A program made the translations under genes and the position numbers. A stretch of 64,000 bases of DNA from positions 64,001-128,000 of the forward strand of contig CAZJVE010000002.1 of assembly GCA_964549685.1 (NCBI GenBank). Direction: 5' to 3'. This document shows positions 1 through 64,000 of the stretch, piece after piece. Every line of letters starts with the position of its first letter. Positions within the stretch are counted from its first letter, which is position 1. The DNA comes from an uncultured archaeon. GTDB lineage: Archaea; Altiarchaeota; Altiarchaeia; IMC4; QMZM01. The notes beneath the pieces were generated by a model. The model worked only from the letters and a program-made list of their open reading frames with translations. It was not told the DNA's origin and did no database searches.

Positions 1-552
1 GGCCGCCTCCCGGTTCAGTATCCCCTCCTTGACGCCCATCGTAACCATAATTTCCAGCTCCTCTTCCGAGAGTTGCTTTTGTTCCCTTGAGCCAAGCAGC
101 CTCGAGGTGCCCTTGGATATCGCCTCAAAGGACCTGACAATCGGTGACAGGATATACGACAACAATTCGATGGGCCATGCAACCAGCAGAGATATACTCT
201 CGGCATTCTGGCTTGCAAACGTCTTCGGCGTTATTTCACCAAAAATCAGGATTAAAAAGGCCATAACCCCCGTCGCAATCCCCAAACCGCTTGAGCCGAA
301 CAAGCCGGTAAAGATTACTGTCGCAAGCGATGCCGCTGCGACATTGGCCAGGGTATTCCCTATAAGTATTGTTATTATAAGCCTGTGAGGGTTCTGCTTA
401 AGTCGATAAAGGGAATCGGAGCCCCACTTTTCCTGCTTGACCAGGGACTTGACCTTTATCATACTGACCGATATCACGGCAATCTCGACCCCCGAAAAAA
501 ACGCGGACAGCCCAATCAAGAAGAACAGGGCCAGTATCTGAATCTCCAGCAT
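1..552 (-). CDS. CNNM/DUF21 (CorB/hemolysin-family) membrane protein, N-terminal part; runs off the window edge
   Basis: Not in the ORF track. Manual minus-strand translation from ATG 552 gives MLEIQILALFFLIGLSAFFSGVEIAVIS...ILIGNTLANVAAASLAT...LIFGEITPKTFA...LSEEELEIMVTMGVKEGILNREAA, with DUF21 motifs (FFSGxE, LIGN, FGEITPK). Confidence 0.9.
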   Translation of the reverse strand, partial: MLEIQILALFFLIGLSAFFSGVEIAVISVSMIKVKSLVKQEKWGSDSLYRLKQNPHRLIITILIGNTLANVAAASLATVIFTGLFGSSGLGIATGVMAFLILIFGEITPKTFASQNAESISLLVAWPIELLSYILSPIVRSFEAISKGTSRLLGSREQKQLSEEELEIMVTMGVKEGILNREAA

Positions 553-630
553 TTGAATACCTCGTACCTATTAACTATATCACCTCCATATAATAAAATT
601 TAAACCCCCAATCGCAATCCTTACTCTAAA

Positions 631-2328
631 ATGTACGTTCTCGGCATATGGGACGGTCACGACGCCGGCGCTGCGATAGTCAAGGACAACAAGATTCTCG
701 TGGCAGTCAATGAAGAGAGGTTCACGAAGAAGAAGCTGGACATCGGCTTCCCTGAGAATTCCGTGAAGGAGTGCCTGAGATTCACGAACCTGAAGCCCAC
801 TCACATCCAGAAAATAGCCGTCACAACCACTGATTTTGCAAAGACCCTAACCCGGCTAGTTCCGGGCATGAAGGAGAAGTACTACCTCTTCCGGAGGAGG
901 AAGGTCTCCAAGCCGTCCCTGGACGAATCCAGGAGGCACTTCAAATACACAACAACGGAGATAAAGGAGCTCCCCCTCTGCAGGAAGCTGAGCAACATCT
1001 ACTTCAAGGGCCACCTGAACAGCATTGGCTTCAAGGACTATGAGATTCACTGGGTGGACCACCACGCTGCCCATGCGGCAGCTGCCTCCATCTGCAGCGG
1101 CTTCGACAAGGCCCTCGCCATAACCCTGGACGGAGTAGGAGACGCCCTCTCAGGCACGGTGAACATCTTTGAGGAGGGCGAGATAAAGAGAATATCATCC
1201 ATCCCCGCGAGGGACTCCTTTGGAATCTTCTACGAGCAGATAACCACCCTTCTTGGCATGAGAGAGCTTGAAGATGAAGGAAAGGTCATGGCCCTCGCGG
1301 ACTTCGCCTATAAAGTACCCGACGAAGAAAACAAGCTCATAGACTTCTTCGAGGTCGACGGCCTCCAGGTAAAATGCAAATACTCGACCATAGGGAAATA
1401 CTCCCGGCTTAAGAAGATTCTCTGGAACACCCCCCGCGAGGAGCTGGCCTTCATGGCCCAGCGGACTATAGAAAAGCACATAACCCAGCTCTTCACAAAC
1501 GCAATCGAGGAAACAGGGATAAAGAACGTCTGCTGGTCTGGGGGAATAGCCTCCAACATCAAGGTCAATCTCAAGGTAAGGCAGGAATCAGGGATGAAGG
1601 ACTGGTTCGTCTTCCCGCACATGGGCGACGGCGGCCTTGCCGCTGGCGCTGCCCTCTACCTTTCATTGCAGGAGACCGGGAAGCCCGCCAGGAGGCTCGA
1701 GAACGCCTACCTCGGCAACGAATTCTCCAATGAACAGATAGAGGAATCCCTCAGGAAATACAAGGATAAGATAAGATTCGAATACAGGGAGGACATAGCA
1801 AAATACTCCGGCGAATACCTTGCTGACGGAAATTTCATGCTATGGTACCAGGGCAGAATGGAGTTCGGCCCAAGAGCCCTGGGCAACCGCTCCATAATCG
1901 CCCCCGCATCTCCCATAGAAATCAAGGACAAGCTGAACCTCCAGATAAAGAAACGCTCCTGGTTCCAGCCTTTCTGTCCCTCTCTCCTGGAGGAGCATGC
2001 CAAGAAGATATTCTCCGACGCAGATTCATACGACCGTCTCATGACCATGGGCTACTGGACAAGGCCCGAAATAAGGGACAAGGTCATCTCCGTAATCAAC
2101 GTTGATGGCTCTGCAAGGCCGCAGATGCTGGGCGACGAGAACCCCCGGTTCAGACAGCTCCTGAAAACCGTAGCCAAGAAGACCGGCCTCGGTGTCATCC
2201 TGAACACCAGCTTCAACCTGCACGGCTATCCGATAGTGTGCACTCCTGAAGATGCCGTTGACATGATGCTGAATTCAAAGGCCCCTACAATGGCCGTCGG
2301 CAACTTCCTGATAGAGCTTAAGAAGTAA
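631..2328 (+). CDS. Carbamoyltransferase, NodU/CmcH family
   Basis: HDAGAA, EERF, HHAAHAA, LDGVGD, EGKVMALA, GRMEFGPRALGNRS and LNTSFNLHGYPIV motifs. Confidence 0.93.
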   Translation: MYVLGIWDGHDAGAAIVKDNKILVAVNEERFTKKKLDIGFPENSVKECLRFTNLKPTHIQKIAVTTTDFAKTLTRLVPGMKEKYYLFRRRKVSKPSLDESRRHFKYTTTEIKELPLCRKLSNIYFKGHLNSIGFKDYEIHWVDHHAAHAAAASICSGFDKALAITLDGVGDALSGTVNIFEEGEIKRISSIPARDSFGIFYEQITTLLGMRELEDEGKVMALADFAYKVPDEENKLIDFFEVDGLQVKCKYSTIGKYSRLKKILWNTPREELAFMAQRTIEKHITQLFTNAIEETGIKNVCWSGGIASNIKVNLKVRQESGMKDWFVFPHMGDGGLAAGAALYLSLQETGKPARRLENAYLGNEFSNEQIEESLRKYKDKIRFEYREDIAKYSGEYLADGNFMLWYQGRMEFGPRALGNRSIIAPASPIEIKDKLNLQIKKRSWFQPFCPSLLEEHAKKIFSDADSYDRLMTMGYWTRPEIRDKVISVINVDGSARPQMLGDENPRFRQLLKTVAKKTGLGVILNTSFNLHGYPIVCTPEDAVDMMLNSKAPTMAVGNFLIELKK

Positions 2329-2329
2329 A

Positions 2330-4165
2330 ATGCGTTTTAAACCAGGCAAAATCCTGACGGGAATCCTGCCCCCGATAATAGCCGTAAACGTCTTCGCAAT
2401 CATCGCATACCTGGTTCTAAACTATAAAGACATCGGCATAACCTCTGCCAAACTCATGGAAATCCTGCCCTGCTTCTTCCTGGTGAATTTCATACTCATC
2501 CTGCTTCTCCTTGCGCTAAACGCCGGGAGATTCAGCCAGGAATTCAAGGGCATTAGCAACAGGACCTGGTTCCTGCTGATAGCTATAGTAATCCTGGGGT
2601 TCTTCCTTAGAGAGTTCGTCGTTGACCACACGCACAGGATATTCTTCGACGAGGACCTCTACTCTGGCATAGGGAACTCCATGGCCCGGGAATTCAGGGC
2701 CATAATGTGCAACTACGGAACGCCGACAGAATGCAGGGAGGGAATCCTCAACAAGGACCCCTCCGGATGGCCGTTCCTCCTTACGGTATTCTACTGGCTC
2801 CTCGGCTCCGCAGAAAAGATTGCCTTCGTCATCTCCGTACTTATCGCAACCATCTCCATAGCCCTTGTCTTCCTGGTAGTCTACATGCTCAGCAGGAACG
2901 AGACTGCAGGGCTCTATGCCTCGCTCCTATTCGCCCTTACCCCCGCCCATCTCATATGGTCCGGTTCTATTGCTACTGAGGTCCCGTTCGCATTCTTCTC
3001 CCTCCTGACAATCCTCGTATATCTCCTCTATTTCGAGAGCCACTCCCTGAAAGCCCACCTTCTCGGAGCAGTACTCCTTGCATATACTGTGCAAATAAGG
3101 CCCGAGGGCCTGATATTCATAGGCGCCATTGCCCTGATGTTCCTGCTCTTCGAGAGTAAACCCCTCAAAAAACTGTCCAGCTGGAGATTCTGGCTCCCCT
3201 GGATTTTACTCTTTGTCCTTCTCACCCCCCACCTCATGCAGATGTACTCGAACCGGGGAGGCAGCTGGGGCGCCCCCTCAGGAGAGAAGCTGGGCTGGAA
3301 ATACGTCGACGGAAACCTCACAAAGAACACGCTCTTCTGGTACAGCGGCGAGATGCATCCCCTGTTCTTCACGTTCCTTGCCATTCTTGGAGCAGTCTAC
3401 CTCCTCAGGGAGAAGAAGAACCTCCTGTTCAACCTCGTCTGGTTCTCCATCTTCTTTGTCCTGTTCGTATTCTTCTATGCTGGCAGTGTAGACAACGGCG
3501 GCATTGGCTTCAGGTTCGTCAACCTCTACTGTGCCCCTGTTGCAATCCTCGGCGGCTACGGCGCATTCATGCTGCACAAAATCCTTTCAAAGGGCCTTAG
3601 GTCCAAGAAGATAGCCACCGTCCTAATCATAGCCCTCATCTCAGTCTCATTCCTCTTCCTGTCCAATTTCCCGTACAAAAGCCTCGTCGATATGCTCGGC
3701 GACCCAAAGCCGGGAGTCAGGCACTTCCTTACGAATGAGAATCAATATCCTCCCGTAAAAGGCCCGATGAATCTGACCTACTCGAGAGTAGTCTCCTTCA
3801 TCCTTACCCCCGACAAGCAGGCCCAGTACGCAAGGGACATGCACGACATCCTCGTCATGCCCAACATGAACAAAATCGGCGACGACTGCTGGGTGATGAC
3901 TCATAACCCCAGCATTTTCCTGGTTGAGGGTAAGAATTCCATGCAGGCCTGGTTCGGAACAAATGACAAGGTAATGAACCGGCTCTTCAACGAAACCAAC
4001 TGCGTCATGTGGCTCGAGGGCGCATGGTGCGTCGTCTCGAAGCAGCACAGGGAAGGCACGTGCAAGAATATGCACAACAGATATAACCTCACGGTCATCG
4101 ACAGCTATACACGGCCCGAAAACACAAAGCAGGTCTTCAATCTGTACATGGTGAACAGAAAGTAG
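2330..4165 (+). CDS. GT-C fold (GT39/PMT/ArnT-like) multi-pass glycosyltransferase
   Basis: Many hydrophobic segments, an FFDEDLY acidic motif after an early TM helix and an IRPEG motif. Starts 1 nt after the carbamoyltransferase stop. Confidence 0.75.
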   Translation: MRFKPGKILTGILPPIIAVNVFAIIAYLVLNYKDIGITSAKLMEILPCFFLVNFILILLLLALNAGRFSQEFKGISNRTWFLLIAIVILGFFLREFVVDHTHRIFFDEDLYSGIGNSMAREFRAIMCNYGTPTECREGILNKDPSGWPFLLTVFYWLLGSAEKIAFVISVLIATISIALVFLVVYMLSRNETAGLYASLLFALTPAHLIWSGSIATEVPFAFFSLLTILVYLLYFESHSLKAHLLGAVLLAYTVQIRPEGLIFIGAIALMFLLFESKPLKKLSSWRFWLPWILLFVLLTPHLMQMYSNRGGSWGAPSGEKLGWKYVDGNLTKNTLFWYSGEMHPLFFTFLAILGAVYLLREKKNLLFNLVWFSIFFVLFVFFYAGSVDNGGIGFRFVNLYCAPVAILGGYGAFMLHKILSKGLRSKKIATVLIIALISVSFLFLSNFPYKSLVDMLGDPKPGVRHFLTNENQYPPVKGPMNLTYSRVVSFILTPDKQAQYARDMHDILVMPNMNKIGDDCWVMTHNPSIFLVEGKNSMQAWFGTNDKVMNRLFNETNCVMWLEGAWCVVSKQHREGTCKNMHNRYNLTVIDSYTRPENTKQVFNLYMVNRK

Positions 4166-5309
4166 ACAGGACGTGTCCTGCCCTCTTCTCCAGCATATCT
4201 ATGACCTCCTCATTACTCTCTCCTTCTGCAAATATGCTACATACCGGCTCATGGGCCCGGATTACCGAACCGTCGGGAGGAATATCCGCAACATCCGTCG
4301 CATTGGAAAGATTTACCCTGACCCTCCCCCCCGCAAAAACAATCCCCTTCCCGAAGCACTTATCAGAAGCGAATTCTATTCTTTCTAAATTTCCATTAAT
4401 CGCATTGATGTGCTTTTCCACCAGATTAATATTCCTGTACCTCTCGACGCACTCCATGGTGTCCTGAAGCCTCGGGTTTACCTCCATGAAGTACAGTCTA
4501 TCGCCTGACATGATATAATCTATCCCATTGGAACCAACCAGCCCCGCCCTCGATATTATCCTCTCCGAAACCCTGGCAATCTCATCATTCATCCCCGAAT
4601 CCAATGGCACAAGATTCCCGCAGTATGTAAATTCCTTCATCACGTTGAATTCCTTCACTCCAATAAGCTGCCTGTTCACCGATATAGCCCGGGAATTCTC
4701 CCCGTCGCAGAGAACGGACGAGCTCACCGGTATCCCCGCCACATATTCCTGCAGCAGCAGCTCCACCCCCTTCTCAAAGGCCCACGACATCCTCTCAACA
4801 TCCTCTCCCCCTCTGAGAAGATGCTGCCCCACTCCACCCCCTTCGTAGGGCGACTTCAGGACAGCGGGAAAACCAATCCTCTCCACGGCCCTCTCCAGCT
4901 CATCAACCGAACCAACGACAACAGTCTCGGGGAATTCCGCCTCACTCTTGGACAGTATCCTCTCCAGGCTCCCCCACCCCTTGACCCTCTCAACAGCCTT
5001 AGAACCATTCCCCAGAATCTCAAACTCCCTCTCCAGCTTTCTGAGAAGGTGTGCATTGCACCCCATTGCCGATGTCGGAATCACCGAATCCACCAGCCCT
5101 GAGAGCTTCTCAATGGCAAAATCAACCAGCGCCCCGGCGGAATACTCCCCTCCCAAATCAGGCTTCAGGGGATTCCGCTGCATGGAGAATACCCTCCCTC
5201 CCAGGTCAGTATCCGGGTAATAGCCCGCAAGACAGACCTCAAGCCCCGCTCTTCCTGCAGACTCTGCAACCGCCCTTGAATTCAGGCCGACCACGCCGAC
5301 TTTCTCCAT
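4137..5309 (-). CDS. ATP-grasp domain protein (archaeal carboligase-like; possibly C1-cofactor biosynthesis)
   Basis: GFPAVLKSPYEGGG, LLQEYVAG, GIDYI and FMEVNPRLQ ATP-grasp motifs. Confidence 0.8.
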   Translation of the reverse strand: MEKVGVVGLNSRAVAESAGRAGLEVCLAGYYPDTDLGGRVFSMQRNPLKPDLGGEYSAGALVDFAIEKLSGLVDSVIPTSAMGCNAHLLRKLEREFEILGNGSKAVERVKGWGSLERILSKSEAEFPETVVVGSVDELERAVERIGFPAVLKSPYEGGGVGQHLLRGGEDVERMSWAFEKGVELLLQEYVAGIPVSSSVLCDGENSRAISVNRQLIGVKEFNVMKEFTYCGNLVPLDSGMNDEIARVSERIISRAGLVGSNGIDYIMSGDRLYFMEVNPRLQDTMECVERYRNINLVEKHINAINGNLERIEFASDKCFGKGIVFAGGRVRVNLSNATDVADIPPDGSVIRAHEPVCSIFAEGESNEEVIDMLEKRAGHVLSTFCSPCTD

Positions 5310-5337
5310 GGCATATAATAATAGTGAAACCTAATTA

Positions 5338-5976
5338 ATGAGGATGAAAGACTGGGACAGGATTCACGAGGAGAAGTGGAGCAACGTCAACGAGGAGCCG
5401 GACCCCGAGGTCGTCAAGATGATACCCCTCCTCATGAGGAACGGCGTGAAGGACGTCCTCGACCTCGGCTCGGGAGCGGGAAGGAACACCCTGTACCTCG
5501 CAAAGAACGGCTTCAACGTATCGGCCCTTGACATATCCGAGGTTGCCCTGCAGCGCCTGAAGGAAAAGGACTCCTCCATCGAGCGGGTTCATGGCGGAAT
5601 GACCTCCATCCCGCTGGATGACAACTCCTTCGACTTCGTCCTGTGCACGAGAGTGATTCACCACGGCATAATGAACGACATAAGAGCAGCAGCCAACGAG
5701 ATAAAGAGAGTCCTCAGGCCCGGCGGGTTGGTCTTCATAGTAGTCCCCTCGACAAAGGACCCCGCCTACAAGACAGGCAGAGAAATCGAGAAGAACACAA
5801 AGGTCGACATAGACCGGCCGGACGGAGAGATGCCGCACCACTTCTTCACGAAGCAGGACTTCGATGAACTCTTCCCCGACTTCGAGACAGTCGCCCTCAC
5901 GGAGTACGACAGAATCAGCACCTTCAACGAGGAAAGGCAGACGTGCTCGTGGGACTATCTGGGGCGAAAAAAGTAG
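5338..5976 (+). CDS. Class I SAM-dependent methyltransferase
   Basis: VLDLGSGAGRN motif I, SFDFVL and RVLRPGG. Confidence 0.9.
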   Translation: MRMKDWDRIHEEKWSNVNEEPDPEVVKMIPLLMRNGVKDVLDLGSGAGRNTLYLAKNGFNVSALDISEVALQRLKEKDSSIERVHGGMTSIPLDDNSFDFVLCTRVIHHGIMNDIRAAANEIKRVLRPGGLVFIVVPSTKDPAYKTGREIEKNTKVDIDRPDGEMPHHFFTKQDFDELFPDFETVALTEYDRISTFNEERQTCSWDYLGRKK

Positions 5977-6036
5977 CTCTGCATAGCAAATAGCGGGTAT
6001 TTATAGAACAATGCACAGATTATAACGGTGTGATGG

Positions 6037-8553
6037 GTGAAAAAGTCTTCAATCCTTTTTATCTTGGTTTTGTTTGCATTGAGTGGTTCAGCAGACGTAC
6101 AAGGATATATGAGTAATTACACTCTTTATCCAACCATTGGCGGGTCTGCACTCACGCAGCTGACAGCAGGCCAGAATACCACATTCAACCTGACGGTCAA
6201 GGAGGGCTCGTCCATAAACGGCGGGAACCTGACTATCGACTATCTCAATGCAAGCAACTCACAGATTGGGGATACGATAAGCTATGGTGTCGTCAGCAAC
6301 ATGACTCCGGTGAATGTTCTGGTACATGAGAACGCATCCAAGACGACGCTTACCGTGTCAAACAGCACCGAATCTAAAGAGGGAAACATAACTATTGATG
6401 TTGTTCCTGCGACTACCACGACTTCTACCACAAGCACCTCAACGACCTCAACAAGCACCTCCACGACATCCACCACCACAACCCTACCCTCCGAAACCAC
6501 CTGCAACTCATGCTCCGACTGCAGCAGCAAGCTGGACGGCAGCTACGACAGGGTCTATCTCAATGCAACTATCTCGGAACAGAGCGGAAGCTGCATCACA
6601 TTCGGAGCCAGCAATGTGGAGCTCGACTGCCAGGGACGCCTAATTAATGGAACACATTCCGGTTCCGGGGTGTACATGTCTTCAAAAACAGGCAACACGG
6701 TCAAGAACTGCGTGGTTACTGACTTTGATTACGGGGTCCAGCTTTCTTATTCAGACAGCAACACCCTCATCAATAACACGGTAAAATACAACATATACAA
6801 CGGATTTAAAATTTACTATTCGGACAACAACGACATCAGCAACAATACCGCGAATAACAACTCGTATGGGATATACACGAATACGGCCGTCAGTAATACT
6901 CTTGATCAGAACTCGGTAAATGATAACCTCTATGGAATCTTTCTCTATTCTTCGTCCACCAACGCCATCACCAACAATAGTCTGGAGAGCAACCTATATG
7001 GAATCTATCTCTCTTCATCCAACAACAACACGGCGAATTCAAACCGGGCCTGCTCCAACACGCAATCGGACTTCTACATATACAGCAGCCTCGACAATAA
7101 CGGCAGCACAAATACCTGCGACGTCCCGGACGGCTGGTCTGACGAAGGGGTGGCGGGCTGTACATATGACTGCACCGGAGCAACCACGACAACAACGACC
7201 ACTGTTTCCACGACGAGTCTGTCCACGACAACTACCCTGCCTGAGACTACCTGCACCACGTGCTCTGACTGCAGCAACAAACTGAACGGCAGCTACTCGG
7301 CCGTGAGGCTCACGGCGTATATAAACGGCCAGTCCGGAACGTGCATTGAGTACAATGTCAGCAACGTGGAATTTGACTGCCAGGGCTATACGATTGACGG
7401 TGACGGCTCCGGTTATGGTAGCGGAATCTGGTTGTATGGCGCGTCCAATAACACAATCGAGAACTGCGTGATTACCGACTTTTACAGCGGCATAAACATC
7501 TCCGTTTCCTCCAACATCACCCTGACCAACAACACTGCAAACCTGAACGCGCTGGGTATTTATATGAAGAACTTCACCAACAGCACCCTTGACACGAACA
7601 CGGCCTGCAATAACACGGTCTTGGACCTTAACATCTCCGGGGGCAGCTCAGGGAACTCCGGCAGCGGGAACACATGCGACAATCCCGACGGCTGGAATGA
7701 TACGGGAACCACTGGCTGCACCACTTTGTGTACCGCAACCACGACAACCACCGTTTCCACCACGACGATTAACGTTACGACAACCACCTTACCTACTACC
7801 ACAACGATTAACGTCACGACCACTACCACTCTGCCCAACGTCACGACAACCACAACGATTAACGTCACAACCACTACCACCCTGCCTAACGTCACAACGA
7901 CTACTACAATTAACGTCACAACTACCACCCTGCCCAACGTTACTACAACTACTCTACCCAACGTTACAACGACCACTCTTACAACCACCACTCTACCCAA
8001 CGTTACAACAACAAGCACTACCTCAACAACTACAACCTTGTCGCCAACAACCCCCTCTGTAACTGCAACCCGGCTTCTTCCTGGCAGTGAGACTGCAGGC
8101 GGAAATCTCACGGTAACTGTCGTTGTTGACGTTAACGAATCCGACCTTCCCGACGCCCTGGGCATAGCTGAAAACGTCCCGGATAACTGGACGATGGTGG
8201 ATAGCGACTGCGGCGGCTTCTATTTCTCAGAGGAGAACCGGGTCGAGTTTCTCTTGAGTGCGCTGTCCCTCTGCACAATAGAGGACCAGAACATCACCTA
8301 TACTCTGCAGATACCCAATGATGCTCTTGGTAACTATACCTTTTCAGGAACGGTGGACTACGGCGGCGACGTAAACCCTGTCGTGGAAGGCGATGCTACA
8401 ATAATGATATCGCTCCTTACCGGCGACCTGAACGGTGACGGAATAGTCGAACTAGGGGAAGTCGTGGATATGATTAATGACTGGGTGAATGGAGAAGCAA
8501 CGCTGAGCGATGCGATAGACGCGATAACGAACTGGGCTTCGCAGGCGGGATAA
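6037..8553 (+). CDS. Secreted modular surface protein: two NosD/CASH beta-helix modules, Thr-rich linkers, an Ig-like domain and a C-terminal dockerin-like tail
   Basis: Signal peptide; (YGIYLxxSxNNTIxxN)n repeats bounded by CxSCSDC and NTCDxPDGW..GCT caps; ends TGDLNGDGIVELGEVVDMINDWVNGEATLSDAIDAITNW. Confidence 0.85.
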   Translation: MKKSSILFILVLFALSGSADVQGYMSNYTLYPTIGGSALTQLTAGQNTTFNLTVKEGSSINGGNLTIDYLNASNSQIGDTISYGVVSNMTPVNVLVHENASKTTLTVSNSTESKEGNITIDVVPATTTTSTTSTSTTSTSTSTTSTTTTLPSETTCNSCSDCSSKLDGSYDRVYLNATISEQSGSCITFGASNVELDCQGRLINGTHSGSGVYMSSKTGNTVKNCVVTDFDYGVQLSYSDSNTLINNTVKYNIYNGFKIYYSDNNDISNNTANNNSYGIYTNTAVSNTLDQNSVNDNLYGIFLYSSSTNAITNNSLESNLYGIYLSSSNNNTANSNRACSNTQSDFYIYSSLDNNGSTNTCDVPDGWSDEGVAGCTYDCTGATTTTTTTVSTTSLSTTTTLPETTCTTCSDCSNKLNGSYSAVRLTAYINGQSGTCIEYNVSNVEFDCQGYTIDGDGSGYGSGIWLYGASNNTIENCVITDFYSGINISVSSNITLTNNTANLNALGIYMKNFTNSTLDTNTACNNTVLDLNISGGSSGNSGSGNTCDNPDGWNDTGTTGCTTLCTATTTTTVSTTTINVTTTTLPTTTTINVTTTTTLPNVTTTTTINVTTTTTLPNVTTTTTINVTTTTLPNVTTTTLPNVTTTTLTTTTLPNVTTTSTTSTTTTLSPTTPSVTATRLLPGSETAGGNLTVTVVVDVNESDLPDALGIAENVPDNWTMVDSDCGGFYFSEENRVEFLLSALSLCTIEDQNITYTLQIPNDALGNYTFSGTVDYGGDVNPVVEGDATIMISLLTGDLNGDGIVELGEVVDMINDWVNGEATLSDAIDAITNWASQAG
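7735..8040 (+). repeat. Coding tandem repeat (TTTT-INV / TTTT-LPNV)n, mucin-like linker
   Basis: Repeated units such as acaacgattaacgtcac and ctgcccaacgt; translation repeats the NVT sequon. Confidence 0.85.
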
Positions 8554-8558
8554 AGAGA

Positions 8559-8701
8559 GTTCGCCGAGGTTGTGTTCTGAACGTCAGAACCTACGGTTCC
8601 GACACCTCCCTCGCTTATGGTGCGTTAAGTGGGGTCGAGCGATAGCGAGACCCCACAGACTCGCCCCGCGTGTGAACGGAGCGAGCCGTTCGCCGAGGTT
8701 G
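8559..8701. repeat. 14-bp direct repeat (gttcgccgaggttg, overlapping the tRNA-Ser 3' end) enclosing a 115-bp multi-hairpin element
   Basis: Identical 14-mer at 8559-8572 and 8688-8701. Internal inverted repeats gtcagaacc-tac-ggttccgac, gtggggtc...gaccccac and ctcgccccg...cggagcgag. Confidence 0.75.
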
Positions 8702-8777
8702 GGATTTGAACCCAAGCTTCCACAAGGGAAACGAGCTTTCCAGGCCCGCGCGTTAGTCCAAGCTCTGCCACCTCGGC
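8691..8777 (-). tRNA. tRNA-Ser(GGA)
   Basis: Reverse complement GCCGAGG...CGGGC-CT-GGA-AA-GCTCG, long variable arm, GGTTCAAATCC T-arm, CCTCGGC-G. CCA not encoded. Confidence 0.95.
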
Positions 8778-8819
8778 TTAGAATGAGTATATGGATATCT
8801 GATTCAGAACAGAAAAATG

Positions 8820-9491
8820 CTACTTCACTTTGTATCTCAGAACCAGAACACCATCCAGTTTCTTTTCGCTGATGAGCTCTAGATTTATCTCTTTTCCTTC
8901 CTGAAAGCCATCTCCGTCAGCCAGCGTTGGGGCGCTCTCCCCGCCGAATATTCTTGGTGCAACAGCGACATAGAGCTCATCCACCAGCCCTGCTTTGAGG
9001 AACTCGAAGTTTATCCTGGCTCCGCCCTCAATCATCAGCCTCCTGACTCCGAGAGAGCCGAGCATCGTGACGACGTCCTCCGGCCTTGGCCTTTTGCCGG
9101 GCAGGATGAATATTTCTGCCCTGTTCTTCAGCTCCTCTACCTTGGATGTGTCAGAGTCTTCAGAGGTGAATAGAATTATCTTGGACTTGCCGTGGCTCAT
9201 GAAATCCGAGTCCAGGTTCAGCCCGTCGATTGTGCCCATTGCAATCTTGATTGGGTTCTCGGGCAGGCCCTTCTTCACCCTCTCCTGCCTCAGCTTCTCC
9301 GACTTGACGGTGAGCTTGGGGTCGTCTCCGATTGCGGTATTCATCCCGACGAGGACCGCATCGGCCCCGGCCCTCAACTCATCGACCCTTTCCATATCGG
9401 CATCGTTGGAAATCTTAACCTGCCTTCTCTCTGTTGTCGAGATTTTCCCGTCCAGGGACATTGCGCAGTTTATGAAGACGAAGGGTTTCAT
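8820..9491 (-). CDS. 2,5-diamino-6-ribosylamino-4(3H)-pyrimidinone 5'-phosphate reductase (RibD C-terminal type)
   Basis: AMSLDGKI, DAVLVGMNT..DDPKLTV, LMIEGGA and LVDELYVAVAPRIFGG. Start reassigned to ATG 9491 (MKPFVFIN). Confidence 0.88.
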   Translation of the reverse strand: MKPFVFINCAMSLDGKISTTERRQVKISNDADMERVDELRAGADAVLVGMNTAIGDDPKLTVKSEKLRQERVKKGLPENPIKIAMGTIDGLNLDSDFMSHGKSKIILFTSEDSDTSKVEELKNRAEIFILPGKRPRPEDVVTMLGSLGVRRLMIEGGARINFEFLKAGLVDELYVAVAPRIFGGESAPTLADGDGFQEGKEINLELISEKKLDGVLVLRYKVK

Positions 9492-9492
9492 T

Positions 9493-12400
9493 TTACATAA
9501 ATTCAGACAGCCCCACCTGCTTCGACAAGTCATTGGTAAAGAGGGAGTCTATGTCCCTCTCCAGCAGCGTGAGCCTCTGGTCCATGTAGGGTGAGCATTT
9601 ATATCTGTCGCATAGGTCGGCGGAGATGCCCAGGTACTTCCTTATCGAGCCCTCAGAGACGGTCAGGAGAAGCCTGTCGCCGCACTTCGTGCATTTCCCT
9701 GAGAGAGGTACCCTCCTGTACGACGCGTTGCATTTCACGCATCGGAACTTCTGCTTTGTAAATGTTCTCAGGTTTCCATAGATGTCCCGCAAGAAGTGGG
9801 AGTTTATCACGAGCTCTGCAACGGTCCTCTCGTCTATGGCGCGAATCTTTTCCGCTACCTCGAGCTGCGCATCCACCTTCTCCCTCATCTTGCCCAGTTT
9901 CAGATACCTTGATTTTATTACCGGGCCGGTTATGTCCCTGGTGGAGTGGGTAAAGCTCAGGCCCGAGTAGGGGTTGCTGTCAAGGACGTCGTTGACGGTC
10001 TTTATCTTAATCTCAGAGGGATTAATTCCCAGCCACGTCTTCTCGTAGAATTCTAATGGATACGAGTCTATTATCTCGACCTTGTGCGCCTCGTCGTCTA
10101 TCTCCCTGGGATTCATTATCGTCGTTATGACAAGCGGGGCGTCCATTTTCCCGCCCCTCTCCTCCGGGAGATATCTCTTGGAGAAGTTTATTAACGTATC
10201 TAACATCAGCATCAGGGAGTCTTCGTCACCATCGGCGTTTCGACGTTTTGCAGCGTGCCAGAAGGGGTGCGCATAGCAGACTGAGGCCCTGTTGAATCCG
10301 ACAATCCTGCCGACTATTCCTGCTGAGGTGTGGGGCGCAAGGCCGACAATGAGATGGCCCAGCAAATCCTCCGGCATCTTTGCATTATAGAATCTCGGTA
10401 AGCCATAGAACCTCTCAAGGAGGTCATCGATGAACCTTGAGACCTTCAGGAGATAGTCGCCGCCGTTCGTTGGTACTATGACGTCCTGTACCCTAAGCTC
10501 CACAATCTGCTCCGGGTTCTTCAGTTCCTCGCCTTTATAGTCTTCCGTATAGCCGAGCTCCTTCAGCATGTCAATGCTGACTCCCACCTCGACTGGCTTG
10601 AAATGTGTAAGGGGGGCATCGGTTGCATCGAATCTTATCGAGCCGTCTTTGAAGACGAAGACATCATTCTTCGCCCTCAGGATTCCCTTTTCCAGTGGCT
10701 CTGGAATCTTATCCTTTGATATCATCCCCTTTACACCCTTTACGTTCAGGACGCGCCCGGCCTTCTTGGTTGCAATAGCCCATAACTCGGCCATGCTTAT
10801 GTCCTTTGCCTGCACCCCCCTTAGCGCGGCATTCTTTCCGCACTGCGGGCATTTCGAGGATATGGTGCTTATTCTGCAGTCGCTGCATTCATAGTTTGCA
10901 ATGTCCACCCTTATTGTGCTGTTCTCGGCCGCAACCCGGATGTCCCTTTCCCTCCCCCCGTAGTCCCCGATTGGGAACAACGAATGCACGGCCGGCCGCA
11001 TCTTCCTCTCCCTGGCCTTCTCCGGGCGGCCCATTCTAGCCCCTATGTATGTCCCTGCTCTGGCCCTTATCGTTATTGGAGAAATTGCCTTGATAAACTC
11101 CAGGGCGGTCTTGCCTGAGAATTTCTCCAGTTTCTGGTTGAATTCATCGAGGGTGAGTCTTACTCCGTCGTAGGCGCCGGTTGGATACAGCAGCGGCATG
11201 TATTCGTCTATTATGATGAGATTGTCCTGCACTTCGTGGGGAACGCCGAGCAGCTCCAGAACCCTTTTCGCCCCTGGATTATTCTCCACAATGAACCTGC
11301 CGTCCTTAATCCCGCCGGTTGAGAGCCAGCCGACAAGGAGCTTCAGCTCCTCTTTGCCGATGTCCTCCCAGAAGTAGGTATAGCACGGGTGCAAGGGAAT
11401 GGAGAATTCCTTTGCAAGCTGCACGGCCTCCTCTGGCCCGGGAACGTCCAGGGGAATCCTCTCGCTCACCTTCTTCGCCTCTAGCTTCCACCACTCCTCG
11501 CAGTATCCTGCAGGAAGAAGCGACGTGTTGGTCTGGAGCATGTCGCCGTAGCTTATGAGGATATCGCCAAGGAAGAGAACCTCGGCAACATCCTTGCTAA
11601 TCTTCCTCGCATATTCCTCGCTCTCCGCCCTGACGACGCTGCCATTCTTGAGCTTTACTATGGGGCCGTCAATCTCATTGCAGTTCGTTATTATGCAGCC
11701 CTTCCCGGGCCGCTCGACCTTTACCTGCGTTCCTGTTGCGATGAATTCGTCGAGCAGAATCATCGTGGCAGGATGCATTGCCTTTGCTGCGATTCCTGTG
11801 GCTCTGCCCCTCCCATATCTCAGCCTGAAGGCGCCCTTGGCCGAGGGGGATGCAAATACGGGCCTGCCCCCAACGGTCTCGGACATGAACAGCTCAAGGG
11901 GCTTTATGCCCTTGTCCCCTTCCACCTTCTTGCCCACATCCGAAAGCCAGCCCCACTCCAGTCCCATGTTGCTGGCATGCTTCATCAGTTTGCCGGATTT
12001 CTGCGCTATCCCCTCCGCAATGACCAGGCACATGCCGCCCCTTATCCTGTTCGTTTCGACCCCTTTCAGGTCCCTGTGGATGGAGACTTCTCTCTTTTCC
12101 GTCGGGTCGCCGTCGACGCAGACGGAGAGGTTCTTCACTATGGACCTTATCTCGTCCTCGGTCGGCATGTACTGCAGCCTTGTAACTCTGTCGTTGTATA
12201 TCTTTATTTCCTCGACGTAGCGCTCTATCTCATCGCCTGTCGGACGGTATCCCTGCAGCCCCGTCTTTGTCCTGAGGTAATCTCCTATGAGGACTGCCAA
12301 TCCCTGTGCTGTTCCTCCTGCGCTCCTTATCGGCCCGGCGAAGTACACGGAAAGGCGCTGTGAACCATCGGCGTTGCTATTTATCTTCACCTTTGAGATT

Positions 12401-12732
12401 CCCTCGATTGGAGCAGCAACAACTCCTTCGGTAATTATGGCGAGCCCCGTCCTGAGGGCCTGTTCGATTCTCTTCTCCTTCACGGGGTTTGGGATACCTG
12501 ATATGTCTCCCAGGAGATAGTCCAGAATCTCCGCAAGGTTTTCCCTGCCCAGCTCCTTAATCTTTGCCGAGATTCCTTCAGGACCGACAAGACCCTCGAC
12601 CCGCGTCGCAAGGTCTCCTGCGGGAAGGGATTCAACGGTAAAGTCGGGGTCCTTGCCCTCTGCACGGGCCTTGTTTGCTATCTCGTACGCCAGGGATATC
12701 TTGTCCCTCAGCTCCGTGAAATATTTTTCCAT
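9493..12732 (-). CDS. polC: DNA polymerase D large subunit DP2
   Basis: AGPIRSAGGTAQ, RMGRPEKA, GLAPHTSAG, HAAKRRNADGDED catalytic motif and C-terminal CxxC zinc fingers. No intein evident. Confidence 0.97.
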   Translation of the reverse strand: MEKYFTELRDKISLAYEIANKARAEGKDPDFTVESLPAGDLATRVEGLVGPEGISAKIKELGRENLAEILDYLLGDISGIPNPVKEKRIEQALRTGLAIITEGVVAAPIEGISKVKINSNADGSQRLSVYFAGPIRSAGGTAQGLAVLIGDYLRTKTGLQGYRPTGDEIERYVEEIKIYNDRVTRLQYMPTEDEIRSIVKNLSVCVDGDPTEKREVSIHRDLKGVETNRIRGGMCLVIAEGIAQKSGKLMKHASNMGLEWGWLSDVGKKVEGDKGIKPLELFMSETVGGRPVFASPSAKGAFRLRYGRGRATGIAAKAMHPATMILLDEFIATGTQVKVERPGKGCIITNCNEIDGPIVKLKNGSVVRAESEEYARKISKDVAEVLFLGDILISYGDMLQTNTSLLPAGYCEEWWKLEAKKVSERIPLDVPGPEEAVQLAKEFSIPLHPCYTYFWEDIGKEELKLLVGWLSTGGIKDGRFIVENNPGAKRVLELLGVPHEVQDNLIIIDEYMPLLYPTGAYDGVRLTLDEFNQKLEKFSGKTALEFIKAISPITIRARAGTYIGARMGRPEKARERKMRPAVHSLFPIGDYGGRERDIRVAAENSTIRVDIANYECSDCRISTISSKCPQCGKNAALRGVQAKDISMAELWAIATKKAGRVLNVKGVKGMISKDKIPEPLEKGILRAKNDVFVFKDGSIRFDATDAPLTHFKPVEVGVSIDMLKELGYTEDYKGEELKNPEQIVELRVQDVIVPTNGGDYLLKVSRFIDDLLERFYGLPRFYNAKMPEDLLGHLIVGLAPHTSAGIVGRIVGFNRASVCYAHPFWHAAKRRNADGDEDSLMLMLDTLINFSKRYLPEERGGKMDAPLVITTIMNPREIDDEAHKVEIIDSYPLEFYEKTWLGINPSEIKIKTVNDVLDSNPYSGLSFTHSTRDITGPVIKSRYLKLGKMREKVDAQLEVAEKIRAIDERTVAELVINSHFLRDIYGNLRTFTKQKFRCVKCNASYRRVPLSGKCTKCGDRLLLTVSEGSIRKYLGISADLCDRYKCSPYMDQRLTLLERDIDSLFTNDLSKQVGLSEFM

Positions 12733-12733
12733 C

Positions 12734-14224
12734 TTAGAAGTGAACCACTGAGACCTCGTGGCTCATAAGGTTCATGACCGGCACCCTGGCCGGGGTGGGC
12801 TCGTGCCCCTGCGCCTCCTGGAACTTTGTCCTGCCCTGGAAGGTACCTGAGTTTATTATCTTTATTCCCCTGTAATCTGCATAGCCGTTTGTATGGACGT
12901 GCCCTGCATGGAATATGTCGGGGATGTCCCGGATGACGAGGTAGTCCTCCCTCTCCGGCGATATGTTGTCGTTGCCGTAGCTCGGTATGAGGTATCTCCT
13001 CTTGAAGTATTCTACCATTGCCGTTTCCGGCCTTGAATAGGTGCAGTTTGCCAGGGAGCCGATTGTCGTGTCCAGCGAGGCCCCGTGGTACATGAGGGTC
13101 TTTACTCCATGGGTCGAGACCGTTGCGGGGTTTCCCACGACATGGACGTTGGGGAGGTCATAAAGGCGCCCGCCAATGTCTTTGTCCAGCCTCGGTTGCG
13201 GTTCTGCGCCCCTGACGGCATCGTGATTGCCCATGGAAAGCACCACCTCGATATAGTCGGGAACCTTCTCAAGCAGCGACGCAAAAAAATCGTACTGTTT
13301 GTAGATGTCGGGTATTGAAAGTTCATCCTCCTGATTCGGGTATATGCCTACTCCATCAACCAGGTCCCCTGCAACAAGGACATACTTTATCCTCTGGAAT
13401 TTATCATGGTTGTTGCACTTGAGGTTCAGGCAGTCCAGGAAGTGGTTGAATTCCTTTTCGAGGAAGAGATAGCTGCCGACATGGATGTCCGAGAGAAGCG
13501 CCATACAGACCTCCTCTTCAGCTGAATTGGTCTTGTTGTCGAGAGGCACGTCGGGCTGGAATACCTCGCTCGCGATGAAGAGGTCCTTGTGCATCTTGCC
13601 CCGTATACCTACCACCTCATCAAGCATGACTCTGCCATACAGCTCGTCCATAAGGCGGTTGCTGTCCTTTGGGATGAGGACAGTCAGCTCTCCGGAGGGG
13701 TCCTCCACCTCGAGGAACCTGTAGCCATTCTTGCTTTCCCTCTTGTCAGTCACCATGACGATTATGGATGTCGTGTCTTCGGGATGCTGCTTCTTGATGG
13801 CACTTATCGGAACAGCGCCCTTGAGAACGTCCCTGTCCCTCAGTATCTCCCTGATGTTCTGGTATTTCTTGTTGAAGTATCCTACAAAGTCCTCTATCTT
13901 GCCCTCGCAGGTGGACTTCTTGGTTATGTCCTTCTCGTCGAATATCTTCAGCTCGGCGTCTATCTCCTTTGCGAAGATGCTTTTGCTGGGCCGTTTAACA
14001 TCTGCTTTTTTCTCATCAATGCTCTCTGTCCCCCTTTCACCCGGGACAAACTCCTGCAGGAATTCGTCCGTAACGAGCCACAGCTTCCTGTCCTTCGCTA
14101 CCTTTAGAATCTCGTTCACGTTCAGTTCATGCTGGGAAATTCTGTCGAATCCGCCAGAACTAAGAACTATCCCATTCTCTGCAAATTTTCTAGTTACCTC
14201 ATCTCCGATGTCCAACAAAACCAC
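12734..14224 (-). CDS. polB: DNA polymerase D small subunit DP1 (proofreading exonuclease)
   Basis: OB fold followed by phosphoesterase motifs SDIHVGS, GDLVDGVGIYP, GNHD and GHVH. Adjacent to DP2. Confidence 0.95.
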   Translation of the reverse strand: MVLLDIGDEVTRKFAENGIVLSSGGFDRISQHELNVNEILKVAKDRKLWLVTDEFLQEFVPGERGTESIDEKKADVKRPSKSIFAKEIDAELKIFDEKDITKKSTCEGKIEDFVGYFNKKYQNIREILRDRDVLKGAVPISAIKKQHPEDTTSIIVMVTDKRESKNGYRFLEVEDPSGELTVLIPKDSNRLMDELYGRVMLDEVVGIRGKMHKDLFIASEVFQPDVPLDNKTNSAEEEVCMALLSDIHVGSYLFLEKEFNHFLDCLNLKCNNHDKFQRIKYVLVAGDLVDGVGIYPNQEDELSIPDIYKQYDFFASLLEKVPDYIEVVLSMGNHDAVRGAEPQPRLDKDIGGRLYDLPNVHVVGNPATVSTHGVKTLMYHGASLDTTIGSLANCTYSRPETAMVEYFKRRYLIPSYGNDNISPEREDYLVIRDIPDIFHAGHVHTNGYADYRGIKIINSGTFQGRTKFQEAQGHEPTPARVPVMNLMSHEVSVVHF

Positions 14225-15139
14225 CTACTTCTCCCTGAAGAAATTCCTGATTTTCTCGACAACGACGGTTCCTGCGTTAATCTGGGCCTCATCCGTGGAA
14301 GCACCTAGGTGCGGCATCAGGACGACGTTCTCCAGTTCCGTGAGAGGGCTCCCCTCTGGGGGCTCGTTCTCGAAGACATCCAACACAGCGCCCCCTATCT
14401 TGCCGTTCTTCAGGGCGTCATGGAGGGCCTTCTCGTTGACCACGCCACCTCTCGCTATGTTCACTATAATCGCCGAGTCCTTCATGAGGTCCATCTTCCC
14501 CTCGTCTATCAGGTTCCTTGTGCCCTCTACCAGCGGGATGTGCAGCGTCACTACATCCGCCTTCCCAAGCAGGTCGTCAAGCTCCATGCATGTGGCGTTG
14601 AATTCCCTCGCGTCCTCGGCAGTTATGTTCGGGTCATAGGCAAGAATATCCATGCCGAACGCCCTCGCCCTTTCCCCCACCTCTCTGCCGATTCTGCCGA
14701 AGCCGACAATGCCCAGGGTCTTTCCATAGAGCTCGTTTCCTGTGAACCTGCTCCTCTCCCACTTGCCTTCCCTCATGCTTTTATCGGCATGGTGGATGTT
14801 CCTGAGCAGGGCCAGCAGCGAGCCAATAACCAGTTCGGTCACGGCAATGGTGCTTGCCTCCGGGGAATTCACGACCTCTATCCCCTTCTCCTTGGCTGCT
14901 TCAAGGTCCACGTTGTCGAGCCCAACTCCGGCGCGGCCTATAATCTTCAGGTCGCCTGCCTCTATAAGCTCTCTCGTGGCCTTGGTCCCGCTTCTCACAA
15001 TCAGCGCGTCATAGCCCGGAACCTTCGCTAGAACCTCCTCTGGGGAATGTCCGTAGAACTCCTCCACCTCTGCAAAGCCCTTTGCCACCTCTATCGCGGC
15101 AGGATGTAGCTTGTCGGTAATCAGAATCTTTGGCTTCAT
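14225..15139 (-). CDS. serA: D-3-phosphoglycerate dehydrogenase (no ACT domain)
   Basis: GRAGVGLDNVD, GIVGFGRIG, NIARGG, LDVFENEP and PHLGAST. Confidence 0.85.
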   Translation of the reverse strand: MKPKILITDKLHPAAIEVAKGFAEVEEFYGHSPEEVLAKVPGYDALIVRSGTKATRELIEAGDLKIIGRAGVGLDNVDLEAAKEKGIEVVNSPEASTIAVTELVIGSLLALLRNIHHADKSMREGKWERSRFTGNELYGKTLGIVGFGRIGREVGERARAFGMDILAYDPNITAEDAREFNATCMELDDLLGKADVVTLHIPLVEGTRNLIDEGKMDLMKDSAIIVNIARGGVVNEKALHDALKNGKIGGAVLDVFENEPPEGSPLTELENVVLMPHLGASTDEAQINAGTVVVEKIRNFFREK

Positions 15140-15171
15140 GTATTATTATGTGAGGGAGAATATTTATTAGG

Positions 15172-16086
15172 ATGGTTGAAATTTCGACGGATATATCTGG
15201 AGCGAAACTGAAAAACCCGACGATTCTCGCAGCGGGGATTCTCGGAGTCGCCTCTGCCACCCTTGACAGGGCGGCGAATTCCGGAGCAGGGGCGGTAACT
15301 ACAAAGTCTATTGGGCCCGAGAAGAGGAAGGGGCACCCTAACCCGGTCGTCGTTGAAACCCCGTGCGGCCTCCTAAATGCAGTAGGGCTTTCATGCCCTT
15401 CGCTCGAGGAGTCCATCGAGGAGCTGGAAAAGGCGGTAAAGGAGCTCAATGTCCCTGTCATAGCAAGCTTTTATGCCCACTCGGAGAAGGACTTTGGCCG
15501 GCTGGCCAAAGAAATTTCCGGGGCAAAACCGGCATTCCTTGAAGCCAACATCTCGTGCCCCAACGTGGAGCATGAATTCGGCAGCGCCTTCGGAACGGAC
15601 CCCGGGGCAGCTTCAAGGATAACGGCAGAGATTAAGAATTCAACCAAAATCCCCCTGATAGTCAAACTGACCCCCAACGTTACTTCTATCCGAGATATTG
15701 GAAGGGCCGTTGCCGATGCGGGAGCAGATGCAATCACAGCCATAAACACCTACGGCCCCGGAATGGCAATAAATGCAGAGACTGGAAAGCCCGTTCTCAC
15801 AAACAAATTCGGGGGGCTGTCGGGCCCTGCCATGAAGCCCATAGCATTGCGATGCGTCTACGAGCTCTACGAGGAGGTGAAGATTCCCATCATAGGCACG
15901 GGTGGAATCCAGACAGGCAAGGACATGGCCGAGATGCTGATGGCCGGAGCTTCAGCATGCGGCATTGGAACCGCAATAATGGACCGCGGCATAGAGGCAT
16001 TCTCCGAAATCTGCAGGGAGCTGGAAGAATTCATGGACAAAAACGGGCATTCCAAGGCCACGGATTTAATCGGAATGTCACACTAG
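15172..16086 (+). CDS. pyrD: Dihydroorotate dehydrogenase, family 1
   Basis: EANISCPN, VKLTPN, AINT, GGLSGPAMKP and IIGTGGI. Confidence 0.95.
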   Translation: MVEISTDISGAKLKNPTILAAGILGVASATLDRAANSGAGAVTTKSIGPEKRKGHPNPVVVETPCGLLNAVGLSCPSLEESIEELEKAVKELNVPVIASFYAHSEKDFGRLAKEISGAKPAFLEANISCPNVEHEFGSAFGTDPGAASRITAEIKNSTKIPLIVKLTPNVTSIRDIGRAVADAGADAITAINTYGPGMAINAETGKPVLTNKFGGLSGPAMKPIALRCVYELYEEVKIPIIGTGGIQTGKDMAEMLMAGASACGIGTAIMDRGIEAFSEICRELEEFMDKNGHSKATDLIGMSH

Positions 16087-16769
16087 CCTGAGTTAATCCA
16101 GTCATTTATTATGTCTAGAAGGTCGCTGCTGTCTATCTCTCCGCTGGCCCACCGGTTTATCGCATTCACTATCTCGTCCAGCGTCACCTCGCCGTCGCTG
16201 TTTTCATCCGCCGGGAGCCCGGAGGCAATATCCACTGAAACGTCCCCGTCTATATCTGCTGTAACCTCAGATTCGGTGTCCGGGTCTATGTACGTGTATT
16301 GCCCCGCAATCTCCACGGTGCCGGACGCATTCTCCGGCACGCCGACAGTATATGTGATATTCCTCGTATAGAAGTTGGATGAGAACAACAGCCATTTAAT
16401 CTCCCCTGTTTCGGTGTCATGGGAGGTGTATGCCGGGCTGGGGCCGGTAGCGCTCCATCCCGGGGGAATGTATTCATTAATGGTAACGGCGTTCGGGGGG
16501 CTGTCCCCTTTGACAACAAGCAGGGTTACCTCGAGGCCGGTTTCAGGCGATGCCGAGGATGGCAGCTCCCTGCTCACGGCCACGGTCGTTGCAACAGAAC
16601 CCGGCGGCCCTGGCGGAAGCGGATATGCAGTAGTCGTTGTCGTAACGTCATCCGGAGGCGCCGGCGGAGTCATAAGTGTCAGTAAGCCGATTATGGTCGG
16701 CTTGAAGACCGCTATTGACGCGAGAAAAATAAAAATCAGAATCGCCATATGGAGAGGCTGCGCTTTCAT
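16083..16769 (-). CDS. Small protein with an N-terminal TM, Pro/Thr linker, Ig-like domain and dockerin-like tail
   Basis: Hydrophobic N-terminus; VSRELPSS...EYIPPGW domain resembles the one in 6037..8553; ends PADENSDGEVTLDEIVNAINRWASGEIDSSDLLDIINDW. Confidence 0.8.
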   Translation of the reverse strand: MKAQPLHMAILIFIFLASIAVFKPTIIGLLTLMTPPAPPDDVTTTTTAYPLPPGPPGSVATTVAVSRELPSSASPETGLEVTLLVVKGDSPPNAVTINEYIPPGWSATGPSPAYTSHDTETGEIKWLLFSSNFYTRNITYTVGVPENASGTVEIAGQYTYIDPDTESEVTADIDGDVSVDIASGLPADENSDGEVTLDEIVNAINRWASGEIDSSDLLDIINDWINSG

Positions 16770-16833
16770 TATTTATAATTAGATGCAGCCCGATAAATAC
16801 ATAACTTTTAAGCCGTCAGTATAAATATTTTCT

Positions 16834-17958
16834 ATGTTCGATGAGCTCTACAGTTCTATGGTGAAGAAAGCGGACTACCGGGCCCTGATGTTTGTCCCGC
16901 CAGTCATCGCAATTCTTCTTCTCCTATTAATCCTGGTAAACGGCATCCCCCTTGGAATAGACTTCAGAGGAGGCACATGGATTGAGGTTTCTAGCAACAG
17001 CGAGATTCCCGCAGGCACTCTGAATTCCCTGGAATCCGAGCTTATATCTGCAGGGCTCGAGAACCTCAAGATACAGTCGGGCAGGGAGACCGGGACAGGA
17101 ATATACAAAACCTACATCGAGACAACCACCGAGGTGGACGAGGAGGCAATCAGACCGATACTCGAGAGGAGCTTTGGCGAACTCAGCGACATAGATTCTG
17201 CGACCGTTACACTCTCCGGCGAGATTCCCTTTGACCTTGCGGACAACCTGAGGTCGAGAATTCCCGGAGTTGATGTTGAACTGGACGAGAATTCGTCCGT
17301 TCTCAGGGTATCTGCAATCGAACTTGATGCAGAGGAACTGGAGAGCGCAATTGAATACTATCTCGGCTATGACGTTTCCATGGAATTTCAGTCGAAGAAC
17401 TTCAACAGCAGGAGGGTCGGAGCCACTCTGGGCTCAAGGTTCCGGGACCAGGGCCTCAACGCCCTTCTTTACGCCTATCTCCTTATAATTCTGGTGGTCT
17501 TCGTTGCCTTCAGGGACTTCATCCCATCCATTACCGTTATTCTGGCCGCGACCCTTGACGGTGTGATAGCTGCCGGGGGAATGGCACTCTTTGGAATCAT
17601 TCTCGAGCCCGCATCTCTCGTCGCAATCCTTATGCTTGTCGGTTACTCTGTTGATACCAACATTCTCCTGACGACCCGGGTTCTGCGTGGGAAGTTCGGC
17701 ACAATCAATGAAAGGATAGACGATGCCATGAAGACCGGCCTTACCATGTCGGCAACCACTATCCTGGTAATGGCGGTCATACTATTTGTGTCAAGCGAGG
17801 TGTTCAGGATATCGACGCTGAGCAGCATAGCCGCAGTCCTTCTCATAGGCCTTATCGGCGACCTGGCAACGACCTGGCTCATGAACGCAGGAATCCTCAA
17901 GTGGTACGTGGAGGAGAAGAGAGGCAAACTCCGGCTCTTCAGGAGGGGCAGAAGATGA
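16834..17958 (+). CDS. secF: Protein translocase subunit SecF
   Basis: GIPLGIDFRGG, LVGYSVDTNILL and AGILKWY. Confidence 0.93.
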   Translation: MFDELYSSMVKKADYRALMFVPPVIAILLLLLILVNGIPLGIDFRGGTWIEVSSNSEIPAGTLNSLESELISAGLENLKIQSGRETGTGIYKTYIETTTEVDEEAIRPILERSFGELSDIDSATVTLSGEIPFDLADNLRSRIPGVDVELDENSSVLRVSAIELDAEELESAIEYYLGYDVSMEFQSKNFNSRRVGATLGSRFRDQGLNALLYAYLLIILVVFVAFRDFIPSITVILAATLDGVIAAGGMALFGIILEPASLVAILMLVGYSVDTNILLTTRVLRGKFGTINERIDDAMKTGLTMSATTILVMAVILFVSSEVFRISTLSSIAAVLLIGLIGDLATTWLMNAGILKWYVEEKRGKLRLFRRGRR

Positions 17959-19511
17959 GCACACTCAAGAGCGTGAGGGTCTGGGTGATGATAACGGCAG
18001 TGACACTGTCCTTACTAATGGTTTCCAACATAATCCCCATGAACAAAGGGGAAGAAATTGCCTTCGGGAACGGCCTCGACTACGGCCTCGACTTTGCGGG
18101 AGGCATTCAGATGCAGCTCAAGCTGGAGCGGCCCCTGGACGATGCCAATACCATGGCAGTCGAGAAGGGAATCCTCGAGAACAGGCTGAATGCGATGGGG
18201 CTGAAGGACATCGTGATAAGGCCCTGGGGCAACCAGTATATCCTCCTTGAGATAGCGAGCGCCTCTCCAAGCGACGTGAAGAGGATAGAGGACATACTGA
18301 AGCAGCAGGCGAGATTCGAGGCACGGATAGACGGAGAGGTTGCAATCAGCGGCTCAGATATAAGCATCGACCTCAGCCCGGAAGGAAGGGGCGTAAGCAG
18401 GTCGGAGCCGTCCGAATGGTACGTCGCAATAAAAAACAGCATGGCCGGCGGAGAAAGCTTCTGCCGCGTAGGGAAAAACAAGAGGAACAAGCCGATAGAC
18501 ATGTTCCTCGACAGGCCGGAAAACACGTTCTTCCTGATGGACAACGGAACCTACTCGATACTGAAAGACCTCAGGGGCAGGGACCTGGCCAGCTACATAA
18601 AGATTATAGAGAACCGTTCCGTAATCCCCGTCGTGGTTGCCCTGAACGATACCCTGAACATGAGTGAGGTATCCTCCCTCAAGGAGTCGGGCTTTGACAG
18701 GGCGATGATTCTGGAGGAGGAGGACCGGGTGTCCAACCGGCTGAGGAACGAGCTGGAGGAGAACGGCATAAAGACCGAGAGAAGGGCCAAGGGCAACGAA
18801 AGCTACGAGGAGTGGGTCATGGACATAATCGGCCTTCAATCCTCCCCGGTACTGAGGTGCGACCCCTGCTCCCAGTGCAAGTACAGCGCAATCATAACCG
18901 GGCAGGCATCAACCTACCAGGAGGCCGAGGCGGATATGAGGAGCACGCAGATACTCCTTGGCTCAGGGAACCTCCCGGCAAAGGCGACAATCGAGTCAAA
19001 GTCCGAGGTTCCGGCATCGTTAGGTGGAGAGTTCCTGAGATACAGCTTCATAATCGGAATCCTGGCAGTCTTTACCGTCGCTTTGGTTGTATTCCTTAGG
19101 TACAAGAGGCCGGAGATGGTCGTTCCAATAATGATGACCTCGCTCTCGGAGATAATCATCATCCTGGGCGTTGCCTCGTTGATAAGCTGGGAGCTCGACC
19201 TTCCCGCGGTTGCCGGAATCATAGCTGCAGTGGGAACCGGAGTCGACCACCAGATAATCATCACCGATGAAAGCATAAGCAGGAGGCACAGCGAACAAAA
19301 GAAGAAGCTCGTAAGCATCGTTGAGAGAATAAAGAGGGCGTTTTTCATAATATTCGTTTCGGCGGCAACAACGATTGCCGTGATGATACCTGTATTCCTG
19401 ATACAGTCGCTGAAGGGCTTTGCGTTAACAACGGCGGTAGGCGTATTCATCGGGATAATAATAACCCGGCCGGCTTACGCCAAGATAATAGAGGGGATTC
19501 TGAAAAGATAG
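17955..19511 (+). CDS. secD: Protein translocase subunit SecD
   Basis: GLDFAGG, LGSGNLP, AAVGTGVDHQIII and ITRPAY. Start reassigned to ATG 17955, overlapping the secF stop (ATGA). Confidence 0.93.
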   Translation: MSTLKSVRVWVMITAVTLSLLMVSNIIPMNKGEEIAFGNGLDYGLDFAGGIQMQLKLERPLDDANTMAVEKGILENRLNAMGLKDIVIRPWGNQYILLEIASASPSDVKRIEDILKQQARFEARIDGEVAISGSDISIDLSPEGRGVSRSEPSEWYVAIKNSMAGGESFCRVGKNKRNKPIDMFLDRPENTFFLMDNGTYSILKDLRGRDLASYIKIIENRSVIPVVVALNDTLNMSEVSSLKESGFDRAMILEEEDRVSNRLRNELEENGIKTERRAKGNESYEEWVMDIIGLQSSPVLRCDPCSQCKYSAIITGQASTYQEAEADMRSTQILLGSGNLPAKATIESKSEVPASLGGEFLRYSFIIGILAVFTVALVVFLRYKRPEMVVPIMMTSLSEIIIILGVASLISWELDLPAVAGIIAAVGTGVDHQIIITDESISRRHSEQKKKLVSIVERIKRAFFIIFVSAATTIAVMIPVFLIQSLKGFALTTAVGVFIGIIITRPAYAKIIEGILKR

Positions 19512-19556
19512 GCCCATTTTTTATTCTCGATTACTATTCTTAATATCACTCCAAAA

Positions 19557-19877
19557 ATGAAAGAACTCGAACAGATAAAGAAGGTCGAGGAGACGGTTGA
19601 AAAGTCCGTTGAGAAGGCTAGGAAGGATGCTGAGAAGAGGATTAACGACCTGAGGGCGAGCAGGGGCACGAGACTGGAAAAGGCCAAGGAAAGCGCCGAG
19701 AAGAGCATGGACAAGAAGATAAAGGGCGCGAAAGAGAAGGCCGATGGCGAGGCAAAAAGGCTAAACTCAGGGGTTGCCGGCGAGATATCCGAGCTTGAGA
19801 AACAGACCAAGAAGAATTTTAACAGTGCAGTTGACTTTATCGTGGACGAGTTCTCAAGGATAGGGGGCGGCGATTAA
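19557..19877 (+). CDS. A/V-type ATP synthase peripheral stalk subunit H (G)
   Basis: Short Lys/Glu coiled coil ending NFNSAVDFIV; precedes subunit E. Confidence 0.75.
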   Translation: MKELEQIKKVEETVEKSVEKARKDAEKRINDLRASRGTRLEKAKESAEKSMDKKIKGAKEKADGEAKRLNSGVAGEISELEKQTKKNFNSAVDFIVDEFSRIGGGD

Positions 19878-19879
19878 AA

Positions 19880-20422
19880 ATGGCCTTTGAAAAAATCGAG
19901 AGCAAAATCAAGGAAAAGGGCAATGAAGAGGTTAAGGGAATCAAAGGCGAAGCCAAGAAAGAGATAGATGGCATAGAAAAGGACATAAAGACCGGGGAGG
20001 AAAAGGCCAACAAGAAGGTCATGGACAAGAGAAAACAGGAGTTCGAACTAATCCCGAAGAGAATAATCTCAAACGCCAGGATGGAGAGGAAGCTCCAGGT
20101 GGATTCAAAGAAGGCGGAGATAGTCCACAACGTCTTCGAGAGCGCGAAGAAAAAGATTCTCGACATGGACAGCAAGAAGAAGGAAAAGCTTCTGAAGAGC
20201 CTTGCCGAGGATGCAAAGAAGAGCGTCAGGGACCCGGTGCTCTACGTTGACAAGAAATACGCAAAGTTCATTGATGCAAAGGCCAAGGACATCGGCGATT
20301 TTGGTGTAATTGTCGAGAGCAAGGACGGCTCCATGAGAGTCGACAATACCCTGGACAACCTGATGCTCAGAATGGAGCCCGACCTCAAGGCCAAGGTCGG
20401 CGGGATTCTATTTGGGGACTAA
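19880..20422 (+). CDS. A/V-type ATP synthase subunit E
   Basis: N-terminal coiled coil and C-terminal GVIVESKDGSMRVDNTLD...VGGILF. Confidence 0.88.
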   Translation: MAFEKIESKIKEKGNEEVKGIKGEAKKEIDGIEKDIKTGEEKANKKVMDKRKQEFELIPKRIISNARMERKLQVDSKKAEIVHNVFESAKKKILDMDSKKKEKLLKSLAEDAKKSVRDPVLYVDKKYAKFIDAKAKDIGDFGVIVESKDGSMRVDNTLDNLMLRMEPDLKAKVGGILFGD

Positions 20423-20433
20423 TAATCGTTTCT

Positions 20434-23400
20434 CTATGTGCAAAGAGGGATATCTGCTGTATCCATCCCCATATACGGTGAGAAGCACGTATCCGAGTCA
20501 TAGTCGTCTATGCAGCCATCCTGATTCAGGTCATGGCTTGAAGTATAACCTGGATCGCCCGCGCATAAGTCCAGGCTTATTTGCATCGACAAATAATCAG
20601 CATAATCAACCTCTGCATCGCCGTTTAGGTCTGGACACAGCACGCATCCCGTAGCAATGCTCGTAGTTGTTAGGGTGGTGCTTGTCGTAGTGCTCGAAGC
20701 CCCGCTACTCCACGCGTTTATCAGGTCTATTACATCCGCCAGATTCGCCTGGTCATTGGACCAGAGAGTTATCAGGTCTATCACTTCTGAGAGACTCACG
20801 TCACCACAGGGTGCGCTGTCGCCAACCAGAGTGCAGTCCCCCGATATTGTTGTGCTGGTGCTTGTCGTAGTTGTGGTTGTAGCGCCCTCCTCGGCACATT
20901 CTATCTTGGATACATTGACCCCCCACACCGTGATGGAGCCGTCCGAGTCAAAGACGAACTTCATGTCGTCCGTTTCATAGTACTCGGTCCAGTTGTAGTC
21001 CCCCCCGCTCCAGGTGCCGTCTATCGTATCCAGGCTGGAGCCCTCGCCCGTTTTTATGTAGAGGTAGTCGTACCCCGACTCCGTAATCGCCTTCATATAT
21101 GCCCTCATTGACGAGCCGGAGCTGCATTGATATTCATAGGAGGCGCAGTCCAGGTAATTCGAATACGGGTGCGGCGTTTCGAATGCTATGCTATGCTGCC
21201 CCAGGCCAAAGGAGCCGCCCGAATCCATGCTGCAGCCCGATGCGATGGTGGACGTGGTCAAGACCGTCGTCGTGCTCGTTGATGTGGATGTTGTCGATGT
21301 GGTTGTTGTGCCATTTATTGATGTCGATGTTGAGCTCGTGGAGGTGCTGCTTGTTGATGTGCTGCTGCTAGTGGATGTAGACGTCGTGGTAGTCCCGGTA
21401 ACCGTAACCGCGGCATTGCTACTCCTTACTGTCTGAAGTTGCGGGTTTCCGCTGTTGTAGGTCCTTATATCTACGGTGTCAAGCGTTATGTTGCTGACTC
21501 CTGCACCTATCGCCTCGAATTTCGCGGACGCTATGCCGGTCCCGGAAGAAGATATGCCGTCCGTCGACCTGACTCTCAGGTACTGCACCGTCCCCTGGGT
21601 ATTGTTTATGGTCGGTCCGACATCGGTATATGCGGTTGAGCTATCCGCAGTCAGGAAATCCCCTATCGTTAGCGAGGTGGCGTTCAGGACGTCCGGGTCA
21701 AAGCCGAGATGAATCTCCACGCTGTATGCATCTGAAAGCTGGCTGCTGTTAATCTCGACGGAGAAGGTGTCTCCAGCCACGGCGGCTACGCTCGAGGGGT
21801 CGATGCTCACGTCCAGCAGGATTGTGCTTGTGGTGCTCGTCGACGAGGTGCTGGTCGTGGTCGTCTGGTTTGTTATGCTTGTGGTGGTCGACATTGACGT
21901 GCTGGTAGAGGTCGTAGTGCTCGTGGACGTGGTAACAACGCTGCAGTCATACGTGCATCCGGCCGTCCCGCTGTCGCTCCAGGTGCTCGGGTTGTCGCAC
22001 GTATTCTCGTCCCCTGAATTCCCCGATGTGGTGCCTGAAAACTTGAAGTCTGACTCCGTATTACCGCAGATTCGGTTCGAATCCACGTCATTGAACATCG
22101 AATCATGGAAGCGGATTCCGTTCGTGTTGTTGGATATGGTGTTGTTGGCGATTGTGTTACTGGAGGAGCTGCTGAAAGAGATTCCCTTGTCGAAGTCCGT
22201 GATGATGCAGTTCCTTATCTTGTTGCTGGCCCTGAGGTGCATGTAGATTCCGGTGCCGGAGGTGTCCCCGTCCCCGTCAATTTTGTAGTTCTGGCAGTCG
22301 AAGATTATGCCGCTCTCGCCGAACGTAATGCAACTGCCGTCCTGGTCGGTTATGTCCGCGCCGAGGTTCACGGTCGAATAGGTGCCGTCCAGCTTCGTGG
22401 TGCAGTCCGCACAGGAGGTGCAGGTATTCCCTGTCGATACGGTCGTTGTCGTTGAGGTCAAGCTCGTGCTTGTAGATGTTGACGTGCTCGTCGATGTACT
22501 GGTCGAGGTGGATGTCGACGTCGTGCTACTACTACTGGTCGTCGTAGTGCCAGACGTAACGACGCTGAATGCAAGGTCGTCATCATCTCCGTAGGTTCCG
22601 GTATAGCAGCTGCTTCCGCCACCCCACTTCCAGCCGATTATCGCCCTCACGTATTGGGTGCTACTGGCGTCATCCACGGTAAAGCTCGTGGAGTAAGTTC
22701 CTGTGGTTCCGGGGTAATCGCACTGGGAGTCTATAAGGAGCACTCTCCAGCCAGTGCCGTTATAATACCATATCTCTACTCTGTCATTGGAATCATAGCA
22801 CTCCACCAGGACCTCCACGTTAACGGTGTCCCCCGCATTCACTCCGCAGGAGGAGCCCACGTTCGTAAGGGTAATCCCCTCTATGTCGTCCTCGCCGTTG
22901 CAGCTCGCCGCCCCGGCGCAGGAATCCGCCAGGATATTGTCGGTGCAGCCGTTGCTCCCAAGGCACGCGCTCCCGCACTGGCACTGCGTAACTACGGTTG
23001 AGGTCGTGCTTGTAGAGCTAGTAGTTGATGTTGTCGTGCTGGTAGAAGACGTGCTGCTGGACGTTGTCTGGGTTATCGTGCTAGTGGTGCTGGTCGAACT
23101 CGTGCTAGTGGTGCTGTAGCAGTTAATCGTCTCGACATCGATGCCCCAGTCTGTTTGAGAACCGTCGGATGTGAACCTGAACTGGATGCTCCTCGTGTTG
23201 GGGTGCTCCCTCCATACGTAGCCCTGTGAATCCCCGCACCAGTACGTGCTTGTGCCGGTGTCGGCGTTTATTATGTAGAACTTGTCATAATTGCACGTGG
23301 AATGGTACTCAATATCGTGCTTTACATAGACCTTTCCGTAGTAGCTGGATGGGCAGGTATAGGTGTTCGAAGAGCAATCCATGTTGTTGGGATAAGTGTG

Positions 23401-25749
23401 CGGGGTCTGGAAATCGATTGTATTGTCCCCGGCGCTCAGGCTTGCTGATGCAGAGGAGGTACACGACAGGATAGAGGTCGTGGTCGAGGTTGTCGTGGAT
23501 GTGGTGGTTGTACTTGAGGTAGAGCTTGAGGAGGGGCAGTCCGCCTCGCAGTTGCCCGTGGTCTCGGCATTTGTAGCAGAGGAATCGCAGGTGCCGTCGC
23601 CGCAGTATTTCAGCTCATAGGTGAAGTCGAACAGCTCACCGCCGCCGTCTTCATATACATGGGCCGCAATGCTTATATCGCAGCCGGAAGAGCAGTACTC
23701 TTTACTGGTTATGTCGTTCCATGCATCGCTGTCCGCGCTGCCCGTGCACGTGGTGGCACAGCCCCCCACGTAATTCGTTCCGCTGCAGTTCCCGCCTTCG
23801 TAGAGATCCGGGCTGGAGGATTCGTCGTTGTTGGAATCAATCCAGAGCTTATAGCCGTCGTCGGATGCGACCCTGTAGCTCAGATTGGCCAACCGCCCCG
23901 GGACATTAATGGTCTTCCTGTAGAATTTATCGCAGTGGTCGCAGTTCTCGTCCCACTCGTCTTTCAGGTCCACGTCGCTCCAGCAGGAGTCGTCATAGTT
24001 GAGCTCGTACCAGTAGTCATAGCCGCCGTCCCTCATGACCTCGTTATCGGAATACTCGTCGCACTGGTCGTTGTCCGCGTCGTATCTCACCGCCTTCCAG
24101 CCGCACCTCGGGTCTGTGGGATTCGTCAAGCACCAGGACTTCGAGTTCGTGACGGTGCCTACGCACTCCCCGTTGCAGCTAGCCCACCTCGTGGAATCGT
24201 TAACCGCGCAGTCGCTTCCGTCTATGGTGCCATCATCATCACAGTCGGAATCCTCGGGGCACGGGTCGTTCATGTTGGAGAGGCCGTCGCTGTCCAGGTC
24301 CGTGGAGTACGAGGTGTCGGTGTTTATCATCTCGTGGTTAGAGGCGACGGCATAGTACTCAAAGCCGTTCTCCAGTGTGTAGGGGTAGGGGACCCCCACC
24401 CTGAGCCAGTATATTCCGTTCTCGCTGACCTGGTAATGGACGTGCTCCACGTTGTTCTTGGTGCTTCTCGAGGAGCTTATGAGGTTGTAATCGCCGTCGT
24501 AGAGGTAAAGATTAAAGTTGGTCAGGGATGCCGGGGTTCCTTTATAGCTCGAGACGTTGCGCCTCCAGACAAGCGTTGCCGTGATATTGGCGGGGGCGTC
24601 AGTCACGTAGACCTTATGGTACCTGTCGGTTGTGTCAGAGGCCAGTCTGGCATGCAGCTTGTAGCCTGACGGCTCCGTTGTCGCCCTGCTACTGTAGGTT
24701 GCGAGCGCCTCCACCGCGTCCACGAGCCCCGCCCCCTGCCACTGGTCCAGGGGGTCGGTGGTTGTATGCGACCAGCCACTCAGCTTCGTTGCAGAGTTCA
24801 TGATTGCGGCCTTCATAAGGACCGGGTCGTTCGTCTGGCTATTCGTCTCAGCCCAGCTGAAGAGAAGCGCTGCCACGCCCGAGACGTGGGGGGTGGCCTG
24901 GCTGGTGCCTGTCCTGGGCGCGATGCTGTCTTCGGTTTCCCAGTCATTGTTGGACGACCATATCTCCTTCCCCGGCGCCACAACATCGACCGTCGTTCTG
25001 CCGTCGTCCGTCTTGCCGTGGCCGCTCTCGTTGTCCGGAGAACAGCTATCAGCATCACTACAACTTAGCACTGAGCCCACGGTAATGGCGTTGTAGTTGT
25101 CCCCCGGCGCCTCGATGTGCGAGTCCGGATTGTGCGTCTGGTCCCAGTTGCCTGCAGCGGTGACGAAGATGGTATCTCTCCCATACGATATATAGTCCAC
25201 GAGTTGCGTCAGGTTAGAGCTGCCTGTCGTGCTCAGTTCGTCATAGTAGCGGCCCTGGCTCAGGCTGATTATCTCTGCGCTATTCGGGTAGTCTATGGCC
25301 CAGTTAATCCCGGCATAGAGGTAATCCCAGAGCCCAAATGCGGTTGAGGCCTGGACGTCTATTATCCCGGCGTAGGGTGCCACTCCCTTGTAGCTGCTGT
25401 CCTGGCTGACGATAATCCCTGCGACGTGGGTCCCGTGCCCCTCAATGTCCCCCTCGTGCCCGTCGGGGTCCGTGTTATTGTAGAAACTCCCCCAGTTGAG
25501 GACGGCGTTGATGTCGGGGTGGCTCCTGTCAATTCCTGTGTCGACGACCGCCACCGTGGTAACTAGTCCTCCGGACGTATTATCCTGGATTTCATCTGCT
25601 CTGATTAGGGATACTGACTCAATCAGACTTGTCTTGATTCCGCCTTCATCAGACACGTCGCCGGCATCTTCAACACCGACAACACCGCAGCTAAGAACCA
25701 ATATACTGACTGCAAGAATGAATAAAACACCCTGTTTCATTTTATTCAA
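20434..25749 (-). CDS. Giant secreted S8 subtilase with Ca-binding repeats, PA14-like, CUB-like x2, beta-helix, cohesin-like and two dockerin-like modules
   Basis: Triad VAVVDTG / GHGTHVAG / GTSQATPHV; ASDDGYKLWID; TPHxYxNxxDC twice; cohesin-like VSIDPSS...LGFDPDVL; terminal PDLNGDAEVDYAD...DLNQDGCIDDYD. Confidence 0.88.
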   Translation of the reverse strand: MNKMKQGVLFILAVSILVLSCGVVGVEDAGDVSDEGGIKTSLIESVSLIRADEIQDNTSGGLVTTVAVVDTGIDRSHPDINAVLNWGSFYNNTDPDGHEGDIEGHGTHVAGIIVSQDSSYKGVAPYAGIIDVQASTAFGLWDYLYAGINWAIDYPNSAEIISLSQGRYYDELSTTGSSNLTQLVDYISYGRDTIFVTAAGNWDQTHNPDSHIEAPGDNYNAITVGSVLSCSDADSCSPDNESGHGKTDDGRTTVDVVAPGKEIWSSNNDWETEDSIAPRTGTSQATPHVSGVAALLFSWAETNSQTNDPVLMKAAIMNSATKLSGWSHTTTDPLDQWQGAGLVDAVEALATYSSRATTEPSGYKLHARLASDTTDRYHKVYVTDAPANITATLVWRRNVSSYKGTPASLTNFNLYLYDGDYNLISSSRSTKNNVEHVHYQVSENGIYWLRVGVPYPYTLENGFEYYAVASNHEMINTDTSYSTDLDSDGLSNMNDPCPEDSDCDDDGTIDGSDCAVNDSTRWASCNGECVGTVTNSKSWCLTNPTDPRCGWKAVRYDADNDQCDEYSDNEVMRDGGYDYWYELNYDDSCWSDVDLKDEWDENCDHCDKFYRKTINVPGRLANLSYRVASDDGYKLWIDSNNDESSSPDLYEGGNCSGTNYVGGCATTCTGSADSDAWNDITSKEYCSSGCDISIAAHVYEDGGGELFDFTYELKYCGDGTCDSSATNAETTGNCEADCPSSSSTSSTTTTSTTTSTTTSILSCTSSASASLSAGDNTIDFQTPHTYPNNMDCSSNTYTCPSSYYGKVYVKHDIEYHSTCNYDKFYIINADTGTSTYWCGDSQGYVWREHPNTRSIQFRFTSDGSQTDWGIDVETINCYSTTSTSSTSTTSTITQTTSSSTSSTSTTTSTTSSTSTTSTVVTQCQCGSACLGSNGCTDNILADSCAGAASCNGEDDIEGITLTNVGSSCGVNAGDTVNVEVLVECYDSNDRVEIWYYNGTGWRVLLIDSQCDYPGTTGTYSTSFTVDDASSTQYVRAIIGWKWGGGSSCYTGTYGDDDDLAFSVVTSGTTTTSSSSTTSTSTSTSTSTSTSTSTSTSLTSTTTTVSTGNTCTSCADCTTKLDGTYSTVNLGADITDQDGSCITFGESGIIFDCQNYKIDGDGDTSGTGIYMHLRASNKIRNCIITDFDKGISFSSSSSNTIANNTISNNTNGIRFHDSMFNDVDSNRICGNTESDFKFSGTTSGNSGDENTCDNPSTWSDSGTAGCTYDCSVVTTSTSTTTSTSTSMSTTTSITNQTTTTSTSSTSTTSTILLDVSIDPSSVAAVAGDTFSVEINSSQLSDAYSVEIHLGFDPDVLNATSLTIGDFLTADSSTAYTDVGPTINNTQGTVQYLRVRSTDGISSSGTGIASAKFEAIGAGVSNITLDTVDIRTYNSGNPQLQTVRSSNAAVTVTGTTTTSTSTSSSTSTSSTSTSSTSTSINGTTTTSTTSTSTSTTTVLTTSTIASGCSMDSGGSFGLGQHSIAFETPHPYSNYLDCASYEYQCSSGSSMRAYMKAITESGYDYLYIKTGEGSSLDTIDGTWSGGDYNWTEYYETDDMKFVFDSDGSITVWGVNVSKIECAEEGATTTTTTSTSTTISGDCTLVGDSAPCGDVSLSEVIDLITLWSNDQANLADVIDLINAWSSGASSTTTSTTLTTTSIATGCVLCPDLNGDAEVDYADYLSMQISLDLCAGDPGYTSSHDLNQDGCIDDYDSDTCFSPYMGMDTADIPLCT

Positions 25750-25796
25750 TTAAGGATTGGTTCCAGCACTATAAATCCTTATTGATTCGCTGCTGT

Positions 25797-28700
25797 CTAG
25801 CCCGAGGACCAGGCACTTATCAGGTCTATCACGTCCGCAAGGCTTGCGCCGTCCGCTGCCCACAGGCTTATCAGGTCGATTACTTCTGCCAGACCCACTT
25901 CGCCGCAGGGCGGGTCGTCTCCTACTAGGTCACAGCCCCCGGATATTGTGGTGCTGGTCGATGTCGTGCTTGTCGTCGTTCCTGCTATTGTCGTAGAGGT
26001 ACTCGTGCTGGTTGATGTCGTAGTAGTCGCGCTGCACGCATAGGTGCATCCGGTCGTCCCGTCGTCGCTCCAGTCTCCCGGAATATCGCATGTGTTCTCA
26101 TCGCCTGAGTTCCCTGAGTTGCTGCCCGAGAACGAGAAATCAGCCTCGGTGTTGGAACAGACGGTGTTGGAATTCACCGTGTTGTACATGGCGCTCGAGA
26201 AACGGATTCCCTCAACGTTATTTGATACGGTATTGTTAACAAGGGTGCTGAAAGACGTGGAGCTGAGCAATATCCCCTTGTCAAACCCGGTAATGACGCA
26301 GTTTCTTATGGTACTGTCCGATTTCAAATGCAAATAGATTCCCGTTCCATAATCGTCTCCGTCCCCGTCGATTGTATGGCCCTGGCAGTCGAACTCTATA
26401 TTGCCGTCGCTGAATGTGATGCAGTTCCCGTCCTTGTTCGATATGCTCGCAGTCAGCTGAACCGTGGAGTAGGTCCCGTCCAGCTTCGCGTTGCAGCCGG
26501 AGCATGAGCTGCAAGTATTCCCTGCTGACAATGTGGTGGTGGTCGATGTCGACGTAGTCGAGGTGGTCAATGTGCTGCTGGTTGACGTCGTTGTGCTGGT
26601 TGTTGTTGCGCCGGCGCAGGTATAGCTGCATCCCGTAACTCCTGTGTCGTTCCATCCAGCTACCGTGTCGCAGCTATTCTCGTCGCCGGAATTATCCGTG
26701 CCGTTGGCGAAGTAAAAATCCTCCTGCGTGTTGGAGCAGAAGCGGTTCGAACTTATGGTGTTGTTATCGGAGTTATAGATGCGGATTCCGTTTATGCCAT
26801 TGGACTGTGCGGTGTTTGCCGTAATTGTATTATTGTCGGCTGATGTCCCAACGAACATTCCCTGCCAGGTGTTCGAGTTCATGGTGTTGTTGGTTATCGT
26901 GTTGTAGCTGCCGCCGACATAAATCCCCCGGTATGTGTTGGAGTTTGCGGTGTTGTTGGCGATGGTATGGTAGTCGGACAGGAGAGACAGGTATATTCCG
27001 CCGTCGTTGTTTGATGCGTTGTTGTCCGTAATCGTGGCGCCGTCTGAATAGTATACATAAATCCCATTCCCGCTGTTTGAGGTTAGGGTGTTGTTCAAAA
27101 TGGTGTTGTTGTTCGAGCCATAGAGGTAGATGCCGTCTGAGAAACCAGTAATTATGCAGTTCCTCACGGTGTTGTTGTCTTTATAGAGCATGAATATTCC
27201 GTCATTTATGCCCGAACTGTCAATTGTATAGCCCTGGCAGTCGAACTCGACGTTGTCGGAATTGAAGGTGATGCATCTGCTGGGGTAATCTGTTATGTTC
27301 GTGGTCAGCTTAACCACAGTGTAGTTCCCGTCGAGCTTGTTGCTGCAATCCTCGCATGAGCTACAGGTCGTTTCCAACTGCCATGCGCTTGAGTTCAACG
27401 GATAATAATCTGCAGTATTATTCACTCCGTCCCCATCACAATCAGTGCAGTAGGTCAGGTCATAGTCCAGCATCGGCTTGTTGCTGGCGAGAGCATAGTA
27501 TTCGAAGCCGTTCTCCAAGGCACCGCCATAGACATCGACGTTGAGCCAGTATATCCCGTTCTCAGTGGCCTCATAGTAAACGTGCTCCACATTGTCCTTG
27601 TTGCTCGCGGACCAGTTGAGCATCTCGTTCATGTCTCCGTCATAAAGATAGAGGTCGAAGTCCGTCAAATCTGCAGGAGTAAGATTGTAGTTGGTAACAT
27701 TCCTCCTCCAGACAATGGTTGCCGTGATGTTCGTCGGGGCATCGTCCACATAGACTCGGGTATACCTGTCCGAGGCATTGTAGACAAGCCTTGAGTGCAG
27801 CAGGTAGCCCGTGGGGTCTGTCGACGGCCTGCTTATATAAGTCCTGTATGCATCAACGGCATTCAGAAGCCCGGCCCCCTGCGTCCTGTCCAGGGGCTCA
27901 AGGTGTGTATGGCTCCATCCCGACAGCTTCGTCGCAGAGTTCATGATTGCGGCCTTCATAAGGACCGGGTCATTCGTTTTCGAATTCAAATCTCCCCAGT
28001 GGAAGAGCATTGCAGCAACCCCCGACACATGGGGCGTTGCCTGGCTCGTTCCGCTCTTCGTGGTATAATCGTCTATCTCCTCAGGCCAATCGCTCCAGTT
28101 ATAGTTGCAGGACCATATGTCGTCCCCGGGCGCCAGGACGTCTATCTTCGTCCTGCCGTCATCCGTTACATTCCTTCCGCTGTCACTGTCCAGGGCCAGG
28201 CCCTTTGTCACCGAACCCACCGTGATTCCGTTATAGTTGTCCCCCGGAGCCTCGATGTGCGAATCTGGATTGTTCGTCGAGTCCCTGTTGCCTGCGCAGA
28301 CTATGAACGGAGTATTCCTCTGATATGCGATGTAATCCACGAATTTTGTAAGCTCAAAATTGCCTGTCGTGCTGACCTCGACATAGGACCGTGCCTGGCT
28401 CATGCTTATTATGTTCGCGCCGTTGTCTATGGCCCAGTTCACTCCCGCATAGAGGTATTTCACTGCGTCATCCAGCTCCGTTATCGAGGCCTTCACGTTT
28501 ATTATGTCTGCATTCGGAGCCACCCCTGGGTAAAGGTCGTCCTGGCTCGCGATAATGCACGCGACATGCGTTCCGTGTCCCTGAATATCCTCGGTGCTCC
28601 CGTCGGGGTCCGCATCGGTATAGAAGTTCCCTCCATTAACAAGATTATTATCGATAGCGGGGTGCGTGCTGTTGACTCCCGTATCTACGACAGCGACCGT

Positions 28701-28886
28701 AGCCAGAGAAGCCCCCGATACGTTGCTCGTAATCTCATCGGCCCTGATAAGCCCCACGGAATTATCCAGGGCGGTCTTGATTCCTCCCCTGGACGCATCG
28801 TTGGAGTTCTCGGCACTGAAAGCACCGTAGCTCAGGACTATCAAACAAACCAGAACAAATAAGTTCCTGTTTTTCATCTTAATCAA
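25797..28886 (-). CDS. Secreted S8 subtilase paralog with two beta-helix modules and a dockerin-like tail
   Basis: VAVVDTG / GHGTHVAC / GTSQATPHV; catalytic domain closely similar to 20434..25749; ends GDDPPCGEVGLAEVIDLISLW...LADVIDLISAW. Confidence 0.88.
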   Translation of the reverse strand: MIKMKNRNLFVLVCLIVLSYGAFSAENSNDASRGGIKTALDNSVGLIRADEITSNVSGASLATVAVVDTGVNSTHPAIDNNLVNGGNFYTDADPDGSTEDIQGHGTHVACIIASQDDLYPGVAPNADIINVKASITELDDAVKYLYAGVNWAIDNGANIISMSQARSYVEVSTTGNFELTKFVDYIAYQRNTPFIVCAGNRDSTNNPDSHIEAPGDNYNGITVGSVTKGLALDSDSGRNVTDDGRTKIDVLAPGDDIWSCNYNWSDWPEEIDDYTTKSGTSQATPHVSGVAAMLFHWGDLNSKTNDPVLMKAAIMNSATKLSGWSHTHLEPLDRTQGAGLLNAVDAYRTYISRPSTDPTGYLLHSRLVYNASDRYTRVYVDDAPTNITATIVWRRNVTNYNLTPADLTDFDLYLYDGDMNEMLNWSASNKDNVEHVYYEATENGIYWLNVDVYGGALENGFEYYALASNKPMLDYDLTYCTDCDGDGVNNTADYYPLNSSAWQLETTCSSCEDCSNKLDGNYTVVKLTTNITDYPSRCITFNSDNVEFDCQGYTIDSSGINDGIFMLYKDNNTVRNCIITGFSDGIYLYGSNNNTILNNTLTSNSGNGIYVYYSDGATITDNNASNNDGGIYLSLLSDYHTIANNTANSNTYRGIYVGGSYNTITNNTMNSNTWQGMFVGTSADNNTITANTAQSNGINGIRIYNSDNNTISSNRFCSNTQEDFYFANGTDNSGDENSCDTVAGWNDTGVTGCSYTCAGATTTSTTTSTSSTLTTSTTSTSTTTTLSAGNTCSSCSGCNAKLDGTYSTVQLTASISNKDGNCITFSDGNIEFDCQGHTIDGDGDDYGTGIYLHLKSDSTIRNCVITGFDKGILLSSTSFSTLVNNTVSNNVEGIRFSSAMYNTVNSNTVCSNTEADFSFSGSNSGNSGDENTCDIPGDWSDDGTTGCTYACSATTTTSTSTSTSTTIAGTTTSTTSTSTTISGGCDLVGDDPPCGEVGLAEVIDLISLWAADGASLADVIDLISAWSSG

Positions 28887-28915
28887 TTAAGAATTAATCA
28901 CGGGGCTATAAATTC

Positions 28916-31570
28916 TTATTGGTTCGCCCAGTTATCGATGGCATCGATTACGTCAGCCAATTCGGCCTCCTCGTTCTGCCAGAGGTTTATGATATCTATG
29001 ACCTCTGCCAGGCTCACCTCCCCATCGCAGTCAGAATCGCCCGTTAGACACACTATCGTCGTGCTCGTGGACGTGGTGCTGGTCGAGGTGGTCGTGGTTA
29101 GCACTGTCATGCTCAGGTCCCATTCTACTGGTATGAAGTTCTGCTTCGTTACTGTGAGGTTCATGGAGTCGTTGCCGGCGACGGTTACCTGAAGCGCCGC
29201 ATCGCCCGAGGAATTGGTGTAGGCATTGGCGTATGAGCCCGAGTTCTGCAGGCAGACCCTCGCATCCTCGACAGGGCCGGCTGAACCGTTAACGGAAACC
29301 ACTATTGAATTCTCCCCCAGATAAATCTCGCTGGGGAATTCCACGGTGAAATTCTCCGGGACCGAGGTCCATATCGGAACCTCAGGGTCTCCCAGGAGGT
29401 TGTAGTCCGCAAAGTTCTTCTTCGAGGCATCTCCGCCGCCCCATCCCTCATCCGTTGGCCACTGGTTGACGTAATACCATCTCTTCATGTCCGCCAGCGT
29501 CTTCCCCGGCTGATGGCTTCCGTTGATGAACTGCTCGAAGAACCTGTAAACCAGCTCCTGGTTGAAGCCGTCGCCAAGGACCCATCCCTGCGTGTAGTAG
29601 CTGGTCCTTGTGGCCCCCACATAGCCGATGGCCCAGTTCTTCAGCACCTCGTTGCCGAGAGAGCCTGTCTGGTCGAATGCCCCGGTTAAACAGGAATCTG
29701 CATAGACAAGCGGCAGCATCCCGCCGTTTGCAGGGTCCGTCCCGGTATCTACAAAGGCGTCGCATGTCTGGCACGGTACCGACACGGTATATAGCCCGTG
29801 GCCTGACCAGGTTACAAGGGAATTCCCATAGCCTGCATAGGTCTCAAAATTGGAATATGTGAGTGCAGCATCCCTGTCGTACGTGCTGGAATGATACAGT
29901 CTGTAATTCGAGAAATTCCCCGGTTCCAGTAAATCAGCCCTGACCAGCTCCATCAGATAGGCATCGTCAGTGGTGTCGTCGGATACCCCTCCCGCAAGAA
30001 CCGCCCTCGAGAACCACTCGCTGCTGTTCGTGGGCGGTGATTTCTCATAGCTGATTATGGCACTGACAAGGCTCTCAATCTCCGTTGCTGTTGATACCGG
30101 CAGCCTCCCGACGTAGACGTCGGGAATCCAGTCCGTTACCTCGTCCCCGACCCCGGTGTGTTCATTCTCTCCATAGTTGGAGTCCCAGTCGCTATTCCAG
30201 TCCCCGCCAAGGCAGCTATAGTAGTAGTCGGTCGGCACACTATCCTCGTCGCCTTCATACCAGTCCCTGCTCACTCTCAACGAGGGGACCTGGCTGTCCG
30301 AGCCTGCAAGAAGAACCCATTCCGCCCCCTCGCTGTATCTGTCGATGATGAAATCCCTAATCATCTTCTGCGGTGGATTCTCATGGGAATTCAAATCCAT
30401 TGCACTGAAGCCGGAAACGGTCCAGTTGGTGGTTGAATTCCCCTCCGCCAGGAAGAGAACTTCCTGGTCCGTAACTACAGAAACATTGTCCAGCCACCAG
30501 CCGCCGAAGCTGACGTAGGTGTCGGTAACATAGTAGAACCTAAGGTAGATTTCCTCCCCGGCGTAGCTGTCCATGTTTATAGTATCCTGCACCCAGGAGC
30601 TGTTCCCGGTATAGGCATAGGCGCCCTCCGTCCCTACATAGGCCTCCGGCTCCCGGTAGTCGGTCATCTGCCCGCCCTGCAGTTGGGTCCAGTTTTCTCC
30701 ATTGCTTGAGACCTCGATGTAGCCAAAGTCCCAGCCCTTCTCGACCTTGAATTTTGTCATGAGCGTCAGCTTCGCAGTGGTTGCATTGCTCAGGTTCAGT
30801 GTTCTCTGCATATAGTTGCTCTGGTCGTTGCCTGTCCCAGAATGGAAAACATAGTTCTCGGTTCCGTTGTAGCTCTGATAAATCCACTGCACGGTATATA
30901 TCTCTGCTGGAACGCCCTTCTTCGTCTTCCATTCCTTCAATGGCTCCAGGGAAGAGTTCAAAGAGGAGTCGGTTATTATCAGATACTTCGTTGCGTTGGA
31001 GACAGTAAGTGTGCCCACCTTTCTCTTCTTCGGGAGTTCGTATTCAAGGCGTAGCGAGACCCTCCTATGGAAGAGCAGGCTGCCACCACTATATTGCAGC
31101 GGGAAGATTGAGACCGATACCAGCTTGTGGTCCTTAAAACCATCGATAATCCAGAAGGAATAGACGTCTTCTGGGAACAGAAGGGACTGACCACCTGCCG
31201 TTTTAAGCGCCGGGGGATTCCCCCCTGTAGTCATGATTACGGGCTGCTTCGACAGGACAAGGCCATCGACCTCGCCGAGGGATTCCGTTTCTGTGTCCTC
31301 CAGAATTACCTGAATATTCATAGCATCCCGGGGAATTTCCACGAACTCTCTCTTCATGGGTAGCCTTGGTTCATTGGGAATGGCTGTAAAATCAAGGCCC
31401 GGAATCTCATACTGGATTCCCTCATCGCTCTGGAATGCCGTCGGCTCCTGGAACTCAAAATCCAGATGCGTGCTCTCGGCCGAGACCGAGGCCGAAAGAA
31501 GGAAAAGCAACAGCAGCGCTCCAAACCTGTTCGACATAATCTCTATTTGCCTGCCAATATTTAAATACAC
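28916..31570 (-). CDS. Secreted C25 (gingipain-like) cysteine protease with propeptide, an inserted beta-sandwich domain and a dockerin-like tail
   Basis: YLIIT...WKTKKG, WVLLAG, PTDYYY, VYVGRLP, catalytic WSGHG and ADSCLTG, YNLLGDP. True start is probably a downstream Met (MSNRFG). Confidence 0.87.
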   Translation of the reverse strand: MYLNIGRQIEIMSNRFGALLLLFLLSASVSAESTHLDFEFQEPTAFQSDEGIQYEIPGLDFTAIPNEPRLPMKREFVEIPRDAMNIQVILEDTETESLGEVDGLVLSKQPVIMTTGGNPPALKTAGGQSLLFPEDVYSFWIIDGFKDHKLVSVSIFPLQYSGGSLLFHRRVSLRLEYELPKKRKVGTLTVSNATKYLIITDSSLNSSLEPLKEWKTKKGVPAEIYTVQWIYQSYNGTENYVFHSGTGNDQSNYMQRTLNLSNATTAKLTLMTKFKVEKGWDFGYIEVSSNGENWTQLQGGQMTDYREPEAYVGTEGAYAYTGNSSWVQDTINMDSYAGEEIYLRFYYVTDTYVSFGGWWLDNVSVVTDQEVLFLAEGNSTTNWTVSGFSAMDLNSHENPPQKMIRDFIIDRYSEGAEWVLLAGSDSQVPSLRVSRDWYEGDEDSVPTDYYYSCLGGDWNSDWDSNYGENEHTGVGDEVTDWIPDVYVGRLPVSTATEIESLVSAIISYEKSPPTNSSEWFSRAVLAGGVSDDTTDDAYLMELVRADLLEPGNFSNYRLYHSSTYDRDAALTYSNFETYAGYGNSLVTWSGHGLYTVSVPCQTCDAFVDTGTDPANGGMLPLVYADSCLTGAFDQTGSLGNEVLKNWAIGYVGATRTSYYTQGWVLGDGFNQELVYRFFEQFINGSHQPGKTLADMKRWYYVNQWPTDEGWGGGDASKKNFADYNLLGDPEVPIWTSVPENFTVEFPSEIYLGENSIVVSVNGSAGPVEDARVCLQNSGSYANAYTNSSGDAALQVTVAGNDSMNLTVTKQNFIPVEWDLSMTVLTTTTSTSTTSTSTTIVCLTGDSDCDGEVSLAEVIDIINLWQNEEAELADVIDAIDNWANQ

Positions 31571-31603
31571 AGAACTATCTTTTAATATAGCAAGATGCCT
31601 GCA

Positions 31604-31756
31604 ATGAAAAAGAGAGAGTACGGCGGCCCCGCGGGAGGGGCAGGACTAATCCGCTACTTCGACGTCGACGAAGGCGGCCCCAAGCTCGATCCGAAGTTCG
31701 TGCTCGGAATAGTCATAGCCGTAATCCTTCTTGAGATTCTTACGAACATGTTTTGA
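31604..31756 (+). CDS. secG: Preprotein translocase subunit Sec61beta
   Basis: Missed by the ORF track. MKKREYGGPAGGAGLIRYFDVDEGGPKLDPKFVLGIVIAVILLEILTNMF has the AGLIRYF..D...KLDP motif plus one TM. Alternative start 31595. Confidence 0.92.
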   Translation: MKKREYGGPAGGAGLIRYFDVDEGGPKLDPKFVLGIVIAVILLEILTNMF

Positions 31757-31757
31757 T

Positions 31758-31920
31758 TGAACCGCAAAATGTGGCTGAATGCTTCGCATTCAGACACGCG
31801 CCCGACAAAGTCGGCCGCGTCGGTTCACGCTTTGTGCGACATACGCTAATTGCGACGTCGCCTTCCTCCGTCGCAATTTTTCAAAATTCGCTTCGCGAAT
31901 TTTCAAATCGCTAGTCGCAT
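31758..31920. repeat. Two adjacent branched palindromic (REP-like) elements
   Basis: tgaaccg...cggttca encloses ctgaatgc-ttc-gcattcag and ccgac-aaa-gtcgg. tgcgac...gtcgca encloses aattgcgacg...cgtcgcaatt and aaaattcgc-ttc-gcgaatttt. Confidence 0.75.
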
Positions 31921-31957
31921 GTGAATTCTCTAGAAATTTACCGGGAAATTCAGTTAT

Positions 31958-32230
31958 GGCGAACAGGTCCGGGAGTGAATCTACCAGCTGAACACCGGCA
32001 ACCTGAGTACATCCTCGTTCCCGCTACCCCACCAGCACCCTCTAGAGAGGTTAGGGCTGCTCCCGTCAAGGTCTGACCCGGTTCCCCCGGAAGAAAGTCC
32101 GGTAAGACGAGAGGTCATAGTCAGAAACTCAGACCGAATGAACGGCTGATAGACTGCCTCCCGGACTTCAGCTTTCCCTAAAGGCGATTGGGAATTACAG
32201 AGGACGCCTACCCCTCCAGCCTAGTTCACC
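31958..32230 (-). ncRNA. ffs: Archaeal signal recognition particle (7S) RNA
   Basis: Minus strand 5' GGTGAAC pairs with 3' GTTCGCC; Alu-like GGCGTCCTCTGTAA; helix 8 GAACCGGGTCAGACCTTGACGGGAGCAGCCC; ~273 nt. Confidence 0.9.
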
Positions 32231-32321
32231 GTAAGATATGTGGATTATAGACCTAAAAATTCCCAGCTATTTAAATCAGAAAACTAATATCTATGTATTC
32301 GTTTAATCTCACTGAAACAAG

Positions 32322-33416
32322 ATGGATTCCATAGTAAATGCTGCTATACAGCACGGAAGTCTGGAAAAAAGGTCCTTTGATGAATTTGAAGACACTGACA
32401 AACTAAAGATAGTCGTTCTTGGTACAGGCGGAGGCGGAAACAACACAATAAATAGGCTGCAGCACATAGGCATAGAGGGCGCTGAGCTGATTGCCGCCAA
32501 CACAGACAAGCAGGATTTGCAGAAGTTGGAGGGAGATGTAACGAAGATTCTAATTGGAGCCAAATTGATGCGCGGCCTTGGCGCTGGCGGATTCCCGGAG
32601 ATGGGAGAGAAGGCTGCTGAAGCATCAAGGCACGAATTAGCCGACCTACTTGCTGATACACACCTTCTGTTCCTGACAGCGGGAATGGGCGGCGGCACCG
32701 GAACCGGCTCAGCCCCCGTAATCGCAGAAATCGCAAGGGACCAGGGCGCGATAGTAGTAGCTATAGTAACATTCCCATTCAACCTGGAGAGAACAAGGTT
32801 GAATGTCGCAAGGGCAGGAATCGACCGCCTGAGAAAGGTTGCCGATACAGTCATAGTCCTTGACAACAACAAGCTTGTGCAGTACGTACCTAACCTCCCG
32901 ATAGACAAGGCCTTCTCTGTTGCGGATGAGGTCGTTGCAAGGGCAGTCAAGGGAATTACCGAAACAATCATGGAGCCCAGCCTAATCAACCTCGACTTCG
33001 CAGACATAAAGTCCGTCCTCGGAGGGGGCCAAGTTGCGGTCATCTCCGTCGGAGATGGAGAGGGCCCGGACAAGGTCGAGCGGGCAGTTGAGAATACTCT
33101 GGCACAGCCGCTCCTTGAGGTAAGTTATGCGGATGCTAGCGGAGCATTAATCCATATAACTGGTGGAGAGGAGATGACACTCGGCGAGGCCAACGCAGTC
33201 GGCGAGCTCATAACCAAGGAGCTTAGAGCCGATGCATCAGTAACCTGGGGCGCCAGGGTCGAGCCAAGCCTGAAGGAGAAGATTCAGGTCATCGCAATCC
33301 TGACGGGAATAAAGTCTCCGAACATACTCTCAACCTGCGACGATGACAGCAGAACAGGCGCCTTCGTATATACTGAAGAATTCCACAGGTGGTCCAGAGG
33401 CCTTCCCGAAGTATAG
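32322..33416 (+). CDS. ftsZ: Cell division protein FtsZ (FtsZ2-like)
   Basis: GGGGNN, GMGGGTGTG and PSLINLDFAD T7 loop. Confidence 0.95.
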   Translation: MDSIVNAAIQHGSLEKRSFDEFEDTDKLKIVVLGTGGGGNNTINRLQHIGIEGAELIAANTDKQDLQKLEGDVTKILIGAKLMRGLGAGGFPEMGEKAAEASRHELADLLADTHLLFLTAGMGGGTGTGSAPVIAEIARDQGAIVVAIVTFPFNLERTRLNVARAGIDRLRKVADTVIVLDNNKLVQYVPNLPIDKAFSVADEVVARAVKGITETIMEPSLINLDFADIKSVLGGGQVAVISVGDGEGPDKVERAVENTLAQPLLEVSYADASGALIHITGGEEMTLGEANAVGELITKELRADASVTWGARVEPSLKEKIQVIAILTGIKSPNILSTCDDDSRTGAFVYTEEFHRWSRGLPEV

Positions 33417-34115
33417 CTACTTCTTTCTCTTCTCGGACGCTTTTCTGAATACTCCAGTCAGAGTAGTTGCCTCCAGCCCCGAGATGAATGCCCGGCCTAT
33501 CAGCTGCCTGAACGTCTTCTTTGCTACTCTCTTCCTAAAATCTTCCTTATAGACCGAGTCAACGAGGGCGCTGAACTTTTCCAGCATGATGTCCTTCTCA
33601 ATCTTCTTTGCCTTCCTGAACTTCCTGAGCCCTTTCCTGTTAGAAGCCTTTGAAATCTCGTAGAGGACTATCGCCACGGACTGCGACAGGTTCAGGGTCG
33701 GATACTCATCACTCGCCGGAATCGTAACCAGCATGTCGCACTCCTTTATCTCTTCGTTCAGCAGCCCCGTATCCTCTCTACCAAAGAGAATCCCCACCTT
33801 CCCGTCCAGGTCCAGGGAATTCCCCAGCTCCTCCGGAGCCACGGGAGACCTCATCGCATTACTATCTCCTGCTATAACCGCGCTAGTAGCAACAAGAAAG
33901 TCGAATTTCCCGGCCAGCTCATCGAAGCTCTTCAGCACCTCGGCGCCCTTCAAGATATCTATGCCGTGCATGGCCATCGCTCTTGCTTCTCCTTCAAGCT
34001 TCGGCGGCTTTACAAGGACAAGGCTGCTGAAACCGAAGTTCTTCATGGCCCTCGCTACCGAGCCGATGTTGCCCTGATACTTTGGCTGCACCAATACCAC
34101 AAAAAATTCGGCCAT
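33417..34115 (-). CDS. trmJ: tRNA (cytidine/uridine-2'-O)-methyltransferase TrmJ, SPOUT family
   Basis: PKYQGNIGSVARAMKNFG, LFGREDTGL and YPTLNLSQSV. Confidence 0.92.
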   Translation of the reverse strand: MAEFFVVLVQPKYQGNIGSVARAMKNFGFSSLVLVKPPKLEGEARAMAMHGIDILKGAEVLKSFDELAGKFDFLVATSAVIAGDSNAMRSPVAPEELGNSLDLDGKVGILFGREDTGLLNEEIKECDMLVTIPASDEYPTLNLSQSVAIVLYEISKASNRKGLRKFRKAKKIEKDIMLEKFSALVDSVYKEDFRKRVAKKTFRQLIGRAFISGLEATTLTGVFRKASEKRKK

Positions 34116-34153
34116 ACCGTTAGTTATAAGTCACTCAAGATTAATTATTTAAC

Positions 34154-35704
34154 ATGAGATTCATAGGGACCATTCATGGCAAGGTCGACCCCACCAACTT
34201 CGACATACTTCTTGCTGTAGCAGATGTCGAGAAGGGGAGCTTCGTGAAGATAAACCACGAGCTCTATGGTTGGGTCCTTGCCAGGATAGAGAACCTGAAC
34301 AGATACCTTGAAAAGAGCGAGGAGGTAATCCTGGCGAAGGCCAGGACAATAGGTTACAAGGAAGGCAACCACATACTCATACCAAAGACGCCCTTCAAGC
34401 CCCAGGAGAAGGTCTATTCTGCCGACAGGGAGTTGATAGCCGATATCATAGGCCTGAAGAAGACTAAGACGGACAACCTCTACCTTGGCCTCCTTGAGGG
34501 CCACGACATCCCGGTCTACCTCGACACGGACAAATGCATAAGCAAGCACATGTCCGTCCTTGCAAAGACGGGGGCAGGAAAGAGCTATACTGTGGGAGTC
34601 ATCCTCGAGGAACTGCTCAAGGGCAGGTTCCCCATAGTCATAATCGACCCGCACGGCGAGTATTCCAGCCTGAAGCACGAGAGCGAGGACTACGACTCCA
34701 TGCTCCCGTACGGCACCAAGCCCAGGGCCTATGACAACCAGATAAAGGAATATGCTGCCAATATCATCACAAACCCCGAGGCAAGGAAATTCACTATCCG
34801 GCCGAAGTTCACTCTTGAGGAGCTGGTCGAGATTCTGCCCATGAGGCTTACTGACAAGCAGAAGTCCATAGTCTATGACGTCCTGCGCAGAGTCGAGCAC
34901 CAGGAGTACACCATCCAGGACCTCATAAATGCGGTAAGGATGGAGGAGAGCAAGGCAAAGTGGAAAGTCATAAGCGGCCTTGAATCGCTGCGAAACTCCG
35001 GCATCTTCGACGGCAAGCCCCTTGCAGAGAAGGACCTGGTAAAGGGGGGCCAGGCCACCGTAATCAACCTGAAGGGAGCAGAACCAAGGATACAGGAGCT
35101 CATAGTCTCGAAGGTCTCCAAGGACCTGTTCAACGCGATAAAGGTTGGCGATATTCCTGCATTCTTCTACCTGGTCGAGGAGGCGCACAACTTCTGCCCT
35201 GAAAGGGGCTTCGGGGACACGCTCTCATCACAAATTCTCCGCGACATCGCATCCGAGGGAAGGAAGTTTGGATTGCATCTGTGTGTTGTTTCACAGAGGC
35301 CCGCCAGGATAGACAAGAACGTCCTCTCCCAGTGCAACACACAGGTCATTCTCAAGGTAACGAACCCCAACGACCTCAGGGCCCTTGGGCAGTCCATAGA
35401 GGGCTTCACCCCCGGGATGGAGAACGACATAAAGCAGCTCTCCGTGGGGCAGGCCCTTGTTGTTGGCGAATGCGTCGAGCAGCCGATTACAATCAACATA
35501 AGGGCAAGAGAAACCAGGCACGGCGGCTCCAGAGGCAAGGAGGCAAAGCCAAGGCCCGAGACAAAGCCCGGCATCGTGGAAAAGATAAAGCCCGTCTTCA
35601 TCAAGGAGGATGAGCAGCCAACACCCATCACAAAGGAGCAGCCCAAAAAGAAGAAGAAAACCAAGTGGGGCCTGGTCAAGAAAATATTTCTGAAGGATGA
35701 GTGA
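34154..35704 (+). CDS. HerA/FtsK-family ATPase (DUF87) with HAS barrel
   Basis: Walker A AKTGAGKS, IIDPHGEY, Walker B VEEAH, EGRKFG and SQRP. Confidence 0.9.
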   Translation: MRFIGTIHGKVDPTNFDILLAVADVEKGSFVKINHELYGWVLARIENLNRYLEKSEEVILAKARTIGYKEGNHILIPKTPFKPQEKVYSADRELIADIIGLKKTKTDNLYLGLLEGHDIPVYLDTDKCISKHMSVLAKTGAGKSYTVGVILEELLKGRFPIVIIDPHGEYSSLKHESEDYDSMLPYGTKPRAYDNQIKEYAANIITNPEARKFTIRPKFTLEELVEILPMRLTDKQKSIVYDVLRRVEHQEYTIQDLINAVRMEESKAKWKVISGLESLRNSGIFDGKPLAEKDLVKGGQATVINLKGAEPRIQELIVSKVSKDLFNAIKVGDIPAFFYLVEEAHNFCPERGFGDTLSSQILRDIASEGRKFGLHLCVVSQRPARIDKNVLSQCNTQVILKVTNPNDLRALGQSIEGFTPGMENDIKQLSVGQALVVGECVEQPITINIRARETRHGGSRGKEAKPRPETKPGIVEKIKPVFIKEDEQPTPITKEQPKKKKKTKWGLVKKIFLKDE

Positions 35705-35755
35705 GGGAGATACACAACAGCACAAGTGGCTAGGTTCGTTCTCTCTATCTTATTA

Positions 35756-36970
35756 TCATTCAATAACGCTTTTCAAATCATCCAGTAGATTGTCTGCTTT
35801 TGCGTCGTATGTATCGACGTAGTATATCTTTTGGTCGTCGGCATATAATATTTCACGTAGAGATATGTGGAATCCTGCCTTTTCGTCGTTTAGTTTTAGT
35901 ATGTGGTTGTTCCTTAACTCTATGTCCTCTAATTTATCCGACAGCATTACCCTGAGTGGTATTGAATGGCCTGTTTTTCTTAATAGAACCGAGGTAAGAA
36001 TGCTTGGTATGAGCTTCCTTTTTATTTTATTTTTGTATTCAACGTCTGTAAGCTTTTTTGCATATTTTTTCCAATCTTTCAGCTTTATAGTAATTGTGAA
36101 AAAAGAACCAAATCTCTGCCTGGAAATTGAGCTGATGTCTTCCTTTTTTATTTCAATAGGGGGATAGTTTTTGGTTGGATATATAAGCTCAATCTTTTTC
36201 CCATACACTCTAACCATTGGCTGATACACGAGAAAGGTGAAGTAATCGACCAGGGTAAGTAGAAAACCTATGAAAAAGAAAAAACCCCCAATTCTTCGAA
36301 ACCAGAGCATAATGTCATCGGTTGCAGGCAGGAAATTAAAAAAGATAATACCGACAACCAGAAGCAATACACTGTTTAGTATTATATGGGATTTGTTAGG
36401 TTTATAGTCTCTAAAAGCATCACCTCTAATCTTTTCTCTAATCTCCTTTTCCTTATATTTCCCTAGTTTCGTAGACCATTCTACCTCCCTTCTTAGTCGG
36501 GTTATGCCCAATACTATAAGCAAAAATGCGTAAGACGTTAGGATTAGTAGCAGGATTATAGTGTTTAAGCCATGTTCCCATGTCCACCAAAAATACAGGA
36601 GTGGAAGAAAAATCCAAAAACCAAAGAATATCATCAGGTAGGGGTACCAGCGTTTCTTTGTAGTGAGATATATTGCTGCTGTTAGCGGTATTAAAGTCAC
36701 AAGTATGCCAGGAATTCTAGGAGACAATAGCAATGCTATCAAACCAAGCACGATAGATATCACAAACAAGCAGTTACGCATTATGTTATAATACGTCTTG
36801 TATCTCAGTTTCCAGATAAAGATCAAAAAGAGAGAGATAGGAAATGCATCAAGAAGACTAAATAAGATGGGGAATACCTTATCCTCTGAAAGCAAAAAAT
36901 GATTAACACCTACAACCAACACAATGGCAAATACCAAGAACCAACCGAACCCCCCAGCGATATTTCTCAT
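35756..36970 (-). CDS. Hypothetical multi-pass membrane protein (AT-rich)
   Basis: 404-aa ORF with ~8 hydrophobic segments and a Lys-rich soluble C-terminus. Composition is visibly AT-rich relative to the flanks. Confidence 0.65.
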   Translation of the reverse strand: MRNIAGGFGWFLVFAIVLVVGVNHFLLSEDKVFPILFSLLDAFPISLFLIFIWKLRYKTYYNIMRNCLFVISIVLGLIALLLSPRIPGILVTLIPLTAAIYLTTKKRWYPYLMIFFGFWIFLPLLYFWWTWEHGLNTIILLLILTSYAFLLIVLGITRLRREVEWSTKLGKYKEKEIREKIRGDAFRDYKPNKSHIILNSVLLLVVGIIFFNFLPATDDIMLWFRRIGGFFFFIGFLLTLVDYFTFLVYQPMVRVYGKKIELIYPTKNYPPIEIKKEDISSISRQRFGSFFTITIKLKDWKKYAKKLTDVEYKNKIKRKLIPSILTSVLLRKTGHSIPLRVMLSDKLEDIELRNNHILKLNDEKAGFHISLREILYADDQKIYYVDTYDAKADNLLDDLKSVIE

Positions 36971-37036
36971 CTCATTAATCTATAGCCCCCCATACCTTTT
37001 ATCCTGTGTAGATTAATCATTACGTAGAGAGATGAG

Positions 37037-37513
37037 ATGAAAAAGAAACCAAAGGTATGGGCTAAGAAGATAAGATGGAATGGTATCGCAGTGAGTAAGA
37101 AAAGATTGGAGACAAAGGATAAACTCTTATTCTTCCTTCCCCTCTTGTTTGTGCTCATAATTCTCATAATCTGCACCATATTTCTGATTACGAGGGCTTT
37201 TTGGTGGGGGGTGATGATAGGCCTTATTATTGCTCTCATGTCCTTCACTTTCATAACTATCATAAAGCTACATTCTTATCGGCCCCCAAAAGGTTACGAC
37301 TACTACGTTTTATATGATTCCGAAGACACCTTAGACCATGAATTGGGGCATATAATCGGGGAGCATTGTGATAAATTAACCAACCTTCCCTCCCTGATTG
37401 ACAGACTTATCTATGAATTGTCAGATGACCCGTGGATCACGAAATTGCTAAAGAGACCGAGATGGAAGAGGAGGGCCGATAGGTCGCAGTTTGAAATCAC
37501 TTATGCTGATTAA
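37037..37513 (+). CDS. Hypothetical 2-TM protein with an HExxH motif
   Basis: Two TM segments followed by DTLDHELGHIIGEH. Confidence 0.5.
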   Translation: MKKKPKVWAKKIRWNGIAVSKKRLETKDKLLFFLPLLFVLIILIICTIFLITRAFWWGVMIGLIIALMSFTFITIIKLHSYRPPKGYDYYVLYDSEDTLDHELGHIIGEHCDKLTNLPSLIDRLIYELSDDPWITKLLKRPRWKRRADRSQFEITYAD

Positions 37514-37520
37514 TAACTTG

Positions 37521-38393
37521 CTACGCCATCTCTTCAGCAATAGCATAGACCTTCTCCAGGTCGAAGATTGTCTTGTTGTCCTCGAAGAGCTTTTCTACGA
37601 GCTTGTGATGCACCTTCATCTTCAGCCCGCCGATTGCCAGCGCGCCGATTGCTGCCTTTCCTTCGAGGTCCTTGCAGTCGTCCTGAATGCCCACGCCCTC
37701 AATCCCTGCAGGGGGGACTGCATTCACGTCCGCAAGGACCTTCAGCTCGGGAAATTTCGACCATATTGATTTAGAAAGGACTAGAATCCCCTCGGGGCCT
37801 GTGGAAATTACAATATCTTTATCAGAAACCGCCTTCTCGGTGGATTCGTCGTCGGCAACCTGCATCGGCTTTACATCCGCCCCGTACTTCTCCTTCATCA
37901 AGGCGCAGATTTGCGTGGCCCTCCCCTCCTTCCTGGATGTCAGCGTAACCTCGCAGCCCTCCTTTGTAAGGAGGACGGCCACCCTCTGTCCGACAGGGCC
38001 TGTTCCGGCGAGAATCACCGCCTTCTTTCCCTTCAAATTGCCGTCCATGGCGTGCTTGACCTTTACCGCGCAGCCGCATGCCGTGGTATATGCGCCGTCG
38101 GGGTCGACTGCAATGGAAACTCTGAAGAAGTCGGGCAGCTCCTTGAATGCTTCCAGTGCCTTTTCGAGCATCTGCTCTCCGAGATTGACGTCATGGCCTC
38201 CAATGAACAGGGCGGTATTCTTCAGCTCGTCCGGGTGCCTGGTGAATACGCAGCTGTGCACCATGTCCCTTACATCGTCTGGGGCAATGTTGCAATAGGG
38301 GACGATGACGTCTGCTCCCGCATCATGGCCAACAATGAGGTCGAAGAGGCTGGCATACTTCTCCGGGCTCAGGTAGGCGAGAATCTTTTTCAT
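37521..38393 (-). CDS. NAD(P)-dependent methylene-H4MPT/H4F dehydrogenase (MtdA/MtdB family)
   Basis: SLFD...DAGAD, TALFIGG, DPDGAYTTA, AGTGPVG, ADVNAVPPAGIEG and IGALAIG. Start reassigned to ATG 38393. Confidence 0.9.
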   Translation of the reverse strand: MKKILAYLSPEKYASLFDLIVGHDAGADVIVPYCNIAPDDVRDMVHSCVFTRHPDELKNTALFIGGHDVNLGEQMLEKALEAFKELPDFFRVSIAVDPDGAYTTACGCAVKVKHAMDGNLKGKKAVILAGTGPVGQRVAVLLTKEGCEVTLTSRKEGRATQICALMKEKYGADVKPMQVADDESTEKAVSDKDIVISTGPEGILVLSKSIWSKFPELKVLADVNAVPPAGIEGVGIQDDCKDLEGKAAIGALAIGGLKMKVHHKLVEKLFEDNKTIFDLEKVYAIAEEMA

Positions 38394-38473
38394 TGAATTA
38401 ATACATGAGTTTGCAGGGTAAAAAATCATGCTGCAGGATTAGTTTTTAATCTGCTCTCCAATAGATTTATACC

Positions 38474-38995
38474 ATGGATTTGGGAATCATCTACAGCAAC
38501 ATGGACCTCGTGATGAAGATAGTTTACAGCGTTCTGGTCCTCATAGGCGCGAAGTTTGTGATAATCCTGCTGAGGCCGACCATGAGGAAGCTTGACGGCC
38601 ATATCGGCGAGGTCGACCTCACGGAGAGCACGCACAAGCTGATAGAGAACGTAATCCACTACGGCATATATATGGCTGCGGTGGTCGTAATCCTCTACAT
38701 CTTCGGGCTTAAGGACGCCTTCTATGGGGTTCTTACCGGTGGAGCAGTATTCGGCTTCGCCATCGGCTACGCCGCCCAGGATATCGTCTCCAACATGCTC
38801 TCAGGGGTTATGATAGCCGTCGACAAGCCATTCAAGATAGGGGACAGGATAATGGCTGCCGGCATAACCGGAGTTGTGAAAGACATAACCCTCAGAACGA
38901 CCGAGATGAAGACCGATGACGGCGTTAAGGTCGTGGTCCCGAACTCTAACCTGCTAAAGAGTCCCATACACAACTACGGCAGGAAGAAGAAGTAA
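38474..38995 (+). CDS. mscS: Small-conductance mechanosensitive channel, short form
   Basis: GFAIGYAAQDIVSNMLSG, PFKIGDRI, GVVKDITLRTT and VPNS. Confidence 0.88.
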   Translation: MDLGIIYSNMDLVMKIVYSVLVLIGAKFVIILLRPTMRKLDGHIGEVDLTESTHKLIENVIHYGIYMAAVVVILYIFGLKDAFYGVLTGGAVFGFAIGYAAQDIVSNMLSGVMIAVDKPFKIGDRIMAAGITGVVKDITLRTTEMKTDDGVKVVVPNSNLLKSPIHNYGRKKK

Positions 38996-38996
38996 A

Positions 38997-40433
38997 ATGC
39001 AGGACAAGATATTGGACATCTCGAGGAGGAGGGGGATAATCTATCCCTCCTTTGAAATCTACGGCGGGCTTGCGGGATTCTACGACTATGGTCCTGTCGG
39101 AAAGAGAATAAAGGAGAACGTCGAGAACCTGATAAGAGAATTCTATGTCATTGACGAGGGCTTCATGGAGGTCGAGTGCCCTACTCTCTCGCCCGAAGAG
39201 GTGTGGGTTGCCTCCGGGCACGTGGAGAACTTCGCAGACCTGATGACGGAGTGCAAGAAGTGCGGCGCACCATACAGGGCGGACCACCTCGTGGAGGCGC
39301 ACCTCAAGAAGGCAGTCGACGGCCTCGGCATCAAGGAGCTTGAGACCCTGATAGAAAAGGAGAAAATCAGCTGTCCCAAATGCAGGGGCGAGCTTGACAA
39401 AGTTTATAACTATAATCTGATGTTCCAGACCTTCGTTGGCCCTGGCAAGGAGAAGAAGACCTCCTACCTCCGGCCTGAAACCGCGCAGACCACATACCTC
39501 GCCTTCAGGCGGCTCTGGGAAATCGGCAGGAAGAAGCTCCCCCTCGGAGTGCTGCAGATTGGCCGCTCGTTCAGGAACGAGATATCGCCGAGGCAGGGCG
39601 TTATAAGGTTGCGGGAGTTCAACCAGGCGGAGATTCAGATTTTCGTGGACCCCGATGAAAAGGACACCGAGGAATTCAAAAATGTTTCTAAGATAAAGGT
39701 TAGAATTCTCGACAAGAATGATAAAGAGTCCGATATGACTCTTGGCGATGCCGTCAAGAAGAAGATAATAGAGTCAAGGCTCATTGCATATCACCTGGGC
39801 AGGGCGCTGCAGCTGTTCGAGGCCATGGGGATAGACGGCAAGAGGCTGAAGCTCAGGCAGCATAGAGATGAGGAAAGGGCATTCTATTCGACCGATACCT
39901 GGGACGTTGAGTTCCAGTCCGAGCAGTTCGGCCGGGTCGAGCTTGTTGGAATATCGGACAGGACAGACTATGATTTGAAGGCACATCAGGACCTCAGCGG
40001 CCAGAGCATGGAGGTCAATCTGGAGGGCAAAAGATTCATACCCCACGTCATTGAGATAGCATACGGGGTCGACAGGCCGGTTTACTGCGCGGTTGAGTCA
40101 TGCTATGCCGAGGATGACAGGGGCGCATACTTCAAATTCCCAAGGAGAACGGCACCCTACCAGGTGGCAGTCTTCCCTCTTGTTAACAAGGACAAAATTC
40201 CCGAGAAAGCAAGAGAAATTTTCAATTCCCTGAAAAAGGCCAGGATATTCTCTCTTTACGATAGAGGGGGAAGCATAGGCCGAAGATACGCAAGAGCGGA
40301 CGAGATAGGAATCCCTGCCTGCATAACGGTAGATTATGATACTCTGGAGGACGATACGGTGACCGTCAGGGAAAGGGATTCCAAGAAGCAGGAGAGAGTA
40401 AAGATAGAGGAACTCTCTAAGCACATTTTATGA
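38997..40433 (+). CDS. glyS: Glycine--tRNA ligase (alpha2 type)
   Basis: YDYGPVG, LRPETAQ, FRNEISPRQG..RLREF and SIGRRYARADEIG. Confidence 0.96.
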   Translation: MQDKILDISRRRGIIYPSFEIYGGLAGFYDYGPVGKRIKENVENLIREFYVIDEGFMEVECPTLSPEEVWVASGHVENFADLMTECKKCGAPYRADHLVEAHLKKAVDGLGIKELETLIEKEKISCPKCRGELDKVYNYNLMFQTFVGPGKEKKTSYLRPETAQTTYLAFRRLWEIGRKKLPLGVLQIGRSFRNEISPRQGVIRLREFNQAEIQIFVDPDEKDTEEFKNVSKIKVRILDKNDKESDMTLGDAVKKKIIESRLIAYHLGRALQLFEAMGIDGKRLKLRQHRDEERAFYSTDTWDVEFQSEQFGRVELVGISDRTDYDLKAHQDLSGQSMEVNLEGKRFIPHVIEIAYGVDRPVYCAVESCYAEDDRGAYFKFPRRTAPYQVAVFPLVNKDKIPEKAREIFNSLKKARIFSLYDRGGSIGRRYARADEIGIPACITVDYDTLEDDTVTVRERDSKKQERVKIEELSKHIL

Positions 40434-41187
40434 AGATTTCGTCGTACAGGCTTTCCTGCTCGAGCTTCACTCGCTGGTTGTTTGACAGGTACAGCAGCGA
40501 AAGGAACAGGGATATCTTTTCCTCGAGGTTGCCGGCCATCTCCGAGAAGAGGGCCACGTCCTTTGTAGACAGGATGTCCCTCACCCTCTGGTAGGTCTCC
40601 TCTATCAGCTCGGTTATGTTGGCGGTAAGCGCGATTTCGAGCTCCTTCTTCCCGTTGCCGTTTCCGTTGCCTTCCTTCTTCAGCTTCTGCTTGAGAGTCT
40701 TTTCCTCCAGGACCCCCTGGATTGCGTTAATCAGCTCGACTGCGGTTACCCTTCTTTTCACAATCCTCTTTGGCTTGACGTGTATTGGAAGGCCGTCGTC
40801 GCCCTCAATCTCCCTCTTGAGCTTGTCTCCTGCAGAGGAAAAGGCCGAGGGGTCTAATTCACCGAACAGGTCGAAGTCCCCCTCAAGGAACTCGGGCATG
40901 AACTCGTCCATGCTTATCGGAATGTTGCCGACTATGTCGGCCTTCATTCGCAGGAGAACGGCGGTGACAATGACTACGTTAGCGGGAATCGTGAAGTTCA
41001 TGTCTTTCATCTGCTCGACCTTGGAGGCGTATTCGGTAGCAAGCTCGGATATGTCGATGTCCCAGGGGTCCATCTGGCCAATCACTTCATAGAGGGTGTC
41101 CTTCCAGAACGAGCTTTCCATCATTCCGTGCGGGAATGATGTTTTGTGAATCTCCTGATTTGCGATATTGGCGTCGGTCGCGACCAT
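40417..41187 (-). CDS. scpA: Segregation/condensation protein A (kleisin)
   Basis: MDPWDIDI, LLRMKA, RRVTAVEL and FLSLLYL...LEQESLYDEI. Confidence 0.88.
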   Translation of the reverse strand: MVATDANIANQEIHKTSFPHGMMESSFWKDTLYEVIGQMDPWDIDISELATEYASKVEQMKDMNFTIPANVVIVTAVLLRMKADIVGNIPISMDEFMPEFLEGDFDLFGELDPSAFSSAGDKLKREIEGDDGLPIHVKPKRIVKRRVTAVELINAIQGVLEEKTLKQKLKKEGNGNGNGKKELEIALTANITELIEETYQRVRDILSTKDVALFSEMAGNLEEKISLFLSLLYLSNNQRVKLEQESLYDEIFIKCA

Positions 41188-41229
41188 TTTGGTGGTATTA
41201 GTGATAAGGTCGATTCGGGTTTAAATACA

Positions 41230-41382
41230 TTACGGTTTTTCCTCGCTCAGGATAGCGATTACGTTCCTGCCCAGCCACTTCAGCGGGACGGTTATGTGTG
41301 CCCCGGTGCCGAACTCCTTGGCCTTCTTCTTGCGCACGTCGCTGATTCCTATGTCCACCCGGACGATATCACCCTTTCTCAT
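41230..41382 (-). CDS. DUF2080-family small protein (transposon-associated, AbrB-like)
   Basis: Missed by the ORF track. MRKGDIVRVDIGISDVRKKKAKEFGTGAHITVPLKWLGRNVIAILSEEKP has the FGxGAHIxVPxxWxG motif. Confidence 0.8.
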   Translation of the reverse strand: MRKGDIVRVDIGISDVRKKKAKEFGTGAHITVPLKWLGRNVIAILSEEKP

Positions 41383-41495
41383 TATATATATTTATATATA
41401 TCTAAGTATAAAAAGGTTTTGGTTTTTGCGGATTTGTACAAGAAGTGAATCCGAAAGGGATTAATACCTATGAGGCAAATACTTTAATGCTTAAA

Positions 41496-43706
41496 ATGAA
41501 GTACGGGCTCTTGATACTGCTGGTGGTGTTATCACAGGTTGCGGTGGTAGACTCGAATGTTATAATCAATGAAGTGATGTACAATCCGAACCAGTGCACC
41601 GACTCGTATTGTGAATGGATTGAGCTGTATAATCCCACCGCATCAGCCGTGGATGTGAGTGGATGGGGCCTGTCGGATGATACTGCGACTGACACATTAG
41701 AGGGAACCAACACAGTTATTCCCGCCTATGGGTATGCAATAATAACGGATAAAACGACCTACGTCTACAGCTACTTTAACGTTAATGCATCGGCTATCAG
41801 ACTCACCGTTGATGACGAGAGCATCGGCAACGGACTTGGTAACAGTGGCGAGAGCATAGGGATATCGTCAGGCAACTACTCCGATTCAATGACATATTAC
41901 GGTAATGAACTGGCAGGATATTCAACCGAAAAAATAGGGTCCAGCTGGACGGAGAGCGTCGCACTGGGCGGAACTCCAGGTTCGGCCAATGGGGCCGCAG
42001 CGACAACCACCTCCACGACAACAACCACAACGACATCGTCCACGACAACAACCAGCGTCCCAATCGCAGCCGTAATAATCAACGAAATAATGTATGACCC
42101 AAACCAGTGCAGCGATACATACTGTGAGTGGATAGAGCTCTACAACCCCACAGGCTCGTCGGTTAATATTTCCAACTGGACTATCTCAGATGACAGTGCA
42201 ACCGATACCCTGATGGGGACCACCATGGTCATCCCGGCCTATGGTTATGCCATAATCACGGACGTCACCAACAATGTCTACAGCAGCTTCAACGTTAGTG
42301 CATCCGCTATCCGGCTTACGGTGGATGATGAGAGCATCGGCAACGGATTAGGTAACACAATCGGAGAAACCATAACTCTGTCCTATAGTACGTATTCTGA
42401 CTCGGTAAGTTATTCCATAGGGGGTACACCGGGATATTCTGTCGAGAAAACAGGCTCTGGCTGGGCTCAGAGTGCCGTAGATGGCGGCACGCCGGGCAGC
42501 GCAAACAGCGGAACGACTACGACGACCACTACCACAACAACGACCGCTGCAAGCACGTCTACGACAACAGCCCCTGCTACGACGTCCACTACAACAAGCA
42601 CGTCTACGACGGTGACTGGTACGACCACCACGAGCACATCCACGACCGTAACCAGTACGACATCTACCACGAGCACGTCTACGACTGTGACTAGCACGAC
42701 ATCCACTACGAGCACATCCACGACAGTGACTGGTACAACAACCACGTCCACTACAAGCACGTCCACGACAGTAACTGGCACAACAACCACGTCCACTACG
42801 ACCACCACAACGACCAGCACGACCACAACGATATCCGGAGAGCTGGAGGTAACATCGGCACAGGCCTCCCTGGGCGAAACGGTTACAGTCGATATAAGGG
42901 TTAACAGCGCCCCCAATGAAGTTAGTGCATTTGGATTCGACTTAACATATGATGGAGACGTCCTCCTGTATCAGGCTTATTGGAACGGGAGCATTATCGA
43001 GGGCTATGATTACCTTGGCGTGAATGACATCTCACTAGATACGGTCAGGGTCGGCGCATTTACGACCCAGAACGCAATACAGGCCGGAGAATCCGGAAGC
43101 ATTTTGGAAGTGGACTTCACAGTCGTAGGCTGCTATAATATCTCACTTGGGCTGACAAACCTTGTGGATGATGTTTCCTCCTGGGAAGTAAGCAATGGGA
43201 CCTTTACCTGTACGGGGGCCGCTACAACGACTACCTCCACCACCACAACATCCTCAACAACCACGACACTGGATGGCGTGGTTGAATACATAGATATAGG
43301 GGACTCTGAATTCTTCCCCAATCCCATGCCCATAGTGTTGGGAAGGTATGTAAGATGGATCAACTTTGATGCAATCCCGCACCAGGTAATGATGGATTCG
43401 GGTCAGGGCATAGACTATACGAGTGCGGTATTATCCCAGTATCAGGAATCAACAGTCCTGCTGATAAATGATACAGGCACCTACACCTATCACTGTCACC
43501 TGCATCCTGAAATGACCGGCACAATCGAAGTCAACGCTGAAACCACGACCACCCTTGGAGAATGTCTTACCGGAGACCTCGACTGCGATGGAACAGTGGG
43601 TTTGGACGAGGTAGTGGACGTGATTACCCTTTGGACGGAGGGCCAGGCCCTTCTCAGCGAGGTAGTAGAGGCCATAACCAACTGGGAGGCGCAGGCGGGG
43701 GGCTAG
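41496..43706 (+). CDS. Secreted protein: two lamin-tail domains, Thr linker, cohesin-like domain, cupredoxin-like domain and dockerin-like tail
   Basis: VIINE[VI]MYxP...EWIELYN...GTPGSAN twice; LGETVTVDIRV...FGFDLTYD; PHQV...YTYHCHLHPEMTGTI type-1 Cu ligands; ends CLTGDLDCDGTVGLDEVVDVITLW...AITNW. Start chosen at MKYGLL; 41487 and 41445 are alternatives. Confidence 0.85.
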   Translation: MKYGLLILLVVLSQVAVVDSNVIINEVMYNPNQCTDSYCEWIELYNPTASAVDVSGWGLSDDTATDTLEGTNTVIPAYGYAIITDKTTYVYSYFNVNASAIRLTVDDESIGNGLGNSGESIGISSGNYSDSMTYYGNELAGYSTEKIGSSWTESVALGGTPGSANGAAATTTSTTTTTTTSSTTTTSVPIAAVIINEIMYDPNQCSDTYCEWIELYNPTGSSVNISNWTISDDSATDTLMGTTMVIPAYGYAIITDVTNNVYSSFNVSASAIRLTVDDESIGNGLGNTIGETITLSYSTYSDSVSYSIGGTPGYSVEKTGSGWAQSAVDGGTPGSANSGTTTTTTTTTTTAASTSTTTAPATTSTTTSTSTTVTGTTTTSTSTTVTSTTSTTSTSTTVTSTTSTTSTSTTVTGTTTTSTTSTSTTVTGTTTTSTTTTTTTSTTTTISGELEVTSAQASLGETVTVDIRVNSAPNEVSAFGFDLTYDGDVLLYQAYWNGSIIEGYDYLGVNDISLDTVRVGAFTTQNAIQAGESGSILEVDFTVVGCYNISLGLTNLVDDVSSWEVSNGTFTCTGAATTTTSTTTTSSTTTTLDGVVEYIDIGDSEFFPNPMPIVLGRYVRWINFDAIPHQVMMDSGQGIDYTSAVLSQYQESTVLLINDTGTYTYHCHLHPEMTGTIEVNAETTTTLGECLTGDLDCDGTVGLDEVVDVITLWTEGQALLSEVVEAITNWEAQAGG
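42510..42832 (+). repeat. Coding Thr/Ser tandem repeat (TTSTSTTVT[G/S]T)n
   Basis: Repeated agcacgtctacgac / agcacatccacgac units. Confidence 0.8.
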
Positions 43707-43725
43707 TTCTTGCGGGACGAAAACC

Positions 43726-45045
43726 CTATATGACCTTGTCTTCTCTCAGCACCGACAGCAGATTCAGCACCGAATAGGATGCCCGGGTTATGCCCATGCT
43801 CCTCTTCTCGGTGTCGGTGCCGACGAGATAGATGCCGTCAACCGGGGTTTTGATTCCCGTGAATTTTGTGTTGATTGTCCATGCTGCCTTCTCGGGCACA
43901 AGGATTTGGTAGTGTGTCATGTCCTCGCTCTTTTCAAGCCCCGGCTTTACGTCAAATATTGCAGCCAGCGCCCTTTTTTTCTCCTTCTCCGGCTTGTAGT
44001 TTTCGGGCAGCCTGAACGCGAAGCCGACGAGCTGCTTTCCTTTTGGAGCGAGAGAGGAGTCATAGTTTGATACGGGCACGGCCCAGGTGTAGGGATTGGA
44101 ATCCACCCATATCTCGGAACCGTCCCTCTTGAATGCCTGCTCGTTCAGGCCGAGCCATATTGTGAGGGCGTCCGCCCTGTGCGATTCCTTGAGGGAGCCC
44201 CCGTACTCTTTCGGAAGGTCTTTGATGATTCCCGGCAGCTCCGACGCAAACCCGGAGTAGATTACGGTCTCCGCGGAATACTCGGCCTTGTCGGTGAGAA
44301 TCTTCTTCTTCCCGCCTGAGCCCTCTATCTTCTTTACTTCCTCGTTAGTCTTAATCTCAACCTTCCCATCAGGCATCGACGACAGGACGGAATTCGTTAT
44401 GGACTGTATTCCTCCCCTGGGGTAGAACTGGTCCGTTGCGCCCTCCTTCATAAGGACGTTGTAGAGCTTGTCAAGGATGTTCTTGGAGCGGCTCTTGTAG
44501 TGTTCTGCATCGAGGAACCTGGCAACCGGGGTCTCCTTCATCGACGTCCCGGTCATGAAGTAGGACAGGCAGTTAAGGAACCTCGTGGTGGATTCGCTGA
44601 GGTTGTTCCCGATGAGGTCCCCAACGGACTTTTTGGACAGATCCTCCCCCGACTTGAAGAGATATGATATCGAGAATAGAGCGGATACAAGATGCAGCCT
44701 GTCAACCGGAGGGATTAAATCGAAGTTGAACCAGCCCTGCAGGTTCCAGGGGAATGGCTTTACTTTGTTGTTCAGCCTGACGTAATAGCGGCCGTGGGGA
44801 ACAAAATTCGGGACGACATCGAAATAGCTATCCATCAGCTCACGCAGCGGGCCGTTCTCAACCCTCGTTATTATGTGCGGCCCGGTATCCACTTGATAAC
44901 CGTCGACGTCATAGGACCTGCATACTCCTCCGATGTCGGGGCTCTTCTCAAGGACCAATACATTCCTTCCCTCCTTTGCCAATGCAAGCGAGGTCAAAAG
45001 CCCGCTGATTCCAGCGCCCACAACAACGATTCTGTCCTTATCCAT
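43726..45045 (-). CDS. FAD-dependent oxidoreductase (phytoene desaturase/amine oxidase-like)
   Basis: VVVGAGISGL, LEKSPDIGG and DTGPHII. Start reassigned to ATG 45045. Confidence 0.85.
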   Translation of the reverse strand: MDKDRIVVVGAGISGLLTSLALAKEGRNVLVLEKSPDIGGVCRSYDVDGYQVDTGPHIITRVENGPLRELMDSYFDVVPNFVPHGRYYVRLNNKVKPFPWNLQGWFNFDLIPPVDRLHLVSALFSISYLFKSGEDLSKKSVGDLIGNNLSESTTRFLNCLSYFMTGTSMKETPVARFLDAEHYKSRSKNILDKLYNVLMKEGATDQFYPRGGIQSITNSVLSSMPDGKVEIKTNEEVKKIEGSGGKKKILTDKAEYSAETVIYSGFASELPGIIKDLPKEYGGSLKESHRADALTIWLGLNEQAFKRDGSEIWVDSNPYTWAVPVSNYDSSLAPKGKQLVGFAFRLPENYKPEKEKKRALAAIFDVKPGLEKSEDMTHYQILVPEKAAWTINTKFTGIKTPVDGIYLVGTDTEKRSMGITRASYSVLNLLSVLREDKVI

Positions 45046-45046
45046 C

Positions 45047-46015
45047 TTACAACACAAAGGAAATCGCAATAACACCAAAGAGGAATTCTATCAGGATGAG
45101 AATCAAAACGAGGTCCTTCTCAGTAACCCCGCCGGTCAGCTTCATTATCCACTGGCAGAGGCTTACCGGCCTCTCCGGACTGAAGAGCTTACCGTCCCTG
45201 TACCGGCCCCACCAGCCCTTGCTCGGGAACCCGTTCTTCGCCTTTATGAAAAAGTCTATGATGTAGGGGAGCAGGACTATGGTCCCGAGGGTCTCGAAAT
45301 TTCCTATTATTACCGCGGATGCGATTACTGCGCCAACCGTCAGGGTCCCTATGTCACCTATCAGAACCCTTGAGGGATACCAGTTGAAGAACAGGAACGC
45401 GGCAAGTGCGCCGCACATGGACAGCAGCAGAATCAGGGCCTCGTCGCTGCCGAGCCGGAAGGCGACAAAGGCGAGAGAGAGGCAGGCAACCAGGCCCATC
45501 CCCGCCTCCGAGCCGTTGAAGCCCGCCAGCATGTTAGTGACATTGGACGCCCCCGCAATCCCGATGGGGATGAGAATCAGCGCATAGAAGATTCCGAATT
45601 CCACCGGGCCTATGAACGGGAACGTCATCGTTGTGACCCCCGCCTTTACGGCCGCCAGGGGGAGTGCCGCAAAGAGCGGCAGGACAGCCTTTATGCCCTG
45701 GTGCATCGCAAACAGATCGTCGAATATCCCGACCAGGGCCATGAGCAGTATCGTCGATAATGCAGCCAGAAGATACGCCAGCTTGAAGCCATTGCCAAAC
45801 GCATGAAACGAGGTAAAGAGCGCAACGGCAATAAGAATCCCGGCAGTCAGCCCGAATACTATGCCGAACCCGCCCATCTCCGGAACCTCTGGTTGAGATG
45901 GTTTGTTCACATCCTTTCCCACCAGACCGGCCCTCCGCAGCTTCGGTATTATCCAGGGCGTCGAGACGAACGTCACGAGGAATGATGCCAGAAGAACCGG
46001 CAGGAATTCATACAT
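45047..46015 (-). CDS. Polyprenyl-phosphate GlcNAc-1-phosphate transferase (GT4/AglH/MraY-like)
   Basis: GKDVNK..VPEMGG, GIFDD, NMLAGFNGSE and NWYPSRVLIGDIG. Confidence 0.88.
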   Translation of the reverse strand: MYEFLPVLLASFLVTFVSTPWIIPKLRRAGLVGKDVNKPSQPEVPEMGGFGIVFGLTAGILIAVALFTSFHAFGNGFKLAYLLAALSTILLMALVGIFDDLFAMHQGIKAVLPLFAALPLAAVKAGVTTMTFPFIGPVEFGIFYALILIPIGIAGASNVTNMLAGFNGSEAGMGLVACLSLAFVAFRLGSDEALILLLSMCGALAAFLFFNWYPSRVLIGDIGTLTVGAVIASAVIIGNFETLGTIVLLPYIIDFFIKAKNGFPSKGWWGRYRDGKLFSPERPVSLCQWIMKLTGGVTEKDLVLILILIEFLFGVIAISFVL

Positions 46016-46063
46016 CTTGAAATTACATATTAATTTCTAATACTAAATAATAGGTATCTCCAT

Positions 46064-46188
46064 GCGACCATAGTGTAGTCTGGCTATCACTCTGGCTTGC
46101 CAACAGCCCTTTTCCGCCTTCGGCGCAAAAGCGTTGACGGAAAAACGGCAAACAGCCAGTGACTCGGGTTCAAATCCCGGTGGTCGCA
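46064..46188 (+). tRNA. tRNA-Gly(GCC) with a 51-nt intron at position 37/38 (46103-46153)
   Basis: GCGACCA...CTGGC-TT-GCC-A[intron]A-GCCAG...GGTTCAAATCC...TGGTCGC-A. Exon TTGC pairs with intron GCAA as the BHB central helix; mature length 74 nt. Confidence 0.92.
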
Positions 46189-46226
46189 AACTATTGTTTC
46201 AGTCTTGAATTCACCAGCAGAATTTC

Positions 46227-46523
46227 CTAGCGTCTAGACTTCTCGCTTTTCCTGCCCTCTTCCATCGCCCAGCGCTTTGCCTCAATCATGGCTTCCTCTG
46301 CAGTCGGGAAGTCCTTCAGCTTCACGTTCCAGCAGCCCTTCTTCCTGTACCTGTTCGATTTGTTGCATGCCCTGCAGCGGAACATTATCTCTCCCTGCGT
46401 GACCTGTATCCTGCCGCAGTGCCCGCACATCGCTGTCTTGTAGGGCAGTAGTTTCTTATCCGGCGCTGCTTTTTTCTTACCTGCAAATACCATGCCCATG
46501 ATGGTTGATGGTTCGTCGGTCAT
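46227..46523 (-). CDS. Small Zn-ribbon protein (DUF1922-like)
   Basis: CGHCG...FRCRACNK. Start reassigned to ATG 46523. Confidence 0.65.
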   Translation of the reverse strand: MTDEPSTIMGMVFAGKKKAAPDKKLLPYKTAMCGHCGRIQVTQGEIMFRCRACNKSNRYRKKGCWNVKLKDFPTAEEAMIEAKRWAMEEGRKSEKSRR

Positions 46524-46648
46524 TTTTTGCTCACGGCAATGACGTGGGCCCTCATCGTGCCCCCGCAGGGGCATTTCTTCTCGACAAATGAGGGATTATC
46601 TATATCCTCCGTAAATCCACACTCTTGGCACTCGAACTTGAATTTCAC
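46520..46648 (-). CDS. 42-aa CxxC...CPC Zn-ribbon microprotein
   Basis: Missed by the ORF track. GTG start; MKFKFECQECGFTEDIDNPSFVEKKCPCGGTMRAHVIAVSKK; its stop overlaps the next ATG (ATGA). Confidence 0.7.
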   Translation of the reverse strand: MKFKFECQECGFTEDIDNPSFVEKKCPCGGTMRAHVIAVSKK

Positions 46649-46740
46649 AATCAAAATACCCCCATTTGTTTCGTTTTATTATCTTATAATTAATAATTAT
46701 TAATAATTACAAAAGCAATAATCATTAATTGTTACAAGAG

Positions 46741-48018
46741 ATGGAAACCGAGTTTGAGGCGTTCTTTGGGAAACAGCAAAGGCCAACAAGGTCCATTAAC
46801 AATATCCGAAAGGTAGGAGATATACTCGATATAGAGCCGAGGACCGTTAACGAGATTATCTACCCCCAGGACGTTCACGTTTTCAGGCTTCACATCAACC
46901 TGGTGGAGCACCCCATAAGCGTGTGGGGGTGCATCTCCTTCCACAACAGGGCAAAGGGCATTTACAAGGGAGGCATAAGGATTTCCTCCGACCTGGATAT
47001 CTGGGACACCATTGAGCTCTCGAGGCTGATGACCCTGAAGACCTCCCTGGTGAACCTAGAGTTTGGCGGGGCAAAGACGGGAATACGCTTTGACATGTCC
47101 AAGGCATATGAGCTGCTTGACAGGACACAATATGATGTCAAGTTCGAAACCTATGTCAAAAAGGAGATAATCAAGGAGTTTGCCCACCATTATCACGACA
47201 TGCTTACGAAAAAGCACTATGTCCCTGCCCCGGACATTAACACGGGCCCGTCTGAAATGGCCCTGATTTACGGCGAGACCCACGAGCCGTCTTCCGTCAC
47301 CGGAAAGCCGGAGGGTGTTCCCGGCTGGCTGCCCGGCAGAAAGGAAGCGACGGGCTACGGGGTTTATATCGTTGTTAAAAACCTGATTGAGAGGATGAAG
47401 CAAAAGCCCGGAGAAACTACTGTGGCGATTCAGGGCTTTGGGAACGTCGGCTCAAACTCGGCCTTTTTCCTGGACAAGCTGGGTGTGAAGATAGTGGCTG
47501 TCGAGGACAAGGACGGGAGCGTTCACAAAGAAGATGGCATCGATGTCGCATCGCTGACCAAGCACGTAACATCCAATGGAACAGTTAAGGGGTTTTGCGA
47601 CCCTGCACCGGACTTCTTCGGGGTTGAGGCGGACATCATGGTTCCGGCGGCAATCAATGACGCCATAGACGCTGAAGCCGCCAAAAAGATAAAGGCAAAG
47701 TACGTTGTCGAGGGCGCAAACTTCCCGACGACCCCCGAGGCAATGGAAATATTTGAGAAGAAGGACACAGAGGTTATTCCGGACATTCTCTCAAACGCCG
47801 GGGGCGTAATAGCATCATCCGTGGAGTATGCCAATCCCGTATCGACGCAAAAAATGGACAAGGAGGAGGTATTCGCCATGATTGAGAAGAAGATCGGGAA
47901 AAACCTGAACCTTGCCTCCAACATAGCGAAGGAGAGATCAATAAGCCTGGACCTTGCATGCACCTTCTTATCGGCCGAGAGACTAATCAAGACGATGAAG
48001 AACAAGGGGTGGATATAG
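46741..48018 (+). CDS. gdhA: Glu/Leu/Phe/Val dehydrogenase, probably glutamate dehydrogenase
   Basis: YKGGIR, MTLKT, GGAKTG, VPAPDINT, IQGFGNVG, EGANFP and PDILSNAGGV. Confidence 0.88.
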   Translation: METEFEAFFGKQQRPTRSINNIRKVGDILDIEPRTVNEIIYPQDVHVFRLHINLVEHPISVWGCISFHNRAKGIYKGGIRISSDLDIWDTIELSRLMTLKTSLVNLEFGGAKTGIRFDMSKAYELLDRTQYDVKFETYVKKEIIKEFAHHYHDMLTKKHYVPAPDINTGPSEMALIYGETHEPSSVTGKPEGVPGWLPGRKEATGYGVYIVVKNLIERMKQKPGETTVAIQGFGNVGSNSAFFLDKLGVKIVAVEDKDGSVHKEDGIDVASLTKHVTSNGTVKGFCDPAPDFFGVEADIMVPAAINDAIDAEAAKKIKAKYVVEGANFPTTPEAMEIFEKKDTEVIPDILSNAGGVIASSVEYANPVSTQKMDKEEVFAMIEKKIGKNLNLASNIAKERSISLDLACTFLSAERLIKTMKNKGWI

Positions 48019-48077
48019 TCCCTTTCAGAGAAATCAGCCAAGCGTATTTATCTCTATAATCCGATTTCTTTAAGGTA

Positions 48078-50603
48078 ATGGCCATTGAATTCCAGAACCT
48101 CGGCATCGAGAACCCCTACGTTCTTTTGCTCATAATTCCTGCAGCGTTCCTCATCCACCGCTATGTCAAGAAGGGTGGGATGAACCGGGAGAAGAGGCTA
48201 TTCATCGCGTCCAGGACGGTTATATTATCTCTCCTGCTCCTGGCGCTCTCCATCCCGTATATCATCGAAGAGGTGAGAGAATTCCAGGACGCTGCCTCTG
48301 TAATGTTCCTCTACGATGCCTCGGGGAGCATGTCCGTTTATCCCGAGGAGATTCATGCTACAGTCAATGAGCTCTACCGCACAGTGAGGAGCATGGTCGG
48401 GAACATGACCGGCTATCCCGATGCCGTCAGCATCCAGTACTTTTCCGAGGGCAACAGGACGGAGATAGGAAACGTTCTGTATCAGAATGCAATGAAGACG
48501 GATACGGAGAGCAACCTGCTTCTCCTGATAAGCGACGGCAACAACAACTATGGCAGGGATGCGGAGGACGTCGCGGCTGTTCTTGCCGGGATGAACACCA
48601 CCATATCGGCACTAATTCCCGACTCGGCAGCCCGGGACGTATACCTTGCTGATATTCGCGGCGAGAAGAAGGTCCCCGCAGATACGGAGTATCGCATAGT
48701 GGTAAAGGTCGGCAAAACCGGCGAAGGGAGGGCGGACTACCGGCTGAACCTCTACGTTGATGACAACCAGAAGAACGGCGTCGACGCCTTCCAGGACGAA
48801 GACATGAGCAGCAGGGCATTTGTTCTGTCCTTCAGCGAGAGGGGCCCGCACAAGATAGTCGCCGAGATTATTCCTGAGGGGGAAGACTATTTTGCAATGA
48901 ACAACCGGTTCCTGAAGGCCATAGACGTTGTCGACAAGCCCCACGTTCTTCTCATCTCGGATGACTCTGACTCCCCGCTTTTCAAGGTATTGCAGGAGAG
49001 CTATGTAGTTACGGTAACCCCCAGCCCGACCACGGACTTCGATAGCTACGACGTGGTATTCATTGACAACAAGCCGCTGGGGGAGCTCGGCTCCGGCTTT
49101 GTCAGCTCCATAAACGCCTATGTTGTTGATGGAAACGGCCTCGTGGTCGTTGGAGGGGACGATTCATACGAGAACGGGGACTATTACAACAGCGACCTGG
49201 AGAGGATTCTTCCCGTTGTTTCAGCCGAAATTCCGAAGGACAGGAGGAAGGAGATTGCAGTTATCTTCCTGATTGACATCTCGGAGAGCACCGAATACGG
49301 TGTCGGAGGCGAATCAAAGATTGACGTTGAGAAGGCCATTGCCATAAACATGCTGAGACAGCTCAACGACAACGACAAGGTCGGGGCTGTTGCATTCAAC
49401 TACAACGGCTATATCCTGTCTGCCCTGAACAGCCTGAGCAACAACAAGGACTCGCTGGAGAATCAGATATACTCTCTGCAGTTTGGCGGCGGCACGGACA
49501 TGCTTCCGGGCCTGATGATAGCGGAAACGCTCATTGAAGACTTTCAGGGGGACAAATATGTGATAATCCTCTCTGATGGAGTCATAGGGAGCAAGAGCAG
49601 GAGGGAGCCGACCCTGGGGCAGGTTGCTGCGATGGCGGAGAAGGGGATTTTCGTCTATACGGTCGGCGTTGGATTCGACACCGATGAAGGATTCATGAGC
49701 CAGCTGGCTCAGAACGGCGGCGGAATCTATTTCAGGCCCACGGAATATCAGCGGCTCAAGCTGGAATTCGGCCAGGGCGGACAGGACAGAGACGGAAAGA
49801 ACGCCATTAGCATCTACAACAGATACCACTTCATAACGCAGGACCTTGAGGATACCGACGTCGAGGGCCTGACGGTGAGCAAATATAATGGGGTTACTGA
49901 CAAGTCAATCGCCCAGCTGCTGGTAACTGCTGGGAGCAAGAAACCGCTCGTTACTGCATGGAGATTCGGCCTCGGTAGGGCAGTTTCAATCTCCACGGAC
50001 AACGGAAAGGGCTGGGGCTCGAACCTCTATAAGGTCGCCGACGGCCAGCTGGTCAATGCGATAACGAACTGGGCAATCGGGGACCTTGAGAAGGGGAAGA
50101 ATACGATAATAAACTCAAGGGACGGTTCCGTCGGCAGGGACTCGTCCATATTCATAGAATCCGCCGAGGTGCCTTCACTGGTAGCAAGGCACGAGGGCGC
50201 GGGCGAGGCGAGCGGGATAGGACTCAAACAGATTGACCTGAAGGAATACACCGGGACCCTATATCCTGACCTGGAGGGCTTCTATTTCCTGATAGCCAGG
50301 TCCGCAGTCGGAGAGGACAGCGATGCAGTTGCTGTAAATTATCTGGCCGAGTATTCGCGGCTGGGGGCAGACCGGGAGAGCCTCACAAGAGTTACGAGAA
50401 CGACCCGCGGCCTGATATACGATATGTCCCAGCTCGATGAGCTGGAGCAGGACGTAATAAGCTATGCAAGGGAGGGCACAATGAAGAAAACCGTCAAGAA
50501 GAACCCCCTGGTCATGTACTTCGCAATTCTTGCATTGCTTATATTCTTTACGGATGTGGTTGTCAGGAGGGTCCGGGAGATAAAGAAGAGGACCGAGGAA
50601 TGA
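48078..50603 (+). CDS. Membrane-anchored double-VWA protein (BatA-like N-terminus, GATase-like domain)
   Basis: MIDAS DASGSM and DISES, LISDG/ILSDG, GLVVVGGDDSY, WRFGLGR; N- and C-terminal TMs. Confidence 0.85.
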   Translation: MAIEFQNLGIENPYVLLLIIPAAFLIHRYVKKGGMNREKRLFIASRTVILSLLLLALSIPYIIEEVREFQDAASVMFLYDASGSMSVYPEEIHATVNELYRTVRSMVGNMTGYPDAVSIQYFSEGNRTEIGNVLYQNAMKTDTESNLLLLISDGNNNYGRDAEDVAAVLAGMNTTISALIPDSAARDVYLADIRGEKKVPADTEYRIVVKVGKTGEGRADYRLNLYVDDNQKNGVDAFQDEDMSSRAFVLSFSERGPHKIVAEIIPEGEDYFAMNNRFLKAIDVVDKPHVLLISDDSDSPLFKVLQESYVVTVTPSPTTDFDSYDVVFIDNKPLGELGSGFVSSINAYVVDGNGLVVVGGDDSYENGDYYNSDLERILPVVSAEIPKDRRKEIAVIFLIDISESTEYGVGGESKIDVEKAIAINMLRQLNDNDKVGAVAFNYNGYILSALNSLSNNKDSLENQIYSLQFGGGTDMLPGLMIAETLIEDFQGDKYVIILSDGVIGSKSRREPTLGQVAAMAEKGIFVYTVGVGFDTDEGFMSQLAQNGGGIYFRPTEYQRLKLEFGQGGQDRDGKNAISIYNRYHFITQDLEDTDVEGLTVSKYNGVTDKSIAQLLVTAGSKKPLVTAWRFGLGRAVSISTDNGKGWGSNLYKVADGQLVNAITNWAIGDLEKGKNTIINSRDGSVGRDSSIFIESAEVPSLVARHEGAGEASGIGLKQIDLKEYTGTLYPDLEGFYFLIARSAVGEDSDAVAVNYLAEYSRLGADRESLTRVTRTTRGLIYDMSQLDELEQDVISYAREGTMKKTVKKNPLVMYFAILALLIFFTDVVVRRVREIKKRTEE

Positions 50604-51088
50604 TTCTTGGAAAGGAGAGAATTCAGGAGCTCGTAGAGCAGTCCGCACTGCTGGAGAGCTTCAGCCCCGATTCCCTGGGGGGAGCGGGCTATGACTTGCG
50701 GATTGGAAGGGTTTACAGGCTGAGGGGCGGGGGGGCCCTGCTGGTCGAAGGCAAGAATAATCCAGAGGTTGAGGAGCTTCAGGGCGATGAATTCACTCTG
50801 AAGGCCGGAGAATATATTCTAATCGAAAGTCTTGAGAAGGTCAATATGCCGCCGAATCTGGTTGCGAGAATTCTGCCAAGGTCGACAATCTTCAGGAATG
50901 GTTGTTCTCTAATAACGGCCCTCGTCGACCCCGGGTTCAGGGGGACCCTGACCATGGGCCTGAAGAACCTGTCGGGCCATGAGTTCAAATTCCAGAGGAA
51001 CGCGAGGGTAGCGCAGATTGTTTTCGAGGAGGTAAGCGGAGGGACAGAGGAATACGGCGGGCACTATCAGGGCGGCAAGGTCGTGTGA
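50600..51088 (+). CDS. dCTP deaminase / dUTPase family protein
   Basis: GYDLR, PRSTIFRNG, VDPGFRG, RVAQIVF and YGGHYQG. Confidence 0.88.
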   Translation: MILGKERIQELVEQSALLESFSPDSLGGAGYDLRIGRVYRLRGGGALLVEGKNNPEVEELQGDEFTLKAGEYILIESLEKVNMPPNLVARILPRSTIFRNGCSLITALVDPGFRGTLTMGLKNLSGHEFKFQRNARVAQIVFEEVSGGTEEYGGHYQGGKVV

Positions 51089-51327
51089 CCGAAATGGATG
51101 ATTAGGTCGAGGTTGAGCATCCCCCCCTCTTTCTTCTTGGTGTCGCAGGCCCCATAGCACGGGTCTGTGAATATGACAGTCTTTGCTCCTGTCTTTGACT
51201 CTATCTCCTCTGCAATCTTTACCGCCTCCTTCTTCAGGCCCTCAGGAAGCTGCAGGCCGACAAGCTTTGCATTCTTCTCCCTAATCTCTCGTACAACCCT
51301 GTCGAGTTCGAGGTTATAGTCAGGCAT
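51067..51327 (-). CDS. Diphthamide synthesis Dph2-like protein, N-terminal domain only (86 aa)
   Basis: VGLQLPEGLK, DPCYGACD and IIHFGH; ends TGA-TAG. Confidence 0.8.
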   Translation of the reverse strand: MPDYNLELDRVVREIREKNAKLVGLQLPEGLKKEAVKIAEEIESKTGAKTVIFTDPCYGACDTKKKEGGMLNLDLIIHFGHTTLPP

Positions 51328-51724
51328 CTTCTTTTCTATCGACCCATTTCACTCTATCAAACCCCGCATCGAATGAATACAAGGTCTTATCATTTAATAT
51401 CTTCATCAGCGTGAGAATGGTGCCATCAGTAAAGCTCAGCTTGTATCTCTTTGAGAACTTCCACGCATGCAAAAACATTGGACTGTCAATCAAAACAAGC
51501 CTAAGCTTCGGTTCATGGATCAATGTTCTGCCAAGTTCACTCGCTGCAATAAAATCCCTCTTGTTTATAAGAAAGGTAACGCATTCGTTGAATATGTGGT
51601 CATTCACAAAAACATTCTTTATCTTACCCTCGTGTATGGCTTTTATTATTGGAACCGCCATTTCATGCCATTGGTCCTTTTTCCTCTTAGCTCCAATCCA
51701 GACACATGAATCCACAACTGGCAT
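51320..51724 (-). CDS. vapC: PIN-domain (VapC) toxin
   Basis: VVDSCVW, FNECV, LSFTDG and YSFDAGFD acidic PIN residues. Confidence 0.88.
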   Translation of the reverse strand: MPVVDSCVWIGAKRKKDQWHEMAVPIIKAIHEGKIKNVFVNDHIFNECVTFLINKRDFIAASELGRTLIHEPKLRLVLIDSPMFLHAWKFSKRYKLSFTDGTILTLMKILNDKTLYSFDAGFDRVKWVDRKEDA

Positions 51725-51728
51725 TTAC

Positions 51729-51980
51729 CTATCCCCACACTACCTCGTCAAGCTCTTTTACGGAGTCGGTTTTGGGTCCTTTTGTCGAGGGATTCTCAAG
51801 GATCTCAAGGAGATAATTATGCTTTTGTGCCTTACTTCCTTTATGGATTTCCGGTTCTATATAAGAAACAAGGGCTTCGCGCATTAGTTCTGACCTCTTC
51901 TTATATCTATACCTTGCTTCTTGATCATATCTTTTTAGTACCTTCTTTGGCAGTTTTAGAGAGATTTGTGTGTATTCCAT
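51729..51980 (-). CDS. Ribbon-helix-helix (CopG-like) antitoxin
   Basis: ISLKLPKKVLKRYD...RSELMREAL; immediately upstream of the PIN gene. Confidence 0.82.
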   Translation of the reverse strand: MEYTQISLKLPKKVLKRYDQEARYRYKKRSELMREALVSYIEPEIHKGSKAQKHNYLLEILENPSTKGPKTDSVKELDEVVWG

Positions 51981-52023
51981 TGTATCACCTTGAATATCTA
52001 TTGGGATTCAGAATATAAATACA

Positions 52024-53751
52024 TTACTTCCCCTTCTTTATTCGAAGGATTTCCCGCATTGTCTCTTTGTCCTCCTCGCTCAGGGCCTCTTTGTCGACCC
52101 GTTCTACATCCTCGTTGGACATGAAGGGATAGACTATGTCCCCTTCGGAGAGCTGCCTGCCCACGGTTACGTTCTCTATTGCGACGGCGACCTGTTCGCC
52201 CTTCTTGGCGGATTTCACTGTTTCGCTCTTGCTCTGAATCTCCTTTACCCGGCCCACAATCTTTCCGTCTTCCTTGAGGAGGCTGCAGCCCGGGCCGAAT
52301 TCCCCGGCAAGAACCTCTATGCCCACAATAGCCGGCTTGCTCTGCCTGAAGACGCAGTCCGGCATGAACCTGAGTTTTGCTGGAGTGACGACCTTGCCAA
52401 CGAGCTCCTTCTTCTCCTTGTCCCTCTCTTCCTTGACCCAGAGCTCGTAGTCCTCCAGAAGCTTATAGATTACGTTGCTCTGGAAGATTTTGACCTCGTT
52501 GTCCCTGGCAATCTGCTCCGCGTTCTCAAGGACCCTGGAGTTGAAGGCGAGGATTACGCCGAGGTGTTTGTTCTCCTGCCCTACTGCTGATGCCTCGATA
52601 ACGTCATTGTTGGAGACCTTTCCTATCGTGCCCCTCTTTATCGGAATCTCGCTCTCCTGCAGAATCTTTATCAGGGCTTCGAGCGAGCCGATGGTATCTG
52701 CCTTGATTATCAGGCCCAGGTTGTCCTTGTCTATCTCGACGTCCTGAATCTCATTCCTTACCTTGCCGATGAGCTCTTCTGCCCCAACATAGACCGGGGC
52801 CCCCGCCATTGCATCCTCCAGGCCCGGAGCAGCAATCTTTACCCCTGCTGCTGCGTAAATCTCATCCTCCTGCGAGAACTTGTCCCTTGGGTCGCGAATT
52901 TCGTCGAGGGGCTTCGGCCTGAGCAGGGCCTTGACTTTTGTAAGGATTGGTTCCTTCGCCCCGACGATTATCGAATCCCCCTTCCTTATCACTCCTTCAT
53001 AGACTATGACGTCTATTGTCGTGCCGAGGCCCTTTTCCTCTCTAACCTCAAGGATGGTGCCTTTTGCCGGGCTGTTCGGGTCGATGGTCAGCTTCCCCGT
53101 GAGGTACTGCTGCGACAGGCCGATGAGGACCATCAGGAGCTCCGGTATGCCCTTGCCGTGCTTGGCTGAGATAGGAACGATGGCTATCTGCTTTGTGAAG
53201 TCACTTACCTGGGAGAATAAATCGGACTCAAAGCCGTGCTCCGACAGCTTTCCAATGAGCGAATAGAACCTGTTGTAGAATTCCTTCTGGACATGCTCCT
53301 GCTGTGAATTCAGGTCCTGCTCTGGATTCCAGCCCCCGATAACGTCCACCTTATTTGCAGCAATGATGAAGGGCACCCGGTACTGCTTGAGAATCTGCAT
53401 CGCCTCAAGGGACTGGGGCATGAGCCCTTCATTTATGTCAACGACGAGAATTGCCAGGTCGGCGACAGAACCGCCCCTCTTCCTTAGATTGGTGAATGCC
53501 TCGTGGCCCGGCGTGTCTATGAAAAGAAGGCCCCTGAGTTCGGTCTTCATCCCGAAGGCATCCAGCAGGCTGCCGCAAATCTCCTTCACGGTCTCAAAGG
53601 GAACGTCAGTCGCGCCGATGTGCTGGGTGATTCCCCCCGCCTCTCTCGATGCTATTACGGAACCCCTTATCCAGTCCAGGAGCGTTGTCTTCCCATGGTC
53701 TACATGACCCAGAACCGAGATGATTGGCTCCCTCACCTTAGCGGATGACAT
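52024..53751 (-). CDS. infB: Translation initiation factor aIF5B (IF-2)
   Basis: GHVDHGKT, GGITQHIGA, DTPGHEAF and NKVD. Confidence 0.96.
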   Translation of the reverse strand: MSSAKVREPIISVLGHVDHGKTTLLDWIRGSVIASREAGGITQHIGATDVPFETVKEICGSLLDAFGMKTELRGLLFIDTPGHEAFTNLRKRGGSVADLAILVVDINEGLMPQSLEAMQILKQYRVPFIIAANKVDVIGGWNPEQDLNSQQEHVQKEFYNRFYSLIGKLSEHGFESDLFSQVSDFTKQIAIVPISAKHGKGIPELLMVLIGLSQQYLTGKLTIDPNSPAKGTILEVREEKGLGTTIDVIVYEGVIRKGDSIIVGAKEPILTKVKALLRPKPLDEIRDPRDKFSQEDEIYAAAGVKIAAPGLEDAMAGAPVYVGAEELIGKVRNEIQDVEIDKDNLGLIIKADTIGSLEALIKILQESEIPIKRGTIGKVSNNDVIEASAVGQENKHLGVILAFNSRVLENAEQIARDNEVKIFQSNVIYKLLEDYELWVKEERDKEKKELVGKVVTPAKLRFMPDCVFRQSKPAIVGIEVLAGEFGPGCSLLKEDGKIVGRVKEIQSKSETVKSAKKGEQVAVAIENVTVGRQLSEGDIVYPFMSNEDVERVDKEALSEEDKETMREILRIKKGK

Positions 53752-53784
53752 GTATATATTTAAAATTTTAACCTTTTATGTCCA

Positions 53785-55458
53785 ATGACTAACATGGAAT
53801 TCTCAGAACTCGCTTCGGTGTATCAAAAACTTGAGGGGATTTCGGGCAGACTGGAGATGACGTCCGTTGTTTCCGAGTTCCTGAAGACCGTTCCCGATGA
53901 TGAGCTCTCCACCGTAATCATGTTCCTCCAGGGAAAGGCATTCCCGCTCTGGAGCGAGAAGGAGCTTGGCATAGGCGGCAAGCTGATGATCCGGGCCATC
54001 TCCAACATCTCCGGCTTTCCCGAGGAGAAGGTCGTGGACGAGGTTCGCGAGAAGGGGGATACCGGCCTTGCGGCCGAGGAGCTCCTTGTCAATAAGACCC
54101 AGACTACTCTCTTCAAGGAGAAGCTGACTCTCCGTAAGGTCAGCGACAACCTCAACAAGCTGGCCGGCCTCACAGGGAAGGGGGCGCAGGACAAGAAGAT
54201 TTCCTACATCAACGAGCTGCTGTCTTTTGCGAGCCCGGTGGAGAGCAGATACCTCGTGAAAATCATCCTGGAGGAACTTAGACTGGGAGTCGGCAGGGGG
54301 GTTGTAAGGGACGCGATAGCTGGAGCATTCGAGGTCGATGCCGCGCTGGTCGACAGGGCATATTCACTGACGTCTGACCTGGGAGAGGTTGCAAGGACCG
54401 CTAAGTCCAAGGGCAACAAGGGCCTTGAGCTTGCCATGATGAAGACCGGAGTCCCGGTCGAGGTTATGCTGGCGCAGAAGGTTGCCGGCATTGAAGAGGC
54501 CCTTGAAAAATTCAGCCCCGCCGCCTTCGAGGTTAAGTACGACGGGGCCAGGATTCAAATTCACAAGGAGGGGGACAAGATAACGCTATTCACCAGAAGG
54601 CTGGAGAACGTGACAAAGCAATTCCCGGAGATTGTGGAGGAATCGAGGGAGAATATAACTGCCGGGTCTGCCATAGTGGAGGGCGAGCTTGTTGCGATAA
54701 AGGATGGCCGTCATCCCCGGCCCTTTCAGGACCTGTCGCGAAGAATAAAGAGGAAGTATAATATTGAAGAGATGGTCGGGAAGATTCCGGTTGAAATTAA
54801 TCTGTTCGATGCCATCTATCATGAGGGAAAGAGCGTGATAGATTCAGGATTCAAGAAGAGGAGGAAGATTCTGGAGAAGATTGTTTCTCCAACCGAACAA
54901 TTTAGAATCGCCGATGACCTTATAACGGAGGATGCCTCCGAGGCCGGGAAATTCTATCAGAAAGCCCTGGACCTGGGGCACGAGGGCGTGATGGTCAAGA
55001 ATCTTGATGCCCCCTACCAGCCCGGCTCCAGAGTGGGTCACATGTACAAGGTCAAGCCGATAATGGAAACCCTCGATTTGGTTCTTGTAGGGGCAACATG
55101 GGGCGAGGGGAGGAGGGCAAACTGGCTTGCCTCATACCTTCTTGCAGTCCTCGACCCGGACAGCGGCCAGCTTCTCACGATAGGAAGAATGGGCACCGGT
55201 TTTACTGACGAGGAGTTCAAGAGCATGACCGAGCTGCTGAATGAGCAGGTTCTGGAAGAAGCAGGGAAGGAGGTGAAGCTCCGCCCCTCAGTAGTCGTCG
55301 AGGTCGCCTATGAAGAAATTCAGAAGTCCCCGACCTATGAGTCCGGCTACGCATTAAGGTTCCCGCGCCTTGTCAGAATCCGCGATGATAAGGGCGTGGA
55401 CGATGCCGACACCCTGGCAAGGGTCGAGGAGATTATCGGCTCTAGGAAGGGTCAGTAA
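53785..55458 (+). CDS. lig: ATP-dependent DNA ligase
   Basis: EVKYDGAR motif I, EGVMVK and ALRFPR. Confidence 0.96.
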   Translation: MTNMEFSELASVYQKLEGISGRLEMTSVVSEFLKTVPDDELSTVIMFLQGKAFPLWSEKELGIGGKLMIRAISNISGFPEEKVVDEVREKGDTGLAAEELLVNKTQTTLFKEKLTLRKVSDNLNKLAGLTGKGAQDKKISYINELLSFASPVESRYLVKIILEELRLGVGRGVVRDAIAGAFEVDAALVDRAYSLTSDLGEVARTAKSKGNKGLELAMMKTGVPVEVMLAQKVAGIEEALEKFSPAAFEVKYDGARIQIHKEGDKITLFTRRLENVTKQFPEIVEESRENITAGSAIVEGELVAIKDGRHPRPFQDLSRRIKRKYNIEEMVGKIPVEINLFDAIYHEGKSVIDSGFKKRRKILEKIVSPTEQFRIADDLITEDASEAGKFYQKALDLGHEGVMVKNLDAPYQPGSRVGHMYKVKPIMETLDLVLVGATWGEGRRANWLASYLLAVLDPDSGQLLTIGRMGTGFTDEEFKSMTELLNEQVLEEAGKEVKLRPSVVVEVAYEEIQKSPTYESGYALRFPRLVRIRDDKGVDDADTLARVEEIIGSRKGQ

Positions 55459-57091
55459 CCCGGCCGATGAACAGGATATTCCCTGTTCCCTTCTCTTGTA
55501 TTATGAAGATAAACGGGTGGTCTGCGCGGAATATCTTGTATTTTGGCTCCTGGACCGACGTTATCCCTATCACCACACCCGTCGCAGCCGCAGCCTCCGT
55601 TCCCTCCTCATTCACCTCAACGAACGCCTGGTGAATCACGTTGCTGATGAACAAATCCCTGGTGCCGTCCATCCCGGAGAAGTCCGCGACCTCGCTGTCG
55701 AACGCGTCCACCATATTCAGCTCCCTCAGTACCTCCGGAAGGAAGTACTTCGTCTCCAGTTTGAATTTGGGAAGGTAGACACGCACCTCTTCTTCCCTGA
55801 GGTCGCTCCTCCACAGGTTTATATCATCCGCTGAAAGGGACTCCTCCAAATCCTCAAGGTCGTTCTCCTTTGGAAGGATGACGAGCATCGAGACCTCCTC
55901 ACCGTCATAGGGGAGTTCAAGAACCTGAGCATCTTCATCCTCGGCATAATTGAACTTTACATCATCGCCAGTCAGGCGCATCATCTGTGCCGTTACCGTC
56001 TCCTCCGGGCTGACGTGAAAGTCCTGGTCCGTTGTATCCTCCTCGTCGAACTGCATGACCCAGGTTCCCTTGAAGTATATGGCATTGGTAAGAACCATCC
56101 TTGTTAGGGGGCTGAGCACCCCCGCGGGAATCAGGTCCTTTATCTTGTCGTTCGTCTTCTCCTCGACCCATGAGTTGATTGTCTGCCTCGAGCTTTCGGC
56201 TGCGGTGACGTAGTCGAGGGCCGTGACCTCCCCGCCGTAGTAGGTTCTTATGGTATCGATGTAGCTGTCAAGGAAGGGGTAGTCCTGCTGAGGCCACAGG
56301 GCATTCGCTGTAAGCAGCTCGTATCCCTTGTCCTCTCTGTTAATCCCCTCCTGAACCTCCTTGAATGAGCTCCTCCTGCTCTCATCGTCCTCGGGGAGAT
56401 GGAGAACCTCCTGCATCTCTTCCGCGGTCTGGCCTCCCGCTCCTTCATAGGTCATTGCCAGGGCGGAGAGGATACTCCATGGAGAATAGAACATGTTGCC
56501 GTCAGAATCCCTCAGCTCCTGGTAGAGGTCGAGGGCGAATTCGTTGTTCGCTTCCACAATGTCGTTGCTCACATCTACGACCGGGGCGTCGCCGGTGGAT
56601 TCTTCTGCGACGCAGTAACCCAGGGCATCGGCTATTCCCGACGGTGCTTTGCACGTATATCCTTCAGGGCACGCAAAGCCCGCTATTCCTGCGCACTCGC
56701 ACAGGGCCTCGCAGACGGAGGGACAGGCCATATCCTTCCCTTGGTTATCTATCCTGCATCTGTTTGAACAGCTTCTCCAGTTCCCACCAGCAGATTCGCA
56801 GAGCTCTTCGCTCATTTCCTGAACAGGACACGCCGCAAATTCGCAGTCCGGGCCTTCTCTCACAACTACTGTGCCGTCAGGGCATATCTTGGCATCCTCG
56901 GGGCAGCCAACCGGCTGTGGCTCAGGGCACGCTGCAAATTCACAGTCCGGTGCGACCCTTCCAACGGCAGTACCATCGGGGCACGTCTTGGCGTCCAGTG
57001 TACAGGCAACCGGCTCTTCTGACTTTTCTGGTTGAATGCATCCCATGAAAAGTGCCGATATCGCCAGCAACAAAATAATCTTATCTTTCAT
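55442..57091 (-). CDS. Lipoprotein serpin with N-terminal Cys-rich repeats
   Basis: Lipobox FMGC; two CxxDAKxCPDGxxVxRxxPDCEFAACP repeats; NAIYFKGTW, hinge EEGTEAAAAT and FRADHPFIFII. Confidence 0.93.
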   Translation of the reverse strand: MKDKIILLLAISALFMGCIQPEKSEEPVACTLDAKTCPDGTAVGRVAPDCEFAACPEPQPVGCPEDAKICPDGTVVVREGPDCEFAACPVQEMSEELCESAGGNWRSCSNRCRIDNQGKDMACPSVCEALCECAGIAGFACPEGYTCKAPSGIADALGYCVAEESTGDAPVVDVSNDIVEANNEFALDLYQELRDSDGNMFYSPWSILSALAMTYEGAGGQTAEEMQEVLHLPEDDESRRSSFKEVQEGINREDKGYELLTANALWPQQDYPFLDSYIDTIRTYYGGEVTALDYVTAAESSRQTINSWVEEKTNDKIKDLIPAGVLSPLTRMVLTNAIYFKGTWVMQFDEEDTTDQDFHVSPEETVTAQMMRLTGDDVKFNYAEDEDAQVLELPYDGEEVSMLVILPKENDLEDLEESLSADDINLWRSDLREEEVRVYLPKFKLETKYFLPEVLRELNMVDAFDSEVADFSGMDGTRDLFISNVIHQAFVEVNEEGTEAAAATGVVIGITSVQEPKYKIFRADHPFIFIIQEKGTGNILFIGRVTDPS

Positions 57092-57157
57092 TCTATTACT
57101 AATTTCACAGAAGCTATAAAAAGTGTTGCGGTTTTTCTTCGGTCCAGACCGAAAGAA

Positions 57158-57442
57158 TCAGATGTCAGACCTTGCGGGCGCCTTCAGCCCGAACCTGTGG
57201 CCGCACCTGGGACAGGTCGTATGACTTCCCTTAGCATCGTTGTCAACCACTCCAAGGAGCCGCAGAGACTCCGTCCTCCTGTTCCTCGCCTCATCTATGA
57301 TGTCCGCCATCAGCCTGTAGCGCGCGGGCATATGGGCGCGAATATCCCTCCTGGTTTCAGGAGTGAGGTTGAGGCGCTTCTTTTTCCTTCCCTTTCTCGG
57401 AAGTGCTTTGAGGCTCGACCTGTGCAGAGCTTTTACGGCCAT
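57158..57442 (-). CDS. Hypothetical basic protein with a C-terminal CPRCG
   Basis: Fills the gap between dapB and the serpin on the same strand; TTCPRCGHRF. Confidence 0.5.
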   Translation of the reverse strand: MAVKALHRSSLKALPRKGRKKKRLNLTPETRRDIRAHMPARYRLMADIIDEARNRRTESLRLLGVVDNDAKGSHTTCPRCGHRFGLKAPARSDI

Positions 57443-57481
57443 TTTCGGATTATATTATTTGCTAAGAACTATAAAAGGAGT

Positions 57482-58291
57482 TTATTTCAGGCCGAGAACG
57501 TCGGCCATGGAGAAGATTCCCTTCTTTCCGCTGATGAATTGAACTGCCCTGATGACGCCGCTGGAGAACGCTCCTCTGGAATGCGCCCTGTGCGTAATTT
57601 CCACTCTCTCGCCCAGCGTGCCGAACAGGACCGTATGCTCGCCGACAATGTCCCCCGCCCTTATCGCATGGATTCCGATTTCTCCGGGCTGTCTTTCCTT
57701 GATTCCCTCTCTTCCGTAGACTGCTGAGTCGGAAAGCTTTTCGTTCAGCTCATCGGCTATGACCTCAGCGGTCTTCTTTGCAGTCCCTGACGGGGCGTCC
57801 TTCTTGAACCTGTGATGTGCCTCGGTAATCTCGATGTCGTAGTCCTTCAGGAGTCCCGTGGCGTTCCTGACCATCTCCCAGAATACGTTGACTCCGACGC
57901 TCATGTTCGGGGAGATGACCGCGCCGATTCCCGCGCCTTCGATATTCTTCTTTAACTCCCCCGTCTGCTCATCGGAAAGTCCCGTAGTTCCGATGACCAT
58001 ATCAATCTTGTTCTCACAAACGATTGCGGAATTCTTTACGCATGCCCCGGGGCCTGAAAAGTCCACCACGACGTCGGGCTTTGCCCGGTCGAGGATGTCC
58101 ATAAGGTTTCCTGCCCCGGCAACGGTTACGCCAAGGGCTGGAATTCCCGCGAGAGCGCCGGCATCTTGGCCCACAGCAGGGCTGTCGTCGCTGTCTATTG
58201 CAGCAACAACCTGCATGCCTTCGGCTGCAGCATTCCGAACTATCTCCCTGCCCATCCTGCCCATGCCGAGCATTGCGATTTTCGTTGCCAT
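57482..58291 (-). CDS. dapB: 4-hydroxy-tetrahydrodipicolinate reductase
   Basis: GRMGR, IGTTG, SPNMSVGVN and EAHHRFKKDAPSGTA. Confidence 0.96.
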   Translation of the reverse strand: MATKIAMLGMGRMGREIVRNAAAEGMQVVAAIDSDDSPAVGQDAGALAGIPALGVTVAGAGNLMDILDRAKPDVVVDFSGPGACVKNSAIVCENKIDMVIGTTGLSDEQTGELKKNIEGAGIGAVISPNMSVGVNVFWEMVRNATGLLKDYDIEITEAHHRFKKDAPSGTAKKTAEVIADELNEKLSDSAVYGREGIKERQPGEIGIHAIRAGDIVGEHTVLFGTLGERVEITHRAHSRGAFSSGVIRAVQFISGKKGIFSMADVLGLK

Positions 58292-58347
58292 CTCTACCTA
58301 TAATATTGAATTGAGAGATATATTAATCCAGATTTTCATATTATTAC

Positions 58348-58731
58348 ATGGCTGATGTCCTGATAATTGCTGGAAGCGAGTCTGACAAGGAGATTGTGAA
58401 GAAGGCAGAGGACGTGCTGAAGGAGAACAAGGTTTCTTACGACATCGAATACTGCTCCGCGCACCGGGAGCCGGACAGGCTCAAGGAGATTGTTGGAAAA
58501 GCCGATGCGAAGGTATTCATCTGCATTGCGGGTTTGTCAGCAGCTTTACCCGGAGTGGTTGCCTCCATAACAAAGAAGCCGGTCATCGGAGTTCCTGTTG
58601 CGGTGAAGCTTGATGGTCTTGATGCCCTGCTCAGCAGCATGCAAATGCCGAAGGGCGTTCCCGTAGCAACGGTGGGAATAGACAACGGCCAGAACGCTGC
58701 GTGGCTGGCTATTCGAATCCTGTCTCTCTGA
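58348..58731 (+). CDS. purE: AIR carboxylase / N5-CAIR mutase
   Basis: [20 protein letters not shown] and [10 protein letters not shown]. Confidence 0.93.
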
Positions 58732-59383
58732 TTAGGAGCTGGCCCCTCAGACCGTCCCATATCTTTTCCGATTTCTTTATCTCTATCTTCTTCTTGAATA
58801 TCGGGCCGTTGATGACGAAAGTTTCATACTCTCCACCCTCCCCGCCGACATCAATGCCGAATTTCCTGGAGAGCTTTTTTAATTCCTCCAGCGCCCCGGA
58901 ATCCAATGTCCTGCCCAGCCAGCTGTCGTCAAGGCCATCGGCTGCGACCCCCACAATGACCGTCTCGAATCCCGCATCTATAGCATCCGTGACCAGCTCC
59001 TCGTGATTATGCTGCCAGTAGGGGGCGACTGCCTCAAGACCAAGCTCCTCGCAGGCCTTTGAGACTATTCCATGCTGGTAGTTCGACCTTACTGCTCCTG
59101 CAACGACGCCCTCGACCCCGAATTCCCTCTTCATCTCCGCCAGTGAATTCGCCATGTCTACGTTCTCCTGCGGGGGCTTTCCGGAGGTCTTTCGCTGCAC
59201 GATTGGAATTTCCATTGCTTCAGCCTGGACCTTCGTCAGCTCTATGTTGGGGTAATGGAACATGTAGCTGTCGTCCCTTTCAGGAAGCATTGTCAAGAGG
59301 ACGGAGATTTCATGCTCCTCCATGGCCTTGTACATGGCCATGGTCGAGTCCTTCCCTCCCGAAAACAAGGAACAGAGCTTCAT
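58709..59383 (-). CDS. Diphthine--ammonia ligase (Dph6)
   Basis: SGGKDS PP-loop, SYMFH and [10 protein letters not shown]. Confidence 0.9.
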
Positions 59384-59421
59384 TCTGTTTTAATCTTGGA
59401 TTTCAATAGTTAATACTTTCG

Positions 59422-61788
59422 ATGGACAAGCGCTACAACCCGAAGGATATAGAGCCGAAGTGGCAGAAGAGCTGGAAGGGGAAGAAGGCACACAGGTTCA
59501 ATCCCGGCTCTGAAAAGGACGTCTATTCCATAGACACCCCGCCGCCCTTCACCTCGGGAACGCTGCACATGGGCCACGTCTATAACCACGTCTGGATTGA
59601 CCTCGTTGCCCGATACAAGAGAATGAGGGGCTTTGAGGTCTACCTGCCGCAGGGCTTCGACTGCCATGGGTTGCCGACAGAACTGAGAGTGGAGGAGGAG
59701 GTAGGGGTCAAGAAGGAGAGCAGGGAGGAATTCCTGAAGGCGTGCCAGGACTGGACAGAGACTGCGATAGAGAGGATGAGGAAGCAGTTCGATGATATCG
59801 GCTATTCCGCAGACTGGGATTACACCTACAAGACCATGGACGGCTCCTACAAGGCGCTGGTCCAGGGCACTCTGCTCGATTTCTATGAAAAGGGGCTGCT
59901 CTACAGGGAGAAGCACCCGGTTCTCTGGTGCCCGCAGTGCGAGACAGCACTGGCAAAGGCCGAGGTGGGGCACGTCGAGAGGGCCGGAAAATTCTATCAC
60001 ATAGACCTGGACTGCGAGGGGCATAAGCTTACAATAGCCACAACGAGACCGGAGATGATGCCGGCCTGCGTTGCGGTATTCGTGCATCCGGAAGACAAGA
60101 GGTACAAGAAATTCGTTGGCAAGAAGGCGAAAATGCCAATATTCGGTCAGGAGGTGCCAATCCTGGAAGACGAAGCAGTCGACATGGAATTCGGAACCGG
60201 GGTTGTCTACCTTTGTACCTTTGGAGATGAGCAGGACATTGCGTGGCAGAAGAAGTACAAGCTCCCGGTCATTGAGGCCCTCGACAAGAAGGGCAACATG
60301 ACCGAGGTCGCAGGGAAGTATGCAGGCATGAGTTCAAAGGAGGCGCAGAAGAAGATTTCCGAGGACTTGGTTGAGTCCGGTCACATAAGAAAGATTGAAG
60401 ACCTGACCCATGCCGTCCTGTCGCATACCGAAAGGAGCTCCTGCAAAACCCCTATCGAACTGTTGCCATTAAAGCAGTGGTTCATCAAGGTCAAGGAATT
60501 CAACCAGGACATCATAAAGGCGGCGAAGGAGATGAACTGGTATCCTGGCTATATGTTACAGCGCCTGATAGACTGGACCGAGTCCATGGACTGGGACTGG
60601 ATAATCTCCAGGCAGAGGGTATTTGGCACTCCCATCCCGTTCTGGGTCTGCGACTGCGGGGAGATTGTCGCCGCTGAAAGGAAGAAGCTGCCGGTCGACC
60701 CCAGGGGGACAAAGAGGAAGTGCCCTGGCTGCGGCAAAGAGGCCGAAGGGGTCAGGGACGTCTGCGACTGCTGGGTCGATTCGTCTGTAACTCCGTTAAT
60801 AATCTCAAAGTGGGGCTCGGACGAGGAGTTCTTCAAGAAGACCTATCCATCTTCACTGAGGCCGCAGGGCTACGAGATTATAAGGACTTGGGCATTCTAT
60901 ACCATCTTCAGGGATTTGATGCTGACGGGGAAGCCGTGCTTCAAGGACCTCATGATAAACGGTATGGTTGCAGGTCCTGATGGCAGGAAGATGTCCAAGT
61001 CCCTCGGCAACGTCATTGAGCCGGAGGAGCCGCTGGAGAAGTATTCTGCTGACACCATAAGACAGTGGGCGGCCAACGGAACTCTTGGAGCGGACTATCC
61101 ATTCTCCTGGGAGGAGTGCGAACACTCACAGAAGTTCATGACGAAGCTCTGGAACGTCAGCAGGTTCATAGGAATGCACCTCGAGGGCTACGACGGCAAG
61201 GAAGGCAAGATGAGAGACGTCGACCGCTGGCTGCTGACAAAGCTGCAGAAACTGGTTGAGGAATGCACGAAGAGCATGGATTCATACGTATTCAACATTC
61301 CCCTGGACAGGATAAGGAGCTTTATCTGGCACGATTTAGCCGATAATTACCTGGAGATGGTGAAGCACCGCCTCTATAAACCAGAGATTTACGGGGAGGA
61401 TTCAAGGAAGGGGGCACAGTATGCCCTGCATCTCACGCTGAGGACGGTTCTAAGTCTTCTTGCCCCGTTCACCCCCCATATCTGCGACGAGCTCTGGGAG
61501 GGCCTGCTGAAGGAGGGGGGTGCAACCTCCTCGCAGTGGCCGGAGGTTGATAAAAAGCTCGTTGACGAGGATGCCGAAAAAGCCGGAGAAATCCTCGTGG
61601 ACATCGTAACAAGAATCCGCAAGCATAAATCAGATAATAATCTCTCTCTGGGCAGTGAATTGGAAAGGGCCAAAATCCTCGCGCCGAAGGAGATGGGAGT
61701 TGAAAAAATCAAGGAAGATATCTCCGGAACTGGAAAGATAAAGGATATTGAGATTGCCGAAGGCCCCGAGCTGAAACTGGAGTTCTAA
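59422..61788 (+). CDS. valS: Valine--tRNA ligase
   Basis: IDTPPP, HMGH, DWIISRQRVFG and KMSKS. Confidence 0.96.
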   Translation: MDKRYNPKDIEPKWQKSWKGKKAHRFNPGSEKDVYSIDTPPPFTSGTLHMGHVYNHVWIDLVARYKRMRGFEVYLPQGFDCHGLPTELRVEEEVGVKKESREEFLKACQDWTETAIERMRKQFDDIGYSADWDYTYKTMDGSYKALVQGTLLDFYEKGLLYREKHPVLWCPQCETALAKAEVGHVERAGKFYHIDLDCEGHKLTIATTRPEMMPACVAVFVHPEDKRYKKFVGKKAKMPIFGQEVPILEDEAVDMEFGTGVVYLCTFGDEQDIAWQKKYKLPVIEALDKKGNMTEVAGKYAGMSSKEAQKKISEDLVESGHIRKIEDLTHAVLSHTERSSCKTPIELLPLKQWFIKVKEFNQDIIKAAKEMNWYPGYMLQRLIDWTESMDWDWIISRQRVFGTPIPFWVCDCGEIVAAERKKLPVDPRGTKRKCPGCGKEAEGVRDVCDCWVDSSVTPLIISKWGSDEEFFKKTYPSSLRPQGYEIIRTWAFYTIFRDLMLTGKPCFKDLMINGMVAGPDGRKMSKSLGNVIEPEEPLEKYSADTIRQWAANGTLGADYPFSWEECEHSQKFMTKLWNVSRFIGMHLEGYDGKEGKMRDVDRWLLTKLQKLVEECTKSMDSYVFNIPLDRIRSFIWHDLADNYLEMVKHRLYKPEIYGEDSRKGAQYALHLTLRTVLSLLAPFTPHICDELWEGLLKEGGATSSQWPEVDKKLVDEDAEKAGEILVDIVTRIRKHKSDNNLSLGSELERAKILAPKEMGVEKIKEDISGTGKIKDIEIAEGPELKLEF

Positions 61789-61789
61789 A

Positions 61790-62086
61790 ATGCCCAAGAA
61801 AAGATTTGGAAACCAGACCGCGGACCAGATACTGAAGCACCTGATAAACCTTCTTGACCCGGCAGCAAAGTACACACTCTCCGTCGACCCGTTGAACGTT
61901 CACTTCACCATCAGGGAGGCCATCGGGAAGACGCCCCGCTCCGAGAAGAGGAATAGATTGAGGGCAGCGCAGAGGAACCTCAGCAAGGGCAGGAAGAAGC
62001 ACATGGCCACGAAGAAGACGACCCGGCCGAAGATAAGGACTGTGAAGAAGGGAAGAACGGTGAACCTGAAGGGGCAGGTTTATTAA
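61790..62086 (+). CDS. Hypothetical highly basic protein
   Basis: 98-aa ORF starting 1 nt after valS; Lys/Arg-rich. Confidence 0.55.
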   Translation: MPKKRFGNQTADQILKHLINLLDPAAKYTLSVDPLNVHFTIREAIGKTPRSEKRNRLRAAQRNLSKGRKKHMATKKTTRPKIRTVKKGRTVNLKGQVY

Positions 62087-62098
62087 CTCCCCAAAGCC

Positions 62099-62980
62099 AT
62101 GTATAACGGGATGAAAAGACTGGTTTTGATGTTCCTGGTTATTCTACTCAGCGGATGCATTGGGGTGAGGGACGAGACGCCGTCGGTTTTACAGAACACC
62201 AGCTCGACAAGAGCCAGGATTATGATTGACACGCTGGGAGAGTTCGAATTCAATCCCAACGAGGTTGTTACAGTAAGGGAGGACATCTTTGTGGACGGAC
62301 AATTCTCCATTTTTGACATTCTGGTTTACCTGGACAACGATGGTTCAATCGACATGGAGTATCGGTTCGATGAGGAGATTAACACGCACGTCGTAGAATC
62401 CATCAACGGTAAAGAGGGCTGGTGGTACATGGCCTATTATAGCGGCGGCTGGTCCGAGAACAATGTCTTCAGGATGGACCACTACCCCTACAAGGAGAGT
62501 ACGTATATAAGGATTATCGAAGAGGACGCGGGAATGCTGGAGGAGATGTACGGCGTCTTCAGGGAGGAGATAGACAGAAAGGAGCAGAACAACGGCAAGG
62601 TGATAATCCCCAGAGTCATTATCGACGGGCCGAGAACCAACCTACGGCTGAATGATGTCGAGGTTACTGCGCATAATCTCAGAGATGACGTGTTCCAGCC
62701 CGGGACCATAACTGCAATCGATGTCATCATGTCCTTGGCCGAGCAGGGGAAACTCACATATGACCTCCAATGGTACGATTCGATTGGCAGGGCAAGGGTC
62801 GTGAGGAGCTACTGGGTCAGCAGGATAGATAACGACGCAAGCCACGGCCGCTGCGGCTTCGTCTATGAGGCGGGTTCATCCACCTATAGCGGCTTCAGGG
62901 GGAACCACATACACATTCCTGCAGATACGAGAGTCATAAATTCGCCGGAATACGAGGAGTGGTTCTGGATTTGCTTATAG
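62099..62980 (+). CDS. Hypothetical lipoprotein with an internal domain duplication
   Basis: Lipobox LSGC; similar halves VREDIFVDGQFSIFDIL and LRDDVFQPGTITAIDVI. Confidence 0.75.
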   Translation: MYNGMKRLVLMFLVILLSGCIGVRDETPSVLQNTSSTRARIMIDTLGEFEFNPNEVVTVREDIFVDGQFSIFDILVYLDNDGSIDMEYRFDEEINTHVVESINGKEGWWYMAYYSGGWSENNVFRMDHYPYKESTYIRIIEEDAGMLEEMYGVFREEIDRKEQNNGKVIIPRVIIDGPRTNLRLNDVEVTAHNLRDDVFQPGTITAIDVIMSLAEQGKLTYDLQWYDSIGRARVVRSYWVSRIDNDASHGRCGFVYEAGSSTYSGFRGNHIHIPADTRVINSPEYEEWFWICL

Positions 62981-63005
62981 TCTTTCAAGGATATAGGGTA
63001 GGGGG

Positions 63006-63671
63006 ATGGAAACAAAAATTGTATGTCTGGTGATGCTGACCTCATTCATTTTCATGTCTGGCTGCGTGTATCAGGACGAGAGCCAGTCGGTGAAAGAACT
63101 GCCGGAGGTGGGAGTCATGGAATACGAGGGTGAAAAGCTGTCGTCGGTAAACGACTTCAGGGAGAATTCAATACTTGGTCCGCAATATGTCGATGTCGAA
63201 ACCTACAGGCTTGAGATTTCAGGCCTGGTGGAGAATCCGGAGGAGTACACCTACGAGGAAGTGCTGGACAGGCAGAAATACTCCAAGGTCGTAACGCTGC
63301 ACTGTGTCGAGGGCTGGAGTGTGACGCTGCTGTGGGAGGGCGTCATGCTAAAGGACCTGTTGGAAGAGGCAGGAATAAAACCGGAGGCGAATACCATTAT
63401 ATTCTATGCCCATGACGGCTATTCGAGCTCGCTGCCCCTGGACTACATACTGGACAATGACATTATCATGGCCCATAGGATGAACGATGCGCCCCTGCTG
63501 CCGGAGCGGGGTTTCCCGTTCCAGCTGGTCGCCGAGGAGAAATGGGGCTACAAGTGGGTCAAGTGGATAACAAAGATCGAGCTGTCAAACAGGGCGGATT
63601 ACAAGGGTTACTGGGAGACCAGGGGCTACAACAATGACGGAGACCTCGACGGGCCGAAGCTTGAGAGGTAG
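63006..63671 (+). CDS. Molybdopterin-dependent oxidoreductase (sulfite oxidase/MsrP-like), lipoprotein
   Basis: LHCVEGW Mo-ligand Cys, WEGV, RGFPFQLV, GYKWVKWI and GYWETRGY; lipobox MSGC. Confidence 0.88.
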   Translation: METKIVCLVMLTSFIFMSGCVYQDESQSVKELPEVGVMEYEGEKLSSVNDFRENSILGPQYVDVETYRLEISGLVENPEEYTYEEVLDRQKYSKVVTLHCVEGWSVTLLWEGVMLKDLLEEAGIKPEANTIIFYAHDGYSSSLPLDYILDNDIIMAHRMNDAPLLPERGFPFQLVAEEKWGYKWVKWITKIELSNRADYKGYWETRGYNNDGDLDGPKLER

Positions 63672-63718
63672 CGAGGCACTATCTTTTATAAAGTAGGCAC
63701 CATATTATATAGGTTGAA

Positions 63719-64000
63719 ATGAAAAGGTTCGCTTTATTTGCACTAATTGCGCTGGTTCTAATCAGTGGATGTACTCAGCAGCAGGAATCGCCGGAAACCA
63801 CTATCATTGCAACGACCCTGCAGCAGGAGACGACTCTGGCGGAGGAGACGACCATTGCACAGGAGACGACGGTTCAGGCAGAGGAGACGAGCACCGTGGG
63901 AGAGGTGACGACAACTTTGGAGGAGAGCAGCACCATCCAGCCAGAGGAAACGATTACCCTTGCAGAACCCACTGTTCGCGAATTCTCCATGACGGCCAAA
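63719..64000 (+). CDS. Lipoprotein with a Glu/Thr-rich linker, truncated by the window end (possibly cupredoxin)
   Basis: MKRFALFALIALVLISGC, then QEETT-type repeats, then VREFSMTAK. Confidence 0.65.
   Translation, partial: MKRFALFALIALVLISGCTQQQESPETTIIATTLQQETTLAEETTIAQETTVQAEETSTVGEVTTTLEESSTIQPEETITLAEPTVREFSMTAK

Follow-up and report, generated by a model that had tools for sequence, protein, structure and literature searches.

The window (the whole 64,000-nucleotide stretch of DNA analysed here) comes from an Altiarchaeota archaeon and contains genes for two secreted proteins, a giant subtilase and a lamin-tail protein, each of which carries a cohesin module and a compact dockerin-like tail, as well as genes for other proteins that end in a tail of the same family. 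The features are as follows:

6037..8553, + strand: 838-aa secreted protein, beta-helix (NosD-like), calcium-type tail at the C-terminus (8404-8541)
16083..16769, - strand: small secreted protein of no Pfam family, 228 aa, with a C-terminal calcium-type tail (16092-16229)
20434..25749, - strand: giant secreted S8 subtilase, 1771 aa (Peptidase_S8, E 8.2e-44, aa 64-323)
20497..20631, - strand: canonical-type two-loop dockerin at the extreme C-terminus of the giant subtilase (PF00404 Dockerin_1)
20704..20841, - strand: compact dockerin-like tail of the giant subtilase, aa 1637-1682 (tail HMM 83.8 bits)
21394..21825, - strand: cohesin module of the giant subtilase, aa 1309-1452 (PF00963)
25797..28886, - strand: 1029-aa second S8 subtilase, two beta-helix regions, Cys-clamped tail at the C-terminus (25803-25940)
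28916..31570, - strand: 884-aa C25 (gingipain-family) peptidase, MAM-like domain, calcium-type tail at the C-terminus (28922-29056)
41445..43706, + strand: secreted lamin-tail protein, 753 aa (LTD, E 2.3e-24, two stretches; Copper-bind, E 3.3e-5)
42819..43217, + strand: cohesin module of the lamin-tail protein, aa 459-591 (PF00963)
43557..43691, + strand: compact dockerin-like tail of the lamin-tail protein, aa 705-749 (tail HMM 70.9 bits)

The giant subtilase begins with a signal peptide (its hydrophobic segment lies at the N-terminus), the Peptidase_S8 domain, Cys-rich and CUB-like modules and a beta-helix, which are followed by the cohesin, a CUB-like module, the tail and the canonical-type dockerin, with Thr/Ser-rich linkers between modules; NosD/Beta_helix and a CUB-like piece were matched. 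Its tail is of the Cys-clamped type and internal, with 89 residues downstream, and has no Pfam dockerin match. The terminal dockerin, absent from the earlier note on this DNA, scored 21.6 bits against PF00404 (E 2.5e-4; 21.0 bits in the genome scan), just below the cut-off of 22.9, and aligns with canonical dockerins of the phylum; this sub-cut-off match is the sole Pfam dockerin match of the genome. The lamin-tail protein consists of two lamin-tail domains, the cohesin, a cupredoxin (Copper-bind, aa 616-697) and the tail, which ends 4 residues before the C-terminus, has an intact EF-hand-type calcium loop (D-x-D-x-D-G ... E) as its first loop and is predicted by AlphaFold2 to form two helices (pLDDT 89.6). 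A database copy of this protein (P0005, 739 aa, 100% identity) would start at window position 41487. Neither the second S8 subtilase nor the C25 peptidase carries a cohesin.

Both modules that an earlier note on this DNA had called cohesin-like are true cohesins. Scanned as isolated segments, both exceed the gathering score of PF00963 Cohesin (24.1 bits): the subtilase segment scored 29.7 bits (E 8.6e-7), with the match proper at window positions 21403-21795 and profile positions 6-138 of 139, and the lamin-tail segment, scanned as window positions 42831-43217, scored 44.6 bits (E 2.2e-11; profile positions 2-101 of 139). A Pfam scan of the whole proteins detected neither of these cohesins, whereas a separate scan of the entire genome in all six frames found the same two sites (29.0 bits for the subtilase, 38.1 bits for the lamin-tail protein) and a third on another contig, all above the cut-off. 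The peptide strings quoted in the note are both present in the translations, and its cohesin coordinates were right to within ~10-20 bases. When the PDB was searched with a profile of these cohesins, solved cohesins came out on top (1g1k, E 7.4e-5; 2vn5; 4uyp). The subtilase cohesin is 43% identical to the paralogous cohesin of a giant adhesin (L010), and that of the lamin-tail protein is 64% identical to the cohesins of P0006 and P0007. In an AlphaFold2 model of the paralogous cohesin with its tail (pLDDT 89.7), the cohesin is a sandwich, and a Foldseek comparison agrees with the assignment: all matches listed for the paralogous model are cohesins, including 6kge_A (E 1.1e-10) and, at rank 3, the non-cellulosomal cohesin 2xdh of A. 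fulgidus (E 1.4e-10).

The tail, which the note had rightly placed on both proteins, is an acidic, amphipathic, two-helix hairpin of ~45 residues with an internal repeat of the type L-x-E-V-I-D-x-I-x-x-W and no hydrophobic anchor. It has no match in Pfam or NCBIfam, and is best read as a derivative of the dockerin, not as a Pfam dockerin. Comparison of 21 tails with 19 canonical dockerins of the phylum by hhalign gave 88.8% (E 2.5e-6), with tail columns 8-52 aligned to dockerin columns 2-62 across a single 16-column gap. Local hhalign gave 27.0 for the real pair and at most 13.4 for 30 column shuffles, with 0.36% for the reversed alignment and 0.56% for the cohesin alignment; because it aligned only 23 columns, support for matching the second helix comes from the 8-52/2-62 alignment and the internal repeat. 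Compared with 48,161 PDB representatives (VIA), the tail model matched dockerins at ranks 1-5 over 44-47 residues with Z-scores of 4.3-3.5, all tail Z-scores being below 5, the range in which, according to the tool, only a common arrangement may be shared; 11 of the 50 structural matches listed were dockerins. Foldseek with the tail model found nothing (best E 2.2). In orthologues and paralogues the tail comes directly after the cohesin, with zero linker, and in the genome G025 a canonical two-loop dockerin occupies this exact place. The tail looks like a dockerin from which the linker and the second calcium loop are missing and in which the first loop-helix and the last helix are kept. The full D-x-[DN]-x-D-G...E loop is retained in 7 of the 21 tails. 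In 14 of the 21 (and in 147 of 160 copies in the wider family) Pro and Cys replace calcium-ligand positions 3 and 5, and the ligand-replacing Cys covaries with another Cys located 5 residues upstream of the loop. The usual form of the tail has a covarying Cys pair, a putative disulfide, in the first loop region.

The genome (1.17 Mb, 85% complete) contains at least 22 tail genes and three cohesins, one per protein, with no tandem cohesin arrays. All three cohesins reside on tail-bearing proteins, consistent with the note's claim that plug and socket share a polypeptide. Carriers of the tail include S8, C25 and CHAT-type peptidases, beta-helix proteins, a lectin-like protein, beta-propellers and the giant adhesin; no glycoside hydrolases were seen among them, and no membrane-anchored cohesin protein was found in this 85%-complete genome. 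An N-terminal hydrophobic segment is present in 19 of the 21 tail proteins and a second membrane-like segment in none of the 21. Between 0 and 4 residues follow the tail in 18 of 21 copies, and the other three are internal; 137 of 149 tails among the best 150 representatives of the wider family are likewise terminal, and 9 of the 149 representatives have two or three tails in tandem.

Relatives of these proteins are found in Candidatus Altiarchaeota. Both other genomes of the same genus (85-86% complete) have a cohesin-tail fusion, and they contain 6 and 17 tails. One relative, P0077 (195 aa), is composed of a signal peptide, a cohesin and a tail and nothing else, and no linker separates cohesin and tail either there or in the giant adhesin. 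Another, P0158, from outside this genome, carries a tandem run of several cohesins, which belong to the same subtype, and has a hydrophobic segment at its C-terminus. The presence of a cohesin and a dockerin on a single polypeptide is common in this phylum, with a canonical dockerin in the same open frame for 8 of 34 cohesin matches.

Judged from sequence, the combination of cohesins and shared tails is suggestive of a kit for assembling surface proteins in the style of cellulosomes, and we give an about even chance to the reading that the window holds a portion of a non-cellulosomal assembly system, of the cohesin-dockerin type, in this archaeon. In such a system, tails would plug into cohesins in the manner of dockerins, the Cys pair would form a disulfide standing in for calcium, and the three proteins with both cohesin and tail would act as adaptors, each holding one tail-tagged enzyme and itself being held by another cohesin. 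The resulting head-to-tail chains would be linear, homo- or heterotypic, and capped by tail-only enzymes, and the outcome would be extracellular clusters of proteases and binding proteins. The branched mesh envisaged in the note is not what this arrangement predicts, since proteins with one plug and one socket form linear chains or rings. Only the subtilase, with its tail and canonical-type dockerin, could branch; the dockerin could provide a second link, by which a chain would be branched or tied to a different cohesin type, much as type I and type II modules form a hierarchy in cellulosomes. With ~22 tails and three single cohesins, most tails could not be engaged simultaneously. This ratio counts against the model, as do the lack of Pfam, NCBIfam and Foldseek matches for the tail, its low structural Z, the failure to find an anchored cohesin protein in this 85%-complete genome, the existence of tail-bearing genomes that lack cohesins, the placement of canonical dockerins in tail-bearing genomes and a gene pair in the genome G012 (the last three described below).

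The alternative that survives best, although we regard it as unlikely, is that there are two systems: the cohesins would have canonical two-loop dockerins as their sole partners (in this genome, the one that ends the subtilase), and the tail, a diverged dockerin-family module, would dock to another receptor, such as a cell-envelope or S-layer component, so that cohesin and tail would co-occur only because both are surface-assembly modules. Four of the 10 tail-bearing genomes of the phylum (G011, G013, G020 and G024) have no cohesin at Pfam E<=1e-3, and our own cohesin profile yielded nothing that counted as a hit at E<=1 in the same four (best E 0.82). G011, cohesin-free by Pfam, is 97% complete and carries 26 tails, and in G011 and G013 the giant proteins that bear a tail have other domains in front of it. 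The tail is therefore not cohesin-dependent everywhere, and the family persists without cohesins. In the tail-bearing genomes, all six canonical Pfam dockerins are on cohesin-bearing open frames, and in G012 a gene for a cohesin with a canonical dockerin adjoins one encoding a signal peptide, a cohesin and a C-terminal membrane anchor; given this classical-looking pair and the placement of the dockerins, the cohesins may be served by canonical dockerins alone. A division into two systems would also fit the excess of tails over cohesins, the presence of both plug types on the subtilase, which suggests that they are non-redundant, and the situation in family f9, where canonical dockerins occur in all eight genomes and a cohesin in one, so that dockerin-type modules of the phylum often have non-cohesin or unknown partners. 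On the other hand, no candidate receptor was identified, the tail takes the place, directly behind the cohesin and with zero linker, that a canonical dockerin has elsewhere, and neither of the other genomes of the genus has a canonical Pfam dockerin at E<=1e-3, which would leave the cohesin there partnerless.

It is improbable, in our view, that the tail acts on itself, either by folding back in cis to mask its own cohesin or by forming tail-tail four-helix bundles that cross-link or dimerise its carriers with no cohesin involved. Canonical dockerins are trans binders, and the same zero-linker layout is seen with them, although the linker-free cohesin-tail unit of the giant adhesin and P0077, the two-helix hairpin with its internal repeat and the tandem copies would all suit self-association, and pairing of tails would account for their presence in cohesin-free genomes. 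Two truncated dockerins of R. flavefaciens do pack together, though on a cohesin (PMC12270676). That the tail serves as an export or sorting signal at the C-terminus, perhaps removed in secretion, and not as an assembly module is very improbable: the usual extreme C-terminal position, the restriction to proteins with N-terminal signal-like segments and the preceding Thr/Ser-rich linker point that way, but internal and tandem copies exist, and the tail is acidic, amphipathic, confidently folded, without a hydrophobic anchor and homologous to dockerins by profile comparison.

An assembly system built from cohesins and tails, the reading that we prefer, would have parallels in other archaea. A protein of A. 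fulgidus carries both a cohesin and a dockerin, which bind each other. As in Archaeoglobus fulgidus and the ANME archaea, cohesins and dockerin-type modules here belong to secreted proteins that have nothing to do with cellulose breakdown, and there are no large multi-cohesin scaffoldins; unlike in those archaea, the common plug is a shortened dockerin derivative and not a Pfam dockerin, and the cargo is mostly peptidases and beta-helix proteins. The ANME comparative paper describes dockerin/cohesin proteins, some with one dockerin and several cohesins, and cites work in which archaeal cohesin-dockerin binding was verified (PMC9012536).

Among bacteria, a close likeness is with Ruminococcus bromii Amy4, a single secreted enzyme with a cohesin and a dockerin, whose own cohesin is bound by its dockerin experimentally and for which multimerisation was proposed; peptidases are among the dockerin carriers of the R. 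bromii amylosome (PMC4611034). The note contrasted the layout with that of cellulosomes, but plug and socket on one polypeptide have precedent in Amy4 and in the 8 of 34 cohesin matches of the phylum. Amy4 differs in being bacterial, in its canonical dockerins, in the separate anchoring scaffoldins (Sca2) and in its experimentally established binding, where our evidence is drawn from sequence. The group-2 'naturally truncated' dockerins of R. flavefaciens span ~45 residues in the alignment, form a helix-loop-helix with one calcium loop and are functional; one is attached to a cohesin-like module, and they combine one canonical helix with an extra helix typical of group 4 and bind as two copies per cohesin (PMC12270676). 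Compared by description with these dockerins, the tail seems to have retained the two canonical contact helices while losing the linker and the second loop, and a covarying Cys pair replaces calcium ligands in most copies. The classical cellulosome differs from what was seen in this genome in its glycoside hydrolase carriers, tandem cohesins and anchored cohesin. As in that system, many secreted enzymes here end in a conserved docking module preceded by a Thr/Ser-rich linker, cohesins are confined to a few proteins, and the subtilase, like primary scaffoldins of the cellulosome, has two plug types beside its cohesin.

Cohesin-like segments had been described in an earlier note on this DNA in two secreted proteins, the giant subtilase and the lamin-tail protein. 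The subtilase gene occupies window 20434-25749 on the minus strand and encodes 1771 aa; the lamin-tail gene, at window 41445-43706 on the plus strand, encodes 753 aa. The peptide strings quoted from the two segments are present in the translations, and both segments, when cut out and scanned singly, exceed the curated cut-off of the Pfam cohesin HMM (PF00963, 24.1 bits), which was the check that had been proposed:

Window 21394-21825, minus strand: cohesin of the giant subtilase (PF00963, 29.7 bits, E 8.6e-7, nearly the full profile)
Window 42831-43217, plus strand: cohesin of the lamin-tail protein (PF00963, 44.6 bits, E 2.2e-11)

Both modules were missed by a whole-protein Pfam scan, which reported Peptidase_S8 alone for the giant subtilase and two lamin-tail stretches plus a cupredoxin for the lamin-tail protein; the cohesin matches came from the isolated segments alone. 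A six-frame PF00963 scan of the genome (1.17 Mb in 27 contigs, 85% complete) scored the two modules at 29.0 (subtilase) and 38.1 bits (lamin-tail protein) and found exactly three cohesins, all above the cut-off, and the same three were recovered by a separate HMM iteration. They fall into two subtypes that are about 20% identical to each other. The third cohesin lies at the end of a giant adhesin on a different contig:

Genome G000, contig C3:86172-96326, minus strand: giant adhesin (L010), at least 3384 aa (truncated at the end of the contig)

The adhesin contains 23 CarboxypepD_reg stretches, PKD, LTD and more, and its terminal cohesin is fused directly to the ~45-residue dockerin-like module that is common to many secreted proteins of this genome (the tail). 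The orthologues from the two remaining genomes of the genus retain the cohesin, are 64-72% identical to the adhesin over cohesin plus tail, and have a different tail subtype in which the calcium loop is intact.

To place the cohesins structurally, we searched the PDB with a profile built from them, and solved cohesins came out on top, led by 1g1k (E 7.4e-5) and followed by 2vn5 and 4uyp. The adhesin cohesin, which is 43% identical to that of the subtilase, served as the modelled representative. An AlphaFold2 model of this cohesin plus its tail (pLDDT 89.7) is all-beta over residues 1-137 and has the elongated beta-sandwich of cohesins. The Foldseek comparison that the earlier note had called for, run on this paralogue, listed cohesins as every match, with target-normalised TM up to 0.78 and including 6kge_A (E 1.1e-10) and the Archaeoglobus fulgidus non-cellulosomal cohesin 2xdh (E 1.4e-10). 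Judged by family profile and the predicted fold of the paralogue, the window modules are true cohesins.

The tail is shared by four neighbouring proteins of the window: two S8 subtilases, a C25 peptidase and the lamin-tail protein. With an HMM made from ten regex matches, 21 open frames in the genome gave a tail match at E < 1e-9 and nothing else did better than E 0.9; these copies include one in each of the two cohesin proteins, as the earlier note had claimed. An additional copy lies in a gene interrupted by an assembly gap, and one contig ends in a tail fragment that completes a copy truncated at the start of another contig. Six carriers are encoded in the window. The tail ends 0-4 residues from the C-terminus in 18 of the 21 carriers and is internal in the giant subtilase; Thr/Ser-rich linkers precede it. 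A hydrophobic signal-like N-terminal segment is present in 19 of the 21, and none has a second membrane-like segment. Among the carriers are four peptidases (three S8, one C25), a protein with a weak CHAT match, several beta-helix (NosD-like) proteins, a LamG-type lectin protein, PQQ-type and FG-GAP propellers and the giant adhesin, and no glycoside hydrolase was seen among them. One carrier has a weak second match to the tail HMM.

Several further features of the window bear on these proteins or lie near them:

Window 16083-16769: small tail-bearing protein of no known family, beside the SecD/SecF-type genes
Window 16834-19511, plus strand: SecD/SecF-type export membrane proteins, directly upstream of the secreted-protease island
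Window 43290-43535, plus strand: cupredoxin domain of the lamin-tail protein (Copper-bind E 3.3e-5, aa 616-697)
Window 48078-50603, plus strand: VWA-domain protein, 841 aa (VWA E 1.9e-19), without a tail
Window 55442-57091, minus strand: serpin, 549 aa (Pfam Serpin E 2.5e-127, aa 180-548), extended at the N-terminus by ~180 residues

The cupredoxin sits between cohesin and tail and, close to its end, shows a ligand-like Cys...His...Met motif; it is unusual for a surface adaptor to carry a copper protein. The VWA-domain protein is probably another surface protein, and the serpin may inhibit the secreted S8 and C25 peptidases, whose island is 24 kb away. In the giant subtilase, aa 480-740, 770-880 and 920-1068 matched no Pfam family at E<=0.01 and appear by eye to include a Cys-rich region and a second CUB-like repeat; aa 1500-1630 gave a CUB-type domain match below the cut-off.

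By the usual family definition the tail is not a dockerin. Dockerin_1 (PF00404) matched none of the four tails scanned, even at E<=10, and a genome-wide PF00404 scan recovered no tail, the sole place that it marked being a separate module at the C-terminus of the subtilase. That module (21.6 bits as an isolated segment and 21.0 bits in the genome scan, just below the cut-off of 22.9) has two D-x-N-x-D-G/A loops that align with canonical dockerins of the phylum. The tail lacks the duplicated calcium-loop-helix of canonical dockerins, the second loop being absent in all 21 copies, and its two helices form an internal repeat in the consensus and the structure model. NCBIfam has no model for the tail, for the cohesins or for the small cohesin-tail protein.

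Profile-profile comparison nevertheless connects the tail with dockerins. When the 21 tails were aligned by hhalign with 19 canonical dockerins of the phylum, homology was reported at 88.8% probability (E 2.5e-6, 45 columns), with the tail covering the whole dockerin except for one gap of 16 columns, which takes out the linker between the repeats together with the beginning of the second calcium loop. A second, local run scored 27.0 over 23 aligned columns. In the controls, 30 column-shuffled dockerin alignments scored at most 13.4, and the reversed alignment and a cohesin alignment reached 0.36% and 0.56%. Since the local run aligned only 23 columns, the firm part of the homology is the first loop-helix; that of the second helix follows from the 88.8% alignment together with the internal repeat in the tail consensus.

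Position provides a second line of evidence. No linker separates cohesin and tail in the giant adhesin, in the orthologues from the genus's two further genomes or in P0077, a 195-aa metagenomic protein, and two small proteins of a sister genus have a canonical two-loop dockerin after the cohesin at exactly the place of the tail. Aligned at this junction, the tail is a canonical dockerin minus 16 residues.

The third line is structural. A model of the tail from 34 sequences (pLDDT 89.6) shows an ordered loop and two helices. Foldseek found nothing significant for it in the PDB, its best match (E 2.2) being helical hairpins of cobalamin-binding proteins. VIA-align against 48,161 PDB representatives placed dockerins at ranks 1-5 (2ozn_B and 6kg9 at Z 4.3, then 2vn5_B, 2y3n_D and 2ccl_B), and dockerins made up 11 of the best 50 rows, counting 4fl4_A, which was classed by its 68-residue length. 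Their Z scores, 4.3-2.9, are low in absolute terms, so the structural match is supportive and not decisive. A PDB sequence search with the tail profile gave weak matches, to an EF-hand calcium-binding protein (E 0.009) and a Ruminococcus flavefaciens dockerin (E 0.016), and by itself it therefore cannot separate a dockerin from a generic EF-hand. Thus, although no Pfam dockerin, the tail appears to be tied to dockerins by three lines of evidence: profile comparison, position and modelled structure.

The first loop of the tail comes in two types. It is a complete EF-hand-type loop (D-x-D/N-x-D-G ... E) in seven of the 21 tails, and in the other 14 Pro and Cys occupy ligand positions 3-5. We classified 160 tails, comprising the genome's own and those of the best 150 family representatives, a sample skewed to the Cys type because the query profile was, and found Cys at loop position 5 in 147. 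A second Cys lies exactly five residues before the loop in 146 of these 147, and an upstream Cys was present in one of 10 tails without the loop Cys. This near-perfect covariation suggests that a disulfide clamp takes the place of calcium.

A tail-profile search of 1.84 billion cluster representatives returned 659 at E<=1e-3 and 298 at E<=1e-10. The tail HMM re-found 149 of the best 150 of the 659; among these 149, the tail lies within 12 residues of the C-terminus in 137, and nine have two or three copies. The family representatives P0009-P0015 and P0020 carry two or three tandem tails at the C-terminus, and P0020 joins tails of two different subtypes on the same polypeptide, reminiscent of double dockerins. 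The named relatives come from records of Candidatus Altiarchaeota, Altiarchaeales or Altiarchaeia. A locus search with six tails gave five loci, four from Altiarchaeota records and one bacterial; the bacterial one is a weak match of 21 residues, which we took as chance. Within the phylum, the tail occurs in 10 of 61 species genomes, which belong to one family and four genera and have 6-26 matches each. As judged from these alignments and models, the tail is a previously undescribed compact derivative of dockerins, restricted to this lineage as far as the searches reach. Among the papers searched, none named both Altiarchae... and cohesin; two named Altiarchaeota and dockerin, and the one of these that was listed uses each word once.

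Of 34 cohesin matches in the phylum, eight lie in open frames that also encode a canonical dockerin and five in open frames that also encode a tail, the subtilase, which has both a tail and a canonical-type dockerin, being counted among the five. A cohesin and a dockerin on one chain are not unusual for this phylum. One family of the phylum has canonical dockerins in all eight genomes and a cohesin in one of the eight. Because dockerins without cohesins are common in the phylum, a missing cohesin argues only against an obligatory cohesin partner and not against dockerin ancestry. Other cohesin proteins were met in these searches. P0158, a 922-aa database relative, is scaffoldin-like, with several tandem cohesins of the lamin-tail protein's subtype and a C-terminal hydrophobic segment, and a gene pair (L019) lies in a tail-bearing sister genus:

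Genome G012, contig C76:9680-13657: L019 gene pair

Its first gene encodes a 628-aa secreted protein ending in a cohesin and a canonical dockerin; the next encodes 193 aa with a signal peptide, a cohesin, a C-terminal hydrophobic anchor and a Lys-rich end, and looks like a minimal anchoring scaffoldin.

Whether the tails of this genome bind its cohesins is, on the sequence evidence, roughly an even question. In favor of binding, all three cohesins are on tail-bearing proteins, though only ~22 genes in the 1.17-Mb genome bear tails, and the tail occupies the place of the canonical dockerin in cohesin-dockerin didomains. Moreover, the genus has two further genomes, each with a cohesin-tail fusion; they contain 6 and 17 tails but no match to a Pfam dockerin, which leaves the tail as the only dockerin-type module that could serve their cohesin. 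A serious rival is that the tail has a role independent of cohesins. Four of the 10 tail-bearing genomes have no cohesin by Pfam or by our own cohesin profile at E<=1, one of them being 97% complete with 26 tails, and in the giant tail proteins of two such genomes (G011 and G013), where we looked for a hidden cohesin and found none, other domains precede the tail. In addition, all six canonical dockerins of tail-bearing genomes are on cohesin-bearing frames, and the adjoining genes of G012, one for a cohesin plus canonical dockerin and one for a signal peptide, cohesin and C-terminal membrane anchor, look like a self-sufficient canonical pair. Complex prediction for the lamin-tail cohesin (11-row alignment), one calcium ion and its own tail (21 rows) scored 0.02 twice, the tool's mark being 0.32; by the rule of the tool, 0.02 is no evidence either way. 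We dropped the idea that cohesin subtype is matched to the tail subtype on the same protein, as the cases are few and show no consistent pairing.

If the tails do bind cohesins, the assemblies open to them would be linear chains and rings, capped by enzymes that bear a tail only. The branched mesh put forward in the earlier note was overstated, since one cohesin and one tail per protein give only unbranched products; a mesh requires two plugs or two sockets per protein, and only the giant subtilase and the protein with the weak second tail qualify. The contrast that it drew with the layout of cellulosomes was likewise too strong, as cohesin and dockerin on one chain are known (Amy4) and frequent in the phylum. 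Speculatively, a reading consistent with the data is that enzyme-borne tails could serve one cohesin type and canonical dockerins another, as in the two levels of cellulosomes; two subtypes of cohesin do occur in the genome. As a whole, the assembly idea is a reasonable hypothesis. A fuller reading, which we consider unlikely, is that this Altiarchaeota family has its own dockerin lineage, half-size and held by a disulfide rather than calcium, that tags the bulk of the secreted proteome and, paired with the single cohesins of the same polypeptides, would enable the self-assembly of proteases, adhesins and a copper protein into head-to-tail chains outside the cell. We are similarly doubtful that these chains would amount to a protein matrix that follows the principles of cellulosomes but serves something other than polysaccharide breakdown, possibly as part of the biofilm or cell-to-cell attachment apparatus of the archaea.

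Tails that bind cohesins would constitute a compact, possibly calcium-independent archaeal cohesin-dockerin pair, an addition to the orthogonal protein connectors for designer scaffolds, and a cellulosome-style organization of proteases and adhesins on an uncultured archaeon with a small genome. Should their partner be something other than a cohesin, the family would remain a marker of the clade's secreted surface proteome and point to an unknown receptor. The proposal would offer a concrete and testable account of the way in which large secreted proteins are arranged in Altiarchaeota.

Polymerization through cohesin and dockerin on one protein is not a new idea, because Amy4 of Ruminococcus bromii does it: in PMC4611034 its dockerin binds the cohesin of the same protein, multimers were proposed, and further cases are cited. 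Functionally, the closest systems appear to be the archaeal non-cellulosomal cohesin-dockerin systems (2xdh; PMC9012536) and the R. bromii amylosome. Structurally, and likened by description, the tail comes closest to a set of R. flavefaciens dockerins, the naturally truncated group 2, which, as described in PMC12270676, have one calcium loop in a helix-loop-helix of ~45 residues with homology to group 4, are functional, and bind as two to one cohesin. The tail is similar to them in shape by that description, and a group-4 dockerin, 8ajy_D, ranked 16 (Z 3.3) in the VIA-align search with the tail model. In contrast to the group-2 dockerins as described there, the tail apparently keeps both canonical contact helices and adds the Cys clamp.
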